In this document: piece by piece, positions 1 through 64,000 of the stretch | Layout of the letters: each line of letters begins with the position of its first letter | Numbering within the stretch: the first letter of the stretch is position 1 | From: Antedon mediterranea | Lineage: Eukaryota > Animalia > Echinodermata | Direction: 5' to 3' | Length of the DNA stretch: 64,000 bases | Assembly (NCBI RefSeq): GCF_964355755.1 | Contig: NC_092671.1 | Coordinates: 33,490,304-33,554,303, forward strand | Program-made: the position numbers and the translations under genes | The notes under the pieces: model-generated | What the model was told of the DNA's origin: nothing | Seen by the model: the letters and a program-made list of their open reading frames with translations, nothing else | Databases searched by the model: none

Positions 1-12
1 TGAATCCTATGG

Positions 13-62
13 TCAAATTATAGAAACAGTACTCAAATATGAGTACTGTTTCTATAATTTGA
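13..62. repeat. Perfect 23-bp inverted repeat (hairpin, 4-nt loop)
   Basis: tcaaattatagaaacagtactca-aata-tgagtactgtttctataatttga. Confidence 0.85.
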
Positions 63-470
63 TAGTACAGTATGACTTATATATAATTTACACAGTGCTA
101 CGCAACACAATTGACTTACATATACACAATGTAATTACATTACATGTAATATGTTTATATGTCATAGCACTGTACAGAGCATCCGAAAGTCTAAAACAAC
201 CAAATTGTCCCATCATTAAGAATTGGGAGAACTGATTTGCGTTGATTTTTACCCATTTCTCTGTTGTCAATCGGTAAAAAACGTCAGTGATTATTCGAAC
301 GTACGTGTGATCTGAATATCCGCCATGTGAATCTGGTTCACTCAACTCAATTCGCCACAATTTAACGTCGACAGGAAAAAAGACAGGGATCGGCGTAATA
401 CAGATCATACACATGCAAGGTAGGTCCTAAATGTACACTAAATGATTTAAACATAGAAAAAAACACTTAC

Positions 471-3400
471 AGTATTTTCAATGATGTCAAGTTAGAGAAG
501 ACATTGGCTGAAAAATTACTAATGTCATTGTACTTCAAATTTCTATAAAATAATGAATACACATTCAAAGTTTCAAAGCCGTGTATGTTTTCAAATCTTT
601 AGGACGGCTTTTTCTAATTCTCACATCTTCACCGTTTATAAATTAAATAATTATTATTTTTAACATGTCACTGGGAGGTTTAAAACTTCTCAATGCATTT
701 CATTATAATAAAGTACAAACAAACCCACAAACAAGCATAATAGAGCGAGTCTATAACTGTTCTACTCTGTGTCCAAAGTTGGAGCACTACCTAGATTTTT
801 TTCGTACATAAGTTGGAGACTACTTCTTAAATATTATAACTAAATATAACCCTCTAAATATTCTTTCTCACTACAAAGTAAAAACAAAGTTGCTCATGGG
901 ATTCAAACTCCATACATCGATATGTAAAGTCTATTGTCTAATCCACTAGACTACACAGACGGCTCAACAGAAACCGTTTGAATTAGCGAATTGTATTGTT
1001 ACCTTATGAATATGACTAATGAATGTTCATGTTTATTTTGAGACGTTTCAACGTATGATCAAAAAGAGATATCGATTCCCGCATTCGTTAATGTGCAGTT
1101 TTGTTTACAAAGCATGGATCTTACTGAGTGCAGCACTCGGTGAACCGAATTGCGGAACTCGAGTACAGGAAATAATCTAGCATCAAGTGCTTGTAAAATA
1201 AAGTACTATAACTATTTAGAAAAGTTCACATTCATTTTGATTCGCTTTAACTGTATTCTGTGTCTTTTATGTGTAAACTGACTTTGGGGTTGGGTTAACC
1301 GGCTCAGCTACAGCGATGGACGACATTCCGCCTGCAGACATGATTACAGGAAAATGAGGTGTAGATTCAAGGACTCAAATGTTATTGTAGTTAAAAAATG
1401 ATTCTCTATTGTAGAAGACACTTAGGAATAGTGATGCATCCATTCACCATATCCGATGAACTAGTCGAAAATAACACATACAATGTCATGGAAGCGCTTC
1501 CTAGAGTTATCTAGCTGATTGGTCTTACGATTATTGAGGAAATTAACACATTGTGTATGCCGTCATACAATTCTGTGTAATTAATACGTCTTCATCGACA
1601 TATTTAAAGCTATTGAAATTATTTAAGCAGTAAAATTCGTTAGCGATCACTTACATAAATATTTTATGTATATCTTTATATTATTTTTTATATATCTGTA
1701 TATTTATTTTGATTCTTCTAGATTCACTAAAACCTAATAGCATCCTCGGTGTTTTACTTAAACCATTTAAATTTTGAAAGCCTAGCTTTACTAACTCAGA
1801 ATCATTTCAAACACGCCTATCTGTCGCGTCCTGGAGGACTATGTAGAGGCGGCGAATCACTGTCGTCGCTTATGTCATAGAAGTAACCGTCACGCTCTGT
1901 TAATATTGCCGTCCTCTTCGTTTATCGTCCCGATGCAAACGTTCCCTATTTTCAAAGAGCGACAGTCAAGTGATTTCAACCGATCAAGTTCTCGTGTTTA
2001 CATAGGCTAAATATAAAATATGAGAAAACTTCACTTACAATAATTCCAATGATTTCAAGTCAGAAAACATATTGGCTGGTAATGAACTTATATAGTTACG
2101 ACTTAAATCCCTTCAAATTAAAACAAAAATAAGTTGAAATTATACAGTAAGTTAAATATAAAGCTTTAGGGGAAATGTTCACCTGGATCTTTACAATACA
2201 TTGGTAAAATGTCTTTTTTATGATCCAATATTATAATATATTTGAATGAAACCGTTAAACTTGCTTTTGCAGGTTCCTCGACGCAAGAATAAGTTTAACA
2301 GTTTTTTTTGTAACGCTTCCGTACACATTTCAAATCCAATTTGTTTAGCAATTTCCAAAGGTTTTATCTTTAGATGTTTTTGTTGAAATATTCTAAGCAG
2401 TAAAATTCGTTTACGATCACTTACATAATTGTTTTATGTATATCCTAGTTTGTGCAGGCTGTGAATTTAGGTTTTATCTTTATATGTTTTTATAGTTATC
2501 TTTAAAGATGTATTGTCCCTTGAAACACAAAAAATGAAAAAAAAAATATTCTAAATTTAAATTGGCCATATCAAAGTAATATTAAAGTTATTCACTTTAA
2601 GTCGAAAATTCGAGCCAAAAACAACAATTTTACGTAATTAACAGGTAAATTAATTAGATTACATTTCATCTGGGAAATCGTCGCAAGCGAAAGTAAACAA
2701 AGATTTCAAACCATGAGTACGCATTATGCATGATGCTAATTAGGTTTGTTTACAACTCGTCACGGTTGAGAAGGTGTTTTCACACAGATCGCGAGGAAGT
2801 TTTATGATTATGCATACAGAGTATATTGTTTTTTTCTCGAGCCAGTTTTTGTTAAAAATAAATAACTAAATTGTGTAACATTAAAATATTCTCAAAAACA
2901 TTCATCTGGTTTCAAATGATTTATGTTATACATGTTACAGAATTTCACGTTCAAAACATATTAATGAAACGCATTAAGAGAGCACTGTCTACGTGTTGAT
3001 ACCCTGACTGGAGCTTTGAAAGAGTTAAAAACAAGAGAGAAACCAAAAGGCGTTGAAAGATCATGAGCAGAGTAAAGAATAAGAGAAATAAAAAATCAGT
3101 ATTGGTAGGCCTATACGTCATGTTGCAGGATTGACAGATGTCCATACGTCACTCGCGTGAACAATAGTCCATGGGATTTAGACTTTTAACTCACACAAAT
3201 TGCAAGAAAAGGTTTTTTGGATGAAATGTGTTCTTTAGACCCTACTGAACACATTTATCAACGTTAGGACGTTTTTCGACAACGGGAAGTAGCCTAATTT
3301 GCATAATTCAAAATGGCCGCCATTTTCTATAATTACACTATATCTTGAAAACCGCTAGTCACAGATAATTAATTATGGTGTCAAAATGTTTAAAATATAT

Positions 3401-6400
3401 GTTTTTATATTTACTTTAATGAAACTTTTTGTCCAAAAATAAATGGAAGTGCTATTTTTGACATTTTGACCTTTGACCTGGATTTATCATATCTCCTTAA
3501 CCACTAATCGCAAAGACACAAAATAGGGCTCAAATTGTTCAGAAGCTATTATTTCATATTTATTATAATGACATGTTTTTACACAAAATGGTCGATTCTA
3601 CAGCTGTTGACCTTTGAACTTTTAATTAAATAAAATTCCATAACTTTGAAAATATTGGTCTTATGAAATTATTTTTTGTTTCAAATTGTACAGACCATGT
3701 AAGTTTCTATCTAGTCTAAAGAAACATTTTGCACAAGAATGACCGATAGTACGGTTATTGACCTTTGAACTATATTTGCACAAGATTTGAACCCAGTATC
3801 ACCTTTCTATCTATATACATCCTACATTAGGTCATGTGATTTGGCCCTCTATAGTTTAAAAAAGTTTTAGTGATGACTTTGCAATTCCCAAACGTTTCCA
3901 AGGAATGTGGAAAAAAGTTTAGAAAAAGTTTTGATCAACTTCTTTCTTCAACTTTGCAACTTTTTATAGTATGGTAAGTGCATTTAAACAGTTTTTATAG
4001 TTTATTATTGAACTTTTCCATTTAAAAAACATATTAGGGTATGTATATATATATTGATATAAGTATATCTAATATTGAATTCGAACTTAGGCCTAGGTCT
4101 TGAAGGTTACTCAGGAGAAAATACTCCACATGCTTAAATGTTAAATCGAGGAGACGCTTGGCCCAGGCCTAGCTATTTAGACAATTAATAACTATTATGT
4201 ATAGGCCTAAAATTGTTGAAATTATTGTAAAAAGTAAATAAGCCAATACATAATAAATATTTTAAAATTACTTATTGTGGTTATGTATACTAATACGCAT
4301 GATAAAGTAGTTCCAATTAGTAGGCCTACATGGTAACCTATTATACCTATAATACTTATAATTAATAGTTAGGTACTGCTGCATAACTTTTGATACAGTT
4401 TTGATTTGATTAATTGTAAACAGATGGAACATCACTCAAGAAAGCAATTGGTAGGCCTATGGCATGTACTGTGGCTTTCGGATTAATATTTGATCAAAGA
4501 TATTAATACGCCATCGTAAGTTGCACAATAAACATATTGTTACGCCATAATATATCTAGTCCGAATTTGTACTTTCATAAATCAAAAACCTTTTGACTAT
4601 TCATAACTTCTATTTAGGTTTCAAATGGATCCTTCTACTTTTAACGAAGATGTGTGTGTATTTTGTAAAAGCCCAATTCACCGTGATTATGAAAATACAG
4701 TTAAACTGACTCAAGTGGGTGTTGACACTATCAACAGAGCAAACAAAGAAAGAAAAACATCATTTAATGTTCATATGCAACAAGTAGTTCATGCAAAATG
4801 TAGACGTGACCATTGCAACAAGAAAAGCATTGAAATAGCTAAAAAAAGAAAGGCGACAGAAAATTGTCCTCCTCCATCACTCAGATCTAAGAGGCCAGCT
4901 TTTGACTTTCCTTCTCAGTGTTTGTTTTGTTGTACGAATGTGCTTCAAAAAAACAATTGTCTCTGTCTAGATGTTTGTAATGTAGTAACCTTTGAATATC
5001 AGGAAAGTGTATTAAATGCGTGTAAAAAGAGATCTGATGAATGGGGTAATAATGTTAGGGGTAGAATTGAATGTGTTCATGATTTGCCAGCTGCTAAGGC
5101 CAAGTACCACAAGACATGTGATACTAATTTTAGAACCTCTCGTAAAATGCCATTAAAATTTGATAGTGGTAATAGAGAGAGAGCGGATTTCCGTGGCAGA
5201 TACTACACGAGAACAAGCGTTGAGGTCTATTGTAACCAATTTAATAGAAGAAGAAGAGGAATTAGTAACATTGTACGATCTCCAATCAAGAATGACAAAG
5301 ATGGGAATTGAACCATACAGTATTTCGTATATGAAGAAGATGGTCCAAGAAGAATTTGCCGATTGCTTGATGATAAGCAATATTAAGTGTAAGAATGTCA
5401 TTACCGTTATACAGAGTGTTTCTCGAATTCTTGATAAATTCTATAAAGAGAAAATCAATGATGAAGACAAAAAGGAAAGCATATTATTAACGGCAGCTGC
5501 ACTAATCAAGTGTGACATCAAGTCAATAGTTGAAAACCATAAAGTCTATCCAGAAATTGTAGGAATTGGTGACGTCAACAAAAATCTGCAGTATCTACCA
5601 GAGTCACTAAGAATGTTCCTTAATGAAACCTTTGGAAAAAACAAAATGGAAAACAACTTAAAGGTTTCAGCTATTGGCCAATGCATCATGCAGCAAGTTA
5701 GACCAAGAGGTATAATTGCTCCAATGCAGTTTGCTTTGGCGATGCATGTCCATTGGAAATATGGATCCAGCGATCTTGTAGATGACTTGAGTTGCAGAGG
5801 ATTTTGTATGTCATATGACGAAGTTAAGATGTTTAAAGCGTGCGCCTCATACCAAAACAAAGACCAGTTAGAATGTATAGGTGATCGATTTTGCCACTTT
5901 ATTGCCGATAATGTTGACCACAACTTACTTACAATAAACGGTAAGGAATCTTACCATGGGATGGGCATTATGGCTTCTATCACTCCACCTCTGCCATTTA
6001 ATCGATGTGTGGTAAGGAATTCTCAATTTATGAAGGTTAAACCAAAAAGCGTTGATATTGTGAAATATAGAAGACTGGGGAAGATTGGTGAACAGTTAAT
6101 ATACAAAACATTACAAACGATAGACACTGACGACGAAAGAAAGAATCTTGACATACTTTGGAAAGTAGCATATCCAATTAAAGTTAATAGACCAGGATGG
6201 TCAGGCTATATGGAACTTGCAACAACACCACGTGAAAATCCAGGCAAAGCATCATTCCATTTTTTACCTATGGTGGATTTGGATCCAACAAACATGTCAT
6301 GTGTTTATACGACATTAACATATGTAAATGATCTATGCACCAAGAACAAAATTACTCCTGTGGTTACTTTTGATCAGCCATTGTGGCTAAAGGCTAGACA

Positions 6401-9400
6401 CATCATTAGTAAGGAAGACTGCCTTGGAAACATCTTTCTTATACTTGGCCCTTTCCATACTGCAATGAGTTTTCTCGGTAGTATTGGAAATTGCATGAAA
6501 GGAAGTGGTTTACGCGCTCTTCTTGAGATTGCATATGGTGTCAACACAGTCAGTCACATGTTAGCAGGAAAAGCTTATGAAAGGGCTATACGTGGCCATT
6601 TACTGGTAGATGCTGCCTTGAACGCATGTGTGCTGAAAAAGGCTGAAGAAGATGAGAGTACCCATATTGCTGTTCATAAAGTTCTTCAACTTTATGATGA
6701 AGTAATTGAGTGTTCTGAATCTGTATTGGATGTTAATGATCCTGATCTAATGATAGTTATTGATAACATCAAGAACATCAAGCAGAAAATACAGAAGATG
6801 CCTACTGGAAAACTCTGGATACAGTATATGGAGATGGTGGACATCATCAGGTCAGCAATTAGAGCAAGTCGAACTAGCCAACCAATGATATATTTTAAAG
6901 CACTACAGGACATGATACCATTCTTTGCTGCATCCGGGCATAACAACTATGCAAAATCGTCACACTTATTCTTGCAAGATATCGCGGAACTTAAACACTC
7001 AAATCATCAATTATACAATCGACTTGTTGAAAATGGCAATTTCTTTATAAGGCGGTCAGATAAATACTGGGCTGGTTTGGCGTCCGACCTCATCATTGAG
7101 CAAGTGCTTATGAAATCCATAAAATCAGCAGGAGGTCTCACTCATGGACGAGGGATGGATGAAAGTCAGCGTACCCGATGGTTACAATCTATGCCAATAT
7201 TCGCACAGATATCACTTGAGATAAACAATTCTCAAAGAACCAGCACCAACAAAGATCTTGGAATGTCCAGAAGGAAACAAGATACAGAGGATACAAATAA
7301 GATCCATGAATACTTGCAAGATTACAGCCCGTTTGACGAAAACGAATATCTTTATAACATTGTTACAGGTATAACAGCACCACAGTCAAATGCTCATCAT
7401 GCCAAAGACATCGGTAATGTAATTCTCAAGAAGATGGTTGGTAACGCTTCATCAACGTTTGTTTTCAGAAAGAAGGACCAGATAAAGACCATGGGCCAAA
7501 AGATTGTTGCTGACGGCATTGAAATAGAAGTTGATCCTCAGGCTTTATTCCAGCGTTTACTTGTAATAGCTAACAATACAAACATAAACATAGAAGAACT
7601 CATGTGTCATGAGCTGTCTGTGTATCCACCTTCTTTATTCACCAGTAGTGGCATTCCACGGAATGCTGATAAGCCGCAATTGTTAGATGCAATCTCCAAG
7701 TACCAATCTTCAGCTAAAGACGTAATAGCGGATGATGCAGAATGTACAGTGTTTGATGGCGGATCATTAATTAGGCGTATACAATGGGAAAAGGGAGAAA
7801 CATATGGCGAGATTGCATTAAAATATGTCAACAAAGTTAAGAAGTACCCTTACTCAATTGTTGTGTTTGACGGATATGAGAACGAAGTTTCCACAAAAGA
7901 ATCAACTCATAAGAAACGGTCAAAAGGTATTACTATATCACCAGATGTTCAAGTAAAACCACACCATCACTTCAAGTTAGAAAAGCAGTCCTTTTTGGCC
8001 AACAAAAAAAACAAGCAAGCCTTCATTAATCTACTTTCAGAAACACTGAACAACTCTAATATTCTTTCAAAACACGCAAAAGGTGATGCTGATCTGTTGA
8101 TTGTTAAAGAAGCAGTAAAAATGGCAATGACACATGTCACGCATGTCATCGCTGAGGACACAGATATACTTGTACTCCTCTGTTGTCACATGAAGGCTAA
8201 CAGCAAAGCAATACATATGATCTCAGAAAAGCACAACAATAAGCATCCGAATTGGAACATTTCAGAACTGTCAGCCACACTTGGCAAAGATATGTGCAGA
8301 TGCCTACCGTTCCTGCATGCCCTATGCGGATGTGACACAACATCAAGTCTTTACTCAATTGGCAAGGGAGTGGTACTAAAGAAGAAATCCATTTGTGATT
8401 ATGCTGTGCCTTTCATTTCAAAATCATCTACACATGCAGAAATACAGGAGGCGGGTGAAAAGGCTATTATATTCATGTACGCCAGTGACAAATACAGTCA
8501 ATCACTAGATGAACTTCGGATCAGAAAATTTAAATCCAAAGTTGTTAAGAGTCTCAAAGGTATTGATGTAAAAAAACTTCCTCCAACAAGCAATGCTGCA
8601 AAATACCACTCATATCGTGTTTATTATCAGACACAAATCTGGTTAGATAATAATCATCTAAATCCAACAGACTGGGGATGGAAGATAGTGAAGGGTCAAC
8701 TATTACCAAAAATGATGGATCAGAAACCAGCACCTGAAACTTTAATGTCCATTATTAGGTGTAGGTGTAAAGGATTTTGCGACACACAGCGATGCTCTTG
8801 CAAGAAGAATGGTTTATTCTGTACGGATTTCTGTGAGGAATGTCAGGATGGAAACTGCATCAATGTTGAGATTTTTTATGAGGATGAGTCTCGAATGTAG
8901 ATTACCTGTTCCATTTTTAAATCTATATAATCATAATCATATTGATGGCAGATAATTATTAAATATCATCTGTTCATATATCGTTTTTAATCTATATACA
9001 GTAATCATAATCCATCATACTGATGGCAGATAATTATACAAATCTTATCTGTTCATATATCGTTTTTTTAATCTATATAATCATAGTCCATCATATTGAT
9101 GGCAGGTAATTATCAAATATCTTATCTGTTTATATATCATTTTTTAATCTATATACAGTAATCATAATCCATCATATTGATGGCAGATAATTATACAAAA
9201 TCTTATCTGTTCATGTATAGTTTTTTTAATCTATATAATCATAATCCATCATATTGATGGCAGGTAATTATCAAATATCTTATCTGTTTATATATCATTT
9301 TTTAATCTATATACAGTAATCATAATCCATCATATTGATGGCAGATAATTATACAAAATCTTATCTGTTCATGTATAGTTTTTTTAATCTATATAATCAT

Positions 9401-12400
9401 AATCCATCATATTGATGGCAGGTAATTATCAAATATCTTATCTGTTTAGATATCATTTTTTAATCTATATACAGTAATCATAATCCATCATATTGATGGC
9501 AGATAATTTTAAACTATAGAGGGCCAAATCACATGACCTAATGTAGGATGTATATAGATAGAAAGGTGATACTGGGTTCAAATCTTGTGCAAATATAGTT
9601 CAAAGGTCAATAACCGTACTATCGGTCATTCTTGTGCAAAATGTTTCTTTAGACTAGATAGAAACTTACATGGTCTGTACAATTTGAAACAAAAAATAAT
9701 TTCATAAGACCAATATTTTCAAAGTTATGGAATTTTATTTAATTAAAAGTTCAAAGGTCAACAGCTGTAGAATCGACCATTTTGTGTAAAAACATGTCAT
9801 TATAATAAATATGAAATAATAGCTTCTGAACAATTTGAGCCCTATTTTGTGTCTTTGCGATTAGTGGTTAAGGAGATATGATAAATCCAGGTCAAAGGTC
9901 AAAATGTCAAAAATAGCACTTCCATTTATTTTTGGACAAAAAGTTTCATTAAAGTAAATATAAAAACATATATTTTAAACATTTTGACACCATAATTAAT
10001 TATCTGTGACTAGCGGTTTTCAAGATATAGTGTAATTATAGAAAATGGCGGCCATTTTGAATTATGCAAATTAGGCTACTTCCCGTTGTCGAAAAACGTC
10101 CTAACGTTGATAAATGTGTTCAGTAGGGTCTAAAGAACACATTTCATCCAAAAAACCTTTTCTTGCAATTTGTGTGAGAAAAGGGTCATTTTTTAGCTAA
10201 ATCCCATGGACTACAAGGCTTTCGATGCAAGTAACCGAAACTTATCAAAAATAGTAAGTCTATTTTTGTTGTGGTTTACCAAATAGAAAAAAAATACTAA
10301 CATTAAAATGTCATATTCAACAAAAATATGTTAACAAATCATTTTTAGGGGGACAATACATCTTTACCATTCGGTCCGAAAAACAGAGCAAAGGTTATGA
10401 CGTCATAACAGTAAACAATGGTCGATCAAAGTTTTTTTTTCAATTTTAGTTGTAAAATTAACTGAAACATTTATGTATAATATTGTATGTGTAGATTGTC
10501 AATTTACTTTCAGTTTTCTAGATTCATTAAAAAGGGCATCCCTAGCCGCCTTTTTAATGGTTTTAATTAGGTGTTTTTAGTTTTTGAAATTTGCGAACCT
10601 AAGACTTGGTCTAGGTAAACGCAGAAACTTTTCAAACACGCCCACAAAGCCCGCGTCTACATGGTCTGCGGACTACGTTACAGTATCTATCTCGCTGGGT
10701 ATTATTATCTTAAAGATGATAATAGAAAGTTTATGTGGAAAATACAACGATTTATGAATTTCTTTAAAGATTTTCCAACAATATTTCACACAAATGTGTT
10801 CCATAAATCTCAACCAACTTTGATGACATTTTAATGTTGTTGTTAATTGTTAAATCTTAAAACGATGATAACAATTACAAGGGAGGATAAAACAAAATGA
10901 ATGAATGTACAGTAGACTTACAATCTCACTTATATGCAGCACTAAACAACAATTTAAAAGTATATAAACGTGATACACTTACAGTTTTTTCAATGATGTA
11001 AAACCTTCAAATAGATTCACTGTCAATTCACGAAACGCGTACTGCAATTCCCTTTTAAGTAAACACAACTTATAAGAATTTTGCATTTGAATATGTTTTT
11101 TAGCATTGGATGTTTCTATGGCAATTATGAAAATATTGAACGATATTATTTTAATGCATACCGTAATAACAAAGCAGATCTAACACTGATTTACGATAAA
11201 TTTATTAAAAAAATAATTCGACACTAAAACTATTTCATTTAATCTAAACCCTGCGAAGATATGACCACTTTGGATTAAATTTAAATAGTTTTTTTTTAAA
11301 ACATATTTAATGAGGGTGATCCATCCAGCAATTGCTAATCATTAGGTACCCTCAGAGGTTCACAAGACAAACATATACACACAAGATGCTCTACATAAAC
11401 AAAGTCTTATTACAAGTCTTTGGAGTGGATTTGTAATTTGGTTCTTAGAAAAAATCCTGACATGTGATGGGACTTCAACCCAGGACCCTTGGAGTGGTAG
11501 CCAAGCATCATAACACCAAGCCACAACTCCACTCCAGTTATATTGAGGTCAGTGGTCAAACAGGATTTTAGAAATGTGACAACATGAGTTTTTACAACCA
11601 GCTTCAAATATTCATAATACAATGTTTACATTGATCACGATGACAGGTGGGAATTACTGATTTTAATACTCCAGATAGAGAAAGAGAATAGAATAATACT
11701 AATATCGATCCATAAGATGAAGCTTTAATAAGTTGACACCGAATTAATACCCATGTTTACTATTATAAATGCCAATATATATTTTCAATAATATTTGATA
11801 CTGTATATTTTTCTATTTATTTTAGCGCCCTCTATAGATAAAACATTACCGATATTTCATTTTTCCAAGTTAAGATGGTCACAGTTCCTTTCGGCCGCCA
11901 GTCATGTTCATATTGGCCTTTAGTTATGGCGCGCAAATAACTTAAAATAATTGTATATATATGATACTTATTTACAGAATAAGCTGACCAAAAACGCTAC
12001 CTGCACCCAGTCTAGGGCTAGGCGTATATGATTTTGTTTGTCATTATCGTGCGATTTTCTTCATAAATATATAAAAAAATGGAGGCTGGCCAAAATACAG
12101 GAGGAGGGAGGTTATGCTATGCAACACGGATTTTTTTTTTCGGATGACAAAACTATCTTGGCAGACCTCATTTTGTTGAAAAAAAAAATACTGAAGGACA
12201 TGCCTATTGAGGAAAAGAAGCCCCTCTCCCGCTTTGTTTGTAATGCCGCCAGGCTTCTTTTCAAGATAAAGTATTTATTACTACTATCAAACTAAAGGTT
12301 CCGATTCCAAATCTCGGTTGAAAGTGAAATAATGGCTAGTAAAAATAGAGAAAACGGTCAGACCACCTTTTTTAACGAAAATATTCTTTATTTTTTTAAC

Positions 12401-15400
12401 GAAACTTTTAAGGTGTATTAAAGTACATTATTTAATTAATTTTTAAATTTAAATCTATATTTTGTTCTACCAGAAACAAGTTAAAAATTGAAATATTGGT
12501 AAATAATCCTTCGTCAAAACGCGTCAACAATAGCGCGCCCGATAGTTGACGCGAACTGTCTATTCGGCAGTGTTTTTATTAAATAAATTTCATAAAACGA
12601 ACAATTCAATATCCAAATGGCATTTTTTGTTTTGCTTTTTTTAAATCATGAAAACACTTTCGGTTGTCCGGGCCAAGATTTTTGCTTTCGCACATAAGTT
12701 GGGGATCCCTCATGAATAGTAACAAAATAAACATGAATATTCATTAAATCTATAAGATATGGCGTAAGAATTGTACTAACTACAATTCTCTATTGCAAAC
12801 GCTTTCTATCGAGCCATATGTGTAGCCACGTGGATTAGACAATGAACTCTACATGTCGATATATGTGGTTCGAATCCGATGGCGAAATTCTTTTTACTTT
12901 ATAGATATATGAGATAGAGATTATTTAGAGGGTTAGCTTTAGTTATATTTAGGAAGTAGTTCCACATTAGGGATCCCCAACTTATATACGAAAAAAAAAT
13001 CGCGTCCGGCCTTAGTATAGATTAATATGACCGGCATATAAAAAGTTATCTAAATCCCAATGTACCTCATGGAAAACATTGTAGTTGCCGGGGAAACCGC
13101 GGATTGTTCATTCTTCTGAAATATTCTTTGAGTATACTTACAAGACTTCTATTGGCTTATATTCATTGCACGTAGATAGATGTGTGGCCGGTATATCATA
13201 TATACTTCCCGATGAACAATCAATGTAGGTTGCGTTATTAGAATGTTTACATACGCAATTGTCTGGACATACACATCCTTCTGAAAAACAATAACAATAA
13301 ATAATGTGGAAACCACCCCCTAGCGAGTTGGCGAAGCGCAAGTTAACTTTGATACACTCAATTCCCAGAAGTTCAAACATTTTATGCGTCGGTAATTCGT
13401 TTTGGTCTACTACCACGCGTTTCGGATCTAACATCAAAACGTTCATAGACAACCACTTCGATGACATCCAAAGAGGATGATCTGAAATAATAAATATCTA
13501 ATTTATTGATATATAGTATTTCGATATTTTGTGTGATTGGTTGTTGAATGGGAACCATTAAAGATGTATTGTCCACTGAAAAAATAATTTGTTGAATATG
13601 CCATTTTAATGTCACATAATAAATATTCACTTCACTTCACAAAATTGGACCGGAAAATAAACTATTTACCTGAAAAAAACTGTAATTTAAAGCGAAAGAT
13701 AGTCAAATTTGCTGTCAGCCAATGTGTTTTTGGTTGAATTTAACCGTTTATTTTGTCATTTATTAAGTGAAAACATTATTTTTTTCGGGGTTTTCTCTAC
13801 GAAAGTGATTAACTTTGTTAAAACTACAAAATGGCCCATTTTCGAAGTCTGATAGAAAAATGAGTGGAGCAGTCCAGCTAAACACAACCAGATATCACCA
13901 GAGCAACAAGTCTTACTACCAAAGAGCAGCTTGCTTGGAATAACTTAACAATATATTAAGAATTTCAAAGCTTTTAGTAATTCTTTCAGAACTTAGTAAA
14001 ATTGAAGTTAAATGTTACATTGCTCGCCGTCGTATTCTATAATCGAATGCGTTTCGATCACAATAATAACGAAATTAAAGCATTAATCCGTGTCTCTTGT
14101 GTATCGTAGGCCTATATTCAGCGGTCAACTATGAGGCGCTACCGATTTTTTTTTTTGTTACAGTCACATACAATTATTTTTGTTAAGTCACTTCAATTAA
14201 TTGCGTGAATTCTTTCATTTTTCAGTTTGATTATCTTAATCATATGTGTCCTAAGTATATTAATAAATGTTTTTGGCCGCTATGAAACATATTAAAACTG
14301 TTATTATGTTTCGTAGCGGCCAAAAACATGCTTAGGACACATACGATTAACATAAAAAATAACACTATAATTAAATAGGTGATGTGTCTTGAATAATATT
14401 GCTTCCTGCTATTTGTATAACAAAATAAAGTAATACAATCAGCATTAAAATTGTATTTTTGTAATTCTTTTTTAAGTGGGTCGCCGCTTACTAGAGGTAA
14501 TTTACCATTTGTTAGTTAAAAAGTGGCGCGAATGCACTAATGGGATAGGGAGAACAAAGGGGCATTTGAATGTATGGCCGTCGTTTAATTACGACAATCC
14601 TTACTTAGTTTAACATGAAAGCTAATACTGTACATAATCCGGGTGTGCATATAACCGTTAACCATTTCCAAAACTTCGTTATAATTGAATGCAAACTATT
14701 TTCTGTACGGTGATTCACCATTTACAAATAAAATAACAATTTCACTTAGTACGGATAGCGCTTCATTATGACGCATGATAGCTGAATTATTAGGCCTAGA
14801 GACGAATGGTTAGCGTTCACAACAACATACACTCTTATTGAAACTAAAAATATTTTCTAACAAATCGGTCAGAAAATAATCAATAATTGGGTTGGGAACA
14901 CAATTCTATTTTGAGAACGGAGAAGGCGGTTTTCGACCTCTTTGATCAAGCACCTTCTCTGTTAACACGATCACATTAAGTTGAAGACAATTTTCCCTCC
15001 CTCCGTCCAATATTTAGACACTTATGGTAATAGGGCTATTTTTCTCAGAGGATCTATATTGTGCTTACTTAGAATTGGAAAATTATTGCTATATAACTTA
15101 CATTTGCTTATGACTTTTATGTGCAGTTTTACATGGGCGAATGTTCATTTTATAATTAAACTATTTAAGCCAGAACTTATGCTGTATGCGTCGTTATTTA
15201 TTATTCTATGAGTTTGTTAATTGCCGCAGTCTCCGAGTAGCAAAAGCGTTTTTAATACATTACACTTTTTCAGTAACTTATGGGTTATTAGTTTACAATA
15301 CGTCGTTACACATGGCGATGGACGCGTTTTGTTGGTCGTTGAACGCGTTGGTTTAATTTCTTTCCTTTGGTAAATTATAGTGTCGAAAAATGGCGAATAA

Positions 15401-15804
15401 ATTTTATACACAAAATTAATGCGATTTCTGTAGGCCCAAGTAATATTTCAGATAACAAGGTCATGTACATGGCTGCAGTCTCGTGCTTAAATTTGAGTTA
15501 GTGTTTACCGACCAACCGACCGTTATATCCTGGCTATTACACATCGTAAATGCCAATTTATACAGACGAGCGGTAATTAAGCGGTGAAGGTAAGTGAAAA
15601 ACGCAAAAATGGAATCTATGTTATTTCTTATGACCATTTACACAGAAAGAAACAACCAAACTTCATACCTGTCTGCCCATCAATAATGCTGCTTTGATCG
15701 GGAGTTACAGTTGAGACTTCATAATAACTTACGAAGCTAAACATTGAATCACAGCTAGAAAACGGAATTACATTCAATATTACGAAGCATTTAAAGAGGA
15801 ACAT
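471..15804 (-). CDS. Leucine-rich repeat secreted/membrane protein, 5' five coding exons (gene continues beyond window start)
   Basis: Exons: 15669-15804 ([19 protein letters not shown]..., signal-peptide-like, phase 1 donor GTATG); 13142-13280 ([23 protein letters not shown]..., LRRNT cap); 10983-11051 ([23 protein letters not shown], 69 nt); 2039-2110 ([24 protein letters not shown], 72 nt); 471-542 ([24 protein letters not shown], 72 nt). All introns are GT..AG with consistent phases, and 72-nt phase-2 exons are the classic one-LRR-per-exon layout. Confidence 0.85.
795..1025 (-). mobile_element. Degenerate copy of the TIR/tRNA-like repeat also found at 12.7-13.0 kb
   Basis: ttttttcgtacataagttgg end motif and reverse-strand tRNA-like segment (gtggattagacaat...gtttgaatcc) match 12680-13000 in the opposite orientation. 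Confidence 0.5.
3165..3861 (+). repeat. Left terminal inverted repeat of Academ
   Basis: Reverse complement of 9507-10213; identical wherever compared by eye, except a subterminal patch (3182-3189 vs 10179-10196). Confidence 0.92.
4625..5311 (+). CDS. Academ protein N-terminal Cys/His-rich region (out of frame with the main ORF)
   Basis: CVFC...[19 protein letters not shown] and [18 protein letters not shown] motifs resemble Academ N-termini as I recall them; overlaps the main ORF in another frame. Confidence 0.7.
   Translation: MDPSTFNEDVCVFCKSPIHRDYENTVKLTQVGVDTINRANKERKTSFNVHMQQVVHAKCRRDHCNKKSIEIAKKRKATENCPPPSLRSKRPAFDFPSQCLFCCTNVLQKNNCLCLDVCNVVTFEYQESVLNACKKRSDEWGNNVRGRIECVHDLPAAKAKYHKTCDTNFRTSRKMPLKFDSGNRERADFRGRYYTRTSVEVYCNQFNRRRRGISNIVRSPIKNDKDGN
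5160..8900 (+). CDS. AcademX transposase with XPG/FEN1-like nuclease and C-terminal Cys8 (CXC-like) zinc finger
   Basis: 1246-aa open frame. Transposase motifs [25 protein letters not shown]; FEN1/XPG-type acidic motifs FDGGS, VFDGY, DADLLI, EDTDIL, GCDTTS; C-terminal [28 protein letters not shown]. The TTG start in the track is probably not the true start. Confidence 0.88.
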   Translation: MIVVIERERISVADTTREQALRSIVTNLIEEEEELVTLYDLQSRMTKMGIEPYSISYMKKMVQEEFADCLMISNIKCKNVITVIQSVSRILDKFYKEKINDEDKKESILLTAAALIKCDIKSIVENHKVYPEIVGIGDVNKNLQYLPESLRMFLNETFGKNKMENNLKVSAIGQCIMQQVRPRGIIAPMQFALAMHVHWKYGSSDLVDDLSCRGFCMSYDEVKMFKACASYQNKDQLECIGDRFCHFIADNVDHNLLTINGKESYHGMGIMASITPPLPFNRCVVRNSQFMKVKPKSVDIVKYRRLGKIGEQLIYKTLQTIDTDDERKNLDILWKVAYPIKVNRPGWSGYMELATTPRENPGKASFHFLPMVDLDPTNMSCVYTTLTYVNDLCTKNKITPVVTFDQPLWLKARHIISKEDCLGNIFLILGPFHTAMSFLGSIGNCMKGSGLRALLEIAYGVNTVSHMLAGKAYERAIRGHLLVDAALNACVLKKAEEDESTHIAVHKVLQLYDEVIECSESVLDVNDPDLMIVIDNIKNIKQKIQKMPTGKLWIQYMEMVDIIRSAIRASRTSQPMIYFKALQDMIPFFAASGHNNYAKSSHLFLQDIAELKHSNHQLYNRLVENGNFFIRRSDKYWAGLASDLIIEQVLMKSIKSAGGLTHGRGMDESQRTRWLQSMPIFAQISLEINNSQRTSTNKDLGMSRRKQDTEDTNKIHEYLQDYSPFDENEYLYNIVTGITAPQSNAHHAKDIGNVILKKMVGNASSTFVFRKKDQIKTMGQKIVADGIEIEVDPQALFQRLLVIANNTNINIEELMCHELSVYPPSLFTSSGIPRNADKPQLLDAISKYQSSAKDVIADDAECTVFDGGSLIRRIQWEKGETYGEIALKYVNKVKKYPYSIVVFDGYENEVSTKESTHKKRSKGITISPDVQVKPHHHFKLEKQSFLANKKNKQAFINLLSETLNNSNILSKHAKGDADLLIVKEAVKMAMTHVTHVIAEDTDILVLLCCHMKANSKAIHMISEKHNNKHPNWNISELSATLGKDMCRCLPFLHALCGCDTTSSLYSIGKGVVLKKKSICDYAVPFISKSSTHAEIQEAGEKAIIFMYASDKYSQSLDELRIRKFKSKVVKSLKGIDVKKLPPTSNAAKYHSYRVYYQTQIWLDNNHLNPTDWGWKIVKGQLLPKMMDQKPAPETLMSIIRCRCKGFCDTQRCSCKKNGLFCTDFCEECQDGNCINVEIFYEDESRM
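8912..9510 (+). repeat. Tandem array of about 8 units of 76-81 bp (alternating 77/81, 158-bp higher-order repeat)
   Basis: The a(t/c)tgatggca anchor recurs at 8941, 9019, 9095, 9176, 9253, 9334, 9411 and 9492. Confidence 0.9.
9507..10213 (-). repeat. Right terminal inverted repeat of Academ
   Basis: Reverse complement of 3165-3861. Confidence 0.92.
11301..11536 (-). mobile_element. tRNA-derived SINE
   Basis: Minus-strand head with A-box-like TGGCTTGGTG and B-box-like GGTTGAAGTCCC; A-rich tail; second copy at about 41285-41475. Confidence 0.7.
12680..13000 (+). mobile_element. Small TIR element enclosing a tRNA-like segment
   Basis: Inverted ends tttcgcacataagttggggatccct / agggatccccaacttatatacgaaa; internal TAGCCACGTGG ... 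GGTTCGAATCC. Confidence 0.55.
13306..13481 (-). pseudogene. GATM: Glycine amidinotransferase (AGAT) last-exon fragment
   Basis: [58 protein letters not shown] closely matches the GATM C-terminus ([18 protein letters not shown]...[13 protein letters not shown]). Preceded by a tttcag acceptor; ends just before the catalytic Cys. Confidence 0.85.
14236..14350. repeat. Long imperfect hairpin (MITE-like)
   Basis: atgtgtcctaag...atgtttttggccgctatgaaacata pairs with tatgtttcgtagcggccaaaaacat...cttaggacacat. Confidence 0.7.
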
Positions 15805-18407
15805 CTTTGTACTCAATTCGCACTTGTCAACTCAACACTGAACTTGTTCGTAGTAGTCGAAGACACAAACAATTCCGTCTGAGTAGTCGAGTTACAAAAA
15901 TTCTTATTGTCGATACTGATTCGAATTCTCTGATTCAGTTCAATTTATGTATATGAAATGCTTGATATTCATTGGTTTTCCTTCACTACATTATTGCTGA
16001 TTAAAAAATTAATGTAAAATCACATCACCAGGTGAACGTTTTAAATATATAATAATTTAAATACAGTAATCGTGATCAATGTTAGTGCAAAGTGTTGGAT
16101 AAACAATCTAAACTTCTATAATTTTACAGAATTTTTTTTTAAATTCAAAATGTCACTCAGAGGCGAGGCTTCTCACAAAGGCACGACCTTTGTACCAAGG
16201 AGCCTCCGCAACATATTACAAATACTGAACTTCACAACAGACGATAATTTATCCTACAGTATATGTCCTACCTACTTGGTAAAAGCGTTTTGTTTGTGAC
16301 AAAAACACACATAAATAAAAATACCAGAAAGTCAACAAAATAGTAAGAAATTATATTACGAAAAATACAAACTCCCACTACTTTACCATTATAAACATGT
16401 AAGCACCTAGCAATTAAGTGTATACAAGGTAAGTCAAAACATTCGAAACATATTTCCAGAACTTGATAATGAAACAAAAAATGCTTTGGTGCTATGATGG
16501 GGATCAGTCAGTGAATGGCCAGAGTCTTAGAAAGTGTGAAATAAAATGGAAGTGAAGTTAACCTACTTGTGAATTTTCGAAATTAAAGGTGAGAGATGGG
16601 CTGAGCTGGGCTTTTCAACTTGGATCTAACTATGTCCTATGAACTCCTATTCTCTGATTTTGATGAATAGTAGTTTATTGCACAAAAATGAATACTGTAG
16701 CTCTTTAAATGCAACTGTGTTGTGCCACATGATTGAAGTTCAGGTTAGCATTAATTTTTAACATTATAACATGTTAACAGTCATATTATTAATTGTATTA
16801 TTATTTACAGCATTATAACATATTTCAAATAATGCGCAATATAAGAGAAAAACATCATACCATAACTCTTATCAAATAATGGGATTACATTTATTATATT
16901 ATTATATATATAATTTCATTTGGTGAAAGATGAAAGATCATATTTTTATCTTTCACATCTTGAAATTGTTTTATACCATTGCACTCATAAACATTCATCA
17001 TGCTTATGTTTTCAAGCAGTTAGAGAATATCATTATTTTTAGAACATAAAAATATGTTTTTTTTCTTTCTTTTTTGGTTTATCCCACTTTTATTTCCATT
17101 ATATAAACTTACATATAAATATAATAATTAATACATACTTTGTATTTTATCATATTATGATGGCATACATGATTTTGTTGTAATCGTTTAAACAAATATT
17201 TAATGTTAAAACGAAAAGCACATTGTTAAACAAATAAAACAAATAAACAAGCATCCCCTGATAAAAATTGAACAATATAAACAATATCAAAAGCATACTT
17301 AATAAATAACGTGTCTTCAACTTAAGATACCGGTATGCATACATTTCTTATTTTTAATGTGTTTTTACTGTGTAAAAAATGATTTTTTTTTCAACTTACA
17401 CCATGTTTATATGGTTTGTATGACTACTAGCAAAGTAAATATGGAAAGTGTATAACAATTCAGAAATAATTGCAACGGTTTACCTCGCTACTTGACACGA
17501 AGTGAATAGACCAATCCCAATCATATCACCAGCAGTTTGTTACCGCACTGTTTTTACAAGAATTAATTATTCTACAACAATTTTGATTTAATAACTGTTG
17601 ACGTAGGCCTACACGGTATTGTATATAAGTTGCAGTGTGATTGATATGATTGTTCCCAACAATTTCAAAGTCATTAAAAGAAAGAACAATTTGAGTAACC
17701 ATGATGTGGTGAAATTCAGAGGGGAATTCAAGGGGAAGGGAGGGCCAGTCAGCCCGAGCCTGTCCATGTCAACTCTACTAAACACATGATAAAACTCACC
17801 TAAAATAATCACATTCGATTGTGTTGTCAAGTTTGTAAAAGTGTATTGAATTATCAGATAGGCCTATCTTCTTCAATTAATTATTTATTTGTTTATAAAC
17901 CGTTGAGAAGATAATTGATTGTAAAGAGTCCTACATCTGTTAAAGTCTTAATTTTGCCATTAGTCTGTATACATTATGAATATATACATGTATTTCATAG
18001 TAATATGTATGTTTCAAAGAAGTGATAATTATTTAATCTTCTTATTTGCTTTATAGTTATGTTTAAGCAAAAGTAGTATCTGTTTGTTATTTTCATTACG
18101 TTTAAGTTAAACACATAAATAGTTATTATTTATACTTTTGGAGTTGATGATTCGTTCAATACTAACAATCACTCCTTTGAGAACCTGCTGGTGGACAAAT
18201 TGTTGATAAATAAGTAATTATAACTCCAAAATTCTTTTGTTGAATTCTCCCCTTAATATCTCATTGTCCTGAACCCTTATTGTATACTTCAAAGGCAGAG
18301 ATAAGCGTAAAGGCCGTGTTTCAGATAATTGGAAAAAAAAGTGCGCATGATCAGTCATTACCGAACAACAAAGTGTCCAATCACAACGCAACAATTTCTT
18401 CTTTAGG

Positions 18408-18525
18408 TAAACAAGGCCATATACATGGCCGCAGTCGCGTGCTCAAGTTAGTGTTTACCGACCGACCAACCAACCGACCAAACGACCAACCGACTGAAAT
18501 AGTGAGCTGTAGAGTCGCGAAAATT
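18408..18525 (+). repeat. Short interspersed repeat with (GACC/AACC)n tract, possibly a Helentron/DINE-like remnant
   Basis: aacaaggccatatacatggccgcagtcgcgtgct...gttagtgtttaccgacc; a related copy lies at about 15454-15523. Confidence 0.45.
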
Positions 18526-20945
18526 ACCGAATTTATCCGAAAATTATCTGATTTGAATAAGACAATTTTTTTGGAGCGAAATCGGTTAAACTCCGTTTCC
18601 ACATACATTTTATCAGTTATTTATCGGTTAACCTTTTGAAGACGTGGCCCGTATCTCATACGGGGTAATTTACTGTCCCAGGACGCGAGGTCCGTATATG
18701 AACGGTTTGACTTTTTGGGGTCACTGAATTGAACTTTTTGAGCCTTTGACCTTTGTCCTAGGTAAAAAATGCACTTTTTCGGAAGGCCAAAACATTTCAC
18801 AACAATAATGTGATTCTAATATTTTAAGAGGCCCACTAAAAATACCGGCATTCAGTGAACAGCGTGTTACAATGCGGCATTATGGTAGCTACTCTTCTAC
18901 ATTACTTTGTTCTCACAACACTTTTCTGGATACTTGTCGAAGCCGTAAACATATGTTACGAAGAAACACGTTATTTCATGCTGAAGTTAGTTATAGTTGG
19001 TTGGGGTCGGTAAGTTTAATCTTCAATAAATCTACTTAAAAGGAAATGATTCATATTGTAAACCTAGTTAAATAAAATTAATCTGTTGGAAAAACAATTT
19101 AGGCCAAAATTGGTAAGGCTTTTTTACATTTGACAAGTATATGATAATTTAAGTATAAATTTTATTTTCACAATCACATAATCTTTAAGCAAATGAATGC
19201 ATCGATAATTGTCGCATGTTGAATTGGTAATTGTAGTTTATGGTTGAATAACTTATACATTAATTGTTAAAGCAACGTGAACAATATATTGGTCTTTTAT
19301 TTTAAGGATGTTAAATCTTTTAAATAGAGGTTCGGATGGAGTACCGAAAGGAGATTTTTCTGCACTTTTTTTGAAATGTTAGTATTTTATTTTATTGTTT
19401 ACTGTTCTGATGATGAGATCCATGACGTACAACGTTAATAGCAAGGTTACAATACAAACCTCAGAGAAAAAATGAGGTGTTCAGAACCATAGCATACAGT
19501 TATCGGTACAACTTAAGTGCGCCATTCAAGGTTGTTTCTAGTTGCATATTCATGTGCTCTTACTCACCATTATATGCTGTAGAAAATAAGCCTAGATCTA
19601 AGCCATAAAAAATTAGGACAACATTACCTTGGACAAATGTTGCTGTAAATAAAACATACTTCATAATTTTTTTTTATAATATAGTATACAAGTTTATGTT
19701 GTTTTTATTTTATAGTAGCCTAAAAACACATTTCATCAGGCTCTTGTGATGTTACGAAAATAAGCAGGCCCCATGACGGAGATGTCAGAATGCACGATCC
19801 TATTTTATATACAGTAGTCTACTGTGTATAGGAAATTGTGTTAACCACATGGAGGAAAAAATTATTGGTTACATTACATTTGTGGAATCACTTGACAATT
19901 TTTAATCCGACATGGAAAGCTTAAGTTAGACCTTGTTGTAAAAATACAATGCAATCAGTTACGTACGTCAGGAACCAATTTTTAAAAATGTTGAGGAGTT
20001 GAATCTTAAGTTACACTTTATTTTCATGATTCTTCCTTATTTATAAAAATAAACCGCCTAAGATAATAAAATAATTTGATCATAACTTGACTTGAAGAAT
20101 GTAGAAATGACTAGGTTAATGATCTTGTTATCCGTACCTATCTTATAAAGATGAGAGATCCAAGATTTTGTCATCTGAACATCATTCTCTAAAGGTAGAC
20201 ATGACGTCATTCGTCTCTTCTAAATCCTGTAGATATGATGATTAATAATTTAACTCATTCTCTTCTAAAGCCTGGTTCTAACTAGAACGCAATGCAAGAC
20301 ACAAGTCGTAACGCAAGCGACTTTTCCAATCAAAAGCGTTGGCGTATTACGTTCTTGCGTGGCGTCCTAGTAGGAAACACATCGATGCGTCTGCATTGAT
20401 AGTAGTACATGTAATTTAAAAAAAAATCTCTACAGACATCACCTAGAATTTTGTTTCAGTAATTGAAAAATAATATAATAATAATACGTTAATATCACGG
20501 CCAGCATGTTACATTGTGTGGGTTTCAATACAAAACACAAATAGACGATTACAATTACGTATCAACCATAGGTTTATTTAATACAGTACCAATAAAGGCT
20601 AAGCAAGCAAATTAATAAGCAAAAAATGAATACAAGAACACATTTAGTAGATCTAGATCTAGACATGTCACGTGTGTACATCACATCATTCACGCGTTCG
20701 ATTTTCAACGACGTATCCAAACCCAACTAAAAAAAGAAAAGAAATAATTTCACAAATTTTTATTGTAAATAAGGTTATGTGTAATAATGTTATGCAGGTG
20801 TGTGACCTGCACTGTAATAAGGTCAAATGTCAGATAACAGTGAACTACAATTGACGTTGGTGCGTTATGGTGCGGTATCGTTATCTGTCTTAAAACGATG
20901 CAAAAGGAATCATATAAAATTTGTTTGGGTACAATATACTCACTT

Positions 20946-23900
20946 TTATCCCCATCTTTGTTTTCTGCCTTTGCCTGAAATTAGTTTCATAGAAATAACA
21001 TTATACTCTGTGTTATAAGATGCGGTCAGATAAGATTTTCTACCACCGTACAAGGTGATAATGATAATTATACAATAAAATAATTATAATTGGTATCGAT
21101 GATAGTCAACTTTTTCCGTACTTGAAATTCTGAAATTTGCTTCATCTGATAATTACTTATAAATGGTAAACTTCCACAGACAACTGCTAATAATTTCTTG
21201 TAGGCCTACTTTAATTTTTATTATTCAAAACAAGGCCACAGACTAGTGAAAACATATGCACCATATGCATAATGATTTTGAAATTAGTGAGATAAGGACT
21301 ATGTAACAGTTTGCTGAACTCATTGAGGCCTAAAATATAACTATTTGGATTTCAAAATTGTGTTTGATCTTTGCAGTTGCAGAAACTCACGTGTACTTCG
21401 AATGATTCGGTCGCCGGCTAATAGATAGAAACAAAATATGTGTATGTCAACGATTCTCTGTTTTTTCCCCATTCATTTTTATGGTTAAAGCCTTGTTCGC
21501 ACTGGACTGGAAAATGGTAAATTTATCACGATAGCTTTACCGAATGTAATCGGAAGATTTGACCATCGTTCGCACTTGGATATTTTGCATGATAACCATG
21601 AGGGATTTTTTGATTGGTCAGTTTAGCCGCCGGCGCGGTTAATTTGACCAAATTAGGTCCAGTGCGATCGAGGCTTTAAACTTCAGTTTATCTAACTGAC
21701 GCCTTATACACTGTTTATGATTTCATTACATGTTATAAAAACGTAACGCCTTGCAGCACCCACACCTCCTCCTCTCCCACACGACGACATTTTTTCAATT
21801 ACGGTACCGCATATATAAATTAGCATTTCGCATATTCAAAAAGTATATATGTTATGTAACCTTCTTACACTGTACTAAACTAAGCACATTATTTTGATTT
21901 CATAAATTCTAAAAGTTGCAGTTACTCACGTTGCTCCTGATGGATTTGATCAACACCTATAGAATAACAATTAAACAAAATTACATCGATATATAAACAA
22001 AAATCAACCGGTAATGTACTAAATATATAGGCCTATTAATTTAAAAGGATAAATATAATTAAATCTGTGAGAAAAAACAAAAACTGATTTTTCTTTACAA
22101 CCGATACTCACTTATATCTCGGCGGATTCTGTTATAAGCTGAAATGCATCCTGCATCAAAATAGAAATATGTAATTATATGTATTAATAACCAATTCATT
22201 ATTTATTATTATGACTTGATAACAATTAGCAGTATGCAATAAAACTTACAATGTAATAATAATAGGTCATCGATAAAGCGGTATGAGAAAATAAGTATCA
22301 TAACATTTAATTCTCCGAGCGGAGAAGGTATCATTGTTTGTGGAGGGAGACTATTACGACGAGCTAGATGAGTAAGGCCTCTCATTTTTACTAAACCCTG
22401 TTTTCCAGTCGACGTTGAGTTACGTTGAGTAGCGTTGACTTTTCAAATCATTCAAGTTGAAAATAATAAATATATCGATGATCTAGCCTGATCGCTAATA
22501 TTTACATACTTTTATGCGATCGTTCATGGTTTCTTGGTTTTTTCGAGCGTTCCTTGGACAGGGCTGCATAAGTGTTGCAAAATCAAGGCCGGTCACGCGC
22601 ATCAGAGCCCTCGTGAAAATTGAAGTGACGCGTTTTGATGATCTTCAACCCAGCCTAATGCAGGACATTTTTTTCACTGATATCTTATTCTATGCTTACA
22701 CTAAGAAAACATTAAATACAATTGTTTTTGTGTTATAATTTAAATCAACTTACACCTGTTATTTTGAAATATCAGACCTTAAAAGTGTACAAAAAAGGTT
22801 AAAACCATGTTGCGTTTTAAAGATTCAAGTATGGTCAGCGCGTACGTATTTTTCCACATACCATGACGACGTAATTTGTGAACCATTTGATTGGCAGCCA
22901 ATTTTAACATGTTTTGCTTTAAATTAAATTTTTTTCAGGAAAATAAACGTTTTCAATCCAATTTTGGTTAAAGTTGATAACCATATTACAGTATCGATGT
23001 ATACATACATACAAAGCGCAGATCCGCTTTTAATAGTGGGGGGAGCGTATACAAATAAAATACTTTGCGAGTGAAGCGAGTAACATTAGGCTTGGTGGTG
23101 GCCTCCGGTTCGGATTCAGTGGGAAAAACGCCCTGGAATCCCGGTTCTGTATGTATGTATAGGTCGTTTCAGTCGATCCCCTCCCTCAGGATCTCCGCCG
23201 GTGCATACGTACATCGAATTAAGGCTACATCGCCAGAATTGTAATGTTATGTACAATTAACAAATTTAACAATATGCGTCATTGCTGTAACGTAAAGTTA
23301 TAATAAAATATATATATTTTATACTTACTTGCACCTTCCAAGCCATGTCGACAATCATCATCTTCAGAGTCAAACAAAGTAGAAAGAGTTAGATAGTAAT
23401 TAAGGTAAATAGTGTGTACACATGAATACAAAGGATATTTAAAAAGAAAGTGAAACAAATTGTATACTTAAAACCGATTTTTCACTAAACGAATTTGTTC
23501 GCGCGAATCCAACGTATCGCAAAAAAAAAAATCGTGTTTTCCACTGCAAGAGAGGGGATTTTCATATTTATCGCGTATCTTCTGAGCTAAAGCGAAAAGC
23601 TCGATGAACTAGAATTCGTCACACAGAAGGATTTGGAAAATGGAAAAATAAATACGTATACGTATAAACGTATAGGCCTAAGCTGACGCGTTCGATTAGC
23701 GCGAACACATTTGCCTAGAGTGAAAATCGGCTTTTAATACTTACTCTGACATTGCCCAAATTCAGGCTGCAATAAGAACACGACCAAAAATACTACGACC
23801 AACGTTTGTAATCTCCTGAAAATTGTCCTCAGAATATTAGTTTGAAAACAAAACATAGGATTAATAAGGTCATTGAATATTTAAACACCTACTCCGCTTC

Positions 23901-24101
23901 GGCTTTAGATCACGTTCGCGTCAGTACGTACAGCATTAACGACTTTTCGTTTATACGACGCGCCACGCGAATACTTACTGACTTTAAGATTTGCGCATAG
24001 TTAAGCCACGTATAGCAGCGTGATAAGGAAACAGTGAGATGCGATTTATTAGCAGATGTGAAAAACGCTTTAGTTGGTACTTACTGTTGAGCAGTTGCCA
24101 T
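20946..24101 (-). CDS. Micro-exon gene copy A: 80-aa secreted prepropeptide
   Basis: Exons 24085-24101, 23745-23815, 23329-23361, 22112-22150, 21930-21956, 21391-21417, 20946-20974, all with GT-AG introns. Spliced product MATAQQRLQTLVVVFLVVFLLQPEFGQCQNDDCRHGLEGARCISAYNRIRRDISVDQIHQEQPGDRIIRSTRKGRKQRWG*. Exons and splice sites are conserved in the paralogous copies. Confidence 0.8.
21488..21678. mobile_element. PIF/Harbinger-like MITE in intron 5 of the micro-exon gene
   Basis: aagccttgttcgcactggac ... gtccagtgcgatcgaggctt inverted ends; shared with copies B and C. Confidence 0.55.
23470..23734. mobile_element. PIF/Harbinger-like MITE in intron 2 of the micro-exon gene
   Basis: aaaccgatttttcactaaacgaatttgttcgcgcgaatc ... 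gattagcgcgaacacatttgcctagagtgaaaatcggctt inverted ends; shared with copies B and C. Confidence 0.65.
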
Positions 24102-24151
24102 GATGGTTAGGATATCGAACGTCAGTTTATTACGAATGGTTCATGTATCCA

Positions 24152-24159
24152 CTTTATAA
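24152..24159 (-). promoter_or_regulatory. Candidate TATA box of micro-exon gene copy A
   Basis: Minus-strand TATAAAG about 55 nt upstream of the ATG; retained in copies B (about 48717-48723) and C (about 61888-61894). Confidence 0.5.
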
Positions 24160-24859
24160 ACTCTTTTATATCTAAACCGATGCAATAATATTAATAACAA
24201 TACTAGATATAAATATTCTAAATAGAATAGAATGATGGCTGACTTTAAAAAAATGTTAACATAACTATAAAAATCTATTTATCTAGAGTAGTTTACGATG
24301 TTCATTATTGTTGTTATTCGAATACCATTAAGTAAAACAATGTTTATACTTTTAAATATATTTAGTTTAAGTGTGCTTATTGTTTTTAGGCTATATGGTG
24401 TATGAAATAATAATGAAAATAACAGACACCTGCTGTAAGAAATATTTTCCAAACCATTCTTTAGAAAAATTGAGGAATTGTATTAAAATTGAATAGCTAT
24501 CATCACAATATAAATAAAGTTAGTGAGAAAATTAACAATTTTTCAATAATAATAATAATAATAGATATACATTATTATCCTGTATAAATATGTTGTTAAA
24601 CAAATAAATAAATAAATTATTTCAAATAGACTAAAATGACGGCTGACATTAAAAAAAATGGTATTGTTGTTATTCGAATACCATTAAGTAAAACAATGTT
24701 TATACTTTTAAATATATTTAGTTTAAGTGTGCTTATTGTTTTTATATTGTGTATGAAATGATAATGAAACTAACAGACACCTGCTGTAAGAAATGTTTTC
24801 CAAACCATTCTTTAGAAAAATTGAGGAATTGTATTAAAATTGAATAGCTATCATCATAA

Positions 24860-26542
24860 TCTATATATAAGTAATTGTTAATTCTGATATGGGCGAGCAC
24901 AATGGAAAAACTTCGGGACAAATCTCTGCCTTGGATACCTACCTGATCTATCGCAGATGTACCGCGAAATGTAAATTTGAAAACATCATATTGTATTATA
25001 TCTCTCTCTACGTTTTCCGTCTTCCGACATTACGCTTTCCACAATTTGTTTCTATTTTTTTTCTGTTTATGGCAGGATGGTTTGTTATTGTTTTAGTGTC
25101 TACATGTCCTTGTAAGTCTCTCTTTATTTGGTTCATGAAGTTTTTTCTTCGTCTTCCTACGAGTCGTTTAACTTTCCTGTTAGTTTCCTTCATTGTTTGT
25201 TTGATTGGGGTATCATCCGGTAATCTAATTATGTGTCCATATCATTTTAGTCTCTTTCGTTTTATTCTTTCACTCCATTCTTCTTGTTTTATTATCTCGT
25301 ATATTTTCATGTTACACATTCTATCTGTTAATTTAATATTTATCTTTTTTCGCAACATTTGATAACATTACTTTTCACTATTACGATATTTTTTCATATT
25401 TCTATCTTAGGAAGATATTATAAAGAGTTAAAAAAAAAATCTGATTTTATTGGTAGATTTTCAACTCAATTTCAATTGTACGCGGCCAAAGTAATTTCTG
25501 GGTTCAAGATGAGTTCACAAGTTTACCTTGCAACTACCTGGTTTCAACTAAGTTGGCTGTTAGTGGCTATAGCCATTTTAGTTTTTTGTTTATTTTCTGA
25601 TCGGACCGCCCGTGTGAAGATACAGTAGTTAAAAAACATTAAAATTATACTAAAATAATAAAGATAAAATTAAATATACGCCATAAAGCATCGGAATATA
25701 TTGTGGGGAATAGTGTTATAAAATTACATAGGGAGATCTGATGATAAGAAATTTTGTTTAAAATCCAGTGAAATACCGATAGCCGAGTTTTATTGAGTAA
25801 GCTGGCAGGAATAACTGTAGGCTATCTGTGTCCCTTTAGGACCGGGATGTCTGGCCATGTTGCAAGCCGTCTAAAACCTCTTCCTTCTTGGCCCGAAACG
25901 GCCCACTTTGTTTAAATCATTAGGATGGTATTTATTTAATAAACGCCTCCCCAATAAAACATCACTTCCCCATAAAACACCCCCCTCCCAACCCAACTAT
26001 ATAATAAACGCCCATCAACATTTATACACACAAGAAAAAGAAATCCTACCATACCTGTCTACACACAATTATTTGTAATAATTAGTCATTAGTTTGAGGT
26101 ACACACCTAATTGGTGACAGTGGCTTAGGCTGCTTTTGTGCTTTCCTGGCAGCTAGTTACTATGATTTTATATTTCTTCTTGCGTCGTGTTTGTTTAATT
26201 TGTTGATTTGTATTATATTTTGTAAAATGTATTTTTTGCCTGAATAAATAATAATAATAATAATAATAATAACAATAATATTGTATTACATTTATAATAA
26301 CACAATTATACTATTTGTAGTACAATTCATGTTATGAATGTTATTAATCATCTAAGACACTGTGGAACTGAGTAGGTTTAGTTTTACGAATGTCAGTCAT
26401 TTTCAATAATGGTACCGTAATCGACAGAAAAAATATAAGGAGAACGTCCTTCTAAAACCTTTTTACCTGAGTAATTATCATTCCGAGAACCATCTTCTAC
26501 ACTTCCTAGAGGAAGAGCGAGCGAAGCGAGCTCACCTTTTAG
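24860..26542 (+). mobile_element. Non-autonomous Helitron
   Basis: 5' TCTATATATAA; 3' hairpin gagcgagcgaagcgagctc then TTAG; inserted between A and T with no TSD. The flanks rebuild the empty site ctatcatca(c/t)aa|tataaataaagt seen at 24498-24520. Confidence 0.7.
24990..25530 (-). mobile_element. Degenerate RTE-like LINE 3' fragment inside the Helitron
   Basis: Minus-strand KRLK*YGHIIRLPDDTPIKQTMKETNRKVKRLVGRRRK resembles the RTE-clade RLRWxGHVxR...GRP motif. Confidence 0.6.
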
Positions 26543-26656
26543 TATAAATAAAGTATAATATATTTAATAATACTATTGGCCCAAATATCATTCACCACCT
26601 TTTGTTCGGTCGATATCTACGCCTTGCAGTATTTGATAAACGGTTTTGCAAATGTC

Positions 26657-28970
26657 CAATAGGGTTGGTGAAAACTGTTCATGATAGGTTACTTTTCTGT
26701 CCATAATAGGGACTAGAGGGCGCTCTTGTTTGTCCATAATAGGTAACTTTCATAATTGGCTGTCCAAAATAGGTGACTCTTTGTCCACAATAGGAGATTT
26801 TATTGGAGTAGTGCACCATCCATTGTGTTGTCCATAATAGGTGATTTTGTTGGCGTACTTGTACGTTCGTAGTTTATTTCGCGAGTAGACAGTTCGGACA
26901 GTTAGTAGGTTGGCTGTATAGTAGAACCAGAGCTATTGTTACTGTATGTTATTATGTCATCTATTTAAATCTCAATTGTTTTCCCATATTTTCTGCATGT
27001 ATTACAGATTGTGTACAGTGTATCTTCTGATCAATGTTATAGTACAGTAGCATGGACATTTCTATTAACTAGGGTAAGTAACAGATAGGCCCAACCTACA
27101 ATTCAAGAAAAATACTTTACATATAACCCACTAGACCTACATCTTTTAGGAGATTTTTCAATATGTTTGCAAAAGTAATCTCGAAAAGAAGGATACAATT
27201 TAGTCAAACATTTTCAGAGAGACAAACTGAATATTGTCATTACCATAGTAGAAAAACTTACTGACAGTACATGAAAATTAATTTTTAACATTCTGATTTG
27301 AAATGTTCTATTTATTTGAATTGCTAAGAAATTAAAAGTAGATATTTCTTTTTTATTTTCATTCATTATAAACATTACAATCACTGTACAAAGAATAGAT
27401 AAATCCACTAACAAATTCATGCAGAAAATACATAAAATTAAATTAAATGTTATATCAAAGCATTCATTCAATAAAGCCTTTATCTTTAAAACATTTAATA
27501 TCAGTTTTCATATAGTGAGTATGGTAATAATTGACTCTGACAACTGGTATAAACTTAAATTTAGTAAAAAAATCCTACATATCTTTTTTTAAATGCAATA
27601 AAATATTTAAACATAACTGTGTCCCACCATACAACATGAACAGTTGTCTCAGCATTAACAAGATTGAAGTTACTTGCATTATACAAAACTTAAACATTAT
27701 TATAGTATTTAAATATTTCCTTTTTTATTATAGGCATACAGATGTTTGATATTCTGCTCATATACAGTATGCTGCTGAAATGGAAAAGTACATCACTTCA
27801 ACATAATAACTTTAATCATATCATCGATCAATAATTATAGTAATAAACATAATAATTATGGTGTATTTTATTTATCTTTGCTATTTTTAAAATTGTAGTT
27901 TAACCATGTTTTTACACTTTGAAAATTAATATAATTCAGTATTTTATAATGTGATTTAGATTTTGAATAAACTGTTCTGAATACATGAATACAGAACAAA
28001 GGTGTTGATTGTACACTGCGTATATGTAAACTTGATTTATTGTCTATTTCTTATTATTAAACATTAAATTTGATTCATTTAATTAAACAACAATATAATA
28101 AATGGATGAGAAGTGCTGCTGTTGATCCACTTCAGACTGGGATGATTTGTCATTTGACTTGAGCTATGTGGATCCAGGATTTTGAAATAGGGAAGGACCT
28201 AAAATGGTGAAATGAAGTGCTGAACTGTGATGTCTTTTTCAATATTAAATTTTTATTATTACTGTTAACAAAACAAAATAAAGTCCAAAGAAAAAAAAAA
28301 TACAACTATTACATTGAAATACCAATGCATTAAAAATAACAGTTTACATTTTCATTATCTTAAAAAAATAAAACTTCTTCAATATTAGAGTATTATTATG
28401 GGGTATTTTTTATTTTTGTAAAAGAACAGGTGGGTTGGGTGATTTATTTAAACTTGCAATAGTATGGTAAGTTGCGCAATGTCTGTCCGTACTAACATTC
28501 AAAACCTAAAATTAAGTTCAAATTAAATTATTTGTTGTTGAATAAATCTCACATTTCATTATTAGTGGACAATAACAAATGGACTAGGCTAGTAGTACTA
28601 GTAGGCCTATAGAGGTAGCCTAACTAACAGGACTAGCCTAGGCCTAGGCTAGAGAGACTTAAATAAATATAGTTATACTAATTAGGCCTCCTAGGTAGCC
28701 TCGAAGTCTGAACAGAAAACAAATTAGTACTCGCGAAATAAACTACGTACGTACGAGTACGCCAAAAAAATCACCTATTATGGACAACACAATGGATGGC
28801 GCACTACTCCAATAAAATCTCCTATTGTGGACAAAAAGTCACTATTTTGGACAGCCAATTATGAAAGTTACCTAATATGGACAAACAACAGCGCCCTCTA
28901 GTCCCTATTATGGACAAAAAGTAAGCTATTATGGACACAAAAGTATGGACAGATTTCACCAACCCCGCTC
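26657..28970. mobile_element. Non-autonomous TIR DNA transposon (about 230-bp TIRs, 8-bp TSD; hAT- or P-like)
   Basis: TSD caaatgtc at 26649-26656 and 28971-28978; TIRs about 26657-26888 and 28728-28970 with repeated TGTCCATAATAGG; empty site gcaaatgtctatg at 38339; no transposase ORF. Confidence 0.8.
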
Positions 28971-29269
28971 CAAATGTCTATGTTCCCATAAACAAACAGA
29001 AGACATCTTCGATCGATGACAAACAATTTTGTGAAGGGAAGCGTAACCAACAGAAATAACATAGCATCCTCAGGGGATTTCCACCATGTTAATACTTATA
29101 CCCTGTTTTTTTTGGTCTTTTATTTCATTCTTTACAATTGTTACAATAATCTATATCAATTTTGTTTCAGTAGAAAAATATCTCTGCAGCCTAAAATTGT
29201 TTTTGTTTTTCTTATTTTGAGTATTTTACATATATAAAAAGTTAAAGCATTTAAAAATATACCACCAGT

Positions 29270-30145
29270 AAATAAAACTAGTAAAGTAAAAACCATACTA
29301 GAACACTAAGTATTGTGTCGTAATAATATTTTCTCGTGTTTTTAGCCTGTTATTGTTTAACAATTATAAATTTTTACATTGCTAAAATAATATTTTTTAC
29401 TTTTTCCCATTTTTTATGTTTTCCTCTCTTTTATACACTATATCACATTCTATTCTGAATACCTTGCTTAAAAGATTTCCATAAATTAAAATAACTTTAA
29501 TTTGTAACATCAGCCAGTATCTTTTGTTTATAAACCGTGAAAGCAGCAAATGTATATATACAATCAATAAAAATATTTCTTGTTCCAATTACCAGATTTT
29601 GAAAAGACATGTTTATATGATTGGTACCTTTTAAAACAATCTCTATTTTTGAATAAATTTACAAGTAAAAGGCATAGGCGCCTCATCTTGTACCTCTCCA
29701 CATCAACCACATATATTAGTATATTTTAGTTTCCAGATAAACAACCTTTTGTTGGTTGCTAACATTCTATTTAACAGTTTGTAATTAAAGTGTATTCATT
29801 TTTTATCTTTCATTTTACAAACTTTAGACAACCAACATGACTTCCAATCAATATTCAAATTATCAAAATATTTTTCCCATTTTCATTGACAAACCGGAGG
29901 GACAAAAATTTCCTCCACAAAACAGAGATAAATACTCTTTGTTGTAATGTCCTTATATCTATTCTTAATGACATTTTCTGTTATATTATAATAACAATTT
30001 TTCTCGTATTTGATTATAGTTTTCCATTGTATTGGTATCGCTTTTAATTATAATATACCCTGGTTTTTACTCATATTTTTTCTTTTCATTTTTAGGCGAT
30101 TAGAACAATTGTTTTAAGTCATACATTGGTGTATTTATTTTATTT
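29270..30145 (-). mobile_element. Possible highly decayed LINE (L1/Tx1-like) 3' fragment
   Basis: Broken minus-strand coding-like stretches. It abuts and truncates the Gypsy 5' LTR. The family assignment is weak. Confidence 0.25.
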
Positions 30146-31576
30146 TTTTGTGTTTGCTTATCGTAAATTGCCTCCTACTCCTCCACCCATATATATATAG
30201 GTATTTATTCATAAAAAAACACATAAATAGTACAAACAGAAGGCGACGGGATTATTTTTTGATCATCGACACATATAGAAAGACGTCGATTATACAGAAA
30301 ACAAGGCATGACGAAATTAGCAGCGCCAGCCAATTTTTAACTTTTCCCAACCGGCGGCATGGCCCGAGTGACGCCTCCGCTTTGAACGATATCGAACGGC
30401 TACAAAGCTACACAAGGAAGACGGCGATATACAAGTTAGTACCTTAATATATGCGATGGGGATGGAGGCTGAAACCATTTCAAATCTTTTACCTTCACCG
30501 AAGATGAGGAAAAACAAAATTACATTAAAGTAAGAGATAAATTTAACGAACATTTTATCCCCAAAATAAACGTGATTCACGAATGGGCAAAATTCTTCCA
30601 ACGACAGCAACATGAGGGAGAAACCGTCGAGGAGTACGTGCGTGAACTATATGATATGGCTGAAAAATGTGATTTTCAAAGCCCAGTGGTCAACAGCAAA
30701 AACATCAGAAATAGAATTGTCGTTGGTCTAAAAGACAAAAAGGTTTCAAAGGAACTTCAACTCATGACAAAGCTTACGCTTGAGGGCGCTCGCGATTTTA
30801 GTTAATCCAGCAAAGTCGAAGCAGATATTGCAAGCGTAGGACGTGGTAGACAAACCAGCAGATACAGACCTAGAGTAAGCGAACCTAGAATAAGTAATGA
30901 CAACACAAACTATTAATATAACCGTACTGGTGGAAGAAACACCCAACAATGTGGCCGGTGCGGATATGTACATCAAAGTACAACCTGCCCAGTGAAAAGT
31001 GCAGAATGCCGTCGCTGCAACAAAAAGGGACACTTTGCAAAATGTTGCCGCACTAAAGGAGTGGGGGAACTATCATTGACAGACGAACCTGAGGAGTTGT
31101 ACTTGTTAGATACTGTTACATGTAACGATAAAGATTCAAAATTGATTCAGGAGCTGATGCTACAATAATATCCGAACATGCATATAATCAGCTAAAGCCA
31201 AAACCGAAGTTAACTCCAACACACGTTATTCTCAAGAGCCTAACAACAAAATTAGTGTCACTAGGCAAGTTTACAGTCAAAACATGGTAGCCTATAACAA
31301 TGAAAATTACACATTTCATGCTCATGTGACTAGAGGAACTATGAGTAATCTATTGAGTCGCAACACGTCGTCAAAGATTGGGCTTATTACTGCTAATAGA
31401 GTACCATTGCCTGTACTGCCTAAGGTGGAAAAAGAGTTACAGAAAATGGAAGAAGCCGGTGTGATTGAAAAGGTTACTGAGCCCACAGAATGGTGTGCTC
31501 CGATGGCGGTAACTCTAAAAAAGTCTGGGGATGCTCGTCTATGCGTTGATTTACGCCAACTGAACAAATCCGTGCA

Positions 31577-34500
31577 GGTGATGGTGGCGCTGCCTCGTTA
31601 GCGACGTGTTTGCCCACACTCTGCATAAATGTTGTCTAAGTCGCTTTTTTGATTGATTTTTGATAATTGTTGATGTTTGACAAACTATATCTGTGACTTG
31701 TGTTTCTCTGTCTTGTGGATTTTTGTGATTTCTAGATGTGTTTAAGTGTAGTATCAAGGAGATTGGTGTACAGTCAGGCCCTAAAATCACTGCAGGTTAG
31801 CCCATTGTCTATCAAGAGGCCCGCTTTCGCGGATGATTTTCCGCGGGAATTGAAACCTGGGAAGCGGGGTAGGAGAGGCGGCGTTCGTCAAAGACTGAAG
31901 CGCAGAACCTTCAATCCACCGCTTCCTTCGATCATAATGTTCAATGCTCAATCTGTCAGGGAGAAGCTGGATGAACTTACGACTAAGGTATCTACCTTGA
32001 ATGACTACAGAGATGTAAGTTTAATGGTTGTTACAGAAACATGGTTCCAACCAAATAAGGACACTCAAAGTTACAGCCATATTGATGGTTTTACATGTGT
32101 ACGAGGAGATAGGACACCAGATGCGCTTAAGGAATGTGGGGGAGGGTGTATGCATTTATATAAATAACCGCTGGTGCTCTAATGTAAGCATTTTCAGACA
32201 ATACTGTTCACCGGATATCGAAGTACTTACGCTCTCTCTTAGGCCTTATTTTCTCCCAAGGGAATTTCCTAAGATTTTTATTACTGCCATATACATTACC
32301 ACCTCAGCAATTGTGAAAAACTCTGATAATTTACATGATCTAATAAGAGACATGGAAAATGACTCACCTCACGCGGTTATAATCATTGCAGGCGATAATC
32401 AGTGCGAACTAAATAAAGCAGTACCACACTACCACCAGTATGTAGACAAACCTACTAGAGGTGAGAACATTCTCGATAAATGCTATGGCAATGTTACTAA
32501 GGCTTATAAATGCATGATAAAACCAGGAATTGGCGCTTCTGACCATAAGTCTGTTCACCTGATGCCTAAATATGTTCAGAGAATAAAGGCAATTAAACCT
32601 ATTATCAGGTCTGTAAAAGAGTGGTCCTACGAAAACATTGAAAAGTTAAAAAGATGCTTTGAATCAACCGACTGGAATATTTTTATGGAAGGTGCTACAA
32701 TTCATGATGCGACAGACGCGATATCCGGATACGTTGATTTTTGTGTTGGAAGTATTAAGGAAAGGAAAATTAAGCTGTTCCCTAATAATAAACCTTGGTT
32801 AAATGGAAATATTAAGAAATTAGTGCAAAGAAAGCAAAAATGTGCTAACCACGATGAAAGGAGAAAAATACAGAAGGAATTAAAAAAAGAAGTAGCTCGC
32901 AGTAAGAAACAGTATGGAAAAAAAGTGGAGGCAAAGTTTAAGTCTGGAAACAGCAAGCAGGTATGGAATAGTATGCTCAACATGACAGGTTATGGAAATA
33001 AGATGCGTAATAATATTAAAGCAGGAAATGGCAAAAATGGCGAGCGAGTTAAACTCTTTCTACACTCGGTTTGACGACAAGGACTTTAGTGCAAAAAGAT
33101 CTCAAACTGTTAACGAGATAGTAGACAACCCTGTGGTGGTTGACACATCTGATGTCAAGTTTATGTTTGGGAAAATTAACATCAAGAAAGCAGTAGGGCC
33201 GGATAAAGTCAGTGGAAAGGTGCTAAAAGAGTGCAATGAGCAACTCTCGCAAGTGTTTTCGTCGTTGTTCACTGCGTACATTTGAAATTCCTAGAATCTG
33301 GAAAAAATCCTTAATTCACCCCCTGTCAAAGAATAATAAACCTGAAGCTCTCAATGACTATAAGCCCATTGCCATAACTGCTGTACCTATGAAATGTTTC
33401 GAAAAATTAATTAAGAATGAGATTTTAAGTAAGACTGAGAGTCTTTTGGATCCCTGTCAATTTGCCTACCGTTCCAAAATGGGTGTAGAAGATGCAGTTA
33501 CAACTTTATTACATAAAATACTTGATCATGTTGACAGGCCAAATTCGTATGCCAGAGTTTTATTCTTAGATTTTTCATCCGCTTTTAATACTTTGCAACC
33601 TCATATTTTAATGGAGAAAATGAATGTCTTGGGTATAAATCCAGCTACTATTTTATGGATCAATGATTTTTTTAAAGATAGGGAACAATCCGTCTGTTTT
33701 AATGATAATATTTCAGAAAAACTTATGTGCAATACTGGTGCACCACATGGTTGTGTTTTATCTCATATTTAATTTTTTTTATATACTAATGATTTTAAAT
33801 GTTCAAATGATCTAGTTTTAACCAAATGCTTTACTGTGAAATACGCTGATGACACCGGTCTAGTTGGTCTGATAAAACATGATGACCCTAAGTCATATTT
33901 TGATAATCTCAGTTATTTTTCTACTTGGTGTTCTAATAACTATCTAAAATTAAAGAAATGATCATTGATTTTAGAAAAGGTACGGTAACAAAACACATGA
34001 TAAGCTATGTATATTAAACGATGAAGTGGAAGTTGGGAGTAACTTTAAGTGTGTAGGCACAGTAATCGATGATAAACTTAATTGGAAGGAAAACACTAAG
34101 TTAGTTACCACAAATTGTTATAAACGACTGTACTTTTTGAGAAGATTGAAGAAATTTAATGTGTTCAATAGGATCTTGACTTTATTTTATGAATCTATTA
34201 TTATATCTGTTTTAACTTTTAATGCCATAGTTTGGTTCAACAATTTAAACCAGCAATGCATGAAAAAAGTACAAAGAATAAGTAAATCTGCCAAAAAGAT
34301 AATAGGAAACGATATTAAGAAATCAGATGAAGTTGTTAACAACGCACTTACAAATAAACTTAAAGTTATTATGTCAGATGTTAGCCACCCCCTTAACCAG
34401 TACATTACGTTAAGCCGGTTTGGGCGCATTACATATCCTCGCTGGAACATATACGGCTTTACCACGTTGAAATACCGGTTCTCGTCAGATCACCGAAGTT

Positions 34501-35095
34501 AAGCGACGTTGGGCCTGGTTAGAGCTTGGATGGGAGACCATCTGGGAATAACGGGTGCTGTATACGGAGCTTGGGTCCCGTTAGGCATTTGAAATCAGCA
34601 CTGCTGACTCTTATGGCAGCCCCTGCATCTAGTATCTGCCTCAGACCTCTGGTCAAGGTGGCACTGGACGAGAGAAGCCCTTGATCAATGTTAGGACCAA
34701 TCAAGGTGCTTTAAACAGTCCTGGCTTTGTTTATATCAAACCTGTTAGTGGCGGTAATTATCGCTGTTGGTTTCGATTAAATAAAATAAATAAAAAATAA
34801 CTGAACGCCCACGTAGATCCTTTCTCCCATCTGCTATGAGGTATTTTAATTTAAGGTGGAAACGATAACTGCAATAAGTATCTTAAATCTGTATGTTTAA
34901 CTCAATTTGTACTTTTTGTGTCCTCTTTTAACTTTTTTATATAACATCTTGTTCTCTGTTTTATGTGATTTTATTCTTTTTTACTGTTTGTGCGACAATG
35001 TTTTTAGACAATTTAATGTGTGTACTTTCAGTCAAAGTTTCAAGCCATTTATGAGTTTGACAATAAAGTTTATTGAATTGAATTGAATTGAATTG
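31577..35095 (+). mobile_element. Full-length Rex1/Babar-clade LINE (APE + RT), frameshifted
   Basis: KRGRRGGVRQRLKRR..PPLPSIIMFNAQS start, TETW, LRPYFLPREF, SDH, FLDFSSAFNT, KYADD; (AATTG)n tail at 35073-35095; splits the Gypsy RT frame. Confidence 0.9.
34449..34799 (+). mobile_element. 5S rRNA-derived SINE (SINE3-type)
   Basis: 34449-34565 is a diverged 5S rRNA (tacggctttaccacgttgaa...gggcctggttagagcttggatgggagacc..ctgggaata.cgggtgctgta) with box C intact, followed by an unrelated body of about 215 bp and an A-rich tail. It interrupts the LINE C-terminus (GRITYPR | TERPRRSFLP). Confidence 0.85.
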
Positions 35096-37837
35096 AGAGA
35101 GATATATTCTTCCAACGATAGATGATATAACACAAAAGTTGGCGGGCACCACAGTATTCTCAGCGTTAGATGCAACTAGTGGCTATTATCAGGTTCCGTT
35201 ATGCAAAGAGAGTTCAAAACTCACAACGTTCATAACACCAATGGGACGATATCTTTTTAGACGACTGCCCTTTGGCATAACAAGTGCTAGCGAAATATTT
35301 CAAAGAAAGATACAGGATGCTACAGAACGTCGAAGGCATTGTTGTAGTGCAAGATGACATATTTATATCTGGACGCACAATGACTGAACACGACAAAAGG
35401 TTACAGCAAGTTTACAAATGAGTTAATGAGGCTGGGCTTAAATTAAATAAAACCAAGTGCCAAATCCGACAAAAAGAACTTATATACATGGGTGAGAAAT
35501 TCACCGCAGCAGGCACAAGCGTAGAGCCAAACAAGACAACAGCTATCTGCACACCAACAACCAACAAATGTCAGCGAACTGATAGGTATACTTGGTATGG
35601 TTAACTACGTGGGTCGCTACATTCCTAATCTATCTGACGTAGCCAGACCTATGACAGAATTGTTAAAAGACTCAAACGCATGGACATGAGGTCAAGTACA
35701 GGATTTACACAAATCAAGAAACTGATGACAGAACCGACAGACACTAACGTATTATGACTCAACTAAACCAATCACCGTGTAAGCAGATGCTAACAGCTTC
35801 GGACTGGGAGCAGTCTTAGTGCAAGAAGAGGAAACAAATTAAAAGTGATAGCACATGCATCTCGCACATTGACTGAGGATGAACGCAGATACGCTCAAAT
35901 AGAAAAGGAACTATTAGCATCAGTATGGGCTAGTGAACGATTTCATCGGTATCTCTGTGGACTAGACAAATATGAGCTACTTACCGACCACAAACCACTA
36001 GTCCCACTCATCAACAGTACTGATCTTGATAAAATTCCCATAAGATGTCAATGACTAATCATGAGGCTAATGAGATACAACCCCAAAGCAAAACACGTAC
36101 CTTGGAAGGATATGGTTATTGCAGACACGTTGTCCAGAAGCCCTATAAACACAAATGAATCAAACACAGAGCAAGCTGTAGCACACTATCTAGAGTCAAT
36201 AACAAACACCTGGTCAGTCTCTCCATCAAGACTTAAGCGGATAAAGGAAGCAACTAAACGTGAATGCCAAACGCTCATGAAAGACATATTAGAAGGATGG
36301 CCAAAGCATTTCAGTGACCTTCCTGATAGCATAAAACCATTGTATAGTTTAGGAAGTCACTTCTCTACTGATGATGGAATTATAACCGTTCATGATAAGA
36401 TATACATCTCCACTGTTATGATAAGGGAAGTTTTACAGAGAATTCATGAGGGACACCAAGGTGTTAAAAAATGTAGAGAGTGGGCAAAATCATGTGTTTG
36501 GTGGAATGGCCTCAGCAAGGACATAGCTAACTTTTTTGAAAAATGTAGTCACTGTCAACTCTACGAGAGAACACAGAAGAAAGAGCCAATAATAACAACA
36601 CCACTACCGGACCGACCCTGGCAACGAATAGCTACCGACCTATGTGAGTTCCAAAACAACCACTACCTTATAATATCCGATTACTTTTCAAGATATATTG
36701 AAATCACAAACCTTAAAAAAGACACAACAAGCATGAGAGAAGTAGAAGCGATTAAAACTGTTTGCGCTAAATTAAGATAAGATAACTTTTATTGATCCTC
36801 AAAAAGGAAATTCATTGCTCGTCATAATAACAAAGAAAACACTAGATGGGGAATCCATGAAACGGTCATCTCCGGACAATGGACCCCAGTTCACTTCATG
36901 TCAGTTTAAACTATTTGCAGAATAATTTGGGTTTCACCATGTAACAACCAGCCCACACTTCGCACAAGCAAATGGTAGAGCAGAGCGTGCAGTCCAAACA
37001 GCGAAAACTATGCTAAGACAAACAGACCCAACGTTGACACTTATGATATATCGATCAACGCCCATCGAAGCAACAGGCTATAGCCCTGCACAATTGATAA
37101 TGGGACGCCAACCAAAGACGACACTACCAATACATGTAAAGAAGCTTCAACCAGAATTGCCTAGCATAAACAAATTAAAAGAAAAAGATAGAGAAACGTT
37201 ACGAGCACTTTTACAACAAACGATACGGTGCCAAATCACTACCAGAATTGAAACCAAGTGACGTTGTACGTGTTAAGACATGCCACGATGAAATTTGGTC
37301 GAGTCCAGTAAATGTTGTAAGTGAAACAGATCAGCCAATATCCTACATTGTCCAGACCGCAAGCGGACAACTAAGGAGAAATCGTCAAAACTTACAGCAA
37401 AACACAGGTCACACTGACACTGAACAATATCAAAACCGTATTCCAGAAACCAACAATACTACAACCGACGTAGCATCACCACGACCAAACCAGAGCTACA
37501 GAACTCCCGCTAGACGACGAGTGAAGTCAGTCAACAAACTTGACTTGTGAACTTTTACACACAAAATATGTTGTGCAACGTTGTGCACCTTAATCGTTTA
37601 AGATGGAACTTGTTATTTTGAACTTTCGGACATTGTTTATTTGTTAATGTTTCTGTGGCTCATGATTAATGACAATGCTATTGTTTCGATAAATAAGACC
37701 AACAATACAGTATCAATACTTTAATGCATTTATTACTAATTAGCATAATAATATAGCACAACCACTGACTTAATAATATTTAATGATTTATTCTATAATT
37801 AATAATATTCTGTTCTTTGAACTCAAAGTAAGGAAGA

Positions 37838-37989
37838 TGTCATGATAATGTATTACCGATACACCGCCATCTATGTCTCATAATGATACACAAATAAAAG
37901 TACACGGATGTAACATGGCCGACTAGAAACGAACCACGTTGTTGTGTTTGCTTATCGTAAATTGCCTCCTACCCCCCACCCATATGACA
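37838..37989 (+). repeat. 3' LTR (152 bp) of the Gypsy element
   Basis: TGTCAT...ATGACA termini, preceded by the purine tract aaagtaaggaaga; contains AATAAA. Confidence 0.85.
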
Positions 37990-38394
37990 GCTAATATTTA
38001 AAGAACATTTTAACAATTTTGTCCAGAAAATAAATAAAATAAATAACCTGTCCTCCAAAAATATGCTCACCGCGTTATGTTATTTCTGTTAGTTATGATT
38101 TCAATTCAATTCAAACTAACATTTATTTAATTGAAAAGGCGCAGCGTTGTTTGTCATCGGTTTAGCGTACAACGTTAGGTGCAAGGTTACAATACAAACC
38201 ACAAAGAAAAATGGTGTTCAGACCCATAGCGTACCATTATCGTTACAACTATATTTAATAATACTTTTGGACCAAATATCATTCACCACCTTTTGTTTGG
38301 TCGATATCTACTCCTTGAAGTATTTGATAAACGGTTTTGCAAATGTCTATGTCCCTATATAATTATTATGGGTTTGATGTTATCTGTACCATAC

Positions 38395-38658
38395 TAATTG
38401 TATCCTTAGGCAAGATGCTTTACTCCCATTGCCTCGTCCTTCGGATGGGATGTAAAGCCGTTGGTCCCGTGTACTTAACAGTGCACGTTAAAGAACTTGG
38501 TACACTATTCGAAATGAGTAGGGGATCGTCTCCCGGTGTGCTGATCTGGTAGGGGCTGCACTGCTTGCTGCCGTGGGTCCGTAGAGGGCCTAATCCGAAT
38601 TTTCTCAGTTTCCAGTTAAGCTTGAGGACTAAGATAAATACCTTTACCTTTACCTTTA
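38395..38658 (+). mobile_element. Deu/Nin-domain SINE, 5'-truncated
   Basis: cttcggatgggatgtaaagccg...gcacgttaaagaac...cactattcgaaatgagtagggg...cccggtgt resembles the conserved Deu core; (ACCTTT)n tail. Confidence 0.7.
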
Positions 38659-38877
38659 ACTTAAGTGCGCCATTTAGGTTGTTTCTAGTTGCATATTCAT
38701 GTGCTCCTACCCACGTTTTTCATCTTTATTTCTACAGTATAGGCCTAGATCTCAGCTCTAAAACATTTCAACAAAATTACCTCGGAAAAATGTTGTAAAA
38801 GTATAAATTTCTGTTTATGTTTTATTTTGTAGTAAAAACACATTTTCCCAGCCCCTTGTGTTGTTACGAAAATAAGT

Positions 38878-39510
38878 GGTAACGGGACGATTCGGCCCTG
38901 AGACGATTCGGTCCGGGACGATTCGGCCCACTTTTGGTGGGACGATTCGGCCCACTTTTGGTGGGACGATTCGGCCCACTTTTGGTGGGACGATTCGGCC
39001 CACTTTTGGTGGGACGATTCGGCCCACTTTGAGACCCGAAACGTCTCACTTCAGACCAAATTCATATTCATTTTTTTATTTATCAAGTTTTTAAAGGGGT
39101 TTAACAATCCGTATTTTATTGATATTGACAATGTTGATATAATATATAAAATAAATTACTAAAAAAACGTAATATTATATTCAATTTAGTACTTCGAAAA
39201 CTTTTTTTTTCGTGCATTCGTCAAGCGGTCAACAGAGGGCGTAACTTTTTACATAGTTCGCGTGACTACAAAATGTTCATTTTCGACAATATTTTCAAAC
39301 TGTTTGCTTTATTGCATCTTTATCCCTAGTAGTACTAACCCATAGTCTCTCTGAAAATAAATTTTGGGGGAAAAACCTTATTTTATGCTAATAAAATGCA
39401 TATCAAAGCCGATAAATGTATGTGTGCCGAATCGTCTCAGGGCAGAATCGTCCCTAGCCGAAAAGTCCAGGGCCGGGCCGGGCCGAATCGTCTCCGGGCC
39501 GAATCGTCCT
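38878..39510. mobile_element. MITE with subterminal GACGATTCGG repeats and an internal 24-bp minisatellite
   Basis: About 5 copies of gggacgattcggcccacttttggt (38915-39030); inverted ccgaatcgtc copies at 39427-39510; absent from the paralogous site at about 19765. Confidence 0.75.
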
Positions 39511-39734
39511 GAAGGCAAGATCCTATTTTATATACAGTAACCTACTGTATATAGGTGGTTGTGTTAACATGAAGAAAAAAATGGATTAGATTACATTTGT
39601 GGAATCACTTGATGATTTTTATTCTGACATGGAAAGCGCAAGTTAGGCCCTGTTGTAAACATACAATCTTCAATCAGTTTCGTACGTCAGGAAACTATTT
39701 TTAAATATTTTGAAAAGTTTGAATCTTAACTTAA

Positions 39735-40286
39735 AGACACCTTTCCTACAATTTGTGACGTTTTGTAAGAATAATACATATATATTACTTTAAAAACACT
39801 AAACCATTGATTGACCTCTCGTGAACGGTCTTTAGGCCTAGCCTAGGTAGGCTTGGTTTTGTAGGCCTAGCTGGTAAACATCGGTAACGTACGAACATCG
39901 TACGCTGGCTATATAACTAGCCTGGCGTTGTATAGTTGCTGCATTAATTATCTTTCTATTGCCAGACTCCGTTGATACAAATTGGGGAAAAAACGGTATT
40001 TTCGCTGGAAAGTTAGGAGTCTTCCATTTGTTTTGGCCTCACGATCTATCGAAAAGTGGGTGAATTACAAAAGAAAAACAAAAATATCAATCCGCACGCA
40101 ATTCATTTTGGGATTTATAGCGGGCCGCTATAATTATTAGATTCAACTTATTTTTCACATTTTTTACCATTTAAAGACGAAAAAAGTTTTCGCAATAGGA
40201 CCATATAGTATTATTTTTACATTAAATATACTGTAGTTTGTGATCTTAGGCCTAAATTAGATCTAAAAAACGTAGGGAATGTGTCT
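39735..40286. mobile_element. Kolobok-like non-autonomous element
   Basis: TTAA|AGACACCTTTCCTAC ... GTAGGGAATGTGTCT|TTAA; absent from the paralogous site at about 20010. Confidence 0.75.
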
Positions 40287-41213
40287 TTAACTTTATTCTC
40301 ATTATTCTTCCTTATTTATAAAAACCGCCTAAGATAATCACATCATTTGATCATATCTTCTTGAATTAAAGAATGTAGAATGTAGAAATGACTAGGCTAA
40401 TGATCTCGTTATCCGAACATCATAAAGCTTTTAGACGAAAGAGATCCAAGATATTGTCATCATTCTCTTCTAAAGGTAGACATGACGTCATTCGTCTCTT
40501 CTAAATCCTGTAGATATGATGATTAATAATTTAATTCATTCTCTTCTAAAGCCTGAATCCAACTAGAACGCAATGCAAGAAACAAGTCGTAACGCAAACG
40601 ACTATTCCAATAAAAAGCGTTGGAGTATTATGTCCTTGCGTTTAGTAGGAAACACATCGATGCGTCTGGATTATTAGTACATTATGTATTTTCGAAAACA
40701 TTTTCTACAGACATCACCTAGAATTTTGTTTCAGTAATAAATTGGAAAATAATATAATAATAATACGCTAAATATCACGGCCAACATGTCGCATTGTGTG
40801 AGTTTCAATACAAAATACAAACGATTAAAATTACGTATCAACCATAGGTATTTTATTTAATAAAGTACCAATAAAGGCTAACCAAGCAAATTTAAAAGCA
40901 AAACATGAATACAATAGGACTAACACATTTAGTAGATCTAGACAAGTCACGTGTGTACATCACAGCATTCACACGTTCGATTTTCCATGACACACCCAAC
41001 TAAAAAAAGAAAAGAAACAATTTCACTCATTTTTATTGTAAATAATGTTATGTATAGTAATGTTATTAGGTATGTGACCTGCACTGTAAGGTCAAATGTC
41101 AGATAACAGTGAACTACAATTGATGTAGGTGCGTTATGGTACGGTATCGTTATCTGTCTTAAAACGATGAAAAATGAATCATATAACATTTTTTGGGTAC
41201 AATGTACTCACTT

Positions 41214-44200
41214 TTATCCTCGTCTTTGTTTTCTGCCTTTGCCTGAAACTAGTTTAAAGAAATAGCATTATACTCTGCATGTTTTTTTACCATATTTAAT
41301 GAGGGTGATCCATCCAGCTGATTGCTGATCATTAGGGACCCTCAGAGGTTCACAAGACAAACATATACACAAGATGATCTACATAAATAAAGTCTTATTA
41401 CAAGTCTTTGGGAGTGGAGTTGTAATTTTGTCCTTAGAAAAAAATCCTGACATGTGGCAGGACTTGAACCCAGGAAAAAAGATGCGTTCAGATAAGATGT
41501 ACATACCGCCGTACCAAGAGGAGGATTGATATTGATAATTATACAATAAAATAATCGATGATAGATTCGTTTAACTTTAAATTCTGAAATGTACTTCATC
41601 TGATAACTACTTTATTTGTTCATGGTAGGCCTATATGGTAAACTTCCACAGACTCCTAAATACTTCTTGTACTTTAATTTTCATTATTCAAAAGGCCACA
41701 GACTAAAGAAAATATATGCACATATGCATAATAATTTTGAAATTGGTGAGATAAGGACTAAGTAGCAGTTTTTCTGAACTCATTGAGGTTATTGTAATTG
41801 CAGTAACATATTTTTTATTCGAATTTAACTCTCAATTTTGATTTACAACTATGTATACATATATATATAAATCCAAAGGCAAATTACTGAAAAATGACAA
41901 TGCTGTGGGTATCAGTGGCTGGATCTCAATGGAGGTACAACAAAAAAGAAGCGAAAAACTAGATTAAAACGATAAAGTAAAACAGCCAGAGAAGTTAGCA
42001 GAGCTTTCGAGCAACACTAGCCCTTCATCAGTGCAAGTGAAGGAATTTGGATAACGTCATATGTAGCATAAGTGCTGCTTGGGTGGACAGGAATACAAGA
42101 AATACCACAAAAGGAGAAAGGGTGGTGAATGGTGGGTGGAGACTGAATAAGAGTAGAAAACAAAGAAGGTAGCTTGGTAGAGATATAAACAAATTTGGAA
42201 TGAAACTAAAAAACAGCTTAAATGGTGGTTAATATTGAAACTTAAATTTTGGTAGTAATAATTTTACCGATCTTGGAGTATGTTCTTAATGTTAAGTTCA
42301 AAAGGTTTTGTGGTAGTAATTCCCAGTGGTTTTTATTTTATTTTTATTTTATTCAGTTGTCAACCAACAGCGATGAAACCGCCACTAACAGGTTGAATCT
42401 AAACATAATAAACTATAAAATGTATTCAAATAAACAACAAAAACATAAACAATGATCACAACATTAAAAAGATTTAACAATTTTACCCTTAAATACATTT
42501 AAACTATCATAAAATAAATCAATATCCAAACAAGTAACCTATTAAATGTGTTAGGTAACCGCTGAAAAATACCTCGTTTTGTGCATTCAACACGACCACA
42601 AGGAACGTGAAGCAAACACTTGCTGCGAGTACAAGTTGGTATATTCAACTTAAACAAAGCAACAATAGGACAATCATAAACGGAATTGAATGAGTTGTAT
42701 AAAAAAAACCATATCAAAAACAACACTACGATTTTCAAGAGGAATAAGAGAAACATAATAATTAGGACAAGTGCGAGTAAGGAATCTAATGAATTTGTTC
42801 TGAACATTATAAACACGCTGAGATTGAGTACAAGAAATTGAATTAAAAATGACTGAACAGTATTCCAGGTGGGGGCACACGACTGAACGGTACAATGATG
42901 TTAATGCTCCACCATTGCCCATGAATCTACAGTTCCTCCATAACAAACCCAGCATTCTATTTGCCTTAGATACAACATAATTAAAATGTAAACAAAAATT
43001 TAACTTACTATCAATTAAAACTCCTAAATCCCTTTGAGAATTAACATAATCTAATTCCTGATCATTCAACTTATATTTGGTTATAATAGGCTTTGTTTTC
43101 AGAGTGATACACACAGATTTGCATTTGCTTATTTTTAAAGAAACTTTCCATGTCTCAGCCCATCCCACAAGAGAATCTAGATCCTCTTGCAGCAGATGAG
43201 CGTCGTCAAGTGAAGAGATTACTTTAAACAACTTAAGGTCATCAGCAAACAGAAGTGATTGTGAAATCTTAAAAACAGAAGGAAGGTCATTAATATACAA
43301 ATTAAAAAGCAAGGGGCCAATAATTGACCCATGCGGAAACCCAGAAAGTACAGGAAGCCACTCAGAACAGTTTCCACTGATGACTACCCTCTGCTTCCTG
43401 TCAGTCAAATAATCTGAAAACCATTTAAGAAGATTGCCTTTTAAACCCAACTTTGAAATCTTAAAAACAAGTAAATCATGAGGGACCGAGTCAAATGCTC
43501 TAGAAAAATCAGTGTAGACCACATCACATTGCTTCTGACTATTCAAAGCATTGTATGCTGTAGAAAGAAGCAATGCGAGGTTGGTCTGACACGATCTTCC
43601 AGGAATAAAACCATGCTGAACCGAAGTAATAACTGAACTTATGTTTAAAAACCGCATCGTGAACAATTGGTTCGAACAATTTCGATAAAGTAGGCAACAG
43701 AGAAACAGGACTGTAATTTTCCATTGCCTTTTTGGAGCCACTTTTGTGAATTGGCAAGACATTAGCAAATTTCCATGTCATAGGGAAAATTCCAGAGGTT
43801 ATTGAAAGCTGGTAAATTTTGGAAAGAGGATATGAAAGTGGAGATGCGGCTGATCTAAGAAGAGTATTACTAATTTGGTCATTACCAATGGCCTTATGAA
43901 TATTAACATTACCAACTGCTAATTCTACAGAATGTCGATCTACTACTAATGTTGACATATTATCAATTGAATAATCAGGAAGATCAGGACATTCTTGCAT
44001 TCCATGCAAAGAATTATCACTAAAAAAGGAATGAAAAAAAGTATTAAATAAAAATGCTTTTTCAGAGTCTGATTCAACAGAAATATTTCCCCGTGACATA
44101 ACCGAAGGAAAATCACTAGTCTTGTTTTTACATTTCAACCAACTCTCCAGAATCTCTTTTTATTCGAACCAATTTGTTCAGCAAGTGATTTAAGATAACT

Positions 44201-47200
44201 ATTATATTTTCTTTAACAAAGGTTCTTAAATGAGCGTCGAGCAAAACTAAAATTACTTTGAGTCATACGATTGTTGTTTTTCTTCATAAATCTGAAGCAC
44301 CTTTCTTACTCATACAATACTTTACGTAGTTCTTTATCAAACCATGGAGGTAGTTTCCTTCTCTTTCTAACTTTAGGGACAACGTCCTTGATAGCAGCGA
44401 TTAAAAGATCGTAAAATAATTCAACAGCATCGTTAATATTTCCATTAAAATTAATTAAATTCCATGGTACATAATTTAGTGTATTGCACAAATCATCCAG
44501 ATTCATATTTTTAAAATTGTAGAATATTCTATCATTAAAATTGTTAACATTATTATTGCACCTCGTATTAAACAAATGATAATCAATTCGTATTGATGAG
44601 TGATCAGAATCAAATATGTCATCAGCAGTGTAAACATTTTCAGATAGATTTTGGCTGCTAATAACCAAATCTAAAATTTTATCTAAACGTGTTGGAAATG
44701 TGTTACACTGTAAAAGTCCACAACTGTCCAAGAGAACGTCAATTAAATGTTCACCCATAGAATTACAAGGTTTACTTTGTCTATATTATTATATATATAT
44801 ATATATATATATATATTTTAAACTATTTTTATTTAAAAATTGTATTTGATCGTTCGACGAGTTGCAGATACTCACGTGTACTTCGAATGATTCGGTCGCC
44901 GGCTATTAGATAGAAACAAAATATATACTTATGTCAACGATTATCTGCCAGTCATTTTTATGGTCAAAGCCTTGTTGGCACTGGACTGGAAATGGTAAAT
45001 TTAATCACGGTAGCTTTACCTAATTTCATCGGAAGCTTTGACCATCGTTCGTTTTAACGTAATGTAATGTACTAATGTAACCGTGATGCTAAAAACAACG
45101 ATTGACATATAACATGTGTGATAACATGAGTCGCAAGCGCTTGGATCGGACGTTTTAGCCAGCGTAGTTAATGTTACCGATACATTTCAAGTTCTACTGG
45201 GCAGGTAGTGGTTGGTCAAGTTAACCATCGGAATTGCTTAGTTTAACCATAAGGGATTTTTGCTTGGTAAATTTAGTCGCCGGCGCTGTTAATATGACCA
45301 AATTAGGTCCAATGCGATCGAGGCTTTAGACTTCAGTTTATCTAACTGGCGCCTTATACACTGTTCATGATTTCATTACACGTTTTGAAAATATAACGCC
45401 TTACACACCATCCACACCTACTTTTCCTCTCCCTCACGACGACATTTTTTTTTCAATTAAGGTACCACATATACAATTTAGCATTTTGCATATTCAAAAT
45501 GTCTAAATGTTATGTAACCTTCTTACACTGTACTAAACTAAGCACATTATTTTGATTTCCTAAATTGTCTTTGATCCTTCTACAAGTTGCAGTTACTTGC
45601 GTTGCTCCTGATGGATTTGGTCAACGCCTATAGAATAACAATGAAACAAAAGTACATCGATATATACAAAAATCAACCGGTAATATACTAAATATATAGG
45701 CCTATTAATTTAAAAGGATAAAGATAATAATAATAATAATAATAATAAATAACATTTATAAAGCGCAAGAGACAAAGGTTTCAAAGCGCTGTGTTTTCCA
45801 AGATCAGTGCAAGTAGTAGCGTGCGATTATGCTTCTCTGAAGAGATGAGTTTTGAGTTTAGTTTTAAATGTGATAACAGATTTTGATGAGCGTATTTCGA
45901 GTGGTAGAGTGTTCCAGAGTTTTGGGGCTGCGACAGCGAAAGCACGATCACCGTAAAACCGAGTTCTGGAACGGGGTCCAGGTTTTAGAAGAAGTCTGCT
46001 GGATGAACGAAGCGAAGAGTTGGTTGACGGAGTAATGATGTCACATATGTAGGCTGGAGCACATCCGTTGATGGCCTTATATGTCAGCAACAGGATTTTA
46101 AAACGAATGCGCTGATCAACAGGCAACCAGTGTAAGTCACGTAAAACGGGAGAAATATGTTCATGTCGTTTAGTGCCAGTGATAAGTCTTGCGGCGGAAT
46201 TTTGGATTCGTTGAAGAGGAGACAGATAAGAAGTTGGTAGGCCGTACAGAAGCGAGTTATTACAGTCCAGACGAGATGAAACAAAAGCATGAACAAGACG
46301 TTCAGTTGATGTTTTGTCAAGGTACTTACGAATCTGGCCGATCTGGTAAATTCCAAAGGAAGCACCACGGCAAACATTACGAATGTGTTCTTTTAAACCG
46401 AGGCTGTTGTCTAGTTGGACGCCTAGATTTCTGGCTGAGCTGGAGGTAGAGACACTAGTATCTCCGATATGGACCAAAGGAAATGATGATGCCTCACGGA
46501 ACTTTGAATGAAAATGGATCATTTCAGTCTTGGAGTCGTTGAGCATGAGTTTATTTTGAATGGCCCATGAGCGAACATCTGCAATGCATGATTCAAGGCT
46601 GTTAACAGATTCAGAGTGATGTGTAGGTTTCATGATTAAATATAGTTGAGTGTCATCTGCATAGATCATATGACGAACTTCCGGGTGGGAATCAATGATG
46701 TTGCTGAGTGGTCCAGTGTATAAGATGAAATCGAGTGGACCTTTTACGGATCCCTGTGGTACACCCCAGGGTAGAGCGAACTCATCAGACATCGAATCAC
46801 CCACAATGATTGCTTGTCTACGATTCTCAAAATATGAAATAAACCATTTCAATGCGGTTCCGCTTATGCCGTATCTTTTATGAAGACGTTGAAATAATAA
46901 ATCATGATTGATAGTGTCAAATGCTGCGGAGTAGTCGAGTAGAATAAGTACCGCTTCATTACCTTTGTCTAAAGCAAGTAGTAGATCGTTTGTAACACGT
47001 AATAAAGCGGTTTCAGTTGAGTGAAATCTGTGAGAATAAGAAATAGCCTCCGTAATCAATCGGAACTGGAACATTTTGCTTTATATGCAGATGCCCTAAC
47101 CATATTTATTTATTTATGTACATTAAACCAAAAAGTGTAACATATGCCTGAACCTGACTTAGCTTTATATCTATATCTGACAGAAATAAAACATTGTCTC

Positions 47201-48670
47201 TTAAGAAAAACATGTATAAAAATAAGTAAATTAAACATGCAACATTAGAGATCGACAAAGAGATTATTTAACAATTTGTAAACTTCTTTATTTTTTATTT
47301 CCATTCTAAAATTCTTTTCTTAGAGGAAGGAAACACAAACTGATTTATCTTTACAACCGATACTCACCTATATCTCGGCGGATTCTGTTATAAGCTGAAA
47401 TGCATCCTGCATTGAAATAGAAGTATGTAATTAAAGTATATGTATTTAATAACCAATTCATTATTTAATATTATTACTTGATAACAATAGCAGTATGCAA
47501 TAAAACTGAAAATGTAATAATAATAGGTCATCGATAAAGTACTATGAGAAAATAAGTAAACATTTAATCCTCCGAGAGCGGAGAAGGTATCCGAGAATAT
47601 AGATTCGCACTGAGCACAAGGGATTGTTTGTGGAGGGAAACTATTACGTTGAGCTAGAGGAGTAAGGCCTCTCATTTTTACTTTTACGCGATCGTTGATT
47701 GTTCATGGTTTCTTGGTTTTCGAGCGTTGAGTTATAATAAAATATATATATATTTTATACTTACTTGCACCTTCCAAGCCACGACAACCTTTTTCTTCAG
47801 AGTCATACAAATTAGAAAGAGTTAGATAGTAATTAAGGTAAATGGCGTGTACACTTGAATACAAAGGATATTTAAAAACAAAGTGAAACAAATTGTATAC
47901 TTAAAACCGATTTTCCACTAAACGAATTTGTTCGCGCGAATTCAACGTATCGCAGAAAATAAAATCGTGTTTTCCACTACAAGAGAGGCGATTTTCATAT
48001 TCATGGCGTATCTTCTGAGCTGAAGCGAAGAGCTCAATGAACTAGAATTCGTCACAGAGAAGGATTTGGAAAATGGAAACATGAATACGCACACGTATAA
48101 ACCTAAAGCCGATTTTCCACTAGGCGAATTTGTTCGCGCGAATCAAAAGCGCCAGCTCATACGCATGCGTATAGATGTTTCCATCTTCCAAATCCCTCTA
48201 TACGCATGTGTATAAGCTGACGCTTTCGATTCGCGCGAACAAATTCGCCTAGTGGAAAATCGGCTTAAGCTGACGCGCTAGATTCACGCGAACACATTTG
48301 CCTAGTGTGAAAATCGGCTTACTTACTCTGGCATTGCCCAAATTCAGGCTCCAATAAGAATACGACCAAAAATACTACGACCAACGTTTGTAATCTTCTG
48401 AAAATTGTACTAAAAATATTAGTTTAAAAACAAAACATGGGATTAATAAGGTCAGTGAATATTTAAGCACCTACTCCGCTTCGGCTCTAGATCAAGTACA
48501 GTATTAACGACTTTTCGTTTACAGTACGCGCCACGCGCATAGTATAGCCGGCTAGCCACGTAGAGCAGCGTGAAGACGAAACAGTGAGATGCGATTTTAT
48601 TAGCCGCAGCCGGGACCGGAGTAGATATGAAAGACGCTTTAGTTGGTACTTACAATTGAGCAGCTGCCAT
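41214..48670 (-). CDS. Micro-exon gene copy B: 79-aa secreted prepropeptide
   Basis: Exons 48654-48670, 48327-48397, 47765-47794, 47368-47406, 45601-45627 (GC donor), 44876-44902, 41214-41242. Product MAAAQLRLQTLVVVFLVVFLLEPEFGQCQKKGCRGLEGARCISAYNRIRRDIGVDQIHQEQPGDRIIRSTRKGRKQRRG*. Confidence 0.78.
41285..41475 (-). mobile_element. tRNA-derived SINE, 5'-truncated
   Basis: Near match to 11301-11485; absent from the paralogous site in copy A (about 21008). Confidence 0.7.
41956..42330 (-). mobile_element. Penelope-like element 3' fragment
   Basis: Minus-strand LGITTTKPFELNIK resembles the GIY-YIG C-terminal end and is followed by a CTGATGA...GAAA hammerhead core. Confidence 0.6.
41995..42045 (-). 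ncRNA. Putative minimal hammerhead ribozyme core (Penelope type)
   Basis: Minus strand CTGATGA-A-GGGC-tagtgtt-GCTC-GAAA-GCTC, with stem II able to pair; second copy at about 56341-56391. Confidence 0.5.
42331..44785 (-). mobile_element. CR1-group LINE, 5'-truncated and frameshifted
   Basis: ORFs 44306-44758 (APE end, LDLV..SDH), 43539-44138 and 42674-43768 (QHGF, YTDFSRAFDSVPH, FADD, RDLGV, LYRSVV.PHLEYCS); (AATAA)n tail. Confidence 0.9.
45728..47021 (-). mobile_element. L2-clade LINE, 5'-truncated, reading frame intact
   Basis: HSTETALL, LLDYSAAFDT, YADDTQLY, ARNLGV, LHWLPV, GDRAFAVAAPKLWN, FKTKLKTHLF; (TTA)n tail; the empty site aaagataat|gaaatctgtg is at 60061-60079. Confidence 0.92.
48106..48266. 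mobile_element. Young Harbinger-like MITE nested in an older member of the same family (47901-48320)
   Basis: Perfect TIRs agccgattttccactaggcgaatttgttcgcgcgaatc, flanked by TAA; also at about 61274-61434; absent from copy A. Confidence 0.75.
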
Positions 48671-50685
48671 GATGGTTAATCGAACGTCAGTTTATTACGA
48701 ATGGTTCATGTATCGACTTTATACACTGTTTTATCTAAACCGATGCAATAATAGTAATAGATATACATATTCAAAATATAATTAAATGGTGGCTGACATT
48801 TAAAATATCTAACCATAAGTATAAAAATCGTATAAAACGTAATTTACGATGTTTGTTATTGTTGTTATTTGAATACCATTAAGTAAAACAATGTTTATAC
48901 TTTTAAATATATCTAGTTTAAGTGTGCTTATTGTTTTTATATTGTTTATGAAATAATAATGAAACTAACAGACACCTGCTGTAAGAAATATTTTCCAAAC
49001 CATTCTTTGGAAAATTTAGGAATTGTATTCAAATTGAAAGCTATCAATCACAATAGAAATAAAGTTAATGATAAAATTAACTATTTTATATAGATATACA
49101 TTATTCGAAATAGAATAAAATGACGGCTGACATTTTAAAAATGTACTCATGAGTCAAAAAAATATTTATAAAATCTATTTTACGATGTTCATTATTGTTG
49201 TTATTCGAATAACATTAAGTGAAACAATGTTTATACTTTTAAATATATTTAGTTGAAGTGTAATTATTGTTTGTATTGTTTATTGTGTATGAAATGGTAA
49301 TGAAACTAACAGACACCTGCAGTAAGAAATATCTTCCAAACCATTCTTTGGAAAAATTGGGGAATTGTATTAAAATTGAATAGCTATCATTACAATAAAA
49401 ATAAAGTTAGTGAGAAAATTAACCAGTTTTGATCCAATAAGTACATCGTATTTTTTTTAGAAGAAAATTGTAATCTACCTTCTTAATACTATTAACCCTA
49501 TCATTCACTACCGTTTGTTCGGTCGATATCTACTCCTTGAAATATTGAATAAAAGTTTTTGCAAATACGCCTTTTTACCGAAACGGAAGAAATCTTCGAT
49601 CGATGACAAACAATGATGTGGAGGAAAGCGTAACCAACAGAAATAACATCCTCGGGGGATTTCAGGACACTGTGTTCATACTTACTGTGTTTTTCCTATC
49701 TTTTTCCTCTTGATTTGATAACCAGGTAGCAAGCCCATATGAAAGCATAAATGGGTAGGCCTACCATATGGGTTTCCCATATTGGATTCCACTATTTTTG
49801 TACTCAAGAACCATAGACCTATGGGTCCCACATGGGAAGGCCCACATAGCCCATATATAACCAACATGGGGCCCATATTTCAAAGCATATGGGCATCGTA
49901 TTTTGTTGCCCATATGGAATTCTTCTTGTTTTGACACATGTACATTGATGTAGGCTAATATTTTAAGAACACTTTACAGTAACAGTTTTGTCCACAAGAC
50001 TGTCTGTTAAGGAATATTTAAATATTACTTATAATAATAATTCTCAACGCGTTATGTTATTTCTGTTGGTTACGCTTTCAATTCAATTCAATTCAATTAC
50101 AAATAACATTTATTTACATTTATTCTTTTAAAATTGAAAAGACACAGCATTGTTTGTCATCGGTTGAAGATGTATTCCGTATGTTTATGGGAACAGACAT
50201 ATAATCATTCTTTATTTATAAACTGCTTAATAAAAAGGTCAGTATTTGAATTACAAAAATAAATCAGCCATTCAATAGTACAGTTTGTAAGCCACTGGCC
50301 CAAGTACAATAAAAGATAATAAAAATATTTAAATTTGAGTAGGAACAAAATAATTAAAATAAAATAAATAAAATACATGCAGGGTGCCAAAGACAAATTT
50401 ACACAATACAAAGAAACACTAAAAAAAAACCAACGTAAATAAAAATCTTTAATATACTTTATTGCTCATAATTTTTTTTTCTTTCGTGGTTAACCACCAC
50501 CACCTTTATTCATTCAATGTCATTTTTTATACATCTTCTACTTATATCCTCTTTTATATATCATTGGTCTACGTATACATTATATTCTGTTGTTTTCTGT
50601 TAAAAATAAATTTACATTTAATTTTACATATTGAGAATTTTGCATAAATAAAATTGTATTTATATATTTACGATTCAATCTTAGC

Positions 50686-51215
50686 TCAAGTTCAAGTTCA
50701 AGTTCAAGTTAAAATTTATTGTCAAATACACAGTAAATGAAATTTGCCTTCCAAGGTTAAAAAAAATGCTATGTATAAAACATTATGAACAGTATAAATA
50801 TTAAAATTCTATATAAGGAATAAAATATAAAACGTCTCAAATTATCTTTTAAATTGCTTGTTGTATTGCCTGATTGCACACGGAAGAAATGATTTATTAT
50901 GACGCTCAGTCTTCTTAATTGAAGGAATCATCCTTCCGGATCTACTGAAATTTATAAAGTTAAAAAGAGGATGAGACTGGTCGTTAATTATACATTTTAG
51001 TTTTTTCTCAATAACCTTATCGCATATCATGGGTAGATGGGACGTTTGCACCTATTACCTTCTTAGCCATTTTTATTATTCTCTGTAATTTATTTGAGTT
51101 ATTCTTAGATAAACTATTTAGCCATACAATACAGCAAAATGTTAATATGGACTGTATCATAGCCTGATGGAATAGAGACAGCGCATCTCTGCCAATCTTA
51201 AATCTTAAAGTCATA
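50686..51215 (-). mobile_element. Rex1/Babar-like LINE 3' fragment
   Basis: FHQAMIQSILTFCCIVW...LQRIIKMAKKVIG; IINDQSHPL...KTERHNKSFLPCAIRQYN; (TTGAAC)n tail. Confidence 0.8.
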
Positions 51216-52467
51216 ATGATTAATTAAGTTAAGGGCAAATTTTTCAGACAGCGGGCTATGTGCTTTATCGATGTTTGTTTCGAATGGAATAGTGAGTATT
51301 ATTAAATAAAATTATCTTTAAAAAATTACCGTATCTGGTTTTAGATTGGTAATGTGAATGTTTGGCGGAATTGAGTCACCTCTCGTGGAATAGCCTGTGA
51401 GATGTTCAAAGTACTGTTATTTAAGTAGGATAAAATACTGATATGGCGCCAAGATAATATAGTGCCGAAAGGTACATTATACAGCATTTAAAGTAGAAGG
51501 AAAATAACGTTAATAGGCATACTGTATTCTTCTTTATATTTCAGTGTCTATTTTATTTTAATTCTAAAAAAAAAAGCAAGCAATTTTAAATATAAATGTA
51601 CAGAGTCATCACAAATAATAGTAGGTCTAGTGCTCACTGTAAAATGAAAAAAAAAAATCAGAATCTCGTTAATAAAATAATTTGTAATATACATCTGTAT
51701 CTGTAACATATATTATACGTATAAGCATTTTAACCGAACAATCATCTTTTCTATACTCGTCCTATCCATCTTCTTCATGACTAAAATGTGTTTGGGTGAC
51801 AATTCCGAGCATCCCAATGCCTCCGAAGACCTTGCTTCCGAGATGACGTTCTTTGTGACATCACAGGTCTTTTAAATAAAATCATAAAATACACTTTTTG
51901 GCTCAGATATATACTATTTCGTATGTTTTTCAGCGTTTCCAACTCTGTTTTTTCTCTACGAAAGTAATTAAAAGTGTTCCGTTTAAGATAGTCGTGTACA
52001 GCGCCACCTACCTTAATGATACTAATGTTGACGTTTTCTCGGTTCCTGCTTTTATAGTCTAAATGCCGTCCTCTGGAAATTCCACATTTCATAGCCTTTT
52101 GTAATTTTTAAAATATTTAATGTCATAATTTATTAATAATTTGGTTTACGAACTTTTTATATAGACTATGACCATCTCTGTTGCAAGATTGATGTTTGTC
52201 AACAGAGGGCACTATCAAATGTGTGTAAGAAAGGCCCAAGTCCTGCAGTTGGGCCTTTCTGTAATACATTATCACGTGTTAATTGTACTTAGAGAGAAAC
52301 TCATACACAAGGTAGCCCTATGTATAAGTGACAATTTTTTTATGTTTAGCTCAATTTGGCCAAGTAATGAACTATGGCTACCATAAACGTCATTACATTG
52401 TAATTATGAATTTGCTTTTTTTTCATACTCTGTGGAATCACTTGAATATTTTTATTCCGACATGGAA

Positions 52468-53266
52468 GGCCCTGCAACTGCTCAAAATACGGTATAAAAA
52501 TACGGTATTTAAAATACCGTATTTTTTTCTGCTAAAAATACTTCTTGGGTGGTCGTGCTAAATTTCATCTTTATTACCCAAACTGCCATTCTTGAAGCGG
52601 AAGTCTGTGTTTGACCTAAGAATACTGAGCGTGCGCACTGTAACTCAGGAATTCACACTCTCGATGTCTACCGGTTGTCACACACACTTGGTATGGTACA
52701 CGATCTCCTAATATTGTGTCCAAAACCTCGTAATGTAGACAAGTTATTCTGTCCCTAGCAGACTTCGAGTTGTTGTCCTTTGCAAAGTTGTATTACTTTT
52801 TGAAGCTATTCAGTTTCGTGTTCACTTGCTTCGGATAAAAATCTACATTGTATTCCTGTTTTTGTTCGAAATTACTTTATAAATAGTCCTTTTATTGCCC
52901 CTTAGTTTTCCTGAAAGTTTTGCTTCCCCCCACAAATTAATAGTAAAAACGGTAACTTCTTCGCTCCACATTTTCGCACGTGTGTTAAACAACTGAGCTG
53001 TCACAGCGACAAAAAAACACAACACGATGTTGACCTCATGTCACAGGACAAAAAAGAAACGGTATTCTTTATTGGCAGCAGAAACGGGTACATAAAATAC
53101 GGTATAAATTCGTAAATACCGTATTTTATCCACACATTTTGTGGGGCAAATACGGTATTTTTTTATGAGCGATGTTTCTGCTGCCAAACAAAAAATACGG
53201 TATTAATACGGTATTCATAAAATACCGTATTAAATCCGGTATTTTCTTGGCAGCAGAAACAGGGCT
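52468..53266. mobile_element. PIF/Harbinger-like non-autonomous element
   Basis: GAA|GGCCCTG ... CAGGGCT|GAA with a 3-bp TSD; many AATACGGTAT subterminal repeats; empty site catggaaagcgcaag at 39628. Confidence 0.7.
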
Positions 53267-54045
53267 GAAAGCGCAAGTTACGCCTTGTTGTAAATATACA
53301 ATATGCGCATGCGTATTGTATTTTGAAAATAACCTTTGTTACGTAGTAGGTCAGAAACATATTTTTTTTAATTTGGATAATCAGATCATTTTATATCTTC
53401 CTTGTATGTAGAAATGACGAGATTAATGATCTCGTTATCCGAACATCTCTTATAAATGTTTTAGACGTAAGAGATCTAAGATCTTGTCATATGAACATCA
53501 TTCTCTTCTAAAGGTAGACATGACGTCATAACCGTCTCTTCTAAATCATGTAGATATGATTAATAATCATTCTCTTCTAAAGCCTGGTTCTCACTGAGAA
53601 CGCAATGCAAGATACAAGTCGCAACGTAAGCGACTTTTCCAATCAGACAATAGACGATTACAATTACGTATCAACCATAGGTATTTTATTTAATACAGTA
53701 CCAATAAAGGCTAAGCAAGCAAATTAATAAGCAAAATTAAATACAATATGACTAACACATTTAGTAGATCTAGATCAAGACATGTCAAGTGTGTACTACA
53801 CAGCATTCACACGTTCGATTTTCCATGACGTATCCAAACCCAACTAAAAAAAAATAAAATAAAATAATAGTTTCACTAATTTTTATTGTAATTAATGCTA
53901 TGTGTCTGACCTGCACTGTAAGGTCAAATGTCAGTTAACAGTGAACTACAGTTGACGTTGGTGCGTTATGGTGCGGTATCGTACTTTGAAACGATGTAAA
54001 ATGAATCATTTTACATTTTTTGGTACAATTTACTCACTTTTATCC

Positions 54046-57000
54046 CTATCTTCGTCTTCTGTCCTCTGAAACTAGTTTTACAGAAAAAAAGTGCAATAAG
54101 ATAATGATACAATAAAACAATCATACATTTGAATGTGTAAAATATAATTTTAGCAATTTAGTTTACAACTTTTTGTAATTTTAGACCTTACCTACTTATT
54201 TTGACAATTAATAAATAATCGTCAGAGTTCAACAATCGCTGTGCGATTTATAATCGTTACAAATAATTAAAGCGCATGAGCATGATTCTTATATATAGCA
54301 TGAAATAGTCTAAAACATAATTAATGTTTATGAATGCAATAGAGAAAATAATTTCATAAGGTGCAAGATGAATACTTGCTTATCAAGTAAACAGATCAGC
54401 GTCAAGAAAACAAAACATTGAGATGCAATTTTATTTGCCGGAGCCAGACCGGAGCCGAATCGGAGCACATTTGAACGATGCTTAATACTACTTTTCTTTT
54501 TTAGGCTTAACAGTTGTACCCACTAGAGATTTTGATAATAATTCAATTGAAATAGGAAAATATTAATAATTATATTAATGATAAGTTAAAGGAAGCCATG
54601 TTGTGCAACATGACGATGATTCTGGAGGAGGAGGTTATGTGAGATTGGTTGTTATAGTTAGGGTTTTAGTTATCTCAAAGCTAAGGCCAGGCTATGCTTA
54701 TGGACAAGTACTGCATAATATAAAGTATATATACTGAAAATTATGGTTGAGGAGGAGGAAGTTAATTATTGCATTTATATATTATTATAACGCATTACAA
54801 AATGACTCACTTTATACTTTAATCAATCTAACTTACCGTTAGCGTTATTTACAACAAGAATATGGACACATTAATTATAGATTATTAGTTCCAAGTCATT
54901 AACAAAAAATATATAATGGATCGAGCAAATACTGAAATGAATTCATTTTTTTCAGTTCGTATTTCTCTTTCTTCAACCTACCAATTCGGTTAACTCCCCT
55001 TTGACCTACTCTTCCTTGGAATATCTCTGTAAAGAATTGAAAAAAACCTGTACTTTAATTGAAACATTTGACAATATACATTGACTTTATTGTGTTTTCC
55101 TATGTATTTGTCACATTTCTACATAGCTATGTCGATAATTGTTTATACTATTTAGGAGTAGGTTTGCAAATTTATTACATTTTAACGCTGTTCTTTTTGA
55201 CTGTTTTATTGCAATGTTTTATTCCTACTCACCTCCATCCCGACGAATTCTGCTACCATGTTCTTCTGAAATGCAATAAAACAAGAATACACACGATCAT
55301 GTATGCTTCACTATCATTTTTTAAACATTCTGTTATGGTGCCAAATAATGGCCTATAATTAGTTTGTTCCTTTATTATGTTATCCACTTGTACATAGTTA
55401 CTGAAGTGAGGTTTTCTATTTTCTTTTATAATATGCTATAATTAAATTGATTGGTCTTTATGTAGTCTGTTGCTGAAGAAAAATGACGTTGTATCAAGAT
55501 GATCGTCATCACTGGTATGACCTGAAATGCAGTAGGCCTACATTATGGAAGTTAATGGCAGCCATGATGTGCAACATGGCGATGGTTCTGGAAAAGGAGG
55601 TTATGTGAGATGGGTTTTTAGGTTAGGAGTTTAGTTACTAAAGCTAAGGCCGTAAAGATAGGCTTATGGCCAATAGATACTGTATAGTATACGTTTTTAT
55701 GCAGATTATTATGGAGGAGGAAGTTAGTTGGTGCATTTAATTATTATGATAACGCATTGCAACATAACGCTAACTTTTATACGTTATTTGATAACATACC
55801 GTTAGCGTTATTTACAATAGGATTATTAACACATTAATTATAGATTATTAGTTCCAAGTCATTAAAAAAAATATATAATGGATCCAACAAATACTGAAAT
55901 GAATTCATTTTTTTCAATTTGTATTTTTCTTTCTTCAACCTACCAATTCGGTTAACTCCCTTTTGACCTCCTCTTCCTTGGAATATCTCTGTAAAGAATT
56001 GAAAAAAACCTGTACTTTAATTGAAACATTTGACAATATACATTGACTTTATTGTGTTTTCCTATGTATTTGTCACATTTCTACATAGCTATGTCGATAA
56101 TTGTTTATACTATTTAGGAGTAGGTTTGCAAATGTATTACATTTTAACGCTGTTCTTTTTGACTGTTTTATTGCAATGTTTTATTCCTACTCACCTCCAT
56201 CCCGACCACATTCTGTTATGGTGCCAAATAATGGCCTATAATTAGTTTGTTCCTTCATTATGTTATCCACTTGTACATAGTTACTGAAGTGAGGTTTTCT
56301 AAGCTAAATCAAAACGATAAAGTAAAACAGCCAGAGAAGTTAGCAGAGCTTTCGAGCAACACTAGCCCTTCATCAGTGCAAGTGAAGGAATTTGGATAAC
56401 GTCATATGCAGCATAAGTGCTGCTTGGGTGGACAGGAATACAAGAAATACAACAAAAGGAGAAAGGGTGGTGAATGGTGGGTGGAGACTGAATAAGAGTA
56501 GAAAACAAAGAAGGTAGCTTGGTAGAGATATAAACAATTTTGGAATGAAACTAAAAAACAGCTTAAATGGTGGTTAATATTGAAACTTAAATTTTGGTAG
56601 TAATAATTTTACCGATCTGGGATTATGTTCTTAATGTTAAGTCCAAAAGGTTTTGTGGTAGTAATTCCCAGTGGTTTTTATTTTATTTTTATTTTATTCA
56701 GTTGTCAACCAACAGCGATGAAACCGCCACTAACAGGTTGAATCTAAACATAATAAACTATAAAATGTATTCAAATAAACAACAAAAACATAAACAATGA
56801 TCACAACATTAAAAAGATTTAACAATTTTACCCTTAAATACATTTAAACTATCATAAAATAAATCAATATCCAAACAAGTAACCTATTAAATGTGTTAGG
56901 TAACCGCTGAAAAATACCTCGTTTTGTGCATTCAACACGACCACAAGGAACGTGAAGCAAACACTTGCTGCGAGTACAAGTTGGTATATTCAACTTAAAC

Positions 57001-60000
57001 AAAGCAACAATAGGACAATCATAAACGGAATTGAATGAGTTGTATAAAAAAAACCATATCAAAAACAACACTACGATTTTCAAGAGGAATAAGAGAAACA
57101 TAATAATTAGGACAAGTGCGAGTAAGGAATCTAATGAATTTGTTCTGAACATTATAAACACGCTGAGATTGAGTACAAGAAATTGAATTAAAAATGACTG
57201 AACAGTATTCCAGGTGGGGGCACACGACTGAACGGTACAATGATGTTAATGCTCCACCATTGCCCATGAATCTACAGTTCCTCCATAACAAACCCAGCAT
57301 TCTATTTGCCTTAGATACAACATAATTAAAATGTAAACAAAAATTTAACTTACTATCAATTAAAACTCCTAAATCCCTTTGAGAATTAACATAATCTAAT
57401 TCCTGATCATTCAACTTATATTTGGTTATAATAGGCTTTGTTTTCAGAGTGATACACACAGATTTGCATTTGCTTATTTTTAAAGAAACTTTCCATGTCT
57501 CAGCCCATCCCACAAGAGAATCTAGATCCTCTTGCAGCAGATGAGCGTCGTCAAGTGAAGAGATTACTTTAAACAACTTAAGGTCATCAGCAAACAGAAG
57601 TGATTGTGAAATCTTAAAAACAGAAGGAAGGTCATTAATATACAAATTAAAAAGCAAGGGGCCAATAATTGACCCATGCGGAAACCCAGAAAGTACAGGA
57701 AGCCACTCAGAACAGTTTCCACTGATGACTACCCTCTGCTTCCTGTCAGTCAAATAATCTGAAAACCATTTAAGAAGATTGCCTTTTAAACCCAACTTTG
57801 AAATCTTAAAAACAAGTAAATCATGAGGGACCGAGTCAAATGCTCTAGAAAAATCAGTGTAGACCACATCACATTGCTTCTGACTATTCAAAGCATTGTA
57901 TGCTGTAGAAAGAAGCAATGCGAGGTTGGTCTGACACGATCTTCCAGGAATAAAACCATGCTGAACCGAAGTAATAACTGAACTTATGTTTAAAAACCGC
58001 ATCGTGAACAATTGGTTCGAACAATTTCGATAAAGTAGGCAACAGAGAAACAGGACTGTAATTTTCCATTGCCTTTTTGGAGCCACTTTTGTGAATTGGC
58101 AAGACATTAGCAAATTTCCATGTCATAGGGAAAATTCCAGAGGTTATTGAAAGCTGGTAAATTTTGGAAAGAGGATATGAAAGTGGAGATGCGGCTGATC
58201 TAAGAAGAGTATTACTAATTTGGTCATTACCAATGGCCTTATGAATATTAACATTACCAACTGCTAATTCTACAGAATGTCGATCTACTACTAATGTTGA
58301 CATATTATCAATTGAATAATCAGGAAGATCAGGACATTCTTGCATTCCATGCAAAGAATTATCACTAAAAAAGGAATGAAAAAAAGTATTAAATAAAAAT
58401 GCTTTTTCAGAGTCTGATTCAACAGAAATATTTCCCCGTGACATAACCGAAGGAAAATCACTAGTCTTGTTTTTACATTTCAACCAACTCTCCAGAATCT
58501 CTTTTTATTCGAACCAATTTGTTCAGCAAGTGATTTAAGATAACTATTATATTTTCTTTAACAAAGGTTCTTAAATGAGCGTCGAGCAAAACTAAAATTA
58601 CTTTGAGTCATACGATTGTTGTTTTTCTTCATAAATCTGAAGCACCTTTCTTACTCATACAATACTTTACGTAGTTCTTTATCAAACCATGGAGGTAGTT
58701 TCCTTCTCTTTCTAACTTTAGGGACAACGTCCTTGATAGCAGCGATTAAAAGATCGTAAAATAATTCAACAGCATCGTTAATATTTCCATTAAAATTAAT
58801 TAAATTCCATGGTACATAATTTAGTGTATTGCACAAATCATCCAGATTCATATTTTTAAAATTGTAGAATATTCTATCATTAAAATTGTTAACATTATTA
58901 TTGCACCTCGTATTAAACAAATGATAATCAATTCGTATTGATGAGTGATCAGAATCAAATATGTCATCAGCAGTGTAAACATTTTCAGATAGATTTTGGC
59001 TGCTAATAACCAAATCTAAAATTTTATCTAAACGTGTTGGAAATGTGTTACACTGTAAAAGTCCACAACTGTCCAAGAGAACGTCAATTAAATGTTCACC
59101 CATAGAATTACAAGGTTTACTTTGTCTATATTATTATATATATATATATATATATATTTTAAACTATTTTTATTTAAAAATTGTATTTGATCGTTCGACG
59201 AGTTGCAGATACTCACGTGTACTTCGAATGATTCGGTCGCCGGCTATTAGATAGAAACAAAATATATACTTATGTCAACGATTATCTGCCAGTCATTTTT
59301 ATGGTCAAAGCCTTGTTGGCACAGGACTGGAAATGGTAAATTTAATCACGGTAGCTTTACCTAATTTCATCGGAAGCTTTGACTATCGTTCGTTTTAACG
59401 TAATGTAATGTACTAATGTAACCGTGATGCTAAAAACAACGATTGACATATAACATGTGTGATAACATGAGTCGCACGCGCTTGGATCGGACGTTTTAGC
59501 CAGCGTAGTTAATGTTACCGATACATTTCAAGTTCTATTGGGCAGGTAGTGGTTGGTCAAGTTAACCATCGGAATTGCTTAGTTTAACCATAAGGGATTT
59601 TTGCTTGGTAAATTTAGTCGCCGGCGCTGTTAATATGACCAAATTAGGTCCAGTGCGATCGAGGCTTTAGACTTCAGTTTATCTAACTGGCGCCTTATAC
59701 ACTGTTCATGATTTCATTACACGTTTTGAAAATATAACGCCTTACACACCATCCACACCTACTTTTCCTCTCCCTCACGACGACATTTTTTTTTCAATTA
59801 AGGTACCACATATACAATTTAGCATTTTGCATATTCAAAATGTCTAAATGTTATGTAACCTTCTTACACTGTACTAAACTAAGCACATTATTTTGATTTC
59901 CTAAATTGTCTTTGATCCTTCTACAAGTTGCAGTTACTTACGTTGCTCCTGATGGATTTGGTCAACGCCTATAGAATAACAATGAAACAAAAGTACATCG

Positions 60001-61838
60001 ATATATACAAAAATCAACCGGTAATATACTAAATATATAGGCCTATTAATTTAAAAGGATAAAGATAATGAAATCTGTGAGAATAAGAAATAGCCTCCGT
60101 AATCAATCGGAACTGGAACATTTTGCTTTATATGCAGATGCCCTAACCATATTTATTTATTTATGTACATTAAACCAAAAAGTGTAACATATGCCTGAAC
60201 CTGACTTAGCTTTATATCTATATCTGACAGAAATAAAACATTGTCTCTTAAGAAAAACATGTATAAAAATAAGTAAATTAAACATGCAACATTAGAGATC
60301 GACAAAGAGATTATTTAACAATTTGTAAACTTCTTTATTTTTTATTTCCATTCTAAAATTCTTTTCTTAGAGGAAGGAAACACAAACTGATTTATCTTTA
60401 CAACCGATACTCACCTATATCTCGGCGGATTCTGTTATAAGCTGAAATGCATCCTGCATTGAAATAGAAGTATGTAATTAAAGTATATGTATTTAATAAC
60501 CAATTCATTATTTAATATTATTACTTGATAACAATAGCAGTATGCAATAAAACTGAAAATGTAATAATAATAGGTCATCGATAAAGTACTATGAGAAAAT
60601 AAGTAAACATTTAATCCTCCGAGAGCGGAGAAGGTATCCGAGAATATAGATTCGCACTGAGCACAAGGGATTGTTTGTGGAGGGAAACTATTACGTTGAG
60701 CTAGAGGAGTAAGGCCTCTCATTTTTACTATACCCTGTTTTCCAGTCGACGTTGAGTTACGTTAAGTTGAGTTGAATTTTCAAATCGTTAAAGTTGAAAA
60801 TAAATATAATTTTATATCGATTATCGTGTCGGATCGCTAATATTTACACACTTTTACGCGATCGTTGATTGTTCATGGTTTCTTGGTTTTCGAGCGTTGA
60901 GTTATAATAAAATATATATATTTTATACTTACTTGCACCTTCCAAGCCACGACAACCTTTTTCTTCAGAGTCATACAAATTAGAAAGAGTTAGATAGTAA
61001 TTAAGGTAAATGGCGTGTACACTTGAATACAAAGGATATTTAAAAACAAAGTGAAACAAATTGTATACTTAAAACCGATTTTCCACTAAACGAATTTGTT
61101 CGCGCGAATTCAACGTATCGCAGAAAATAAAATCGTGTTTTCCACTACAAGAGAGGCGATTTTCATATTCATGGCGTATCTTCTGAGCTGAAGCGAAGAG
61201 CTCAATGAACTAGAATTCGTCACAGAGAAGGATTTGGAAAATGGAAACATGAATACGCACACGTATAAGCCTAAAGCCGATTTTCCACTAGGCGAATTTG
61301 TTCGCGCGAATCAAAAGCGCCAGCTTATACGCATGCGTATAGATGTTTCCATCTTCCAAATCCCTCTATACGCATGTGTATAAGCTGACGCTTTCGATTC
61401 GCGCGAACAAATTCGCCTAGTGGAAAATCGGCTTAAGCTGACGCGTTAGATTCGCGCGAACACATTTGCCTAGTGTGAAAATCGGCTTACTTACTCTGGC
61501 ATTGCCCAAATTCAGGCTCCAATAAGAATACGACCAAAAATACTACGACCAACGTTTGTAATCTTCTGAAAATTGTACTAAAAATATTAGTTTAAAAACA
61601 AAACATGGGATTAATAAGGTCAGTGAATATTTAAGCACCTACTCCGCTTCGGCTCTAGATCAAGTACAGTATTAACGACTTTTCGTTTACAGTACGCGCC
61701 ACGCGCATAGTATAGCCGGCTAGCCACGTAGAGCAGCGTGAAGACGAAACAGTGAGATGCGATTTTATTAGCCGCAGCCAGGACCGGAGTAGATATGAAA
61801 GACGCTTTAGTTGGTACTTACAATTGAGCAGCTGCCAT
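54046..61838 (-). CDS. Micro-exon gene copy C (chimeric, with extra micro-exons)
   Basis: B-like exons 61822-61838, 61495-61565, 60933-60962, 60415-60453, 59942-59968, 59217-59243; then phase-1 exons 55944-55988 (IFQGRGGQKGVNRI), 55233-55265 (EHGSRIRRDG), 54982-55026 (IFQGRVGQRGVNRI); last coding exon 54046-54065 (DRRRR*). All introns are GT-AG. Confidence 0.65.
54580..56300. repeat. Tandem duplication, period 962 bp, with two micro-exons per unit
   Basis: 54590-55418 matches 55555-56300 (ORF-track offset 55059 vs 56021). The second unit has a deletion of about 85 bp at 56206 that removes the acceptor of its RIRRD exon. Confidence 0.85.
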
Positions 61839-62267
61839 GATGGTTAGATGTCGAACGTCAGTTTATTACGAATGGTTCATGTATCGACTTTATACCCTCT
61901 TTTATCTAAACCGATGCAATAATAGTAATAGATATACATATTCCAAATAGAATTAAATGATAGCTGATATTTAAAAAATCTAAACATAAATATACAAATC
62001 TATTTATCTAACGTAATTTACGATGTTCGTTATTGTTGTTATTCGAATATCATTAATTAAAACAATGTTTATACTTTTAAATATATTTAGTTTAAGTGTG
62101 CTTATTGTTTTTATATGGTGTATGAAATAATAATTAAAATAACTGACACCTGCTGTAAGAAATATTTTCCAAACCATTCTTTAGAAAAATTGGGGAATTG
62201 TATTGAATAGCTATCATCACAATAAAGTTAGTGAGAAAATTTACAATTTTTTGGATCCAATAAGTAC
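56301..62267. repeat. Recent segmental duplicate of about 41956-49445
   Basis: Offset 14345 bp across the PLE and CR1 (identical CR1 ORF translations); lacks the L2 insertion; retains about 130 bp (60730-60850) deleted at 47680. Confidence 0.92.
56676..59130 (-). mobile_element. CR1-group LINE (duplicate of 42331-44785), adjoining the Penelope fragment at 56301-56675
   Basis: ORFs 57019-58113, 57884-58483 and 58651-59103 translate identically to the first copy, including the frameshifts. Confidence 0.9.
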
Positions 62268-64000
62268 TGTGATGGGTTTGTCACACGGAAGTGAGCCCTC
62301 TAGAGTAAAAGAGGAGATGGATAAAGATGGACGACAACTACAACGTGTTTTGTTATGTTCTTATTGTTGGTTTCAGCCTAACGAGCGAGCCCGTAACAAA
62401 TAGGGGGGTCATCCGGGAACAAAGTGCGGAATTGTAGTTGTAGATCGAACCGATGGTAATTTTAGTTACTTATTCTAAGCTGGTTTTAGGTTTAGAGGCG
62501 TTTTATAACGAACGAGGTTTGGCGGTCGTCGAGCCAGTACACTGTGTTGTTGTTTTAGGCTTGTGTAGGCTTGCCTGTGATACTAGAAGTCGGTTTGGCT
62601 TTGATTTTAGGGGTCTAGTTATTGAGACCACGGCGCACGGTAGGTTTAATACTGTGTGGGCTTGGCAGGTATTTCATTACTGGTGCCTTAATTATCGTCA
62701 TATTGGTTATTTTAACCTGTGTTTTTGTTTGTTTGTTTCGAATAGAAACTATGTCAGAAAGTGATTTTGACGAGGAATTTTTGGATAGCATGTCCATTGA
62801 GGTGGTAGCTCAGCTATCAGAGGAGCGTTTGCGACTCCTAGGTACTAGGGTTGGAGCATCTATAAATGATTCCATGAATAAATATGACTTGATAAATGTG
62901 ATTGGAAATCATGTTGGTTTAATTACACATGAATCCGTAAAAACTGCGGGGAATGAGGTCGAGTTGGCTAGAATCGAGTTGGAACGTGAAAAATTAATGT
63001 TTGAAAGAAGAAAAATAGAAATTTTAGAGATGCAAACTCAAAGAGAAATGGAAAAAGAAAAACATGAATTTGAGTTAAGGAAATTAGAATTAGCTAACCA
63101 AATGGGTCACACACGGGTTTCTACACCTAATGATTCAGAGATTACTCAGAATATTAAATGGGTTCCCAAGTTTAATGAGGACGAGGTAGAGACATATTTT
63201 TTAGCTTTTGAGAAAATTGCTAATAGATTAAAGTGGCCTGCTAGACACTGGACTGTGTTGTTACAAACTGCTCTTGTGGGTAAAGCCCAAGAGGTATTTT
63301 CTGCATTGGCTGATGATCAATGTGAAAGCTATGATGCGGTTAAAACTGCTGTTTTGTCAGCTTATGAGTTAGTTCCAGAGGCGTATCGTCAGAAATTTAG
63401 GAACTTAGGTAAACCTTATGATCAAACGTTTACAGAATTTGCACGTAAGAAGCAGATTCTTTTTGATAGATGGTGTAGTTCGGAAGGAGTAAAGGGTGAA
63501 TTTGGAAAGCTTCGTGAGCTTATGTTAGTTGAGGAGTTTAAATCTTGTTCCCCTACTGAAGTTCGTACACATCTAGAGGAGCAGAAAGTTGATAATTTAA
63601 TGAAAGCGGCTTCTGTTGCCGATAATTACGTGCTCACGCACAAGGTAGTGATTACCAAATCGGTTTCAAAATTTGTTGATGATTCTAAGGTCCAAAGCAG
63701 GCAGAAAACTACAGTTAATAGTAGTAGTAAATTTGTCAGAACTTGTTTTTACTGCAAGAAAAAGGGTCATATAAAGGCATATTGCTGGTTGTTTCAAAGC
63801 AAAGCTAAAGGGGATAATAAGAAACCCCAATCACTTCCAAACACGTTAGTAAATACAGTCCCGTTGAAAGTGACAGCGTTGATGAAAATGAGAAGTTGAT
63901 CCAATCTTCAGGTCCAGAAAAAGTGCGAAAGCTATTTAAGCCTTTCTTCTCTACTGGTTCTGTAGCATTGATCAACGATGTGAATCTGAGTAAAGTTCGT
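62268..64000 (+). mobile_element. Ty3/Gypsy LTR retrotransposon, 5' part (runs off the window end)
   Basis: LTR TGTGATGGG...CCCGTAACA at 62268-62398; PBS-like taggggggtcatccggga (similar to the tRNA-Pro PBS TGGGGGCTCGTCCGGGA); empty site gatccaataagtac|atcg at 49431. Confidence 0.88.
62751..63899 (+). CDS. Gypsy Gag with SCAN-like capsid region and CCHC zinc knuckle
   Basis: VPKFNEDEVETYFLAFEK, LVGKAQEVF, PEAYRQKFR, LMLVEEFK, CFYCKKKGHIKAYC; ATG at 62751. Confidence 0.85.
   Translation: MSESDFDEEFLDSMSIEVVAQLSEERLRLLGTRVGASINDSMNKYDLINVIGNHVGLITHESVKTAGNEVELARIELEREKLMFERRKIEILEMQTQREMEKEKHEFELRKLELANQMGHTRVSTPNDSEITQNIKWVPKFNEDEVETYFLAFEKIANRLKWPARHWTVLLQTALVGKAQEVFSALADDQCESYDAVKTAVLSAYELVPEAYRQKFRNLGKPYDQTFTEFARKKQILFDRWCSSEGVKGEFGKLRELMLVEEFKSCSPTEVRTHLEEQKVDNLMKAASVADNYVLTHKVVITKSVSKFVDDSKVQSRQKTTVNSSSKFVRTCFYCKKKGHIKAYCWLFQSKAKGDNKKPQSLPNTLVNTVPLKVTALMKMRS

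Follow-up and report, generated by a model that had tools for sequence, protein, structure and literature searches.

Molluscs, corals and other animals carry Academ elements, which make up a large group of transposons. The stretch of Antedon mediterranea DNA analysed here (64,000 nt; the window, to whose positions all coordinates refer) contains one AcademX element at 3165–10213, lying between two copies of CAA that form the left and right 3-bp target-site duplications (3162–3164 and 10214–10216, forward strand). The terminal 17 bp, TAGTCCATGGGATTTAG, are the same at the two ends (short end, 3165–3181, forward strand; long end, 10213–10197, reverse strand), and approximately 16 bp of this block are conserved in relatives. 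The block is followed by a spacer segment of 8 bp, ACTTTTAA, at the left end (3182–3189, forward strand) and of 18 bp at the right end (10196–10179, reverse strand), the latter with an A-tract at bases 20–25 of the end (10194–10189). Further inward lies an inner terminal inverted repeat (TIR) of 672 bp, in which the left copy (3190–3861, forward strand) and the right copy (10178–9507, reverse strand) match with 0 mismatches. The first-pass annotation had reported a shared 17-bp terminus, about 670 bp of matching inner TIR and spacers of 8 and 18 bp that differ by 10 bp, and all of these were reproduced. It had also called the two spacers unrelated, which is a fair wording because relatives show distinct short-type and long-type spacer profiles; pairwise alignment can also render the 8 bp as the 18 bp minus 10 bp, plus two small shifts. 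Within the inner TIR, a box with the sequence AATTGCAA, a candidate transposase-binding site, has its first letter at base 34 in the short end (3198–3205, forward strand) and at base 44 in the long end (10163–10170, reverse strand). The inner TIR has an internal period of about 150 bp and a palindrome at 3310–3326, and a tandem array with a 158-bp period and subunits of about 80 bp (8914–9508, forward strand) abuts its right copy. No further copy of the terminal 17-mer was found in the window with up to two mismatches allowed.

Two overlapping frames on the forward strand (4607–5311 and 5157–8900) were identified in the element, with no other long frame. The 5′ transposase frame is homologous over approximately 4634–5164 to the N-terminus of intact relatives, a region with two Cys/His motifs, and the main frame encodes a winged helix, a DDE core with a helical insertion, an EXO1/FEN1/XPG-type nuclease and a C-terminal Cys cluster. 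Homology searching gave 213 matches at E≤1e-10, the named ones among the 120 listed being from corals and molluscs, and most homologues are single proteins of about 1,450–1,500 residues. Their alignments extend over both frames and are interrupted at 5164–5199 (forward strand), at the position of a conserved G-R-P linker motif, so that at this point the window copy has either a frameshift or an assembly error. With its break at the linker, this copy was probably mobilised in trans or else became broken once inserted. In intact relatives, two N-terminal Cys/His motifs are followed by the basic G-R-P linker and then by the winged helix; G-R-P was present in 63 of 75 full-length homologues, with the winged helix adjoining it (Z 6–7), while the closest homologues of the window protein have G-R-K or G-R-R instead. 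Among the relatives, the loci L049, L011 and L055 have unbroken frames.

An AlphaFold2 model of the transposase (pLDDT 85.6), in which the G-R-P linker is a low-confidence coil, matched transposases and integrases over residues 181–631. The DDE core has the invariant residues D, D, H and E, with D192, D347 and E589 invariant across 109 sequences. Among 48,161 representative chains, the best transposase match was 6p5a, the P-element transposase, with Z 11.0 and an rmsd of 6.1 for 363 aligned positions (model residues 101–628); Hermes matched with Z 7.5 and RAG1 weakly (Z 6.3, 340 aligned, rmsd 5.6). For the C-terminal nuclease, matches to the EXO1/FEN1/XPG group reached Z 15.2, with 254 positions aligned at an rmsd of 3.8 (EXO1 profile, E=0.0012). 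Weak DUF6589 matches were obtained with the homologues, and a protein atlas search returned only eukaryotic clusters without names. The N-terminal model had no Foldseek match at E≤0.001; it fits winged helices, and the RAG nonamer-binding domain and THAP were absent among the matches listed, an absence that excludes neither. No Pfam THAP match was obtained with four full-length proteins at E≤0.05 or with the frames of the window at E≤1.

These features place the element in AcademX. The 3- or 4-bp target duplication described for this group in the accessible part of PMC10045372 is present as CAA on both sides, the TIRs start with TAG as in curated Academ consensi, the catalytic core is of the DDE (RNase H-like) type and the transposase carries a fused nuclease domain instead of having a helicase partner. 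The combination of TAG...CTA ends, 3-bp duplication, long TIRs and a DDE transposase with a 5′-nuclease domain is common to AcademX (Academ-1) and the window element, and the same terminus and inner box occur in published bivalve Academ consensi. The Academ label given from the sequence alone was confirmed by the 3-bp duplication, the DDE core and the EXO1/FEN1/XPG-type nuclease, and the window element appears to be a young, frameshifted AcademX transposon. Read contigs from four runs of one sample were compared with the left element end only. In three runs, contigs with a 4-letter insertion behind 3148 stopped matching at 3164 and continued unlike the element, and were read as an empty allele; an empty allele beside a filled one makes the insertion look heterozygous and recent. 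Depth, which does not equate to copy number, was close to that of one flank haplotype for the unique inner sequence and about 100 times greater for diverged TIR-like contigs, pointing to an abundant related family.

Relatives were drawn from 65 metagenome loci and 10 genome-collection loci found by one profile search and from three extra stretches (78 loci), the last being the only use made of a pattern search of four MAGs that gave 57 matches compared with 42 in a reversed control. Some loci repeat one family, and 18 representative families, with approximately 38–44 % identity to the window protein, were used for statistics. Self-alignment of the loci showed recurrent 10-bp gaps. A scan for the terminal motif and AATTGC(A/T)A, two motifs picked after inspection of the ends and with the gap between them unconstrained, placed the box at 34/35 in 32 ends, at 43/44 in 25 and elsewhere in five (n=62); the resulting 57 of 62 at positions 34, 35, 43 and 44 compare with 20 dinucleotide shuffles that averaged 0.35 of 5.85 hits each. 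Rescanning with a weight matrix that had been trained on 36 of these ends gave AATTGCAA starts at 34/35 in 37 ends, at 43/44 in 32 and at other positions in four (n=73). All 49 distinct ends start with TAG, each of the 25 distinct long ends has only A or T at bases 22–25, and a second box 54–55 bp inward of the first shifts along with it (27 of 36 ends). A deletion private to the window copy would account for an 8-bp spacer that is alignable to 18 bp with a 10-bp gap, in a copy whose gene has another lesion. However, the window ends sit at the family positions 34 and 44, a contig from run X3 shows, at a joint that ends at 3189, a side of 25 letters, as expected of a short start, and the box positions and short and long pairs in relatives refute such an event, which can for practical purposes be set aside.

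Both ends were recovered for 26 elements (25 of the 78 loci and the window element). The first-pass annotation had set against its own reading the prospect of symmetric ends in other copies, indicating a private mutation, or of random spacer differences. Instead, 24 of the 26 combine a short and a long end with the boxes 9–10 bp apart, the offset being 10 bp in 20 elements and 9 bp in four. The two remaining elements have offsets of 5 (L033) and 1 (L046). L033 is decayed, with boxes at 40/35 and a long end that is without bases found in its sister L034, and L046 has two long ends (43/44), no target duplication and half of the gene missing, with the left TIR abutting mid-gene. Unlike ends were present in 19 of 20 cases (P=4e-5), a value that overstates independence because the families are kin; the sampling covers one clade. 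An exact 3-bp duplication was found in six of the 26 pairs, and many end pairs are therefore unproven as single insertions. Where a multicopy element lies on a short contig, its flanks may be chimeric, and symmetric elements may be under-sampled by short-read assembly. The short/long asymmetry is real and conserved in this AcademX clade. No excision-footprint-like remnant was found among 21 loose matches in 572,601 bases, which is little sequence for a decision. Viral contigs contained four chance-level matches to the terminal 17-mer and no transposase relative.

Published consensi extend this pattern. In a bivalve library (PMC10294476, supplementary file 24), the first ends of 70 of the 100 Academ entries were counted by eye. 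Among the first 42 entries, ten have the same box, five at 33–35 and five at 44–45. The TIR of marissinica_91 agrees with that of _34 and _58 except that 11 bp are missing from it behind base 17. In the entries covered, a second clade has a different box, at 40–41 in nine entries and at 51 in three. In a third clade one class was seen in nine of nine first ends, which may mean either that the rule is not universal or that this set is uniformly oriented. These data bear on the possibility that a neutral ancestral indel was frozen in one clade, with symmetric elements hidden by assembly collapse. Such a history fits the origin of every locus in one profile search and the shortness of most contigs, but on contigs of at least 20 kb 12 of 13 two-ended elements are short and long, spacer letters diverge while their lengths stay, and the second published clade, with another inner box, has classes 10–11 bp apart in the entries covered. 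A frozen indel is accordingly very improbable. The literature searched, outside which lay the lineage-defining Kojima 2020 and Repbase Reports, held no description of a one-turn asymmetry in Academ, and no mechanism for Academ transposition was found in it.

To what extent the two ends of an element resemble each other was assessed in the 18 families. Over the terminal 16 bp, an element's own two ends were more alike than ends of other families (0.89 versus 0.78, P=6e-4, n=18), and the same was found inside the spacer, from 10 bp before the box inward (0.875 versus 0.62, P=8e-6, n=18). This likeness of own ends to either side of the spacer shows that both regions are homogenised while the offset is spared. 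In 11 elements the short end is on the 5′ side of the gene and in 13 on the 3′ side; within a family the side is constant. The end asymmetry proposed in the first-pass annotation holds, with the refinement that end type is not tied to gene side. Short and long ends are flipped relative to the gene in four sister pairs (L049/L051, support 1.0; L053/L039, 0.994; L009/L032, 0.997; L020/L033–L034, 1.0) in a tree from which L082 was omitted owing to insufficient coverage. The likeness of own ends together with these flips indicates that exchange between TIRs is frequent. Because short and long ends flip against the gene, the idea that one end type serves as a promoter was rejected.

Under an explanation by helical phase only, both spacings would keep the box on one face of the helix, any pair of ends would be active and short and long ends would simply be inherited. 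The restriction to positions 34/35 and 43/44 is what phase alone predicts, and L046 has two long ends around one gene fragment. However, homogenisation on both sides with frequent flips should give symmetric elements, and the 26 two-ended elements included no symmetric one with a target duplication; phase alone is thus a doubtful explanation. The one-turn offset looks to be under selection. Unlike ends might be selected for a reason other than pairing, such as ordered cleavage, limited activity or the disruption of a perfect, long inverted repeat that would otherwise be open to repair or silencing by the host. TIRs are sometimes very long and perfect, as with the 672 bp in the window, and P-element ends are cut asynchronously according to the accessible text of PMC7776569. 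Target polarity is also independent of end type: G or C was found beside 7 of 32 short and 7 of 28 long ends, while by gene side it was next to none of 25 5′ ends and 14 of 35 3′ ends (P=1.4e-4, one of six tests), so that polarity follows the gene. A model in which short and long ends alone set polarity does not explain this. On the other hand, palindrome breaking needs no fixed 10-bp offset, and the same offset occurs in families whose inner TIRs are 78–85 % identical, leaving selection unrelated to pairing unlikely. The reading that we favour, and consider probable, is that the AcademX transposase requires one short and one long end for a working cut-and-paste complex, which would make the two ends functionally non-equivalent, as the first-pass annotation proposed.

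Comparable arrangements are known from two other systems. P-element ends have 9 versus 21 bp between TIR and transposase site, are proposed to pair via induced asymmetry and receive a 17-nt staggered cut, the same length as the Academ terminal block (PMC7776569, accessible text). The P-element transposase is the closest solved transposase fold (Z 11.0), unequal inner-site spacing is shared with Academ, and the P-like architecture of HTH and RNase H with insertion is seen in the predicted model. In contrast, the P element has an 8-bp duplication (PMC7776569, accessible text) where Academ has 3 bp, an N-terminal THAP domain where the Academ proteins have no Pfam THAP match, a GTP cofactor where Academ has a fused nuclease, and an offset of 12 bp fixed to the 5′ and 3′ ends where that of Academ is 10 bp and free in orientation. 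A one-turn asymmetry has already been published for RAG signals, PflRAGL-A and some Transibs, and one review describes some Transibs as the only transposons known with such asymmetry (PMC8355894, accessible text). The PflRAGL-A TIRs differ by 10 bp (10.1101/2023.08.20.553239; PMC8355894), and the nonamer-binding domain of RAG1 contacts its A/T-rich nonamer through a GRPR/K motif and pivots to enforce the 12/23 rule (10.1101/2023.08.20.553239), as far as the parts of these sources consulted show. RAG 12/23 signals, RAGL-A and some Transibs share with Academ a terminal block, a length-fixed spacer and an A/T-rich inner box, and an asymmetry of about one turn between the terminal and inner elements is found in the Academ clade as well. 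Academ differs in that its ends begin with TAG instead of the CAC heptamer, its box lies approximately 14 bp further from the end, there is no RAG2 and no 5-bp duplication, G-R-P is followed by a winged helix, unlike in RAG1, and the RAG1 fold match is weak (Z 6.3). The resemblance to the 12/23 rule proposed earlier therefore stands for the one-turn spacer asymmetry, while RAG as the nearest structural analogue gives way to the P element (Z 11.0 versus 6.3).

By analogy with these systems, the pairing logic of RAG1 (GRPR/K, pivoting) and of the P element (induced asymmetry), as described in the accessible texts, may apply to Academ. The catalytic core would grip the terminal 16–17 bp, while the N-terminal modules (two Cys/His motifs, basic G-R-P linker and winged helix) would grip the inner block on the same helix face at both ends, 10 bp being one helical turn. 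A tilt of the linked N-terminal modules would let only unlike ends fit, and the extra turn of the long end may be bent at the conserved A/T tract. With such a requirement for unlike ends, symmetric products of TIR recombination would be disfavoured, moving poorly and dying out. A more tentative proposal is that Academ is a third lineage, beside P and RAG/Transib, that enforces one-turn pairing, in which the G-R-P hook and winged helix would read AATTGCAA as RAG reads the nonamer and the fused EXO1-type nuclease would make P-like 16–17-nt overhangs from the terminal block.

The 34/44 rule names a likely candidate binding site and predicts which end pairs work. For annotation, it implies that Academ consensi with 'perfect' TIRs may conceal two end types. 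The rule also bears on the origin of the 12/23 rule in antibody-gene assembly, as a one-turn offset in a P-like lineage suggests that this solution is older or was reached repeatedly. If Academ does prove to be a third such lineage, unlike-end pairing would be an old shared trait of insertion-domain DDE transposases and not a speciality of RAG.

Within the Academ element (window 3165-10213), the terminal inverted repeats (TIRs) contain a YY1-like palindrome, AAAATGGCCGCCATTTT, at 3310-3326 with a mirror copy at 10052-10068. A motif resembling this palindrome lies 113-115 bp from the inner box, the conserved 8-bp candidate transposase-binding motif, in 8 of 36 ends. The TIR also has an internal period of approximately 150 bp (3381-3771), with units near 3381, 3530 and 3681 that are about 72% alike and in which TGACCTTTGA recurs. 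A tandem array with a 158-bp period (8914-9508) lies downstream of the stop codon and abuts the right TIR. Some contigs that resemble the TIR (3165-3790) at about 85-90% had very deep coverage, which suggests that an abundant related non-autonomous family is present in the same host.

Several other repeats were found in the window. Two inverted copies of an older repeat, 77% alike, lie at a distance on either side of the Academ element (822-995 and 12781-12960). A second element of 2.2 kb (26694-28920) has TIRs of about 195 bp composed of GTCCATAATAGG-like repeats and contains no long reading frame. Retroelement remnants at 36055-63899 encode an integrase zinc-binding domain, two reverse transcriptases and a SCAN domain; this region holds a direct duplication with near-identical copies 13-14 kb apart and 73-bp hairpins.

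Among the related loci, Academ elements L070-L079 occur in genome-collection records labelled as bacterial MAGs but, judging from their ends and relatives, these are likely animal host contigs binned into MAGs. Locus L046 (99-3525) carries the 3' half of the gene between two long ends (box at base 43/44) and lacks a target duplication; this structure reflects either rearrangement of the copy or misassembly.

The base adjoining the terminus was counted for the ends of loci L005-L074 and both window ends (3165 and 10213). This base was G or C at none of 25 ends located 5' of the gene but at 14 of 35 located 3' of it, and in the same set showed no association with short or long end type. Gene direction, rather than end type, thus seems to orient target choice. 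No excision footprints were found among 21 loose matches in 572,601 bases. The terminal block (3165-3181), at 16-17 bp, matches in length the 17-nt stagger of P-element cleavage (PMC7776569). The fused 5'-nuclease could be the maker of overhangs of this kind.

What the first reader, a model, noticed from the sequence alone, without database searches (positions are those of the whole stretch)
20550..61900. Hidden tandem family of micro-exon genes encoding small secreted prepropeptides
Seen: three paralogous minus-strand loci (20.9-24.1, 41.2-48.7 and 54.0-61.8 kb) invisible to the ORF track. Each has a 17-nt start exon, a 71-nt signal-peptide exon, then 27-45-nt exons. These internal exons are all multiples of 3 and all phase 1-1, with splice sites and frame conserved while the introns diverge and collect TEs. 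Copy A splices to MATAQQRLQTLVVVFLVVFLLQPEFGQC|QNDDCRHGLEGARCISAYN-RIRR-DISVDQIHQEQPGD-RIIR-STRKGRKQRWG*. Established: RxRR/RxxR are furin-type convertase sites, a terminal Gly is the PAM amidation signal, and an N-terminal Gln can cyclise to pyroglutamate. Symmetric micro-exon architecture is best known from schistosome micro-exon genes (MEGs). Inference: a lineage-specific peptide-precursor family (neuropeptide, antimicrobial, toxin or recognition peptide) diversified by exon skipping and gene duplication. I do not recognise it as a known family.
Basis: partly seen in the sequence, partly recalled or inferred. Interest (0 to 1): 0.9.

Follow-up and report, generated by a model that had tools for sequence, protein, structure and literature searches.

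The report
Micro-exon genes for secreted multi-peptide precursors
Three neighbouring copies of a small animal gene with no database match are built from tiny in-frame exons, the family is spliced in what is probably an RNA data set, and it likely encodes a secreted precursor that would be cut into short defence-type peptides at sites each carried on its own duplicated mini-exon.

Summary
The exon anatomy is real. All 24 coding exons are at the stated places, and 15 of 15 internal exons after the signal exon are 27-45 nt and phase 1-1. This far exceeds chance. A probable RNA run holds high-depth contigs joined at predicted exon borders, one across an exact GT-AG intron. They appear to come from a further paralogue outside the window, so expression of A, B and C themselves is not shown. 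Two claims were overstated. The copies are recent segmental duplicates whose introns are still 84-96% alike, so exon-versus-intron conservation is weak (p 0.05-0.10). Exon skipping is not shown; exon duplication is. New here: every R-I-x-R furin-type site sits on its own homologous micro-exon, 7 nt from the donor, so modules add peptides. The proposed amidated tail peptide is unlikely: its Trp is allele-specific and copy C has no Gly. No homologue was found, but only the signal exon could be searched. Best reading: a lineage-specific, furin-processed secreted effector precursor with a variable disulfide-loop peptide. It is MEG-like in layout but not a MEG.

The parts
24085..24101 (-). Copy A exon 1 (ATG, 17 coding nt, phase-2 donor)
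23745..23815 (-). Copy A exon 2 (71 nt): hydrophobic core and predicted cleavage region of the signal peptide; ends in phase 1
   Evidence: X1 joint ends within 1 nt of this donor
23329..23361 (-). Copy A exon 3 (33 nt; 30 nt in B and C): first Cys of the predicted disulfide loop; the most variable exon
22112..22150 (-). Copy A exon 4 (39 nt): second Cys and RIRR site ('cleavage exon')
   Evidence: X1 contig at depth 673 covers 32 nt of it
21930..21956 (-). Copy A exon 5 (27 nt): acidic, Gln-rich spacer
   Evidence: not seen spliced in X1
21391..21417 (-). Copy A exon 6 (27 nt): RIIR site (second 'cleavage exon')
   Evidence: an exon-6-like loose end is seen in X1 (table 7)
20944..20974 (-). 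Copy A exon 7 (31 nt): polybasic tail, Gly, stop; Trp/Arg and Gly/Asp variants
20540..20726 (-). Copy A 3'-UTR exon (acceptor at 20726, AATAAA near 20578; true 3' end not fixed)
   Evidence: X1 contig of 543 nt starts to align exactly at 20726
40800..48670 (-). Copy B: exons 48670-48654, 48397-48327, 47794-47765, 47406-47368, 45627-45601 (GC donor), 44902-44876, 41242-41212; UTR exon from about 40999; 79 aa. 5' part is C-like (99-100%), 3' part is A-like (85%): probably a recombinant copy
53650..61838 (-). Copy C: exons 61838-61822, 61565-61495, 60962-60933, 60453-60415, 59968-59942, 59243-59217, three extra exons (next rows), 54065-54038; UTR exon from 53843; 117 aa
55944..55988 (-). Copy C extra 45-nt spacer exon (x45a)
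   Evidence: X1 joint to 55265 skips 678 nt with CT..AC ends, equal to the predicted intron
55233..55265 (-). Copy C extra 33-nt cleavage exon (x33, RIRR), homologous to the 3' half of exon 4; second in-frame AG 3 nt inside
   Evidence: (shuffle p=0.001)
54982..55026 (-). Copy C extra 45-nt spacer exon (x45b), 43 of 45 nt identical to x45a; part of an internal 670-bp duplication (88%)
56195..56212 (-). Remnant of a second x33 exon: donor kept, original acceptor and 5' half lost; a possible in-frame 18-nt exon, untested
45730..47080 (-). Non-LTR retrotransposon 3' part (RVT_1) in intron 4 of copy B only
56700..59130 (-). Decayed non-LTR retrotransposon in intron 6 of copy C; the same insertion lies in B at about 42350-44790

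Best explanation
This is a small, recently duplicated, spliced gene family that likely encodes a secreted precursor, predicted to be cut by a furin-type convertase into short peptides, of which the variable N-terminal disulfide-loop peptide is probably the active, defence- or recognition-type product. SHOWN: exon anatomy, open frames, tandem duplication, duplication of exon modules in copy C, and splicing of family members at predicted borders. INFERRED, step by step: (1) exons 1-2 give a cleavable signal peptide of about 28 aa. (2) Exons 3-4 give a 20-21-aa peptide with one Cys-x7/8-Cys loop and a possible pyroglutamate. (3) The precursor is cut after each R-I-x-R. Each such site lies on its own homologous micro-exon, ending 7 nt before a GTGAGT donor, so a spacer exon plus a cleavage exon makes one more peptide. 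(4) The family diversifies by gene duplication, unequal crossing-over, module duplication and fast change in exon 3 (acidic in A, basic in B and C), while the signal and cleavage exons stay conserved. (5) RxxR sites instead of KR pairs, high transcript depth, copy-number turnover and a variable mature part point to a gland, epidermal or immune-cell effector more than to a classical neuropeptide. The confidence given is for the whole statement; steps 1-3 alone I put at about 0.75.
For: Anatomy and chance tests. Run X1: a contig at depth 673 joins the exon-2 donor to the exon-4 acceptor within 1 nt, and this joint has depth 0 in 3 of 3 DNA-like runs. A joint at depth 392 skips exactly the predicted 678-nt GT-AG intron. 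A 543-nt contig starts to align exactly at the UTR acceptor 20726, while intron-spanning pieces have depth 3-4. All three R-I-x-R sites in C, and both in A and in B, end 7 nt before the donor, with D/S then I/T/G after the cut; x33 is homologous to exon 4. pN/pS is 0.22 in the signal, 1.16 in the exon-3 segment and 0.21 in the rest, on small counts. The three listed X1 differences in exon 2 are all synonymous third positions. In the 673x contig exons 2 and 4 align at 85% but nothing aligns to exon 3, which fits a hypervariable exon 3 (inference). Precedent for RXRR-cut immune polyproteins: Baramicin A (PMC8423362, passages).
Against: No peptide, tissue or induction data exist here, so the functional class is inference only. 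X1 is only guessed to be RNA, it is one run of one study, and no DNA control was laid for the x45-x33 joint. X1 contigs differ from A, B and C (12 and 18 other letters in the UTR piece; a diverged exon-4 end), and A/B/C-type exons 5, 6 and 7 were not seen spliced. Exon-versus-intron substitution rates are not significantly different. Exon 6 is not significantly similar to exon 4 or x33 at the nucleotide level (not among the pairs with p<0.05), so its homology rests on motif, position and donor. Copy A's loop peptide has net charge 0 and the middle peptide -3, which is not typical of membrane-active antimicrobial peptides. No signal-peptide predictor could be run.
Confidence: 0.42

Rival explanations
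1. It is a lineage-specific neuropeptide, hormone or pheromone precursor: the disulfide-loop peptide directly behind the signal peptide is a receptor ligand and the rest is pro-region.
For: The layout signal / Cys-loop peptide / basic site / tail is shared with predicted crinoid precursors PCNP3 and PCNP19 (PMC9793003, section 36 and supplement passages) and, from recall, with elevenin- and vasopressin-type precursors. N-terminal Gln; exon 4 is nearly invariant (38 of 39 nt).
Against: No KR pair at the main sites. None of the 9 family motifs tried occurs in the crinoid supplements, and 0 of 5 in the sea cucumber and ophiuroid supplements. Loop length (7 or 8) and charge (0 or +4) differ between copies that are 93% alike in exons, which is unusual for a receptor ligand (inference).
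Confidence: 0.27
2. It is a gamete- or mate-recognition peptide precursor (egg-jelly or sperm-activating type), diversified between copies by sexual selection.
For: Short Cys-loop peptide, variable between young paralogues, multi-peptide precursor, high transcript depth. The resemblance to echinoderm sperm-activating peptides is recalled and was not tested.
Against: No tissue information for X1; no sequence match; the taxon is not established.
Confidence: 0.12
3. It is a small secreted structural, adhesive or matrix-binding protein; the Arg-rich motifs bind polyanions or matrix and are not cut.
For: Arg-rich, low-complexity modules in copy C and a basic tail (mature pI 10.3 and 11.5); symmetric phase-1 small exons are common in matrix proteins (recall).
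Against: R-I-x-R followed by D/S recurs at a fixed exon position in every module, which fits a protease site better than a bulk-charge role.
Confidence: 0.1
4. Copies A, B and C are silent or decaying duplicates of a functional gene that lies elsewhere (the paralogue seen in X1).
For: X1 contigs match none of the three copies exactly. B has a GC donor and two large insertions, C has a truncated exon, and B and C are too young for selection to show.
Against: All three frames and all splice dinucleotides are intact; A versus B shows pN/pS 0.34 and only an in-frame exon gap. Low-depth intronic X1 pieces with 0-3 differences from A lie inside the gene, while 5 of 5 bins from 23936 to 24755 have depth 0, a weak hint of pre-mRNA.
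Confidence: 0.09

Closest known systems
Schistosome micro-exon genes (MEGs); seen through PMC4350168, PMC8293314 and PMC5825161 (passages). The original paper (DeMarco 2010) is not held.
   Same: Signal peptide followed by very short symmetric exons; no homologues elsewhere; gene and exon duplication in TE-rich surroundings; mature part evolving faster than the signal.
   Different: Only 87 of 243 coding nt (36%) of copy A lie in symmetric exons of 36 nt or less (lengths), against about 80% in MEGs. Only 4-7 internal exons. Exon skipping is not shown. The host is not a schistosome by its repeats and GC content (inference). The exons are organised around convertase sites, a feature not mentioned in the MEG passages searched ('furin' 0 hits in 2 of 2 papers).
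Drosophila Baramicin A and apidaecin-type furin-cut immune polyproteins (PMC8423362, passages)
   Same: Secreted precursor with several RXRR sites giving several short peptides; tandem modules; recent, unfixed locus duplication.
   Different: No sequence relationship was tested or seen. Here each site is on its own micro-exon and the first peptide is a disulfide loop. 'exon' has 0 hits in that paper, so its gene structure was not compared. Immune induction and activity are untested here.
Predicted crinoid neuropeptide precursors PCNP3 and PCNP19 (PMC9793003; abstract, section 36, supplement passages)
   Same: Signal peptide directly followed by a two-Cys peptide and a basic site; lineage-restricted.
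   Different: They use G-KK, G-RK or G-KR amidation sites and show no visible sequence similarity; RIRR occurs 0 times in the 7 supplementary files. The window's taxon is not established.

Membership tests
Schistosome MEG | About 80% of the coding region in symmetric exons of 6-36 bp | tested here: not met
   Copy A 87 of 243 nt (36%), copy C 117 of 354 nt (33%), from exon lengths; counting all exons of 36 nt or less gives 135 of 245 in A. Criterion from PMC5825161.
Schistosome MEG | N-terminal signal peptide | tested here: inconclusive
   Basic n-region, hydropathy up to 3.8 and a Pro/Gly c-region; no predictor was available.
Schistosome MEG | Symmetric exons removable without frameshift | tested here: met
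   16 of 16 subsets of copy A's four internal exons stay open to the exon-7 stop.
Schistosome MEG | Protein variants made by differential splicing | tested here: inconclusive
   X1 shows an exon-4-like to exon-6-like join and a 3-nt-shorter form, but these may come from other copies.
Schistosome MEG | Restricted to schistosomes or flatworms, by homology | tested here: inconclusive
   No homologue found (signal exon only). Named TE relatives are corals, a sea anemone and echinoderms (6 of 120 rows carry an organism name), which is not diagnostic.
Furin-cut immune polyproteins (Baramicin/apidaecin type) | Several RXRR/RxxR sites in a secreted precursor | tested here: met
   5 RxxR in A and 4 in C; R-I-x-R at a fixed exon position.
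Furin-cut immune polyproteins (Baramicin/apidaecin type) | Tandem repeats of related mature peptides | tested here: inconclusive
   Only copy C repeats a module (x45a/x45b, 43 of 45 nt); A and B give three unrelated pieces.
Furin-cut immune polyproteins (Baramicin/apidaecin type) | Immune induction, mature peptides detected, antimicrobial activity | not testable with these tools
   Needs challenge RNA-seq, peptidomics and assays.
Known echinoderm neuropeptide precursors | Sequence match to a listed precursor | tested here: not met
   0 motif hits in 7, 3 and 6 supplementary files of PMC9793003, PMC6586643 and PMC5627052. Exact short motifs only; sequences shown as pictures would be missed.
Known echinoderm neuropeptide precursors | Dibasic KR sites and C-terminal amidation of the active peptide | tested here: not met
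   Main sites are RIRR and RIIR with no preceding Gly; the terminal Gly is absent in C and lies inside overlapping RxxR sites in A and B.
Known echinoderm neuropeptide precursors | Neural expression and a cognate receptor | not testable with these tools
   No tissue label on X1.

The most novel reading that the evidence does not exclude
A splice-programmable peptide precursor: because each convertase site and each spacer sits on its own symmetric micro-exon, alternative splicing decides where the precursor is cut, so a handful of duplicated genes would release a combinatorial set of fused or separated effector peptides, a MEG-like diversity generator acting on proteolytic processing in a free-living invertebrate.
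Probability: 0.2. Interest if true: 0.78.

Novelty: new variant of a known kind. Interest (0 to 1): 0.5.

Why it matters
The family is invisible to ORF-based annotation, and its signal exon is absent from the protein collections searched. It is therefore an example of small secreted-peptide genes missed in invertebrate genomes. It catches module duplication, exon decay and a likely recombinant copy in the act. If the cleavage exons are skipped in vivo, splicing would control proteolytic processing directly, which is easy to test by long-read cDNA and peptidomics. If they are constitutive, this is an ordinary orphan peptide family with an unusual but not unique gene layout: other windows of this scan report at least eight secreted-protein genes with symmetric micro-exons (unchecked notes).

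Tried and rejected
No whole genome is held, so paralogues outside the window could not be read.

Run search: no holder is on record as RNA. X1 is a guessed RNA run with share 0.18; it was laid and behaves like RNA at the joints.

Protein searches covered only the exon-2 reading frame with intron read-through (48 aa). No candidate among proteins of 26-84 aa; 0 of 4 candidates scored among longer ones. The one hit among 1.84 billion representatives (P0123, 924 aa, Thr-rich repeats) was rejected as a chance match involving the intron-derived residues. No usable ESM Atlas hit and no Pfam family for the exon-2 peptides. These blanks say little about the mature region, which was never searched as a protein.

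An exact exon-4 pattern had 0 matches in metagenome contigs; the exon-2 pattern did not complete.

Literature: nine searches listed no paper on this family, judged from listings only.

Taxon: TE homologues were not diagnostic. TAGGCCTA occurs 23 times against 0.6 expected. I recall this as common in echinoderms, but the paper search for it found 0, so 'marine invertebrate, perhaps echinoderm' stays a guess.

B/C as an assembly duplicate: considered unlikely. B/C-type contigs have about twice the depth of A-type ones in X2 (80-96 against 37-45) and X5 (564-600 against 224-304), and B and C differ by an insertion and in their 3' halves. One sample only.

The 24-nt candidate exon at 22777-22754 was dropped because it lies in a high-copy repeat and has no counterpart in B or C.

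No structure or complex prediction was run: the peptides are short and the spliced protein was not available as a query.
Full report
SETTING. The window is AT-rich animal DNA (GC 28-40% per 2 kb). Its long ORFs that were scanned belong to transposons: two RVT_1 hits, a SCAN-domain gag-like ORF and a 1,247-aa ORF between long inverted repeats. No whole genome is held. The taxon is not established. Named relatives of an intronic retroelement are two coral, one sea-anemone and three echinoderm entries (6 of 120 rows named, 52-58% identity). TAGGCCTA is enriched 23 to 0.6, which I recall as typical of echinoderms but could not find in print.

THE OBSERVATION. Reading the minus strand and extracting by coordinates confirms three copies. 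Each has a 17-nt ATG exon, a 71-nt exon, and then exons of 33/30, 39, 27 and 27 nt followed by a stop exon. Copy C has three more exons of 45, 33 and 45 nt. All 15 internal exons are multiples of three and phase 1-1, all 21 acceptors are AG, and 23 of 24 donors are GT with one GC. The frames are open for 80, 79 and 117 residues. A splice-signal filter finds 5 in-frame candidates in copy A against a shuffle mean of 0.04 (0 of 300 shuffles reach 5) and none on the opposite strand. One donor pattern of that filter was added after seeing the data, so I reran a stricter version: it still recovers 4 of 4 internal exons of A, and gives 3 candidates in about 111 kb of strand outside the genes.

The copies are young segmental duplicates, introns and flanks included: 83.8% (A/B), 85.1% (A/C) and 95.9% (B/C) over aligned columns, with blocks of 99.3% and 100% between B and C. 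Exon substitutions are lower than in flanks but not significantly (6.6% against 10.3%, p=0.10; 7.1% against 11.7%, p=0.053). Paralogy alone therefore proves little. Evidence for selection is modest: one in-frame gap in exons against 21 gaps in flanks (p=0.04), and pN/pS 0.34 from 8 synonymous and 9 non-synonymous changes (p about 0.03).

SPLICING. Five runs hold the stretch: four from one sample and one, X1, from another study, guessed to be RNA. X1 has a contig of depth 673 that joins the end of exon 2 to the start of exon 4, each within one base, with unknown letters between. The three DNA-like runs show depth 0 for this joint. On copy C, X1 has a joint of depth 392 that skips 678 nt with CT..AC ends, exactly the predicted GT-AG intron between x45a and x33; no DNA run was laid there. 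A second form at depth 98 is 3 nt shorter and in frame. A 543-nt contig begins to align exactly at the 3'-UTR acceptor 20726, whereas pieces that run through exons 5 and 6 into introns have depth 3-4. So the family is transcribed and spliced at predicted borders, on the evidence of one run.

WHICH COPY IS EXPRESSED. The X1 contigs do not match A, B or C exactly. The 673x contig covers only 32 nt of exon 4 (depth arithmetic). Its loose end then reads, by my hand translation, as a diverged exon-4 end followed directly by an exon-6-like sequence with the motif G-D-R-I-L-R and no exon-5 equivalent (table 7). The UTR contig differs from A at 12 and from C at 18 letters. A 44x contig on exon 2 carries three listed differences, all synonymous (that table shows 40 of 290 rows). 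The same variants occur in the DNA runs at about single-copy depth. The simplest reading is at least one more paralogue outside the window.

ANATOMY OF THE PRODUCT. Exons 1-2 give a basic n-region, a strongly hydrophobic core and a Pro/Gly c-region, most likely a signal peptide cut after residue 28. If the cut were two residues earlier, a third Cys would remain and could link chains. The two mature Cys lie on exons 3 and 4, so skipping either alone would leave an unpaired Cys (inference). Every R-I-x-R site lies within a single exon and ends exactly 7 nt before a GTGAGT donor: exon 4, exon 6 and x33. x33 is homologous to the 3' half of exon 4 (shuffle p=0.001) and x45b duplicates x45a, while exon 6 did not reach p<0.05 against the others. 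The gene is thus a chain of spacer exons and cleavage exons. Applying standard convertase and carboxypeptidase rules (my knowledge) predicts a 21-aa (A, net 0) or 20-aa (B and C, net +4) loop peptide, a 17-aa acidic peptide, a basic tail, and in C two further peptides of 24 and 19 aa. Change is concentrated in the exon-3 segment (pN 0.156 against 0.02-0.05 elsewhere, on 4 changes).

THE TAIL. Position 20954 reads as Arg in all covering depth of X2 and X3 and in 296 of 521 in X5, and B has Arg. The tail holds three overlapping RxxR sites, and C ends in four Arg without Gly.

HISTORY. B shares its 5' part and an intron-6 retroelement with C (99%) but its 3' part with A (85%), has lost or never had the x45/x33 modules, and carries a private retroelement in intron 4. 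It is probably a product of unequal crossing-over (inference). C holds an internal 670-bp duplication at 88%, in which the upstream x33 copy has lost its acceptor and 5' half. DNA depth of about 2:1 for B/C-type against A-type contigs fits two real copies (one sample).

HOMOLOGY AND LITERATURE. Only the exon-2 frame could be searched as protein, and it found nothing credible. Family motifs are absent from the supplements of three echinoderm neuropeptide surveys (PMC9793003, PMC6586643, PMC5627052; supplement searches; for PMC9793003 also abstract, passages and section 36). MEG criteria come from passages of PMC4350168, PMC8293314 and PMC5825161; PMC10526429 gave no hits for the terms tried. 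The family fails the 80% criterion (36% in A) and skipping is unproven, so it works like a MEG in layout but is not one. In processing logic it resembles Baramicin A (PMC8423362, passages). Nine literature searches listed nothing on this family (listings only). Novelty is therefore 'not found with limited searches', not proven.

VERDICT. A real orphan family of micro-exon genes for a likely secreted, furin-processed multi-peptide precursor. An effector role in defence or recognition is my best guess (0.42), ahead of hormone or neuropeptide (0.27), gamete signal (0.12), structural protein (0.10) and silent duplicates (0.09). The distinctive feature is one cleavage site per duplicated micro-exon. 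Symmetric micro-exon genes for secreted proteins recur elsewhere in this scan (unchecked), which lowers the surprise of the layout alone. Interest 0.5; 0.78 if splicing is shown to reprogramme the cleavage pattern (probability 0.2).

Noticed in passing
window 13281-13141, 2110-2039, 542-471 (minus strand): Exons of a separate LRR gene downstream of copy A: a Cys-rich LRR N-cap-like exon (no significant Pfam hit) and two 72-nt LRR exons (LRR_8, E 5.7e-05 and 0.0017, below the curated cut-off). More exons probably lie near 11000-10920.
   Followed up: partly
window 3165-10213: Apparently intact DNA transposon: 1,247-aa ORF (5157-8900, +) with a C-terminal Cys cluster and no significant Pfam hit, between inverted repeats of about 700 bp at 98% identity, with an 81-bp tandem array at 8914-9508; it sits in an intron of the LRR gene.
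   Followed up: partly
window 56195-56212 (minus strand): Half-deleted cleavage exon in copy C; the break lies at a short repeated word, and an upstream AG could still give an in-frame 18-nt exon that lacks the RxxR site.
   Followed up: partly
window 20885-20800 and the matching stretches of B and C: A stretch of about 85 nt in the intron between the stop exon and the UTR exon looks well conserved in all three copies by eye; it may be a further UTR exon or a regulatory element. X1 had no cover there.
   Followed up: no
window 45601-45596: Copy B exon 5 has a GC donor where copy C, identical over the 60-nt flanks, has GT; a candidate for copy-specific skipping of the spacer exon.
   Followed up: no
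window 24204-24881 and 48757-49444: The upstream region of A and of B carries its own local duplications of 200-340 bp. A conserved TATAAAG lies about 55 nt before the ATG in all three copies.
   Followed up: no
window 62619-63899 (+): Gypsy-type gag-like ORF with a SCAN domain (E 1.7e-12) just upstream of copy C; other decayed retroelements lie at 31188-37550.
   Followed up: no
whole window: TAGGCCTA occurs 23 times against 0.6 expected from base composition; unexplained.
   Followed up: partly

Follow-up and report, generated by a model that had tools for sequence, protein, structure and literature searches.

The window, a 64,000-nt stretch of the Antedon mediterranea genome (contig NC_092671.1), was found by self-alignment to contain three paralogous blocks, A, B and C, each with a micro-exon gene on the minus strand (Table 1). 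Every copy has exons of 17, 71, 30/33, 39, 27, 27 and 28/31 nt, all bounded by AG and GT except for one donor in copy B. When the exons were joined in silico, open frames of 80 (A), 79 (B) and 117 (C) codons were obtained. Exons 3-6 are in phase 1-1, and so are all three exons specific to copy C (45, 33 and 45 nt). Exons of 45 nt or shorter hold 291 of the 362 modelled exon bases, and those of 36 nt or shorter hold 162.

The window is AT-rich (GC 28-40% in 2-kb bins) and carries LINEs and other elements. The best named matches of the LINE were to coral, brittle star, sea cucumber and anemone (51-58%). A fragment of GATM (glycine-amidinotransferase) was located at 13330-13482, with the best named matches in Lytechinus (90%), Diadema (82%) and Acanthaster (80%). 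The sequence TAGGCCTA, a typical motif of echinoderm DNA, occurs 23 times in the window against 0.63 expected.

Table 1. Features of the three-copy locus, in positions of the window; X1 is an RNA-type sequencing run.
Feature	Position	Strand	Remarks
Paralog A	20578..24101	-	Exons 1-7 and putative final exon; without 33/45-nt exons
Paralog B	40857..48670	-	Two LINE insertions; exon 5 donor GC; without 33/45-nt exons
Copy C exon 1, coding part	61822..61838	-	ATG, 17 nt, phase-2 donor; conserved in A and B; without X1 contig cover
Copy C exon 2	61495..61565	-	71 nt; hydrophobic core and predicted signal peptide end; hydropathy peak 3.8
Copy C exon 3	60933..60962	-	30 nt (33 nt in A); predicted mature peptide start, first Cys; presumed inclusion in RNA
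Copy C exon 4	60415..60453	-	39 nt; codes second Cys and RIRR; X1 uses outer acceptor
Copy C exon 5	59942..59968	-	27 nt; exon 6 duplicate without RxxR
Copy C exon 6	59217..59243	-	27 nt; RIIR site; identical in A, B and C
LINE insertion	56301..59130	-	Common to B; RVT_1; low end is the end of the B/C homogenised tract
Tandem unit 1	55549..56301	-	5' end truncated
33-nt exon remnant	56195..56212	-	After 79-nt deletion; donor intact
45-nt exon, copy a, IFQGRGGQKGVNRI	55944..55988	-	Phase 1-1
Dead exon-4-like relic (candidate near 55530)	55512..55544	-	4-nt insertion behind old outer acceptor
Tandem unit 2	54583..55418	-	Sequence self-alignment
33-nt RIRR exon, EHGSRIRRDG	55233..55265	-	Acceptor ...gcatttcag, donor gtgagt
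45-nt exon, copy b, IFQGRVGQRGVNRI	54982..55026	-	Phase 1-1
Last predicted coding exon, copy C	54038..54065	-	28 nt; EDRRRR-stop from outer AG
Putative final exon, copy C	53670..53843	-	Acceptor 53843 and AATAAA 53690 conserved in all three copies; 3' end approximate

Copy C contains a tandem repeat with a period of 962 bp. The original prediction had placed a 33-nt exon and a 45-nt exon in this unit, the 45-nt exon with a duplicate, and these exons were confirmed. The two 45-nt exons differ at exon positions 19 and 27, both changes replacing an amino acid (G/V and K/R), as had been proposed. The loss of the acceptor from the duplicate 33-nt exon was also borne out: a deletion of 79 nt between two CAGAAT microhomologies removed the acceptor and about 20 exon bases of the upstream 33-nt copy. 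For the remnant, a weak AG 18 nt upstream could yield an in-frame 18-nt exon. Mismatches between unit 1 and unit 2 are distributed unevenly: each 50-nt interval has 0-1 upstream of the 45-nt exon and 5-11 on its downstream side, and they rise steadily along the unit like the edge of a conversion tract.

Symmetric AG..GT micro-exon candidates were counted in the 2.27-kb region by criteria fixed after the exons were known; three were found, while 1000 dinucleotide shuffles averaged 0.027 and never gave three. An RIRR-coding pattern, built from the exons, gave four matches in the window against 0.04 expected. A further acceptor had been predicted near 55530 without a convincing donor. The acceptor exists, with an exon start at 55521, and no consensus donor was found within 200 nt. 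Its alignment with the 5' end of exon 4, at a score matched by 8 of 500 region-wide shuffles, and the missing consensus donor make a dead relic of exon 4 the best reading of this candidate.

The last coding exon of copy C allows two readings. From the outer AG, a basic tail and a stop are obtained in all three copies, and from the inner AG at +7, an open 21-nt exon is obtained instead. Use of the inner AG, or skipping of the last coding exon, would let the frame continue through the putative final exon; this exon stays open over 16-18 codons and includes Cys residues in B and C, and its stop in A comes earlier. The outer AG is the first AG past the pyrimidine tract and its frame matches exon 4, and on these grounds we consider its use fairly probable. 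The predicted RRRR C-terminus of copy C hinges on this choice.

Of five sequencing runs, four, one of RNA type (X1) and three DNA-like (X2, X4 and X5), were compared with positions 55560-62300, and X1 alone was compared with positions 49400-55550. None of the runs is recorded as RNA, and X1 was taken as such since its cover is limited to exons and its joints are of GT-AG type; its evidence consists of assembled contigs from this single run. In X1, a joint linking exons 4 and 2 (60452>61496) has a depth of 672.7; its depth in X2, X4 and X5 is 0. Another X1 joint, 55026>55233, skips 206 nt that form a GT-AG intron (CT..AC on the forward strand) at a depth of 392.2. In the contig at this depth, the 33-nt exon is also preceded by a 45-nt exon, giving the order 45>33>45, and all 31 letters between its two 45-nt pieces are exactly those of the 33-nt exon. 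In a second X1 contig, at a depth of 97.6, the 45>33 junction is 3 nt shorter and still in frame. The bin depths of X1 match the expectation from exon lengths alone, and the flanking intronic bins had no cover. The sequences of the 45-, 33- and 45-nt exons are spliced in A. mediterranea.

Two other accounts of these segments had been named together with the original prediction, namely that transcripts skip them or that they belong to a high-copy repeat family. The spliced order 45>33>45 in X1 disagrees with the first. As for the second, X4 depth was 151-309 over 55560-56234 versus 278,450 in the adjoining repeat bin, and the C-specific exon segments are not a high-copy repeat. Cover by X1 was absent at 55374-55550, 54550-54961, exon 1 and the last coding exon; the records of this run are filtered, which makes such gaps uninformative. 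Among the best-supported X1 joints listed, there was none for exon 5, for exon 6, from exon 6 to a 45-nt exon, or into the last coding exon, and none that skipped an exon. If the 45>33>45 contig stems from the copy C locus, its 45>33 join bridges the relic near 55530.

A diverged X1 contig covers 53582-53833. No X1 contig near a depth of 400 was found over the putative final exon of copy C (bins 17-24), so the 45>33>45 contig may come from another paralog carrying the same cassette. A contig with an intact acceptor had depths of 1111, 139 and 61 in X2, X4 and X5, versus 310, 56 and 34 for the joint read as copy A, a ratio of about 2-3.5, and at position 56256 all depth in these three runs shows the letter of unit 2. 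From these two observations, the sample may contain more cassettes with an intact acceptor than the window does, and none of the broken kind, a hint from contig depths and no copy-number assay.

These depths, the missing contig over the final exon, the fourth, diverged family member in X1 and the near identity of the 5' half of copy C to copy B up to 56301 would all fit a recent chimera whose extra exons are unused, the spliced contig deriving from a paralog elsewhere or from 45>33 back-splicing of a two-exon circle. We regard this as very unlikely. The letters of the 33-nt exon match the window exactly, the window order 45a-33-45b predicts exactly the X1 contig with no need for a circle, and the path has every splice site intact and a frame open to 117 codons; the gap in cover, in filtered records, says nothing for the chimera.

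Comparison of copies B and C gave clues to the history of the locus. Exons 1-6 are identical and 10 of 2238 aligned intron positions differ; divergence is 8% before exon 1 and 10% past the last coding exon. An aligned block, 41956-45751 in B and 56301-60092 in C, has 99.3% identity, and the homogenised tract ends at 56301. Because the LINE flanks match copy A in B only, the tract most likely moved from B to C, removing the 5' part of unit 1. With its 5' half homogenised with B, copy C has a 3' part of separate history, and the C-specific exons thus belong to an older paralog of different build. Lying just past the tract, the C-specific part is not a simple duplication of the present exon 4 or 5 of copy C.

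Between A and C, the coding sequences differ by 8 replacement and 7 silent changes (pN 0.049, pS 0.15; Fisher p=0.047). Half of the replacements (4/8) fall in residues 30-32, at the predicted mature N-terminus, and neither RxxR site has changed. Divergence in exons was not significantly lower than in aligned intron blocks (6.6% vs 8.0%, p=0.59). The pair of replacements in the 45-nt exons gave no signal of selection, with P=0.57 for both being replacements and equal local divergence, and positive selection on this pair was rejected.

To trace how the modules multiplied, 42 exon pairs were compared for homology, and two results survived correction for multiple tests. Over the last 27 nt, exon 4 and the 33-nt exon share 17-18 positions (0 of 5000 shuffles), and the 33-nt exon, whose RIRR site the original prediction had matched to that of exon 4, is homologous to exon 4 (18/27). 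The second result concerns the introns downstream of exons 5 and 6, whose similarity was equalled in 0 of 2000 shuffles; the two exons share 14 of 27 positions. The pair of exons 4 and 6 was borderline (14/27, p=0.003) and that of exons 4 and 5 weak (12/27, p=0.03). No homology was found between the intron flanks of exon 4 and of the 33-nt exon, and their duplication is therefore old. The C-I-S codons of exon 4 correspond to the acceptor of the 33-nt exon, which is the inner TGCATTTCAG inside exon 4 of copy C; the second Cys was therefore gained or lost through a shift of acceptor.

In the RRRR frame, and with an insertion of 4 nt, the last coding exon could be aligned with exon 4 (p=0.001), by a score that includes the shared splice signals, and a test on the exons alone was null (7/27); a relation between the two is suggestive. 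Descent of the 45-nt exon from an RxRR exon was not significant (p=0.42 against exon 4, p=0.052 against exon 5).

In exons 4, 6 and 33-nt alike, the RxxR lies two codons before the donor, so that copying such an exon would add a cleavage site and a new peptide with the frame kept. The original prediction held that the family grows by copying cassettes of a cleavage-site exon and a peptide exon. The unit of the 33-nt and 45-nt exons was indeed duplicated, with in-frame exon gain, but this did not hold as a general rule, because exon 5, counted as a "peptide" exon, is itself a copy of the RIIR exon 6. Older growth, and so most of the growth, copied one RxRR micro-exon, and only the latest event copied a two-exon cassette. 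Some copies of the RxRR exon lost the cleavage site; a copy that loses its arginines would become peptide body. Unequal crossing-over and conversion between adjoining copies would drive this turnover of modules.

The frames of A-C have a hydrophobic N-terminus (hydropathy peak 3.8 over 11 residues) and Cys at 28, 33 and 41/42, and in the copy C model RxxR occurs at residues 47, 65, 91 and 114. Signal cleavage after residue 28 would leave an N-terminal Gln (pyroGlu), and the first peptide would carry a disulfide loop, with 8 residues in A and 7 in B and C. Convertase would cut after RIRR, RIIR, RIRR and possibly RRRR. From copy C, peptides of 18 (+3), 14 (-4), 22 (+1) and 19 residues (-1; +3 if the terminal RRRR is kept) are predicted, two more than A or B would release. 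The charge of the loop peptide is -1 in A versus +3 in B and C, and a basic tail closes the products of A (+5) and B (+6).

The explanation that we favour, with moderate confidence, is that the spliced micro-exons of this tandem family encode a secreted precursor subject to furin-type cleavage, probably into defensive or exocrine peptides, which gains peptides by in-frame exon gain. The modular polyprotein of the original prediction is the most likely form of the product, and its cleavage by convertase is predicted from the translated frames. A defensive or exocrine role is probable by analogy with pipid skin-peptide genes, Baramicin and nasonins. Against a role in defence stand the near-neutral charge of the new peptides and the absence of a kappaB-like site within 700 nt upstream of any of the three copies. 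As the two predicted peptides specific to C are not strongly cationic, membrane-lytic antimicrobial action is doubtful. The reversed charge of the loop peptide between A and B/C, and the lack of a significantly lower divergence in exons than in introns, also count against the favoured explanation.

A largely uncut, disordered secreted protein of mucus, adhesive or matrix, varied by exon skipping in the style of schistosome MEGs and with Arg-rich motifs that bind polyanions, would account for the dominance of symmetric internal exons of 45 nt or shorter, as described for MEGs, for the basic tails of A and B, and for the two versions of the 45>33 junction in X1. We consider it unlikely, since RxxR followed by D or S stands at a fixed position and is unchanged across paralogs while the mature N-terminus varies, and the X1 joints listed include no skipped exon.

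The pyroGlu loop peptide could also be a receptor ligand in a lineage-specific neuropeptide or hormone precursor, the other peptides being spacers or co-released signals. TGACG, a CRE half-site, lies 19-23 nt upstream of the ATG in all three copies, and crinoid two-Cys precursors without homologs elsewhere have been described (PMC9793003). This reading is rather less probable than an uncut protein: the genes form a tandem multi-copy family with conversion and exon turnover, the peptides have no internal Gly-Lys/Arg amidation signals, and the charge of the loop peptide is reversed between paralogs. The crinoid two-Cys orphans PCNP3 and PCNP19, compared here by their description in that source, are predicted to be amidated (PMC9793003). 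Among known two-Cys neuropeptides of echinoderms, the vasopressin/oxytocin, calcitonin and MCH types were rejected, as the predicted loop has 7-8 residues, there is no neurophysin, and no amidation Gly follows the loop peptide. The echinoderm MCH type is described with a C-x10-C spacing with D/W/R (PMC9793003).

A bolder version of the secreted-precursor reading is doubtful, in our estimate: an undescribed echinoderm effector family in which nearly every exon after the signal derives from one micro-exon of about 27 nt coding RxRR, yielding cocktails of peptides specific to the individual. Diversity would arise through cassette copy number, conversion between paralogs, tandem acceptors and exon skipping, and the tandem acceptors could drop a Cys or switch the C-terminus. 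If true, this would be diversification in the MEG style outside flatworms, coupled to convertase processing.

Homologs were sought among proteins of 71-2000 aa with a 40-residue stretch at exon 2 of copy A, of which 23 residues are exonic and the others come from the intron frame; one candidate was returned and none had E<=10. In Pfam, the exon-2 frame of copy A gave no domain; with 30 residues, the ESM Atlas gave no usable match; two exact patterns found 0 loci in metagenome contigs. Six exon-derived peptide motifs, two of them junction-spanning, were absent from the text of papers, figures lying outside the search, and no paper on such a family was seen by title or start of abstract. These blanks, obtained with short fragments as queries, are weak, and distant homologs are possible.

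With exons of 17-71 nt, a product of fewer than 120 residues and no homolog found, genes of this build are easily missed by annotation, so a family of secreted peptides may be unrecorded in this lineage. For comparison, one review lists 17 echinoderm antimicrobial peptides from six species (PMC12466427). The peptides, if active, would be new chemistry. Every stage of module turnover can be seen side by side here: an old exon copy that lost its cleavage site, the recent duplication of two exons, an acceptor removed by deletion, a dead relic and a tract of conversion. This makes the locus a compact test case for the gain of peptides by polyprotein precursors.

Among known echinoderm peptides, centrocins and strongylocins of sea urchins are likewise secreted precursors, close in size to the one predicted here (89-121 aa), cut into more than one piece (PMC4805251, PMC12466427). 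Centrocins are described with a 30-aa prosequence, a heavy chain of 30-32 aa, an interchain segment, a light chain and one interchain disulfide (PMC4805251), and strongylocins with six Cys (PMC12466427). Identity with either was rejected: the two mature Cys are placed together in the first peptide, right behind the signal, which is not the centrocin layout, and the main model has two mature Cys, not six.

The family belongs to none of the Xenopus skin-peptide, Baramicin and schistosome MEG families, and shares features with each. Like schistosome MEGs, it combines a signal peptide with very short symmetric exons in a multigene, predicted secreted family with intronic transposons (PMC4350168; bioRxiv 10.1101/2023.06.21.545858). 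Short symmetric exons dominate the coding region here, and the N-terminal signal peptide is predicted from hydropathy. MEGs are reported as restricted to flatworms, with 10-20 exons mostly of 15 bp and alternative splicing (PMC4350168; bioRxiv 10.1101/2023.06.21.545858). Convertase sites, predicted in our family, are absent from the MEG descriptions in the available text of these sources, and the MEG motifs quoted there are not evident by eye in our family. Like Baramicin of Drosophila, each precursor would hold several peptides bounded by furin sites, with gain and loss of modules among paralogs (bioRxiv 10.1101/2021.02.24.432738). Baramicin is an insect family with a demonstrated function, whose repeats are described at the protein level with no mention of one exon for each module, whereas function here is assigned by analogy.

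A predicted signal peptide and repeated RxxR bounding short peptides, the features of the class of convertase-cut multi-peptide precursors, are present in the copy C model. Within that class, the pipid skin peptide genes (magainin, caerulein, XPF and PGLa) are described as a tandem cluster coding peptides flanked by RXXR, with signal and cleavage sites under purifying selection (Roelants et al. 2013, PMC3731216). In X. laevis, the peptide exons are repeated in tandem, and unequal crossing-over and conversion were proposed (PMC3731216). The tandem cluster, signal peptide, RxxR-bounded predicted peptides and exon-level tandem duplication are shared with the genes studied here. Pipid genes derive from cck, have 3-5 exons and code for peptides known to be amphipathic or hormone-like (PMC3731216), whereas our genes have 8-11 exons, mostly of 27-45 nt, a single RxRR micro-exon as the repeat unit and no known shared sequence. 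In our searches, neither this family nor a gene that combines MEG-like micro-exons with a convertase site in each exon was found; the way in which the family grows is already known in other animals. The nasonin-2 and nasonin-6 genes of Nasonia are described as defence-type genes that grew by phase-1 exon duplication with one module per exon (PMC2853521). Their modules are defensin folds without processing signals (PMC2853521), in contrast to the RxxR-bearing micro-exons of Antedon.

A 543-nt contig (depth 31.6) of X1, a public sequencing run seen as contigs and guessed to be of RNA type, matched the putative final exon, which follows the last coding exon, at window 53582-53833 with 18 differing letters. 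Its variant letters agreed with copy A at 5 of the 15 listed and with copy B at 4 of the 15 listed, and its initial 300 nt had no placement on the window. The contig probably derives from the spliced transcript of another, fourth member of the family, with the caveat that the point where it leaves the window is a masked T-tract. Past the putative final exon of paralogs A and B, three further stretches bounded by AG and GT had the appearance of micro-exons, and these may have arisen by chance.

AG..GT-bounded stretches in the window (positions approximate)
Length	Position	Strand	Location
9 nt	19572-19580	minus	downstream of paralog A
21 nt	38712-38732	minus	downstream of paralog B
15 nt	38075-38089	minus	downstream of paralog B

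Several X1 contigs ended in a 62-nt segment at 54393-54454, within the intron preceding the last coding exon of copy C, suggesting that this segment is probably a small dispersed repeat; it was 81% identical to part of intron 1 of copy B (48562-48621). Another X1 contig skipped 846 nt at 52453-53300, consistent with a MITE-like insertion missing from that individual or copy.

The donor of exon 5 in copy B (45601-45627) was GCAAGT instead of GTAAGT, one of very few differences between B and C, and it implies either a GC-AG intron or in-frame exon skipping. Intron 4 of copy B alone held a second LINE fragment (45751-47022) with a 417-aa RT frame, which was either inserted after B and C were homogenised or lost from C. 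Upstream of copies A (24204-24872) and B (48757-49429) lay a tandem duplication of about 350 bp, absent from C, with a CAGGTG E-box in each unit.

Elsewhere in the window, an element at 3165-10213, in which 681-nt inverted arms (99%) flanked ORFs of 234 and 1247 aa, is likely an intact DNA transposon. Its XPG_I similarity was weak (E 0.04), and a 158-nt tandem array lay inside it at 8914-9508. The minus strand at 13138-13497, possibly captured gene fragments, carried an isolated piece of glycine amidinotransferase that resembled a last exon and matched Lytechinus at 90%; it was directly continued by a Cys-rich stretch (CVCPDNCVC) that may resemble an LRR N-cap.
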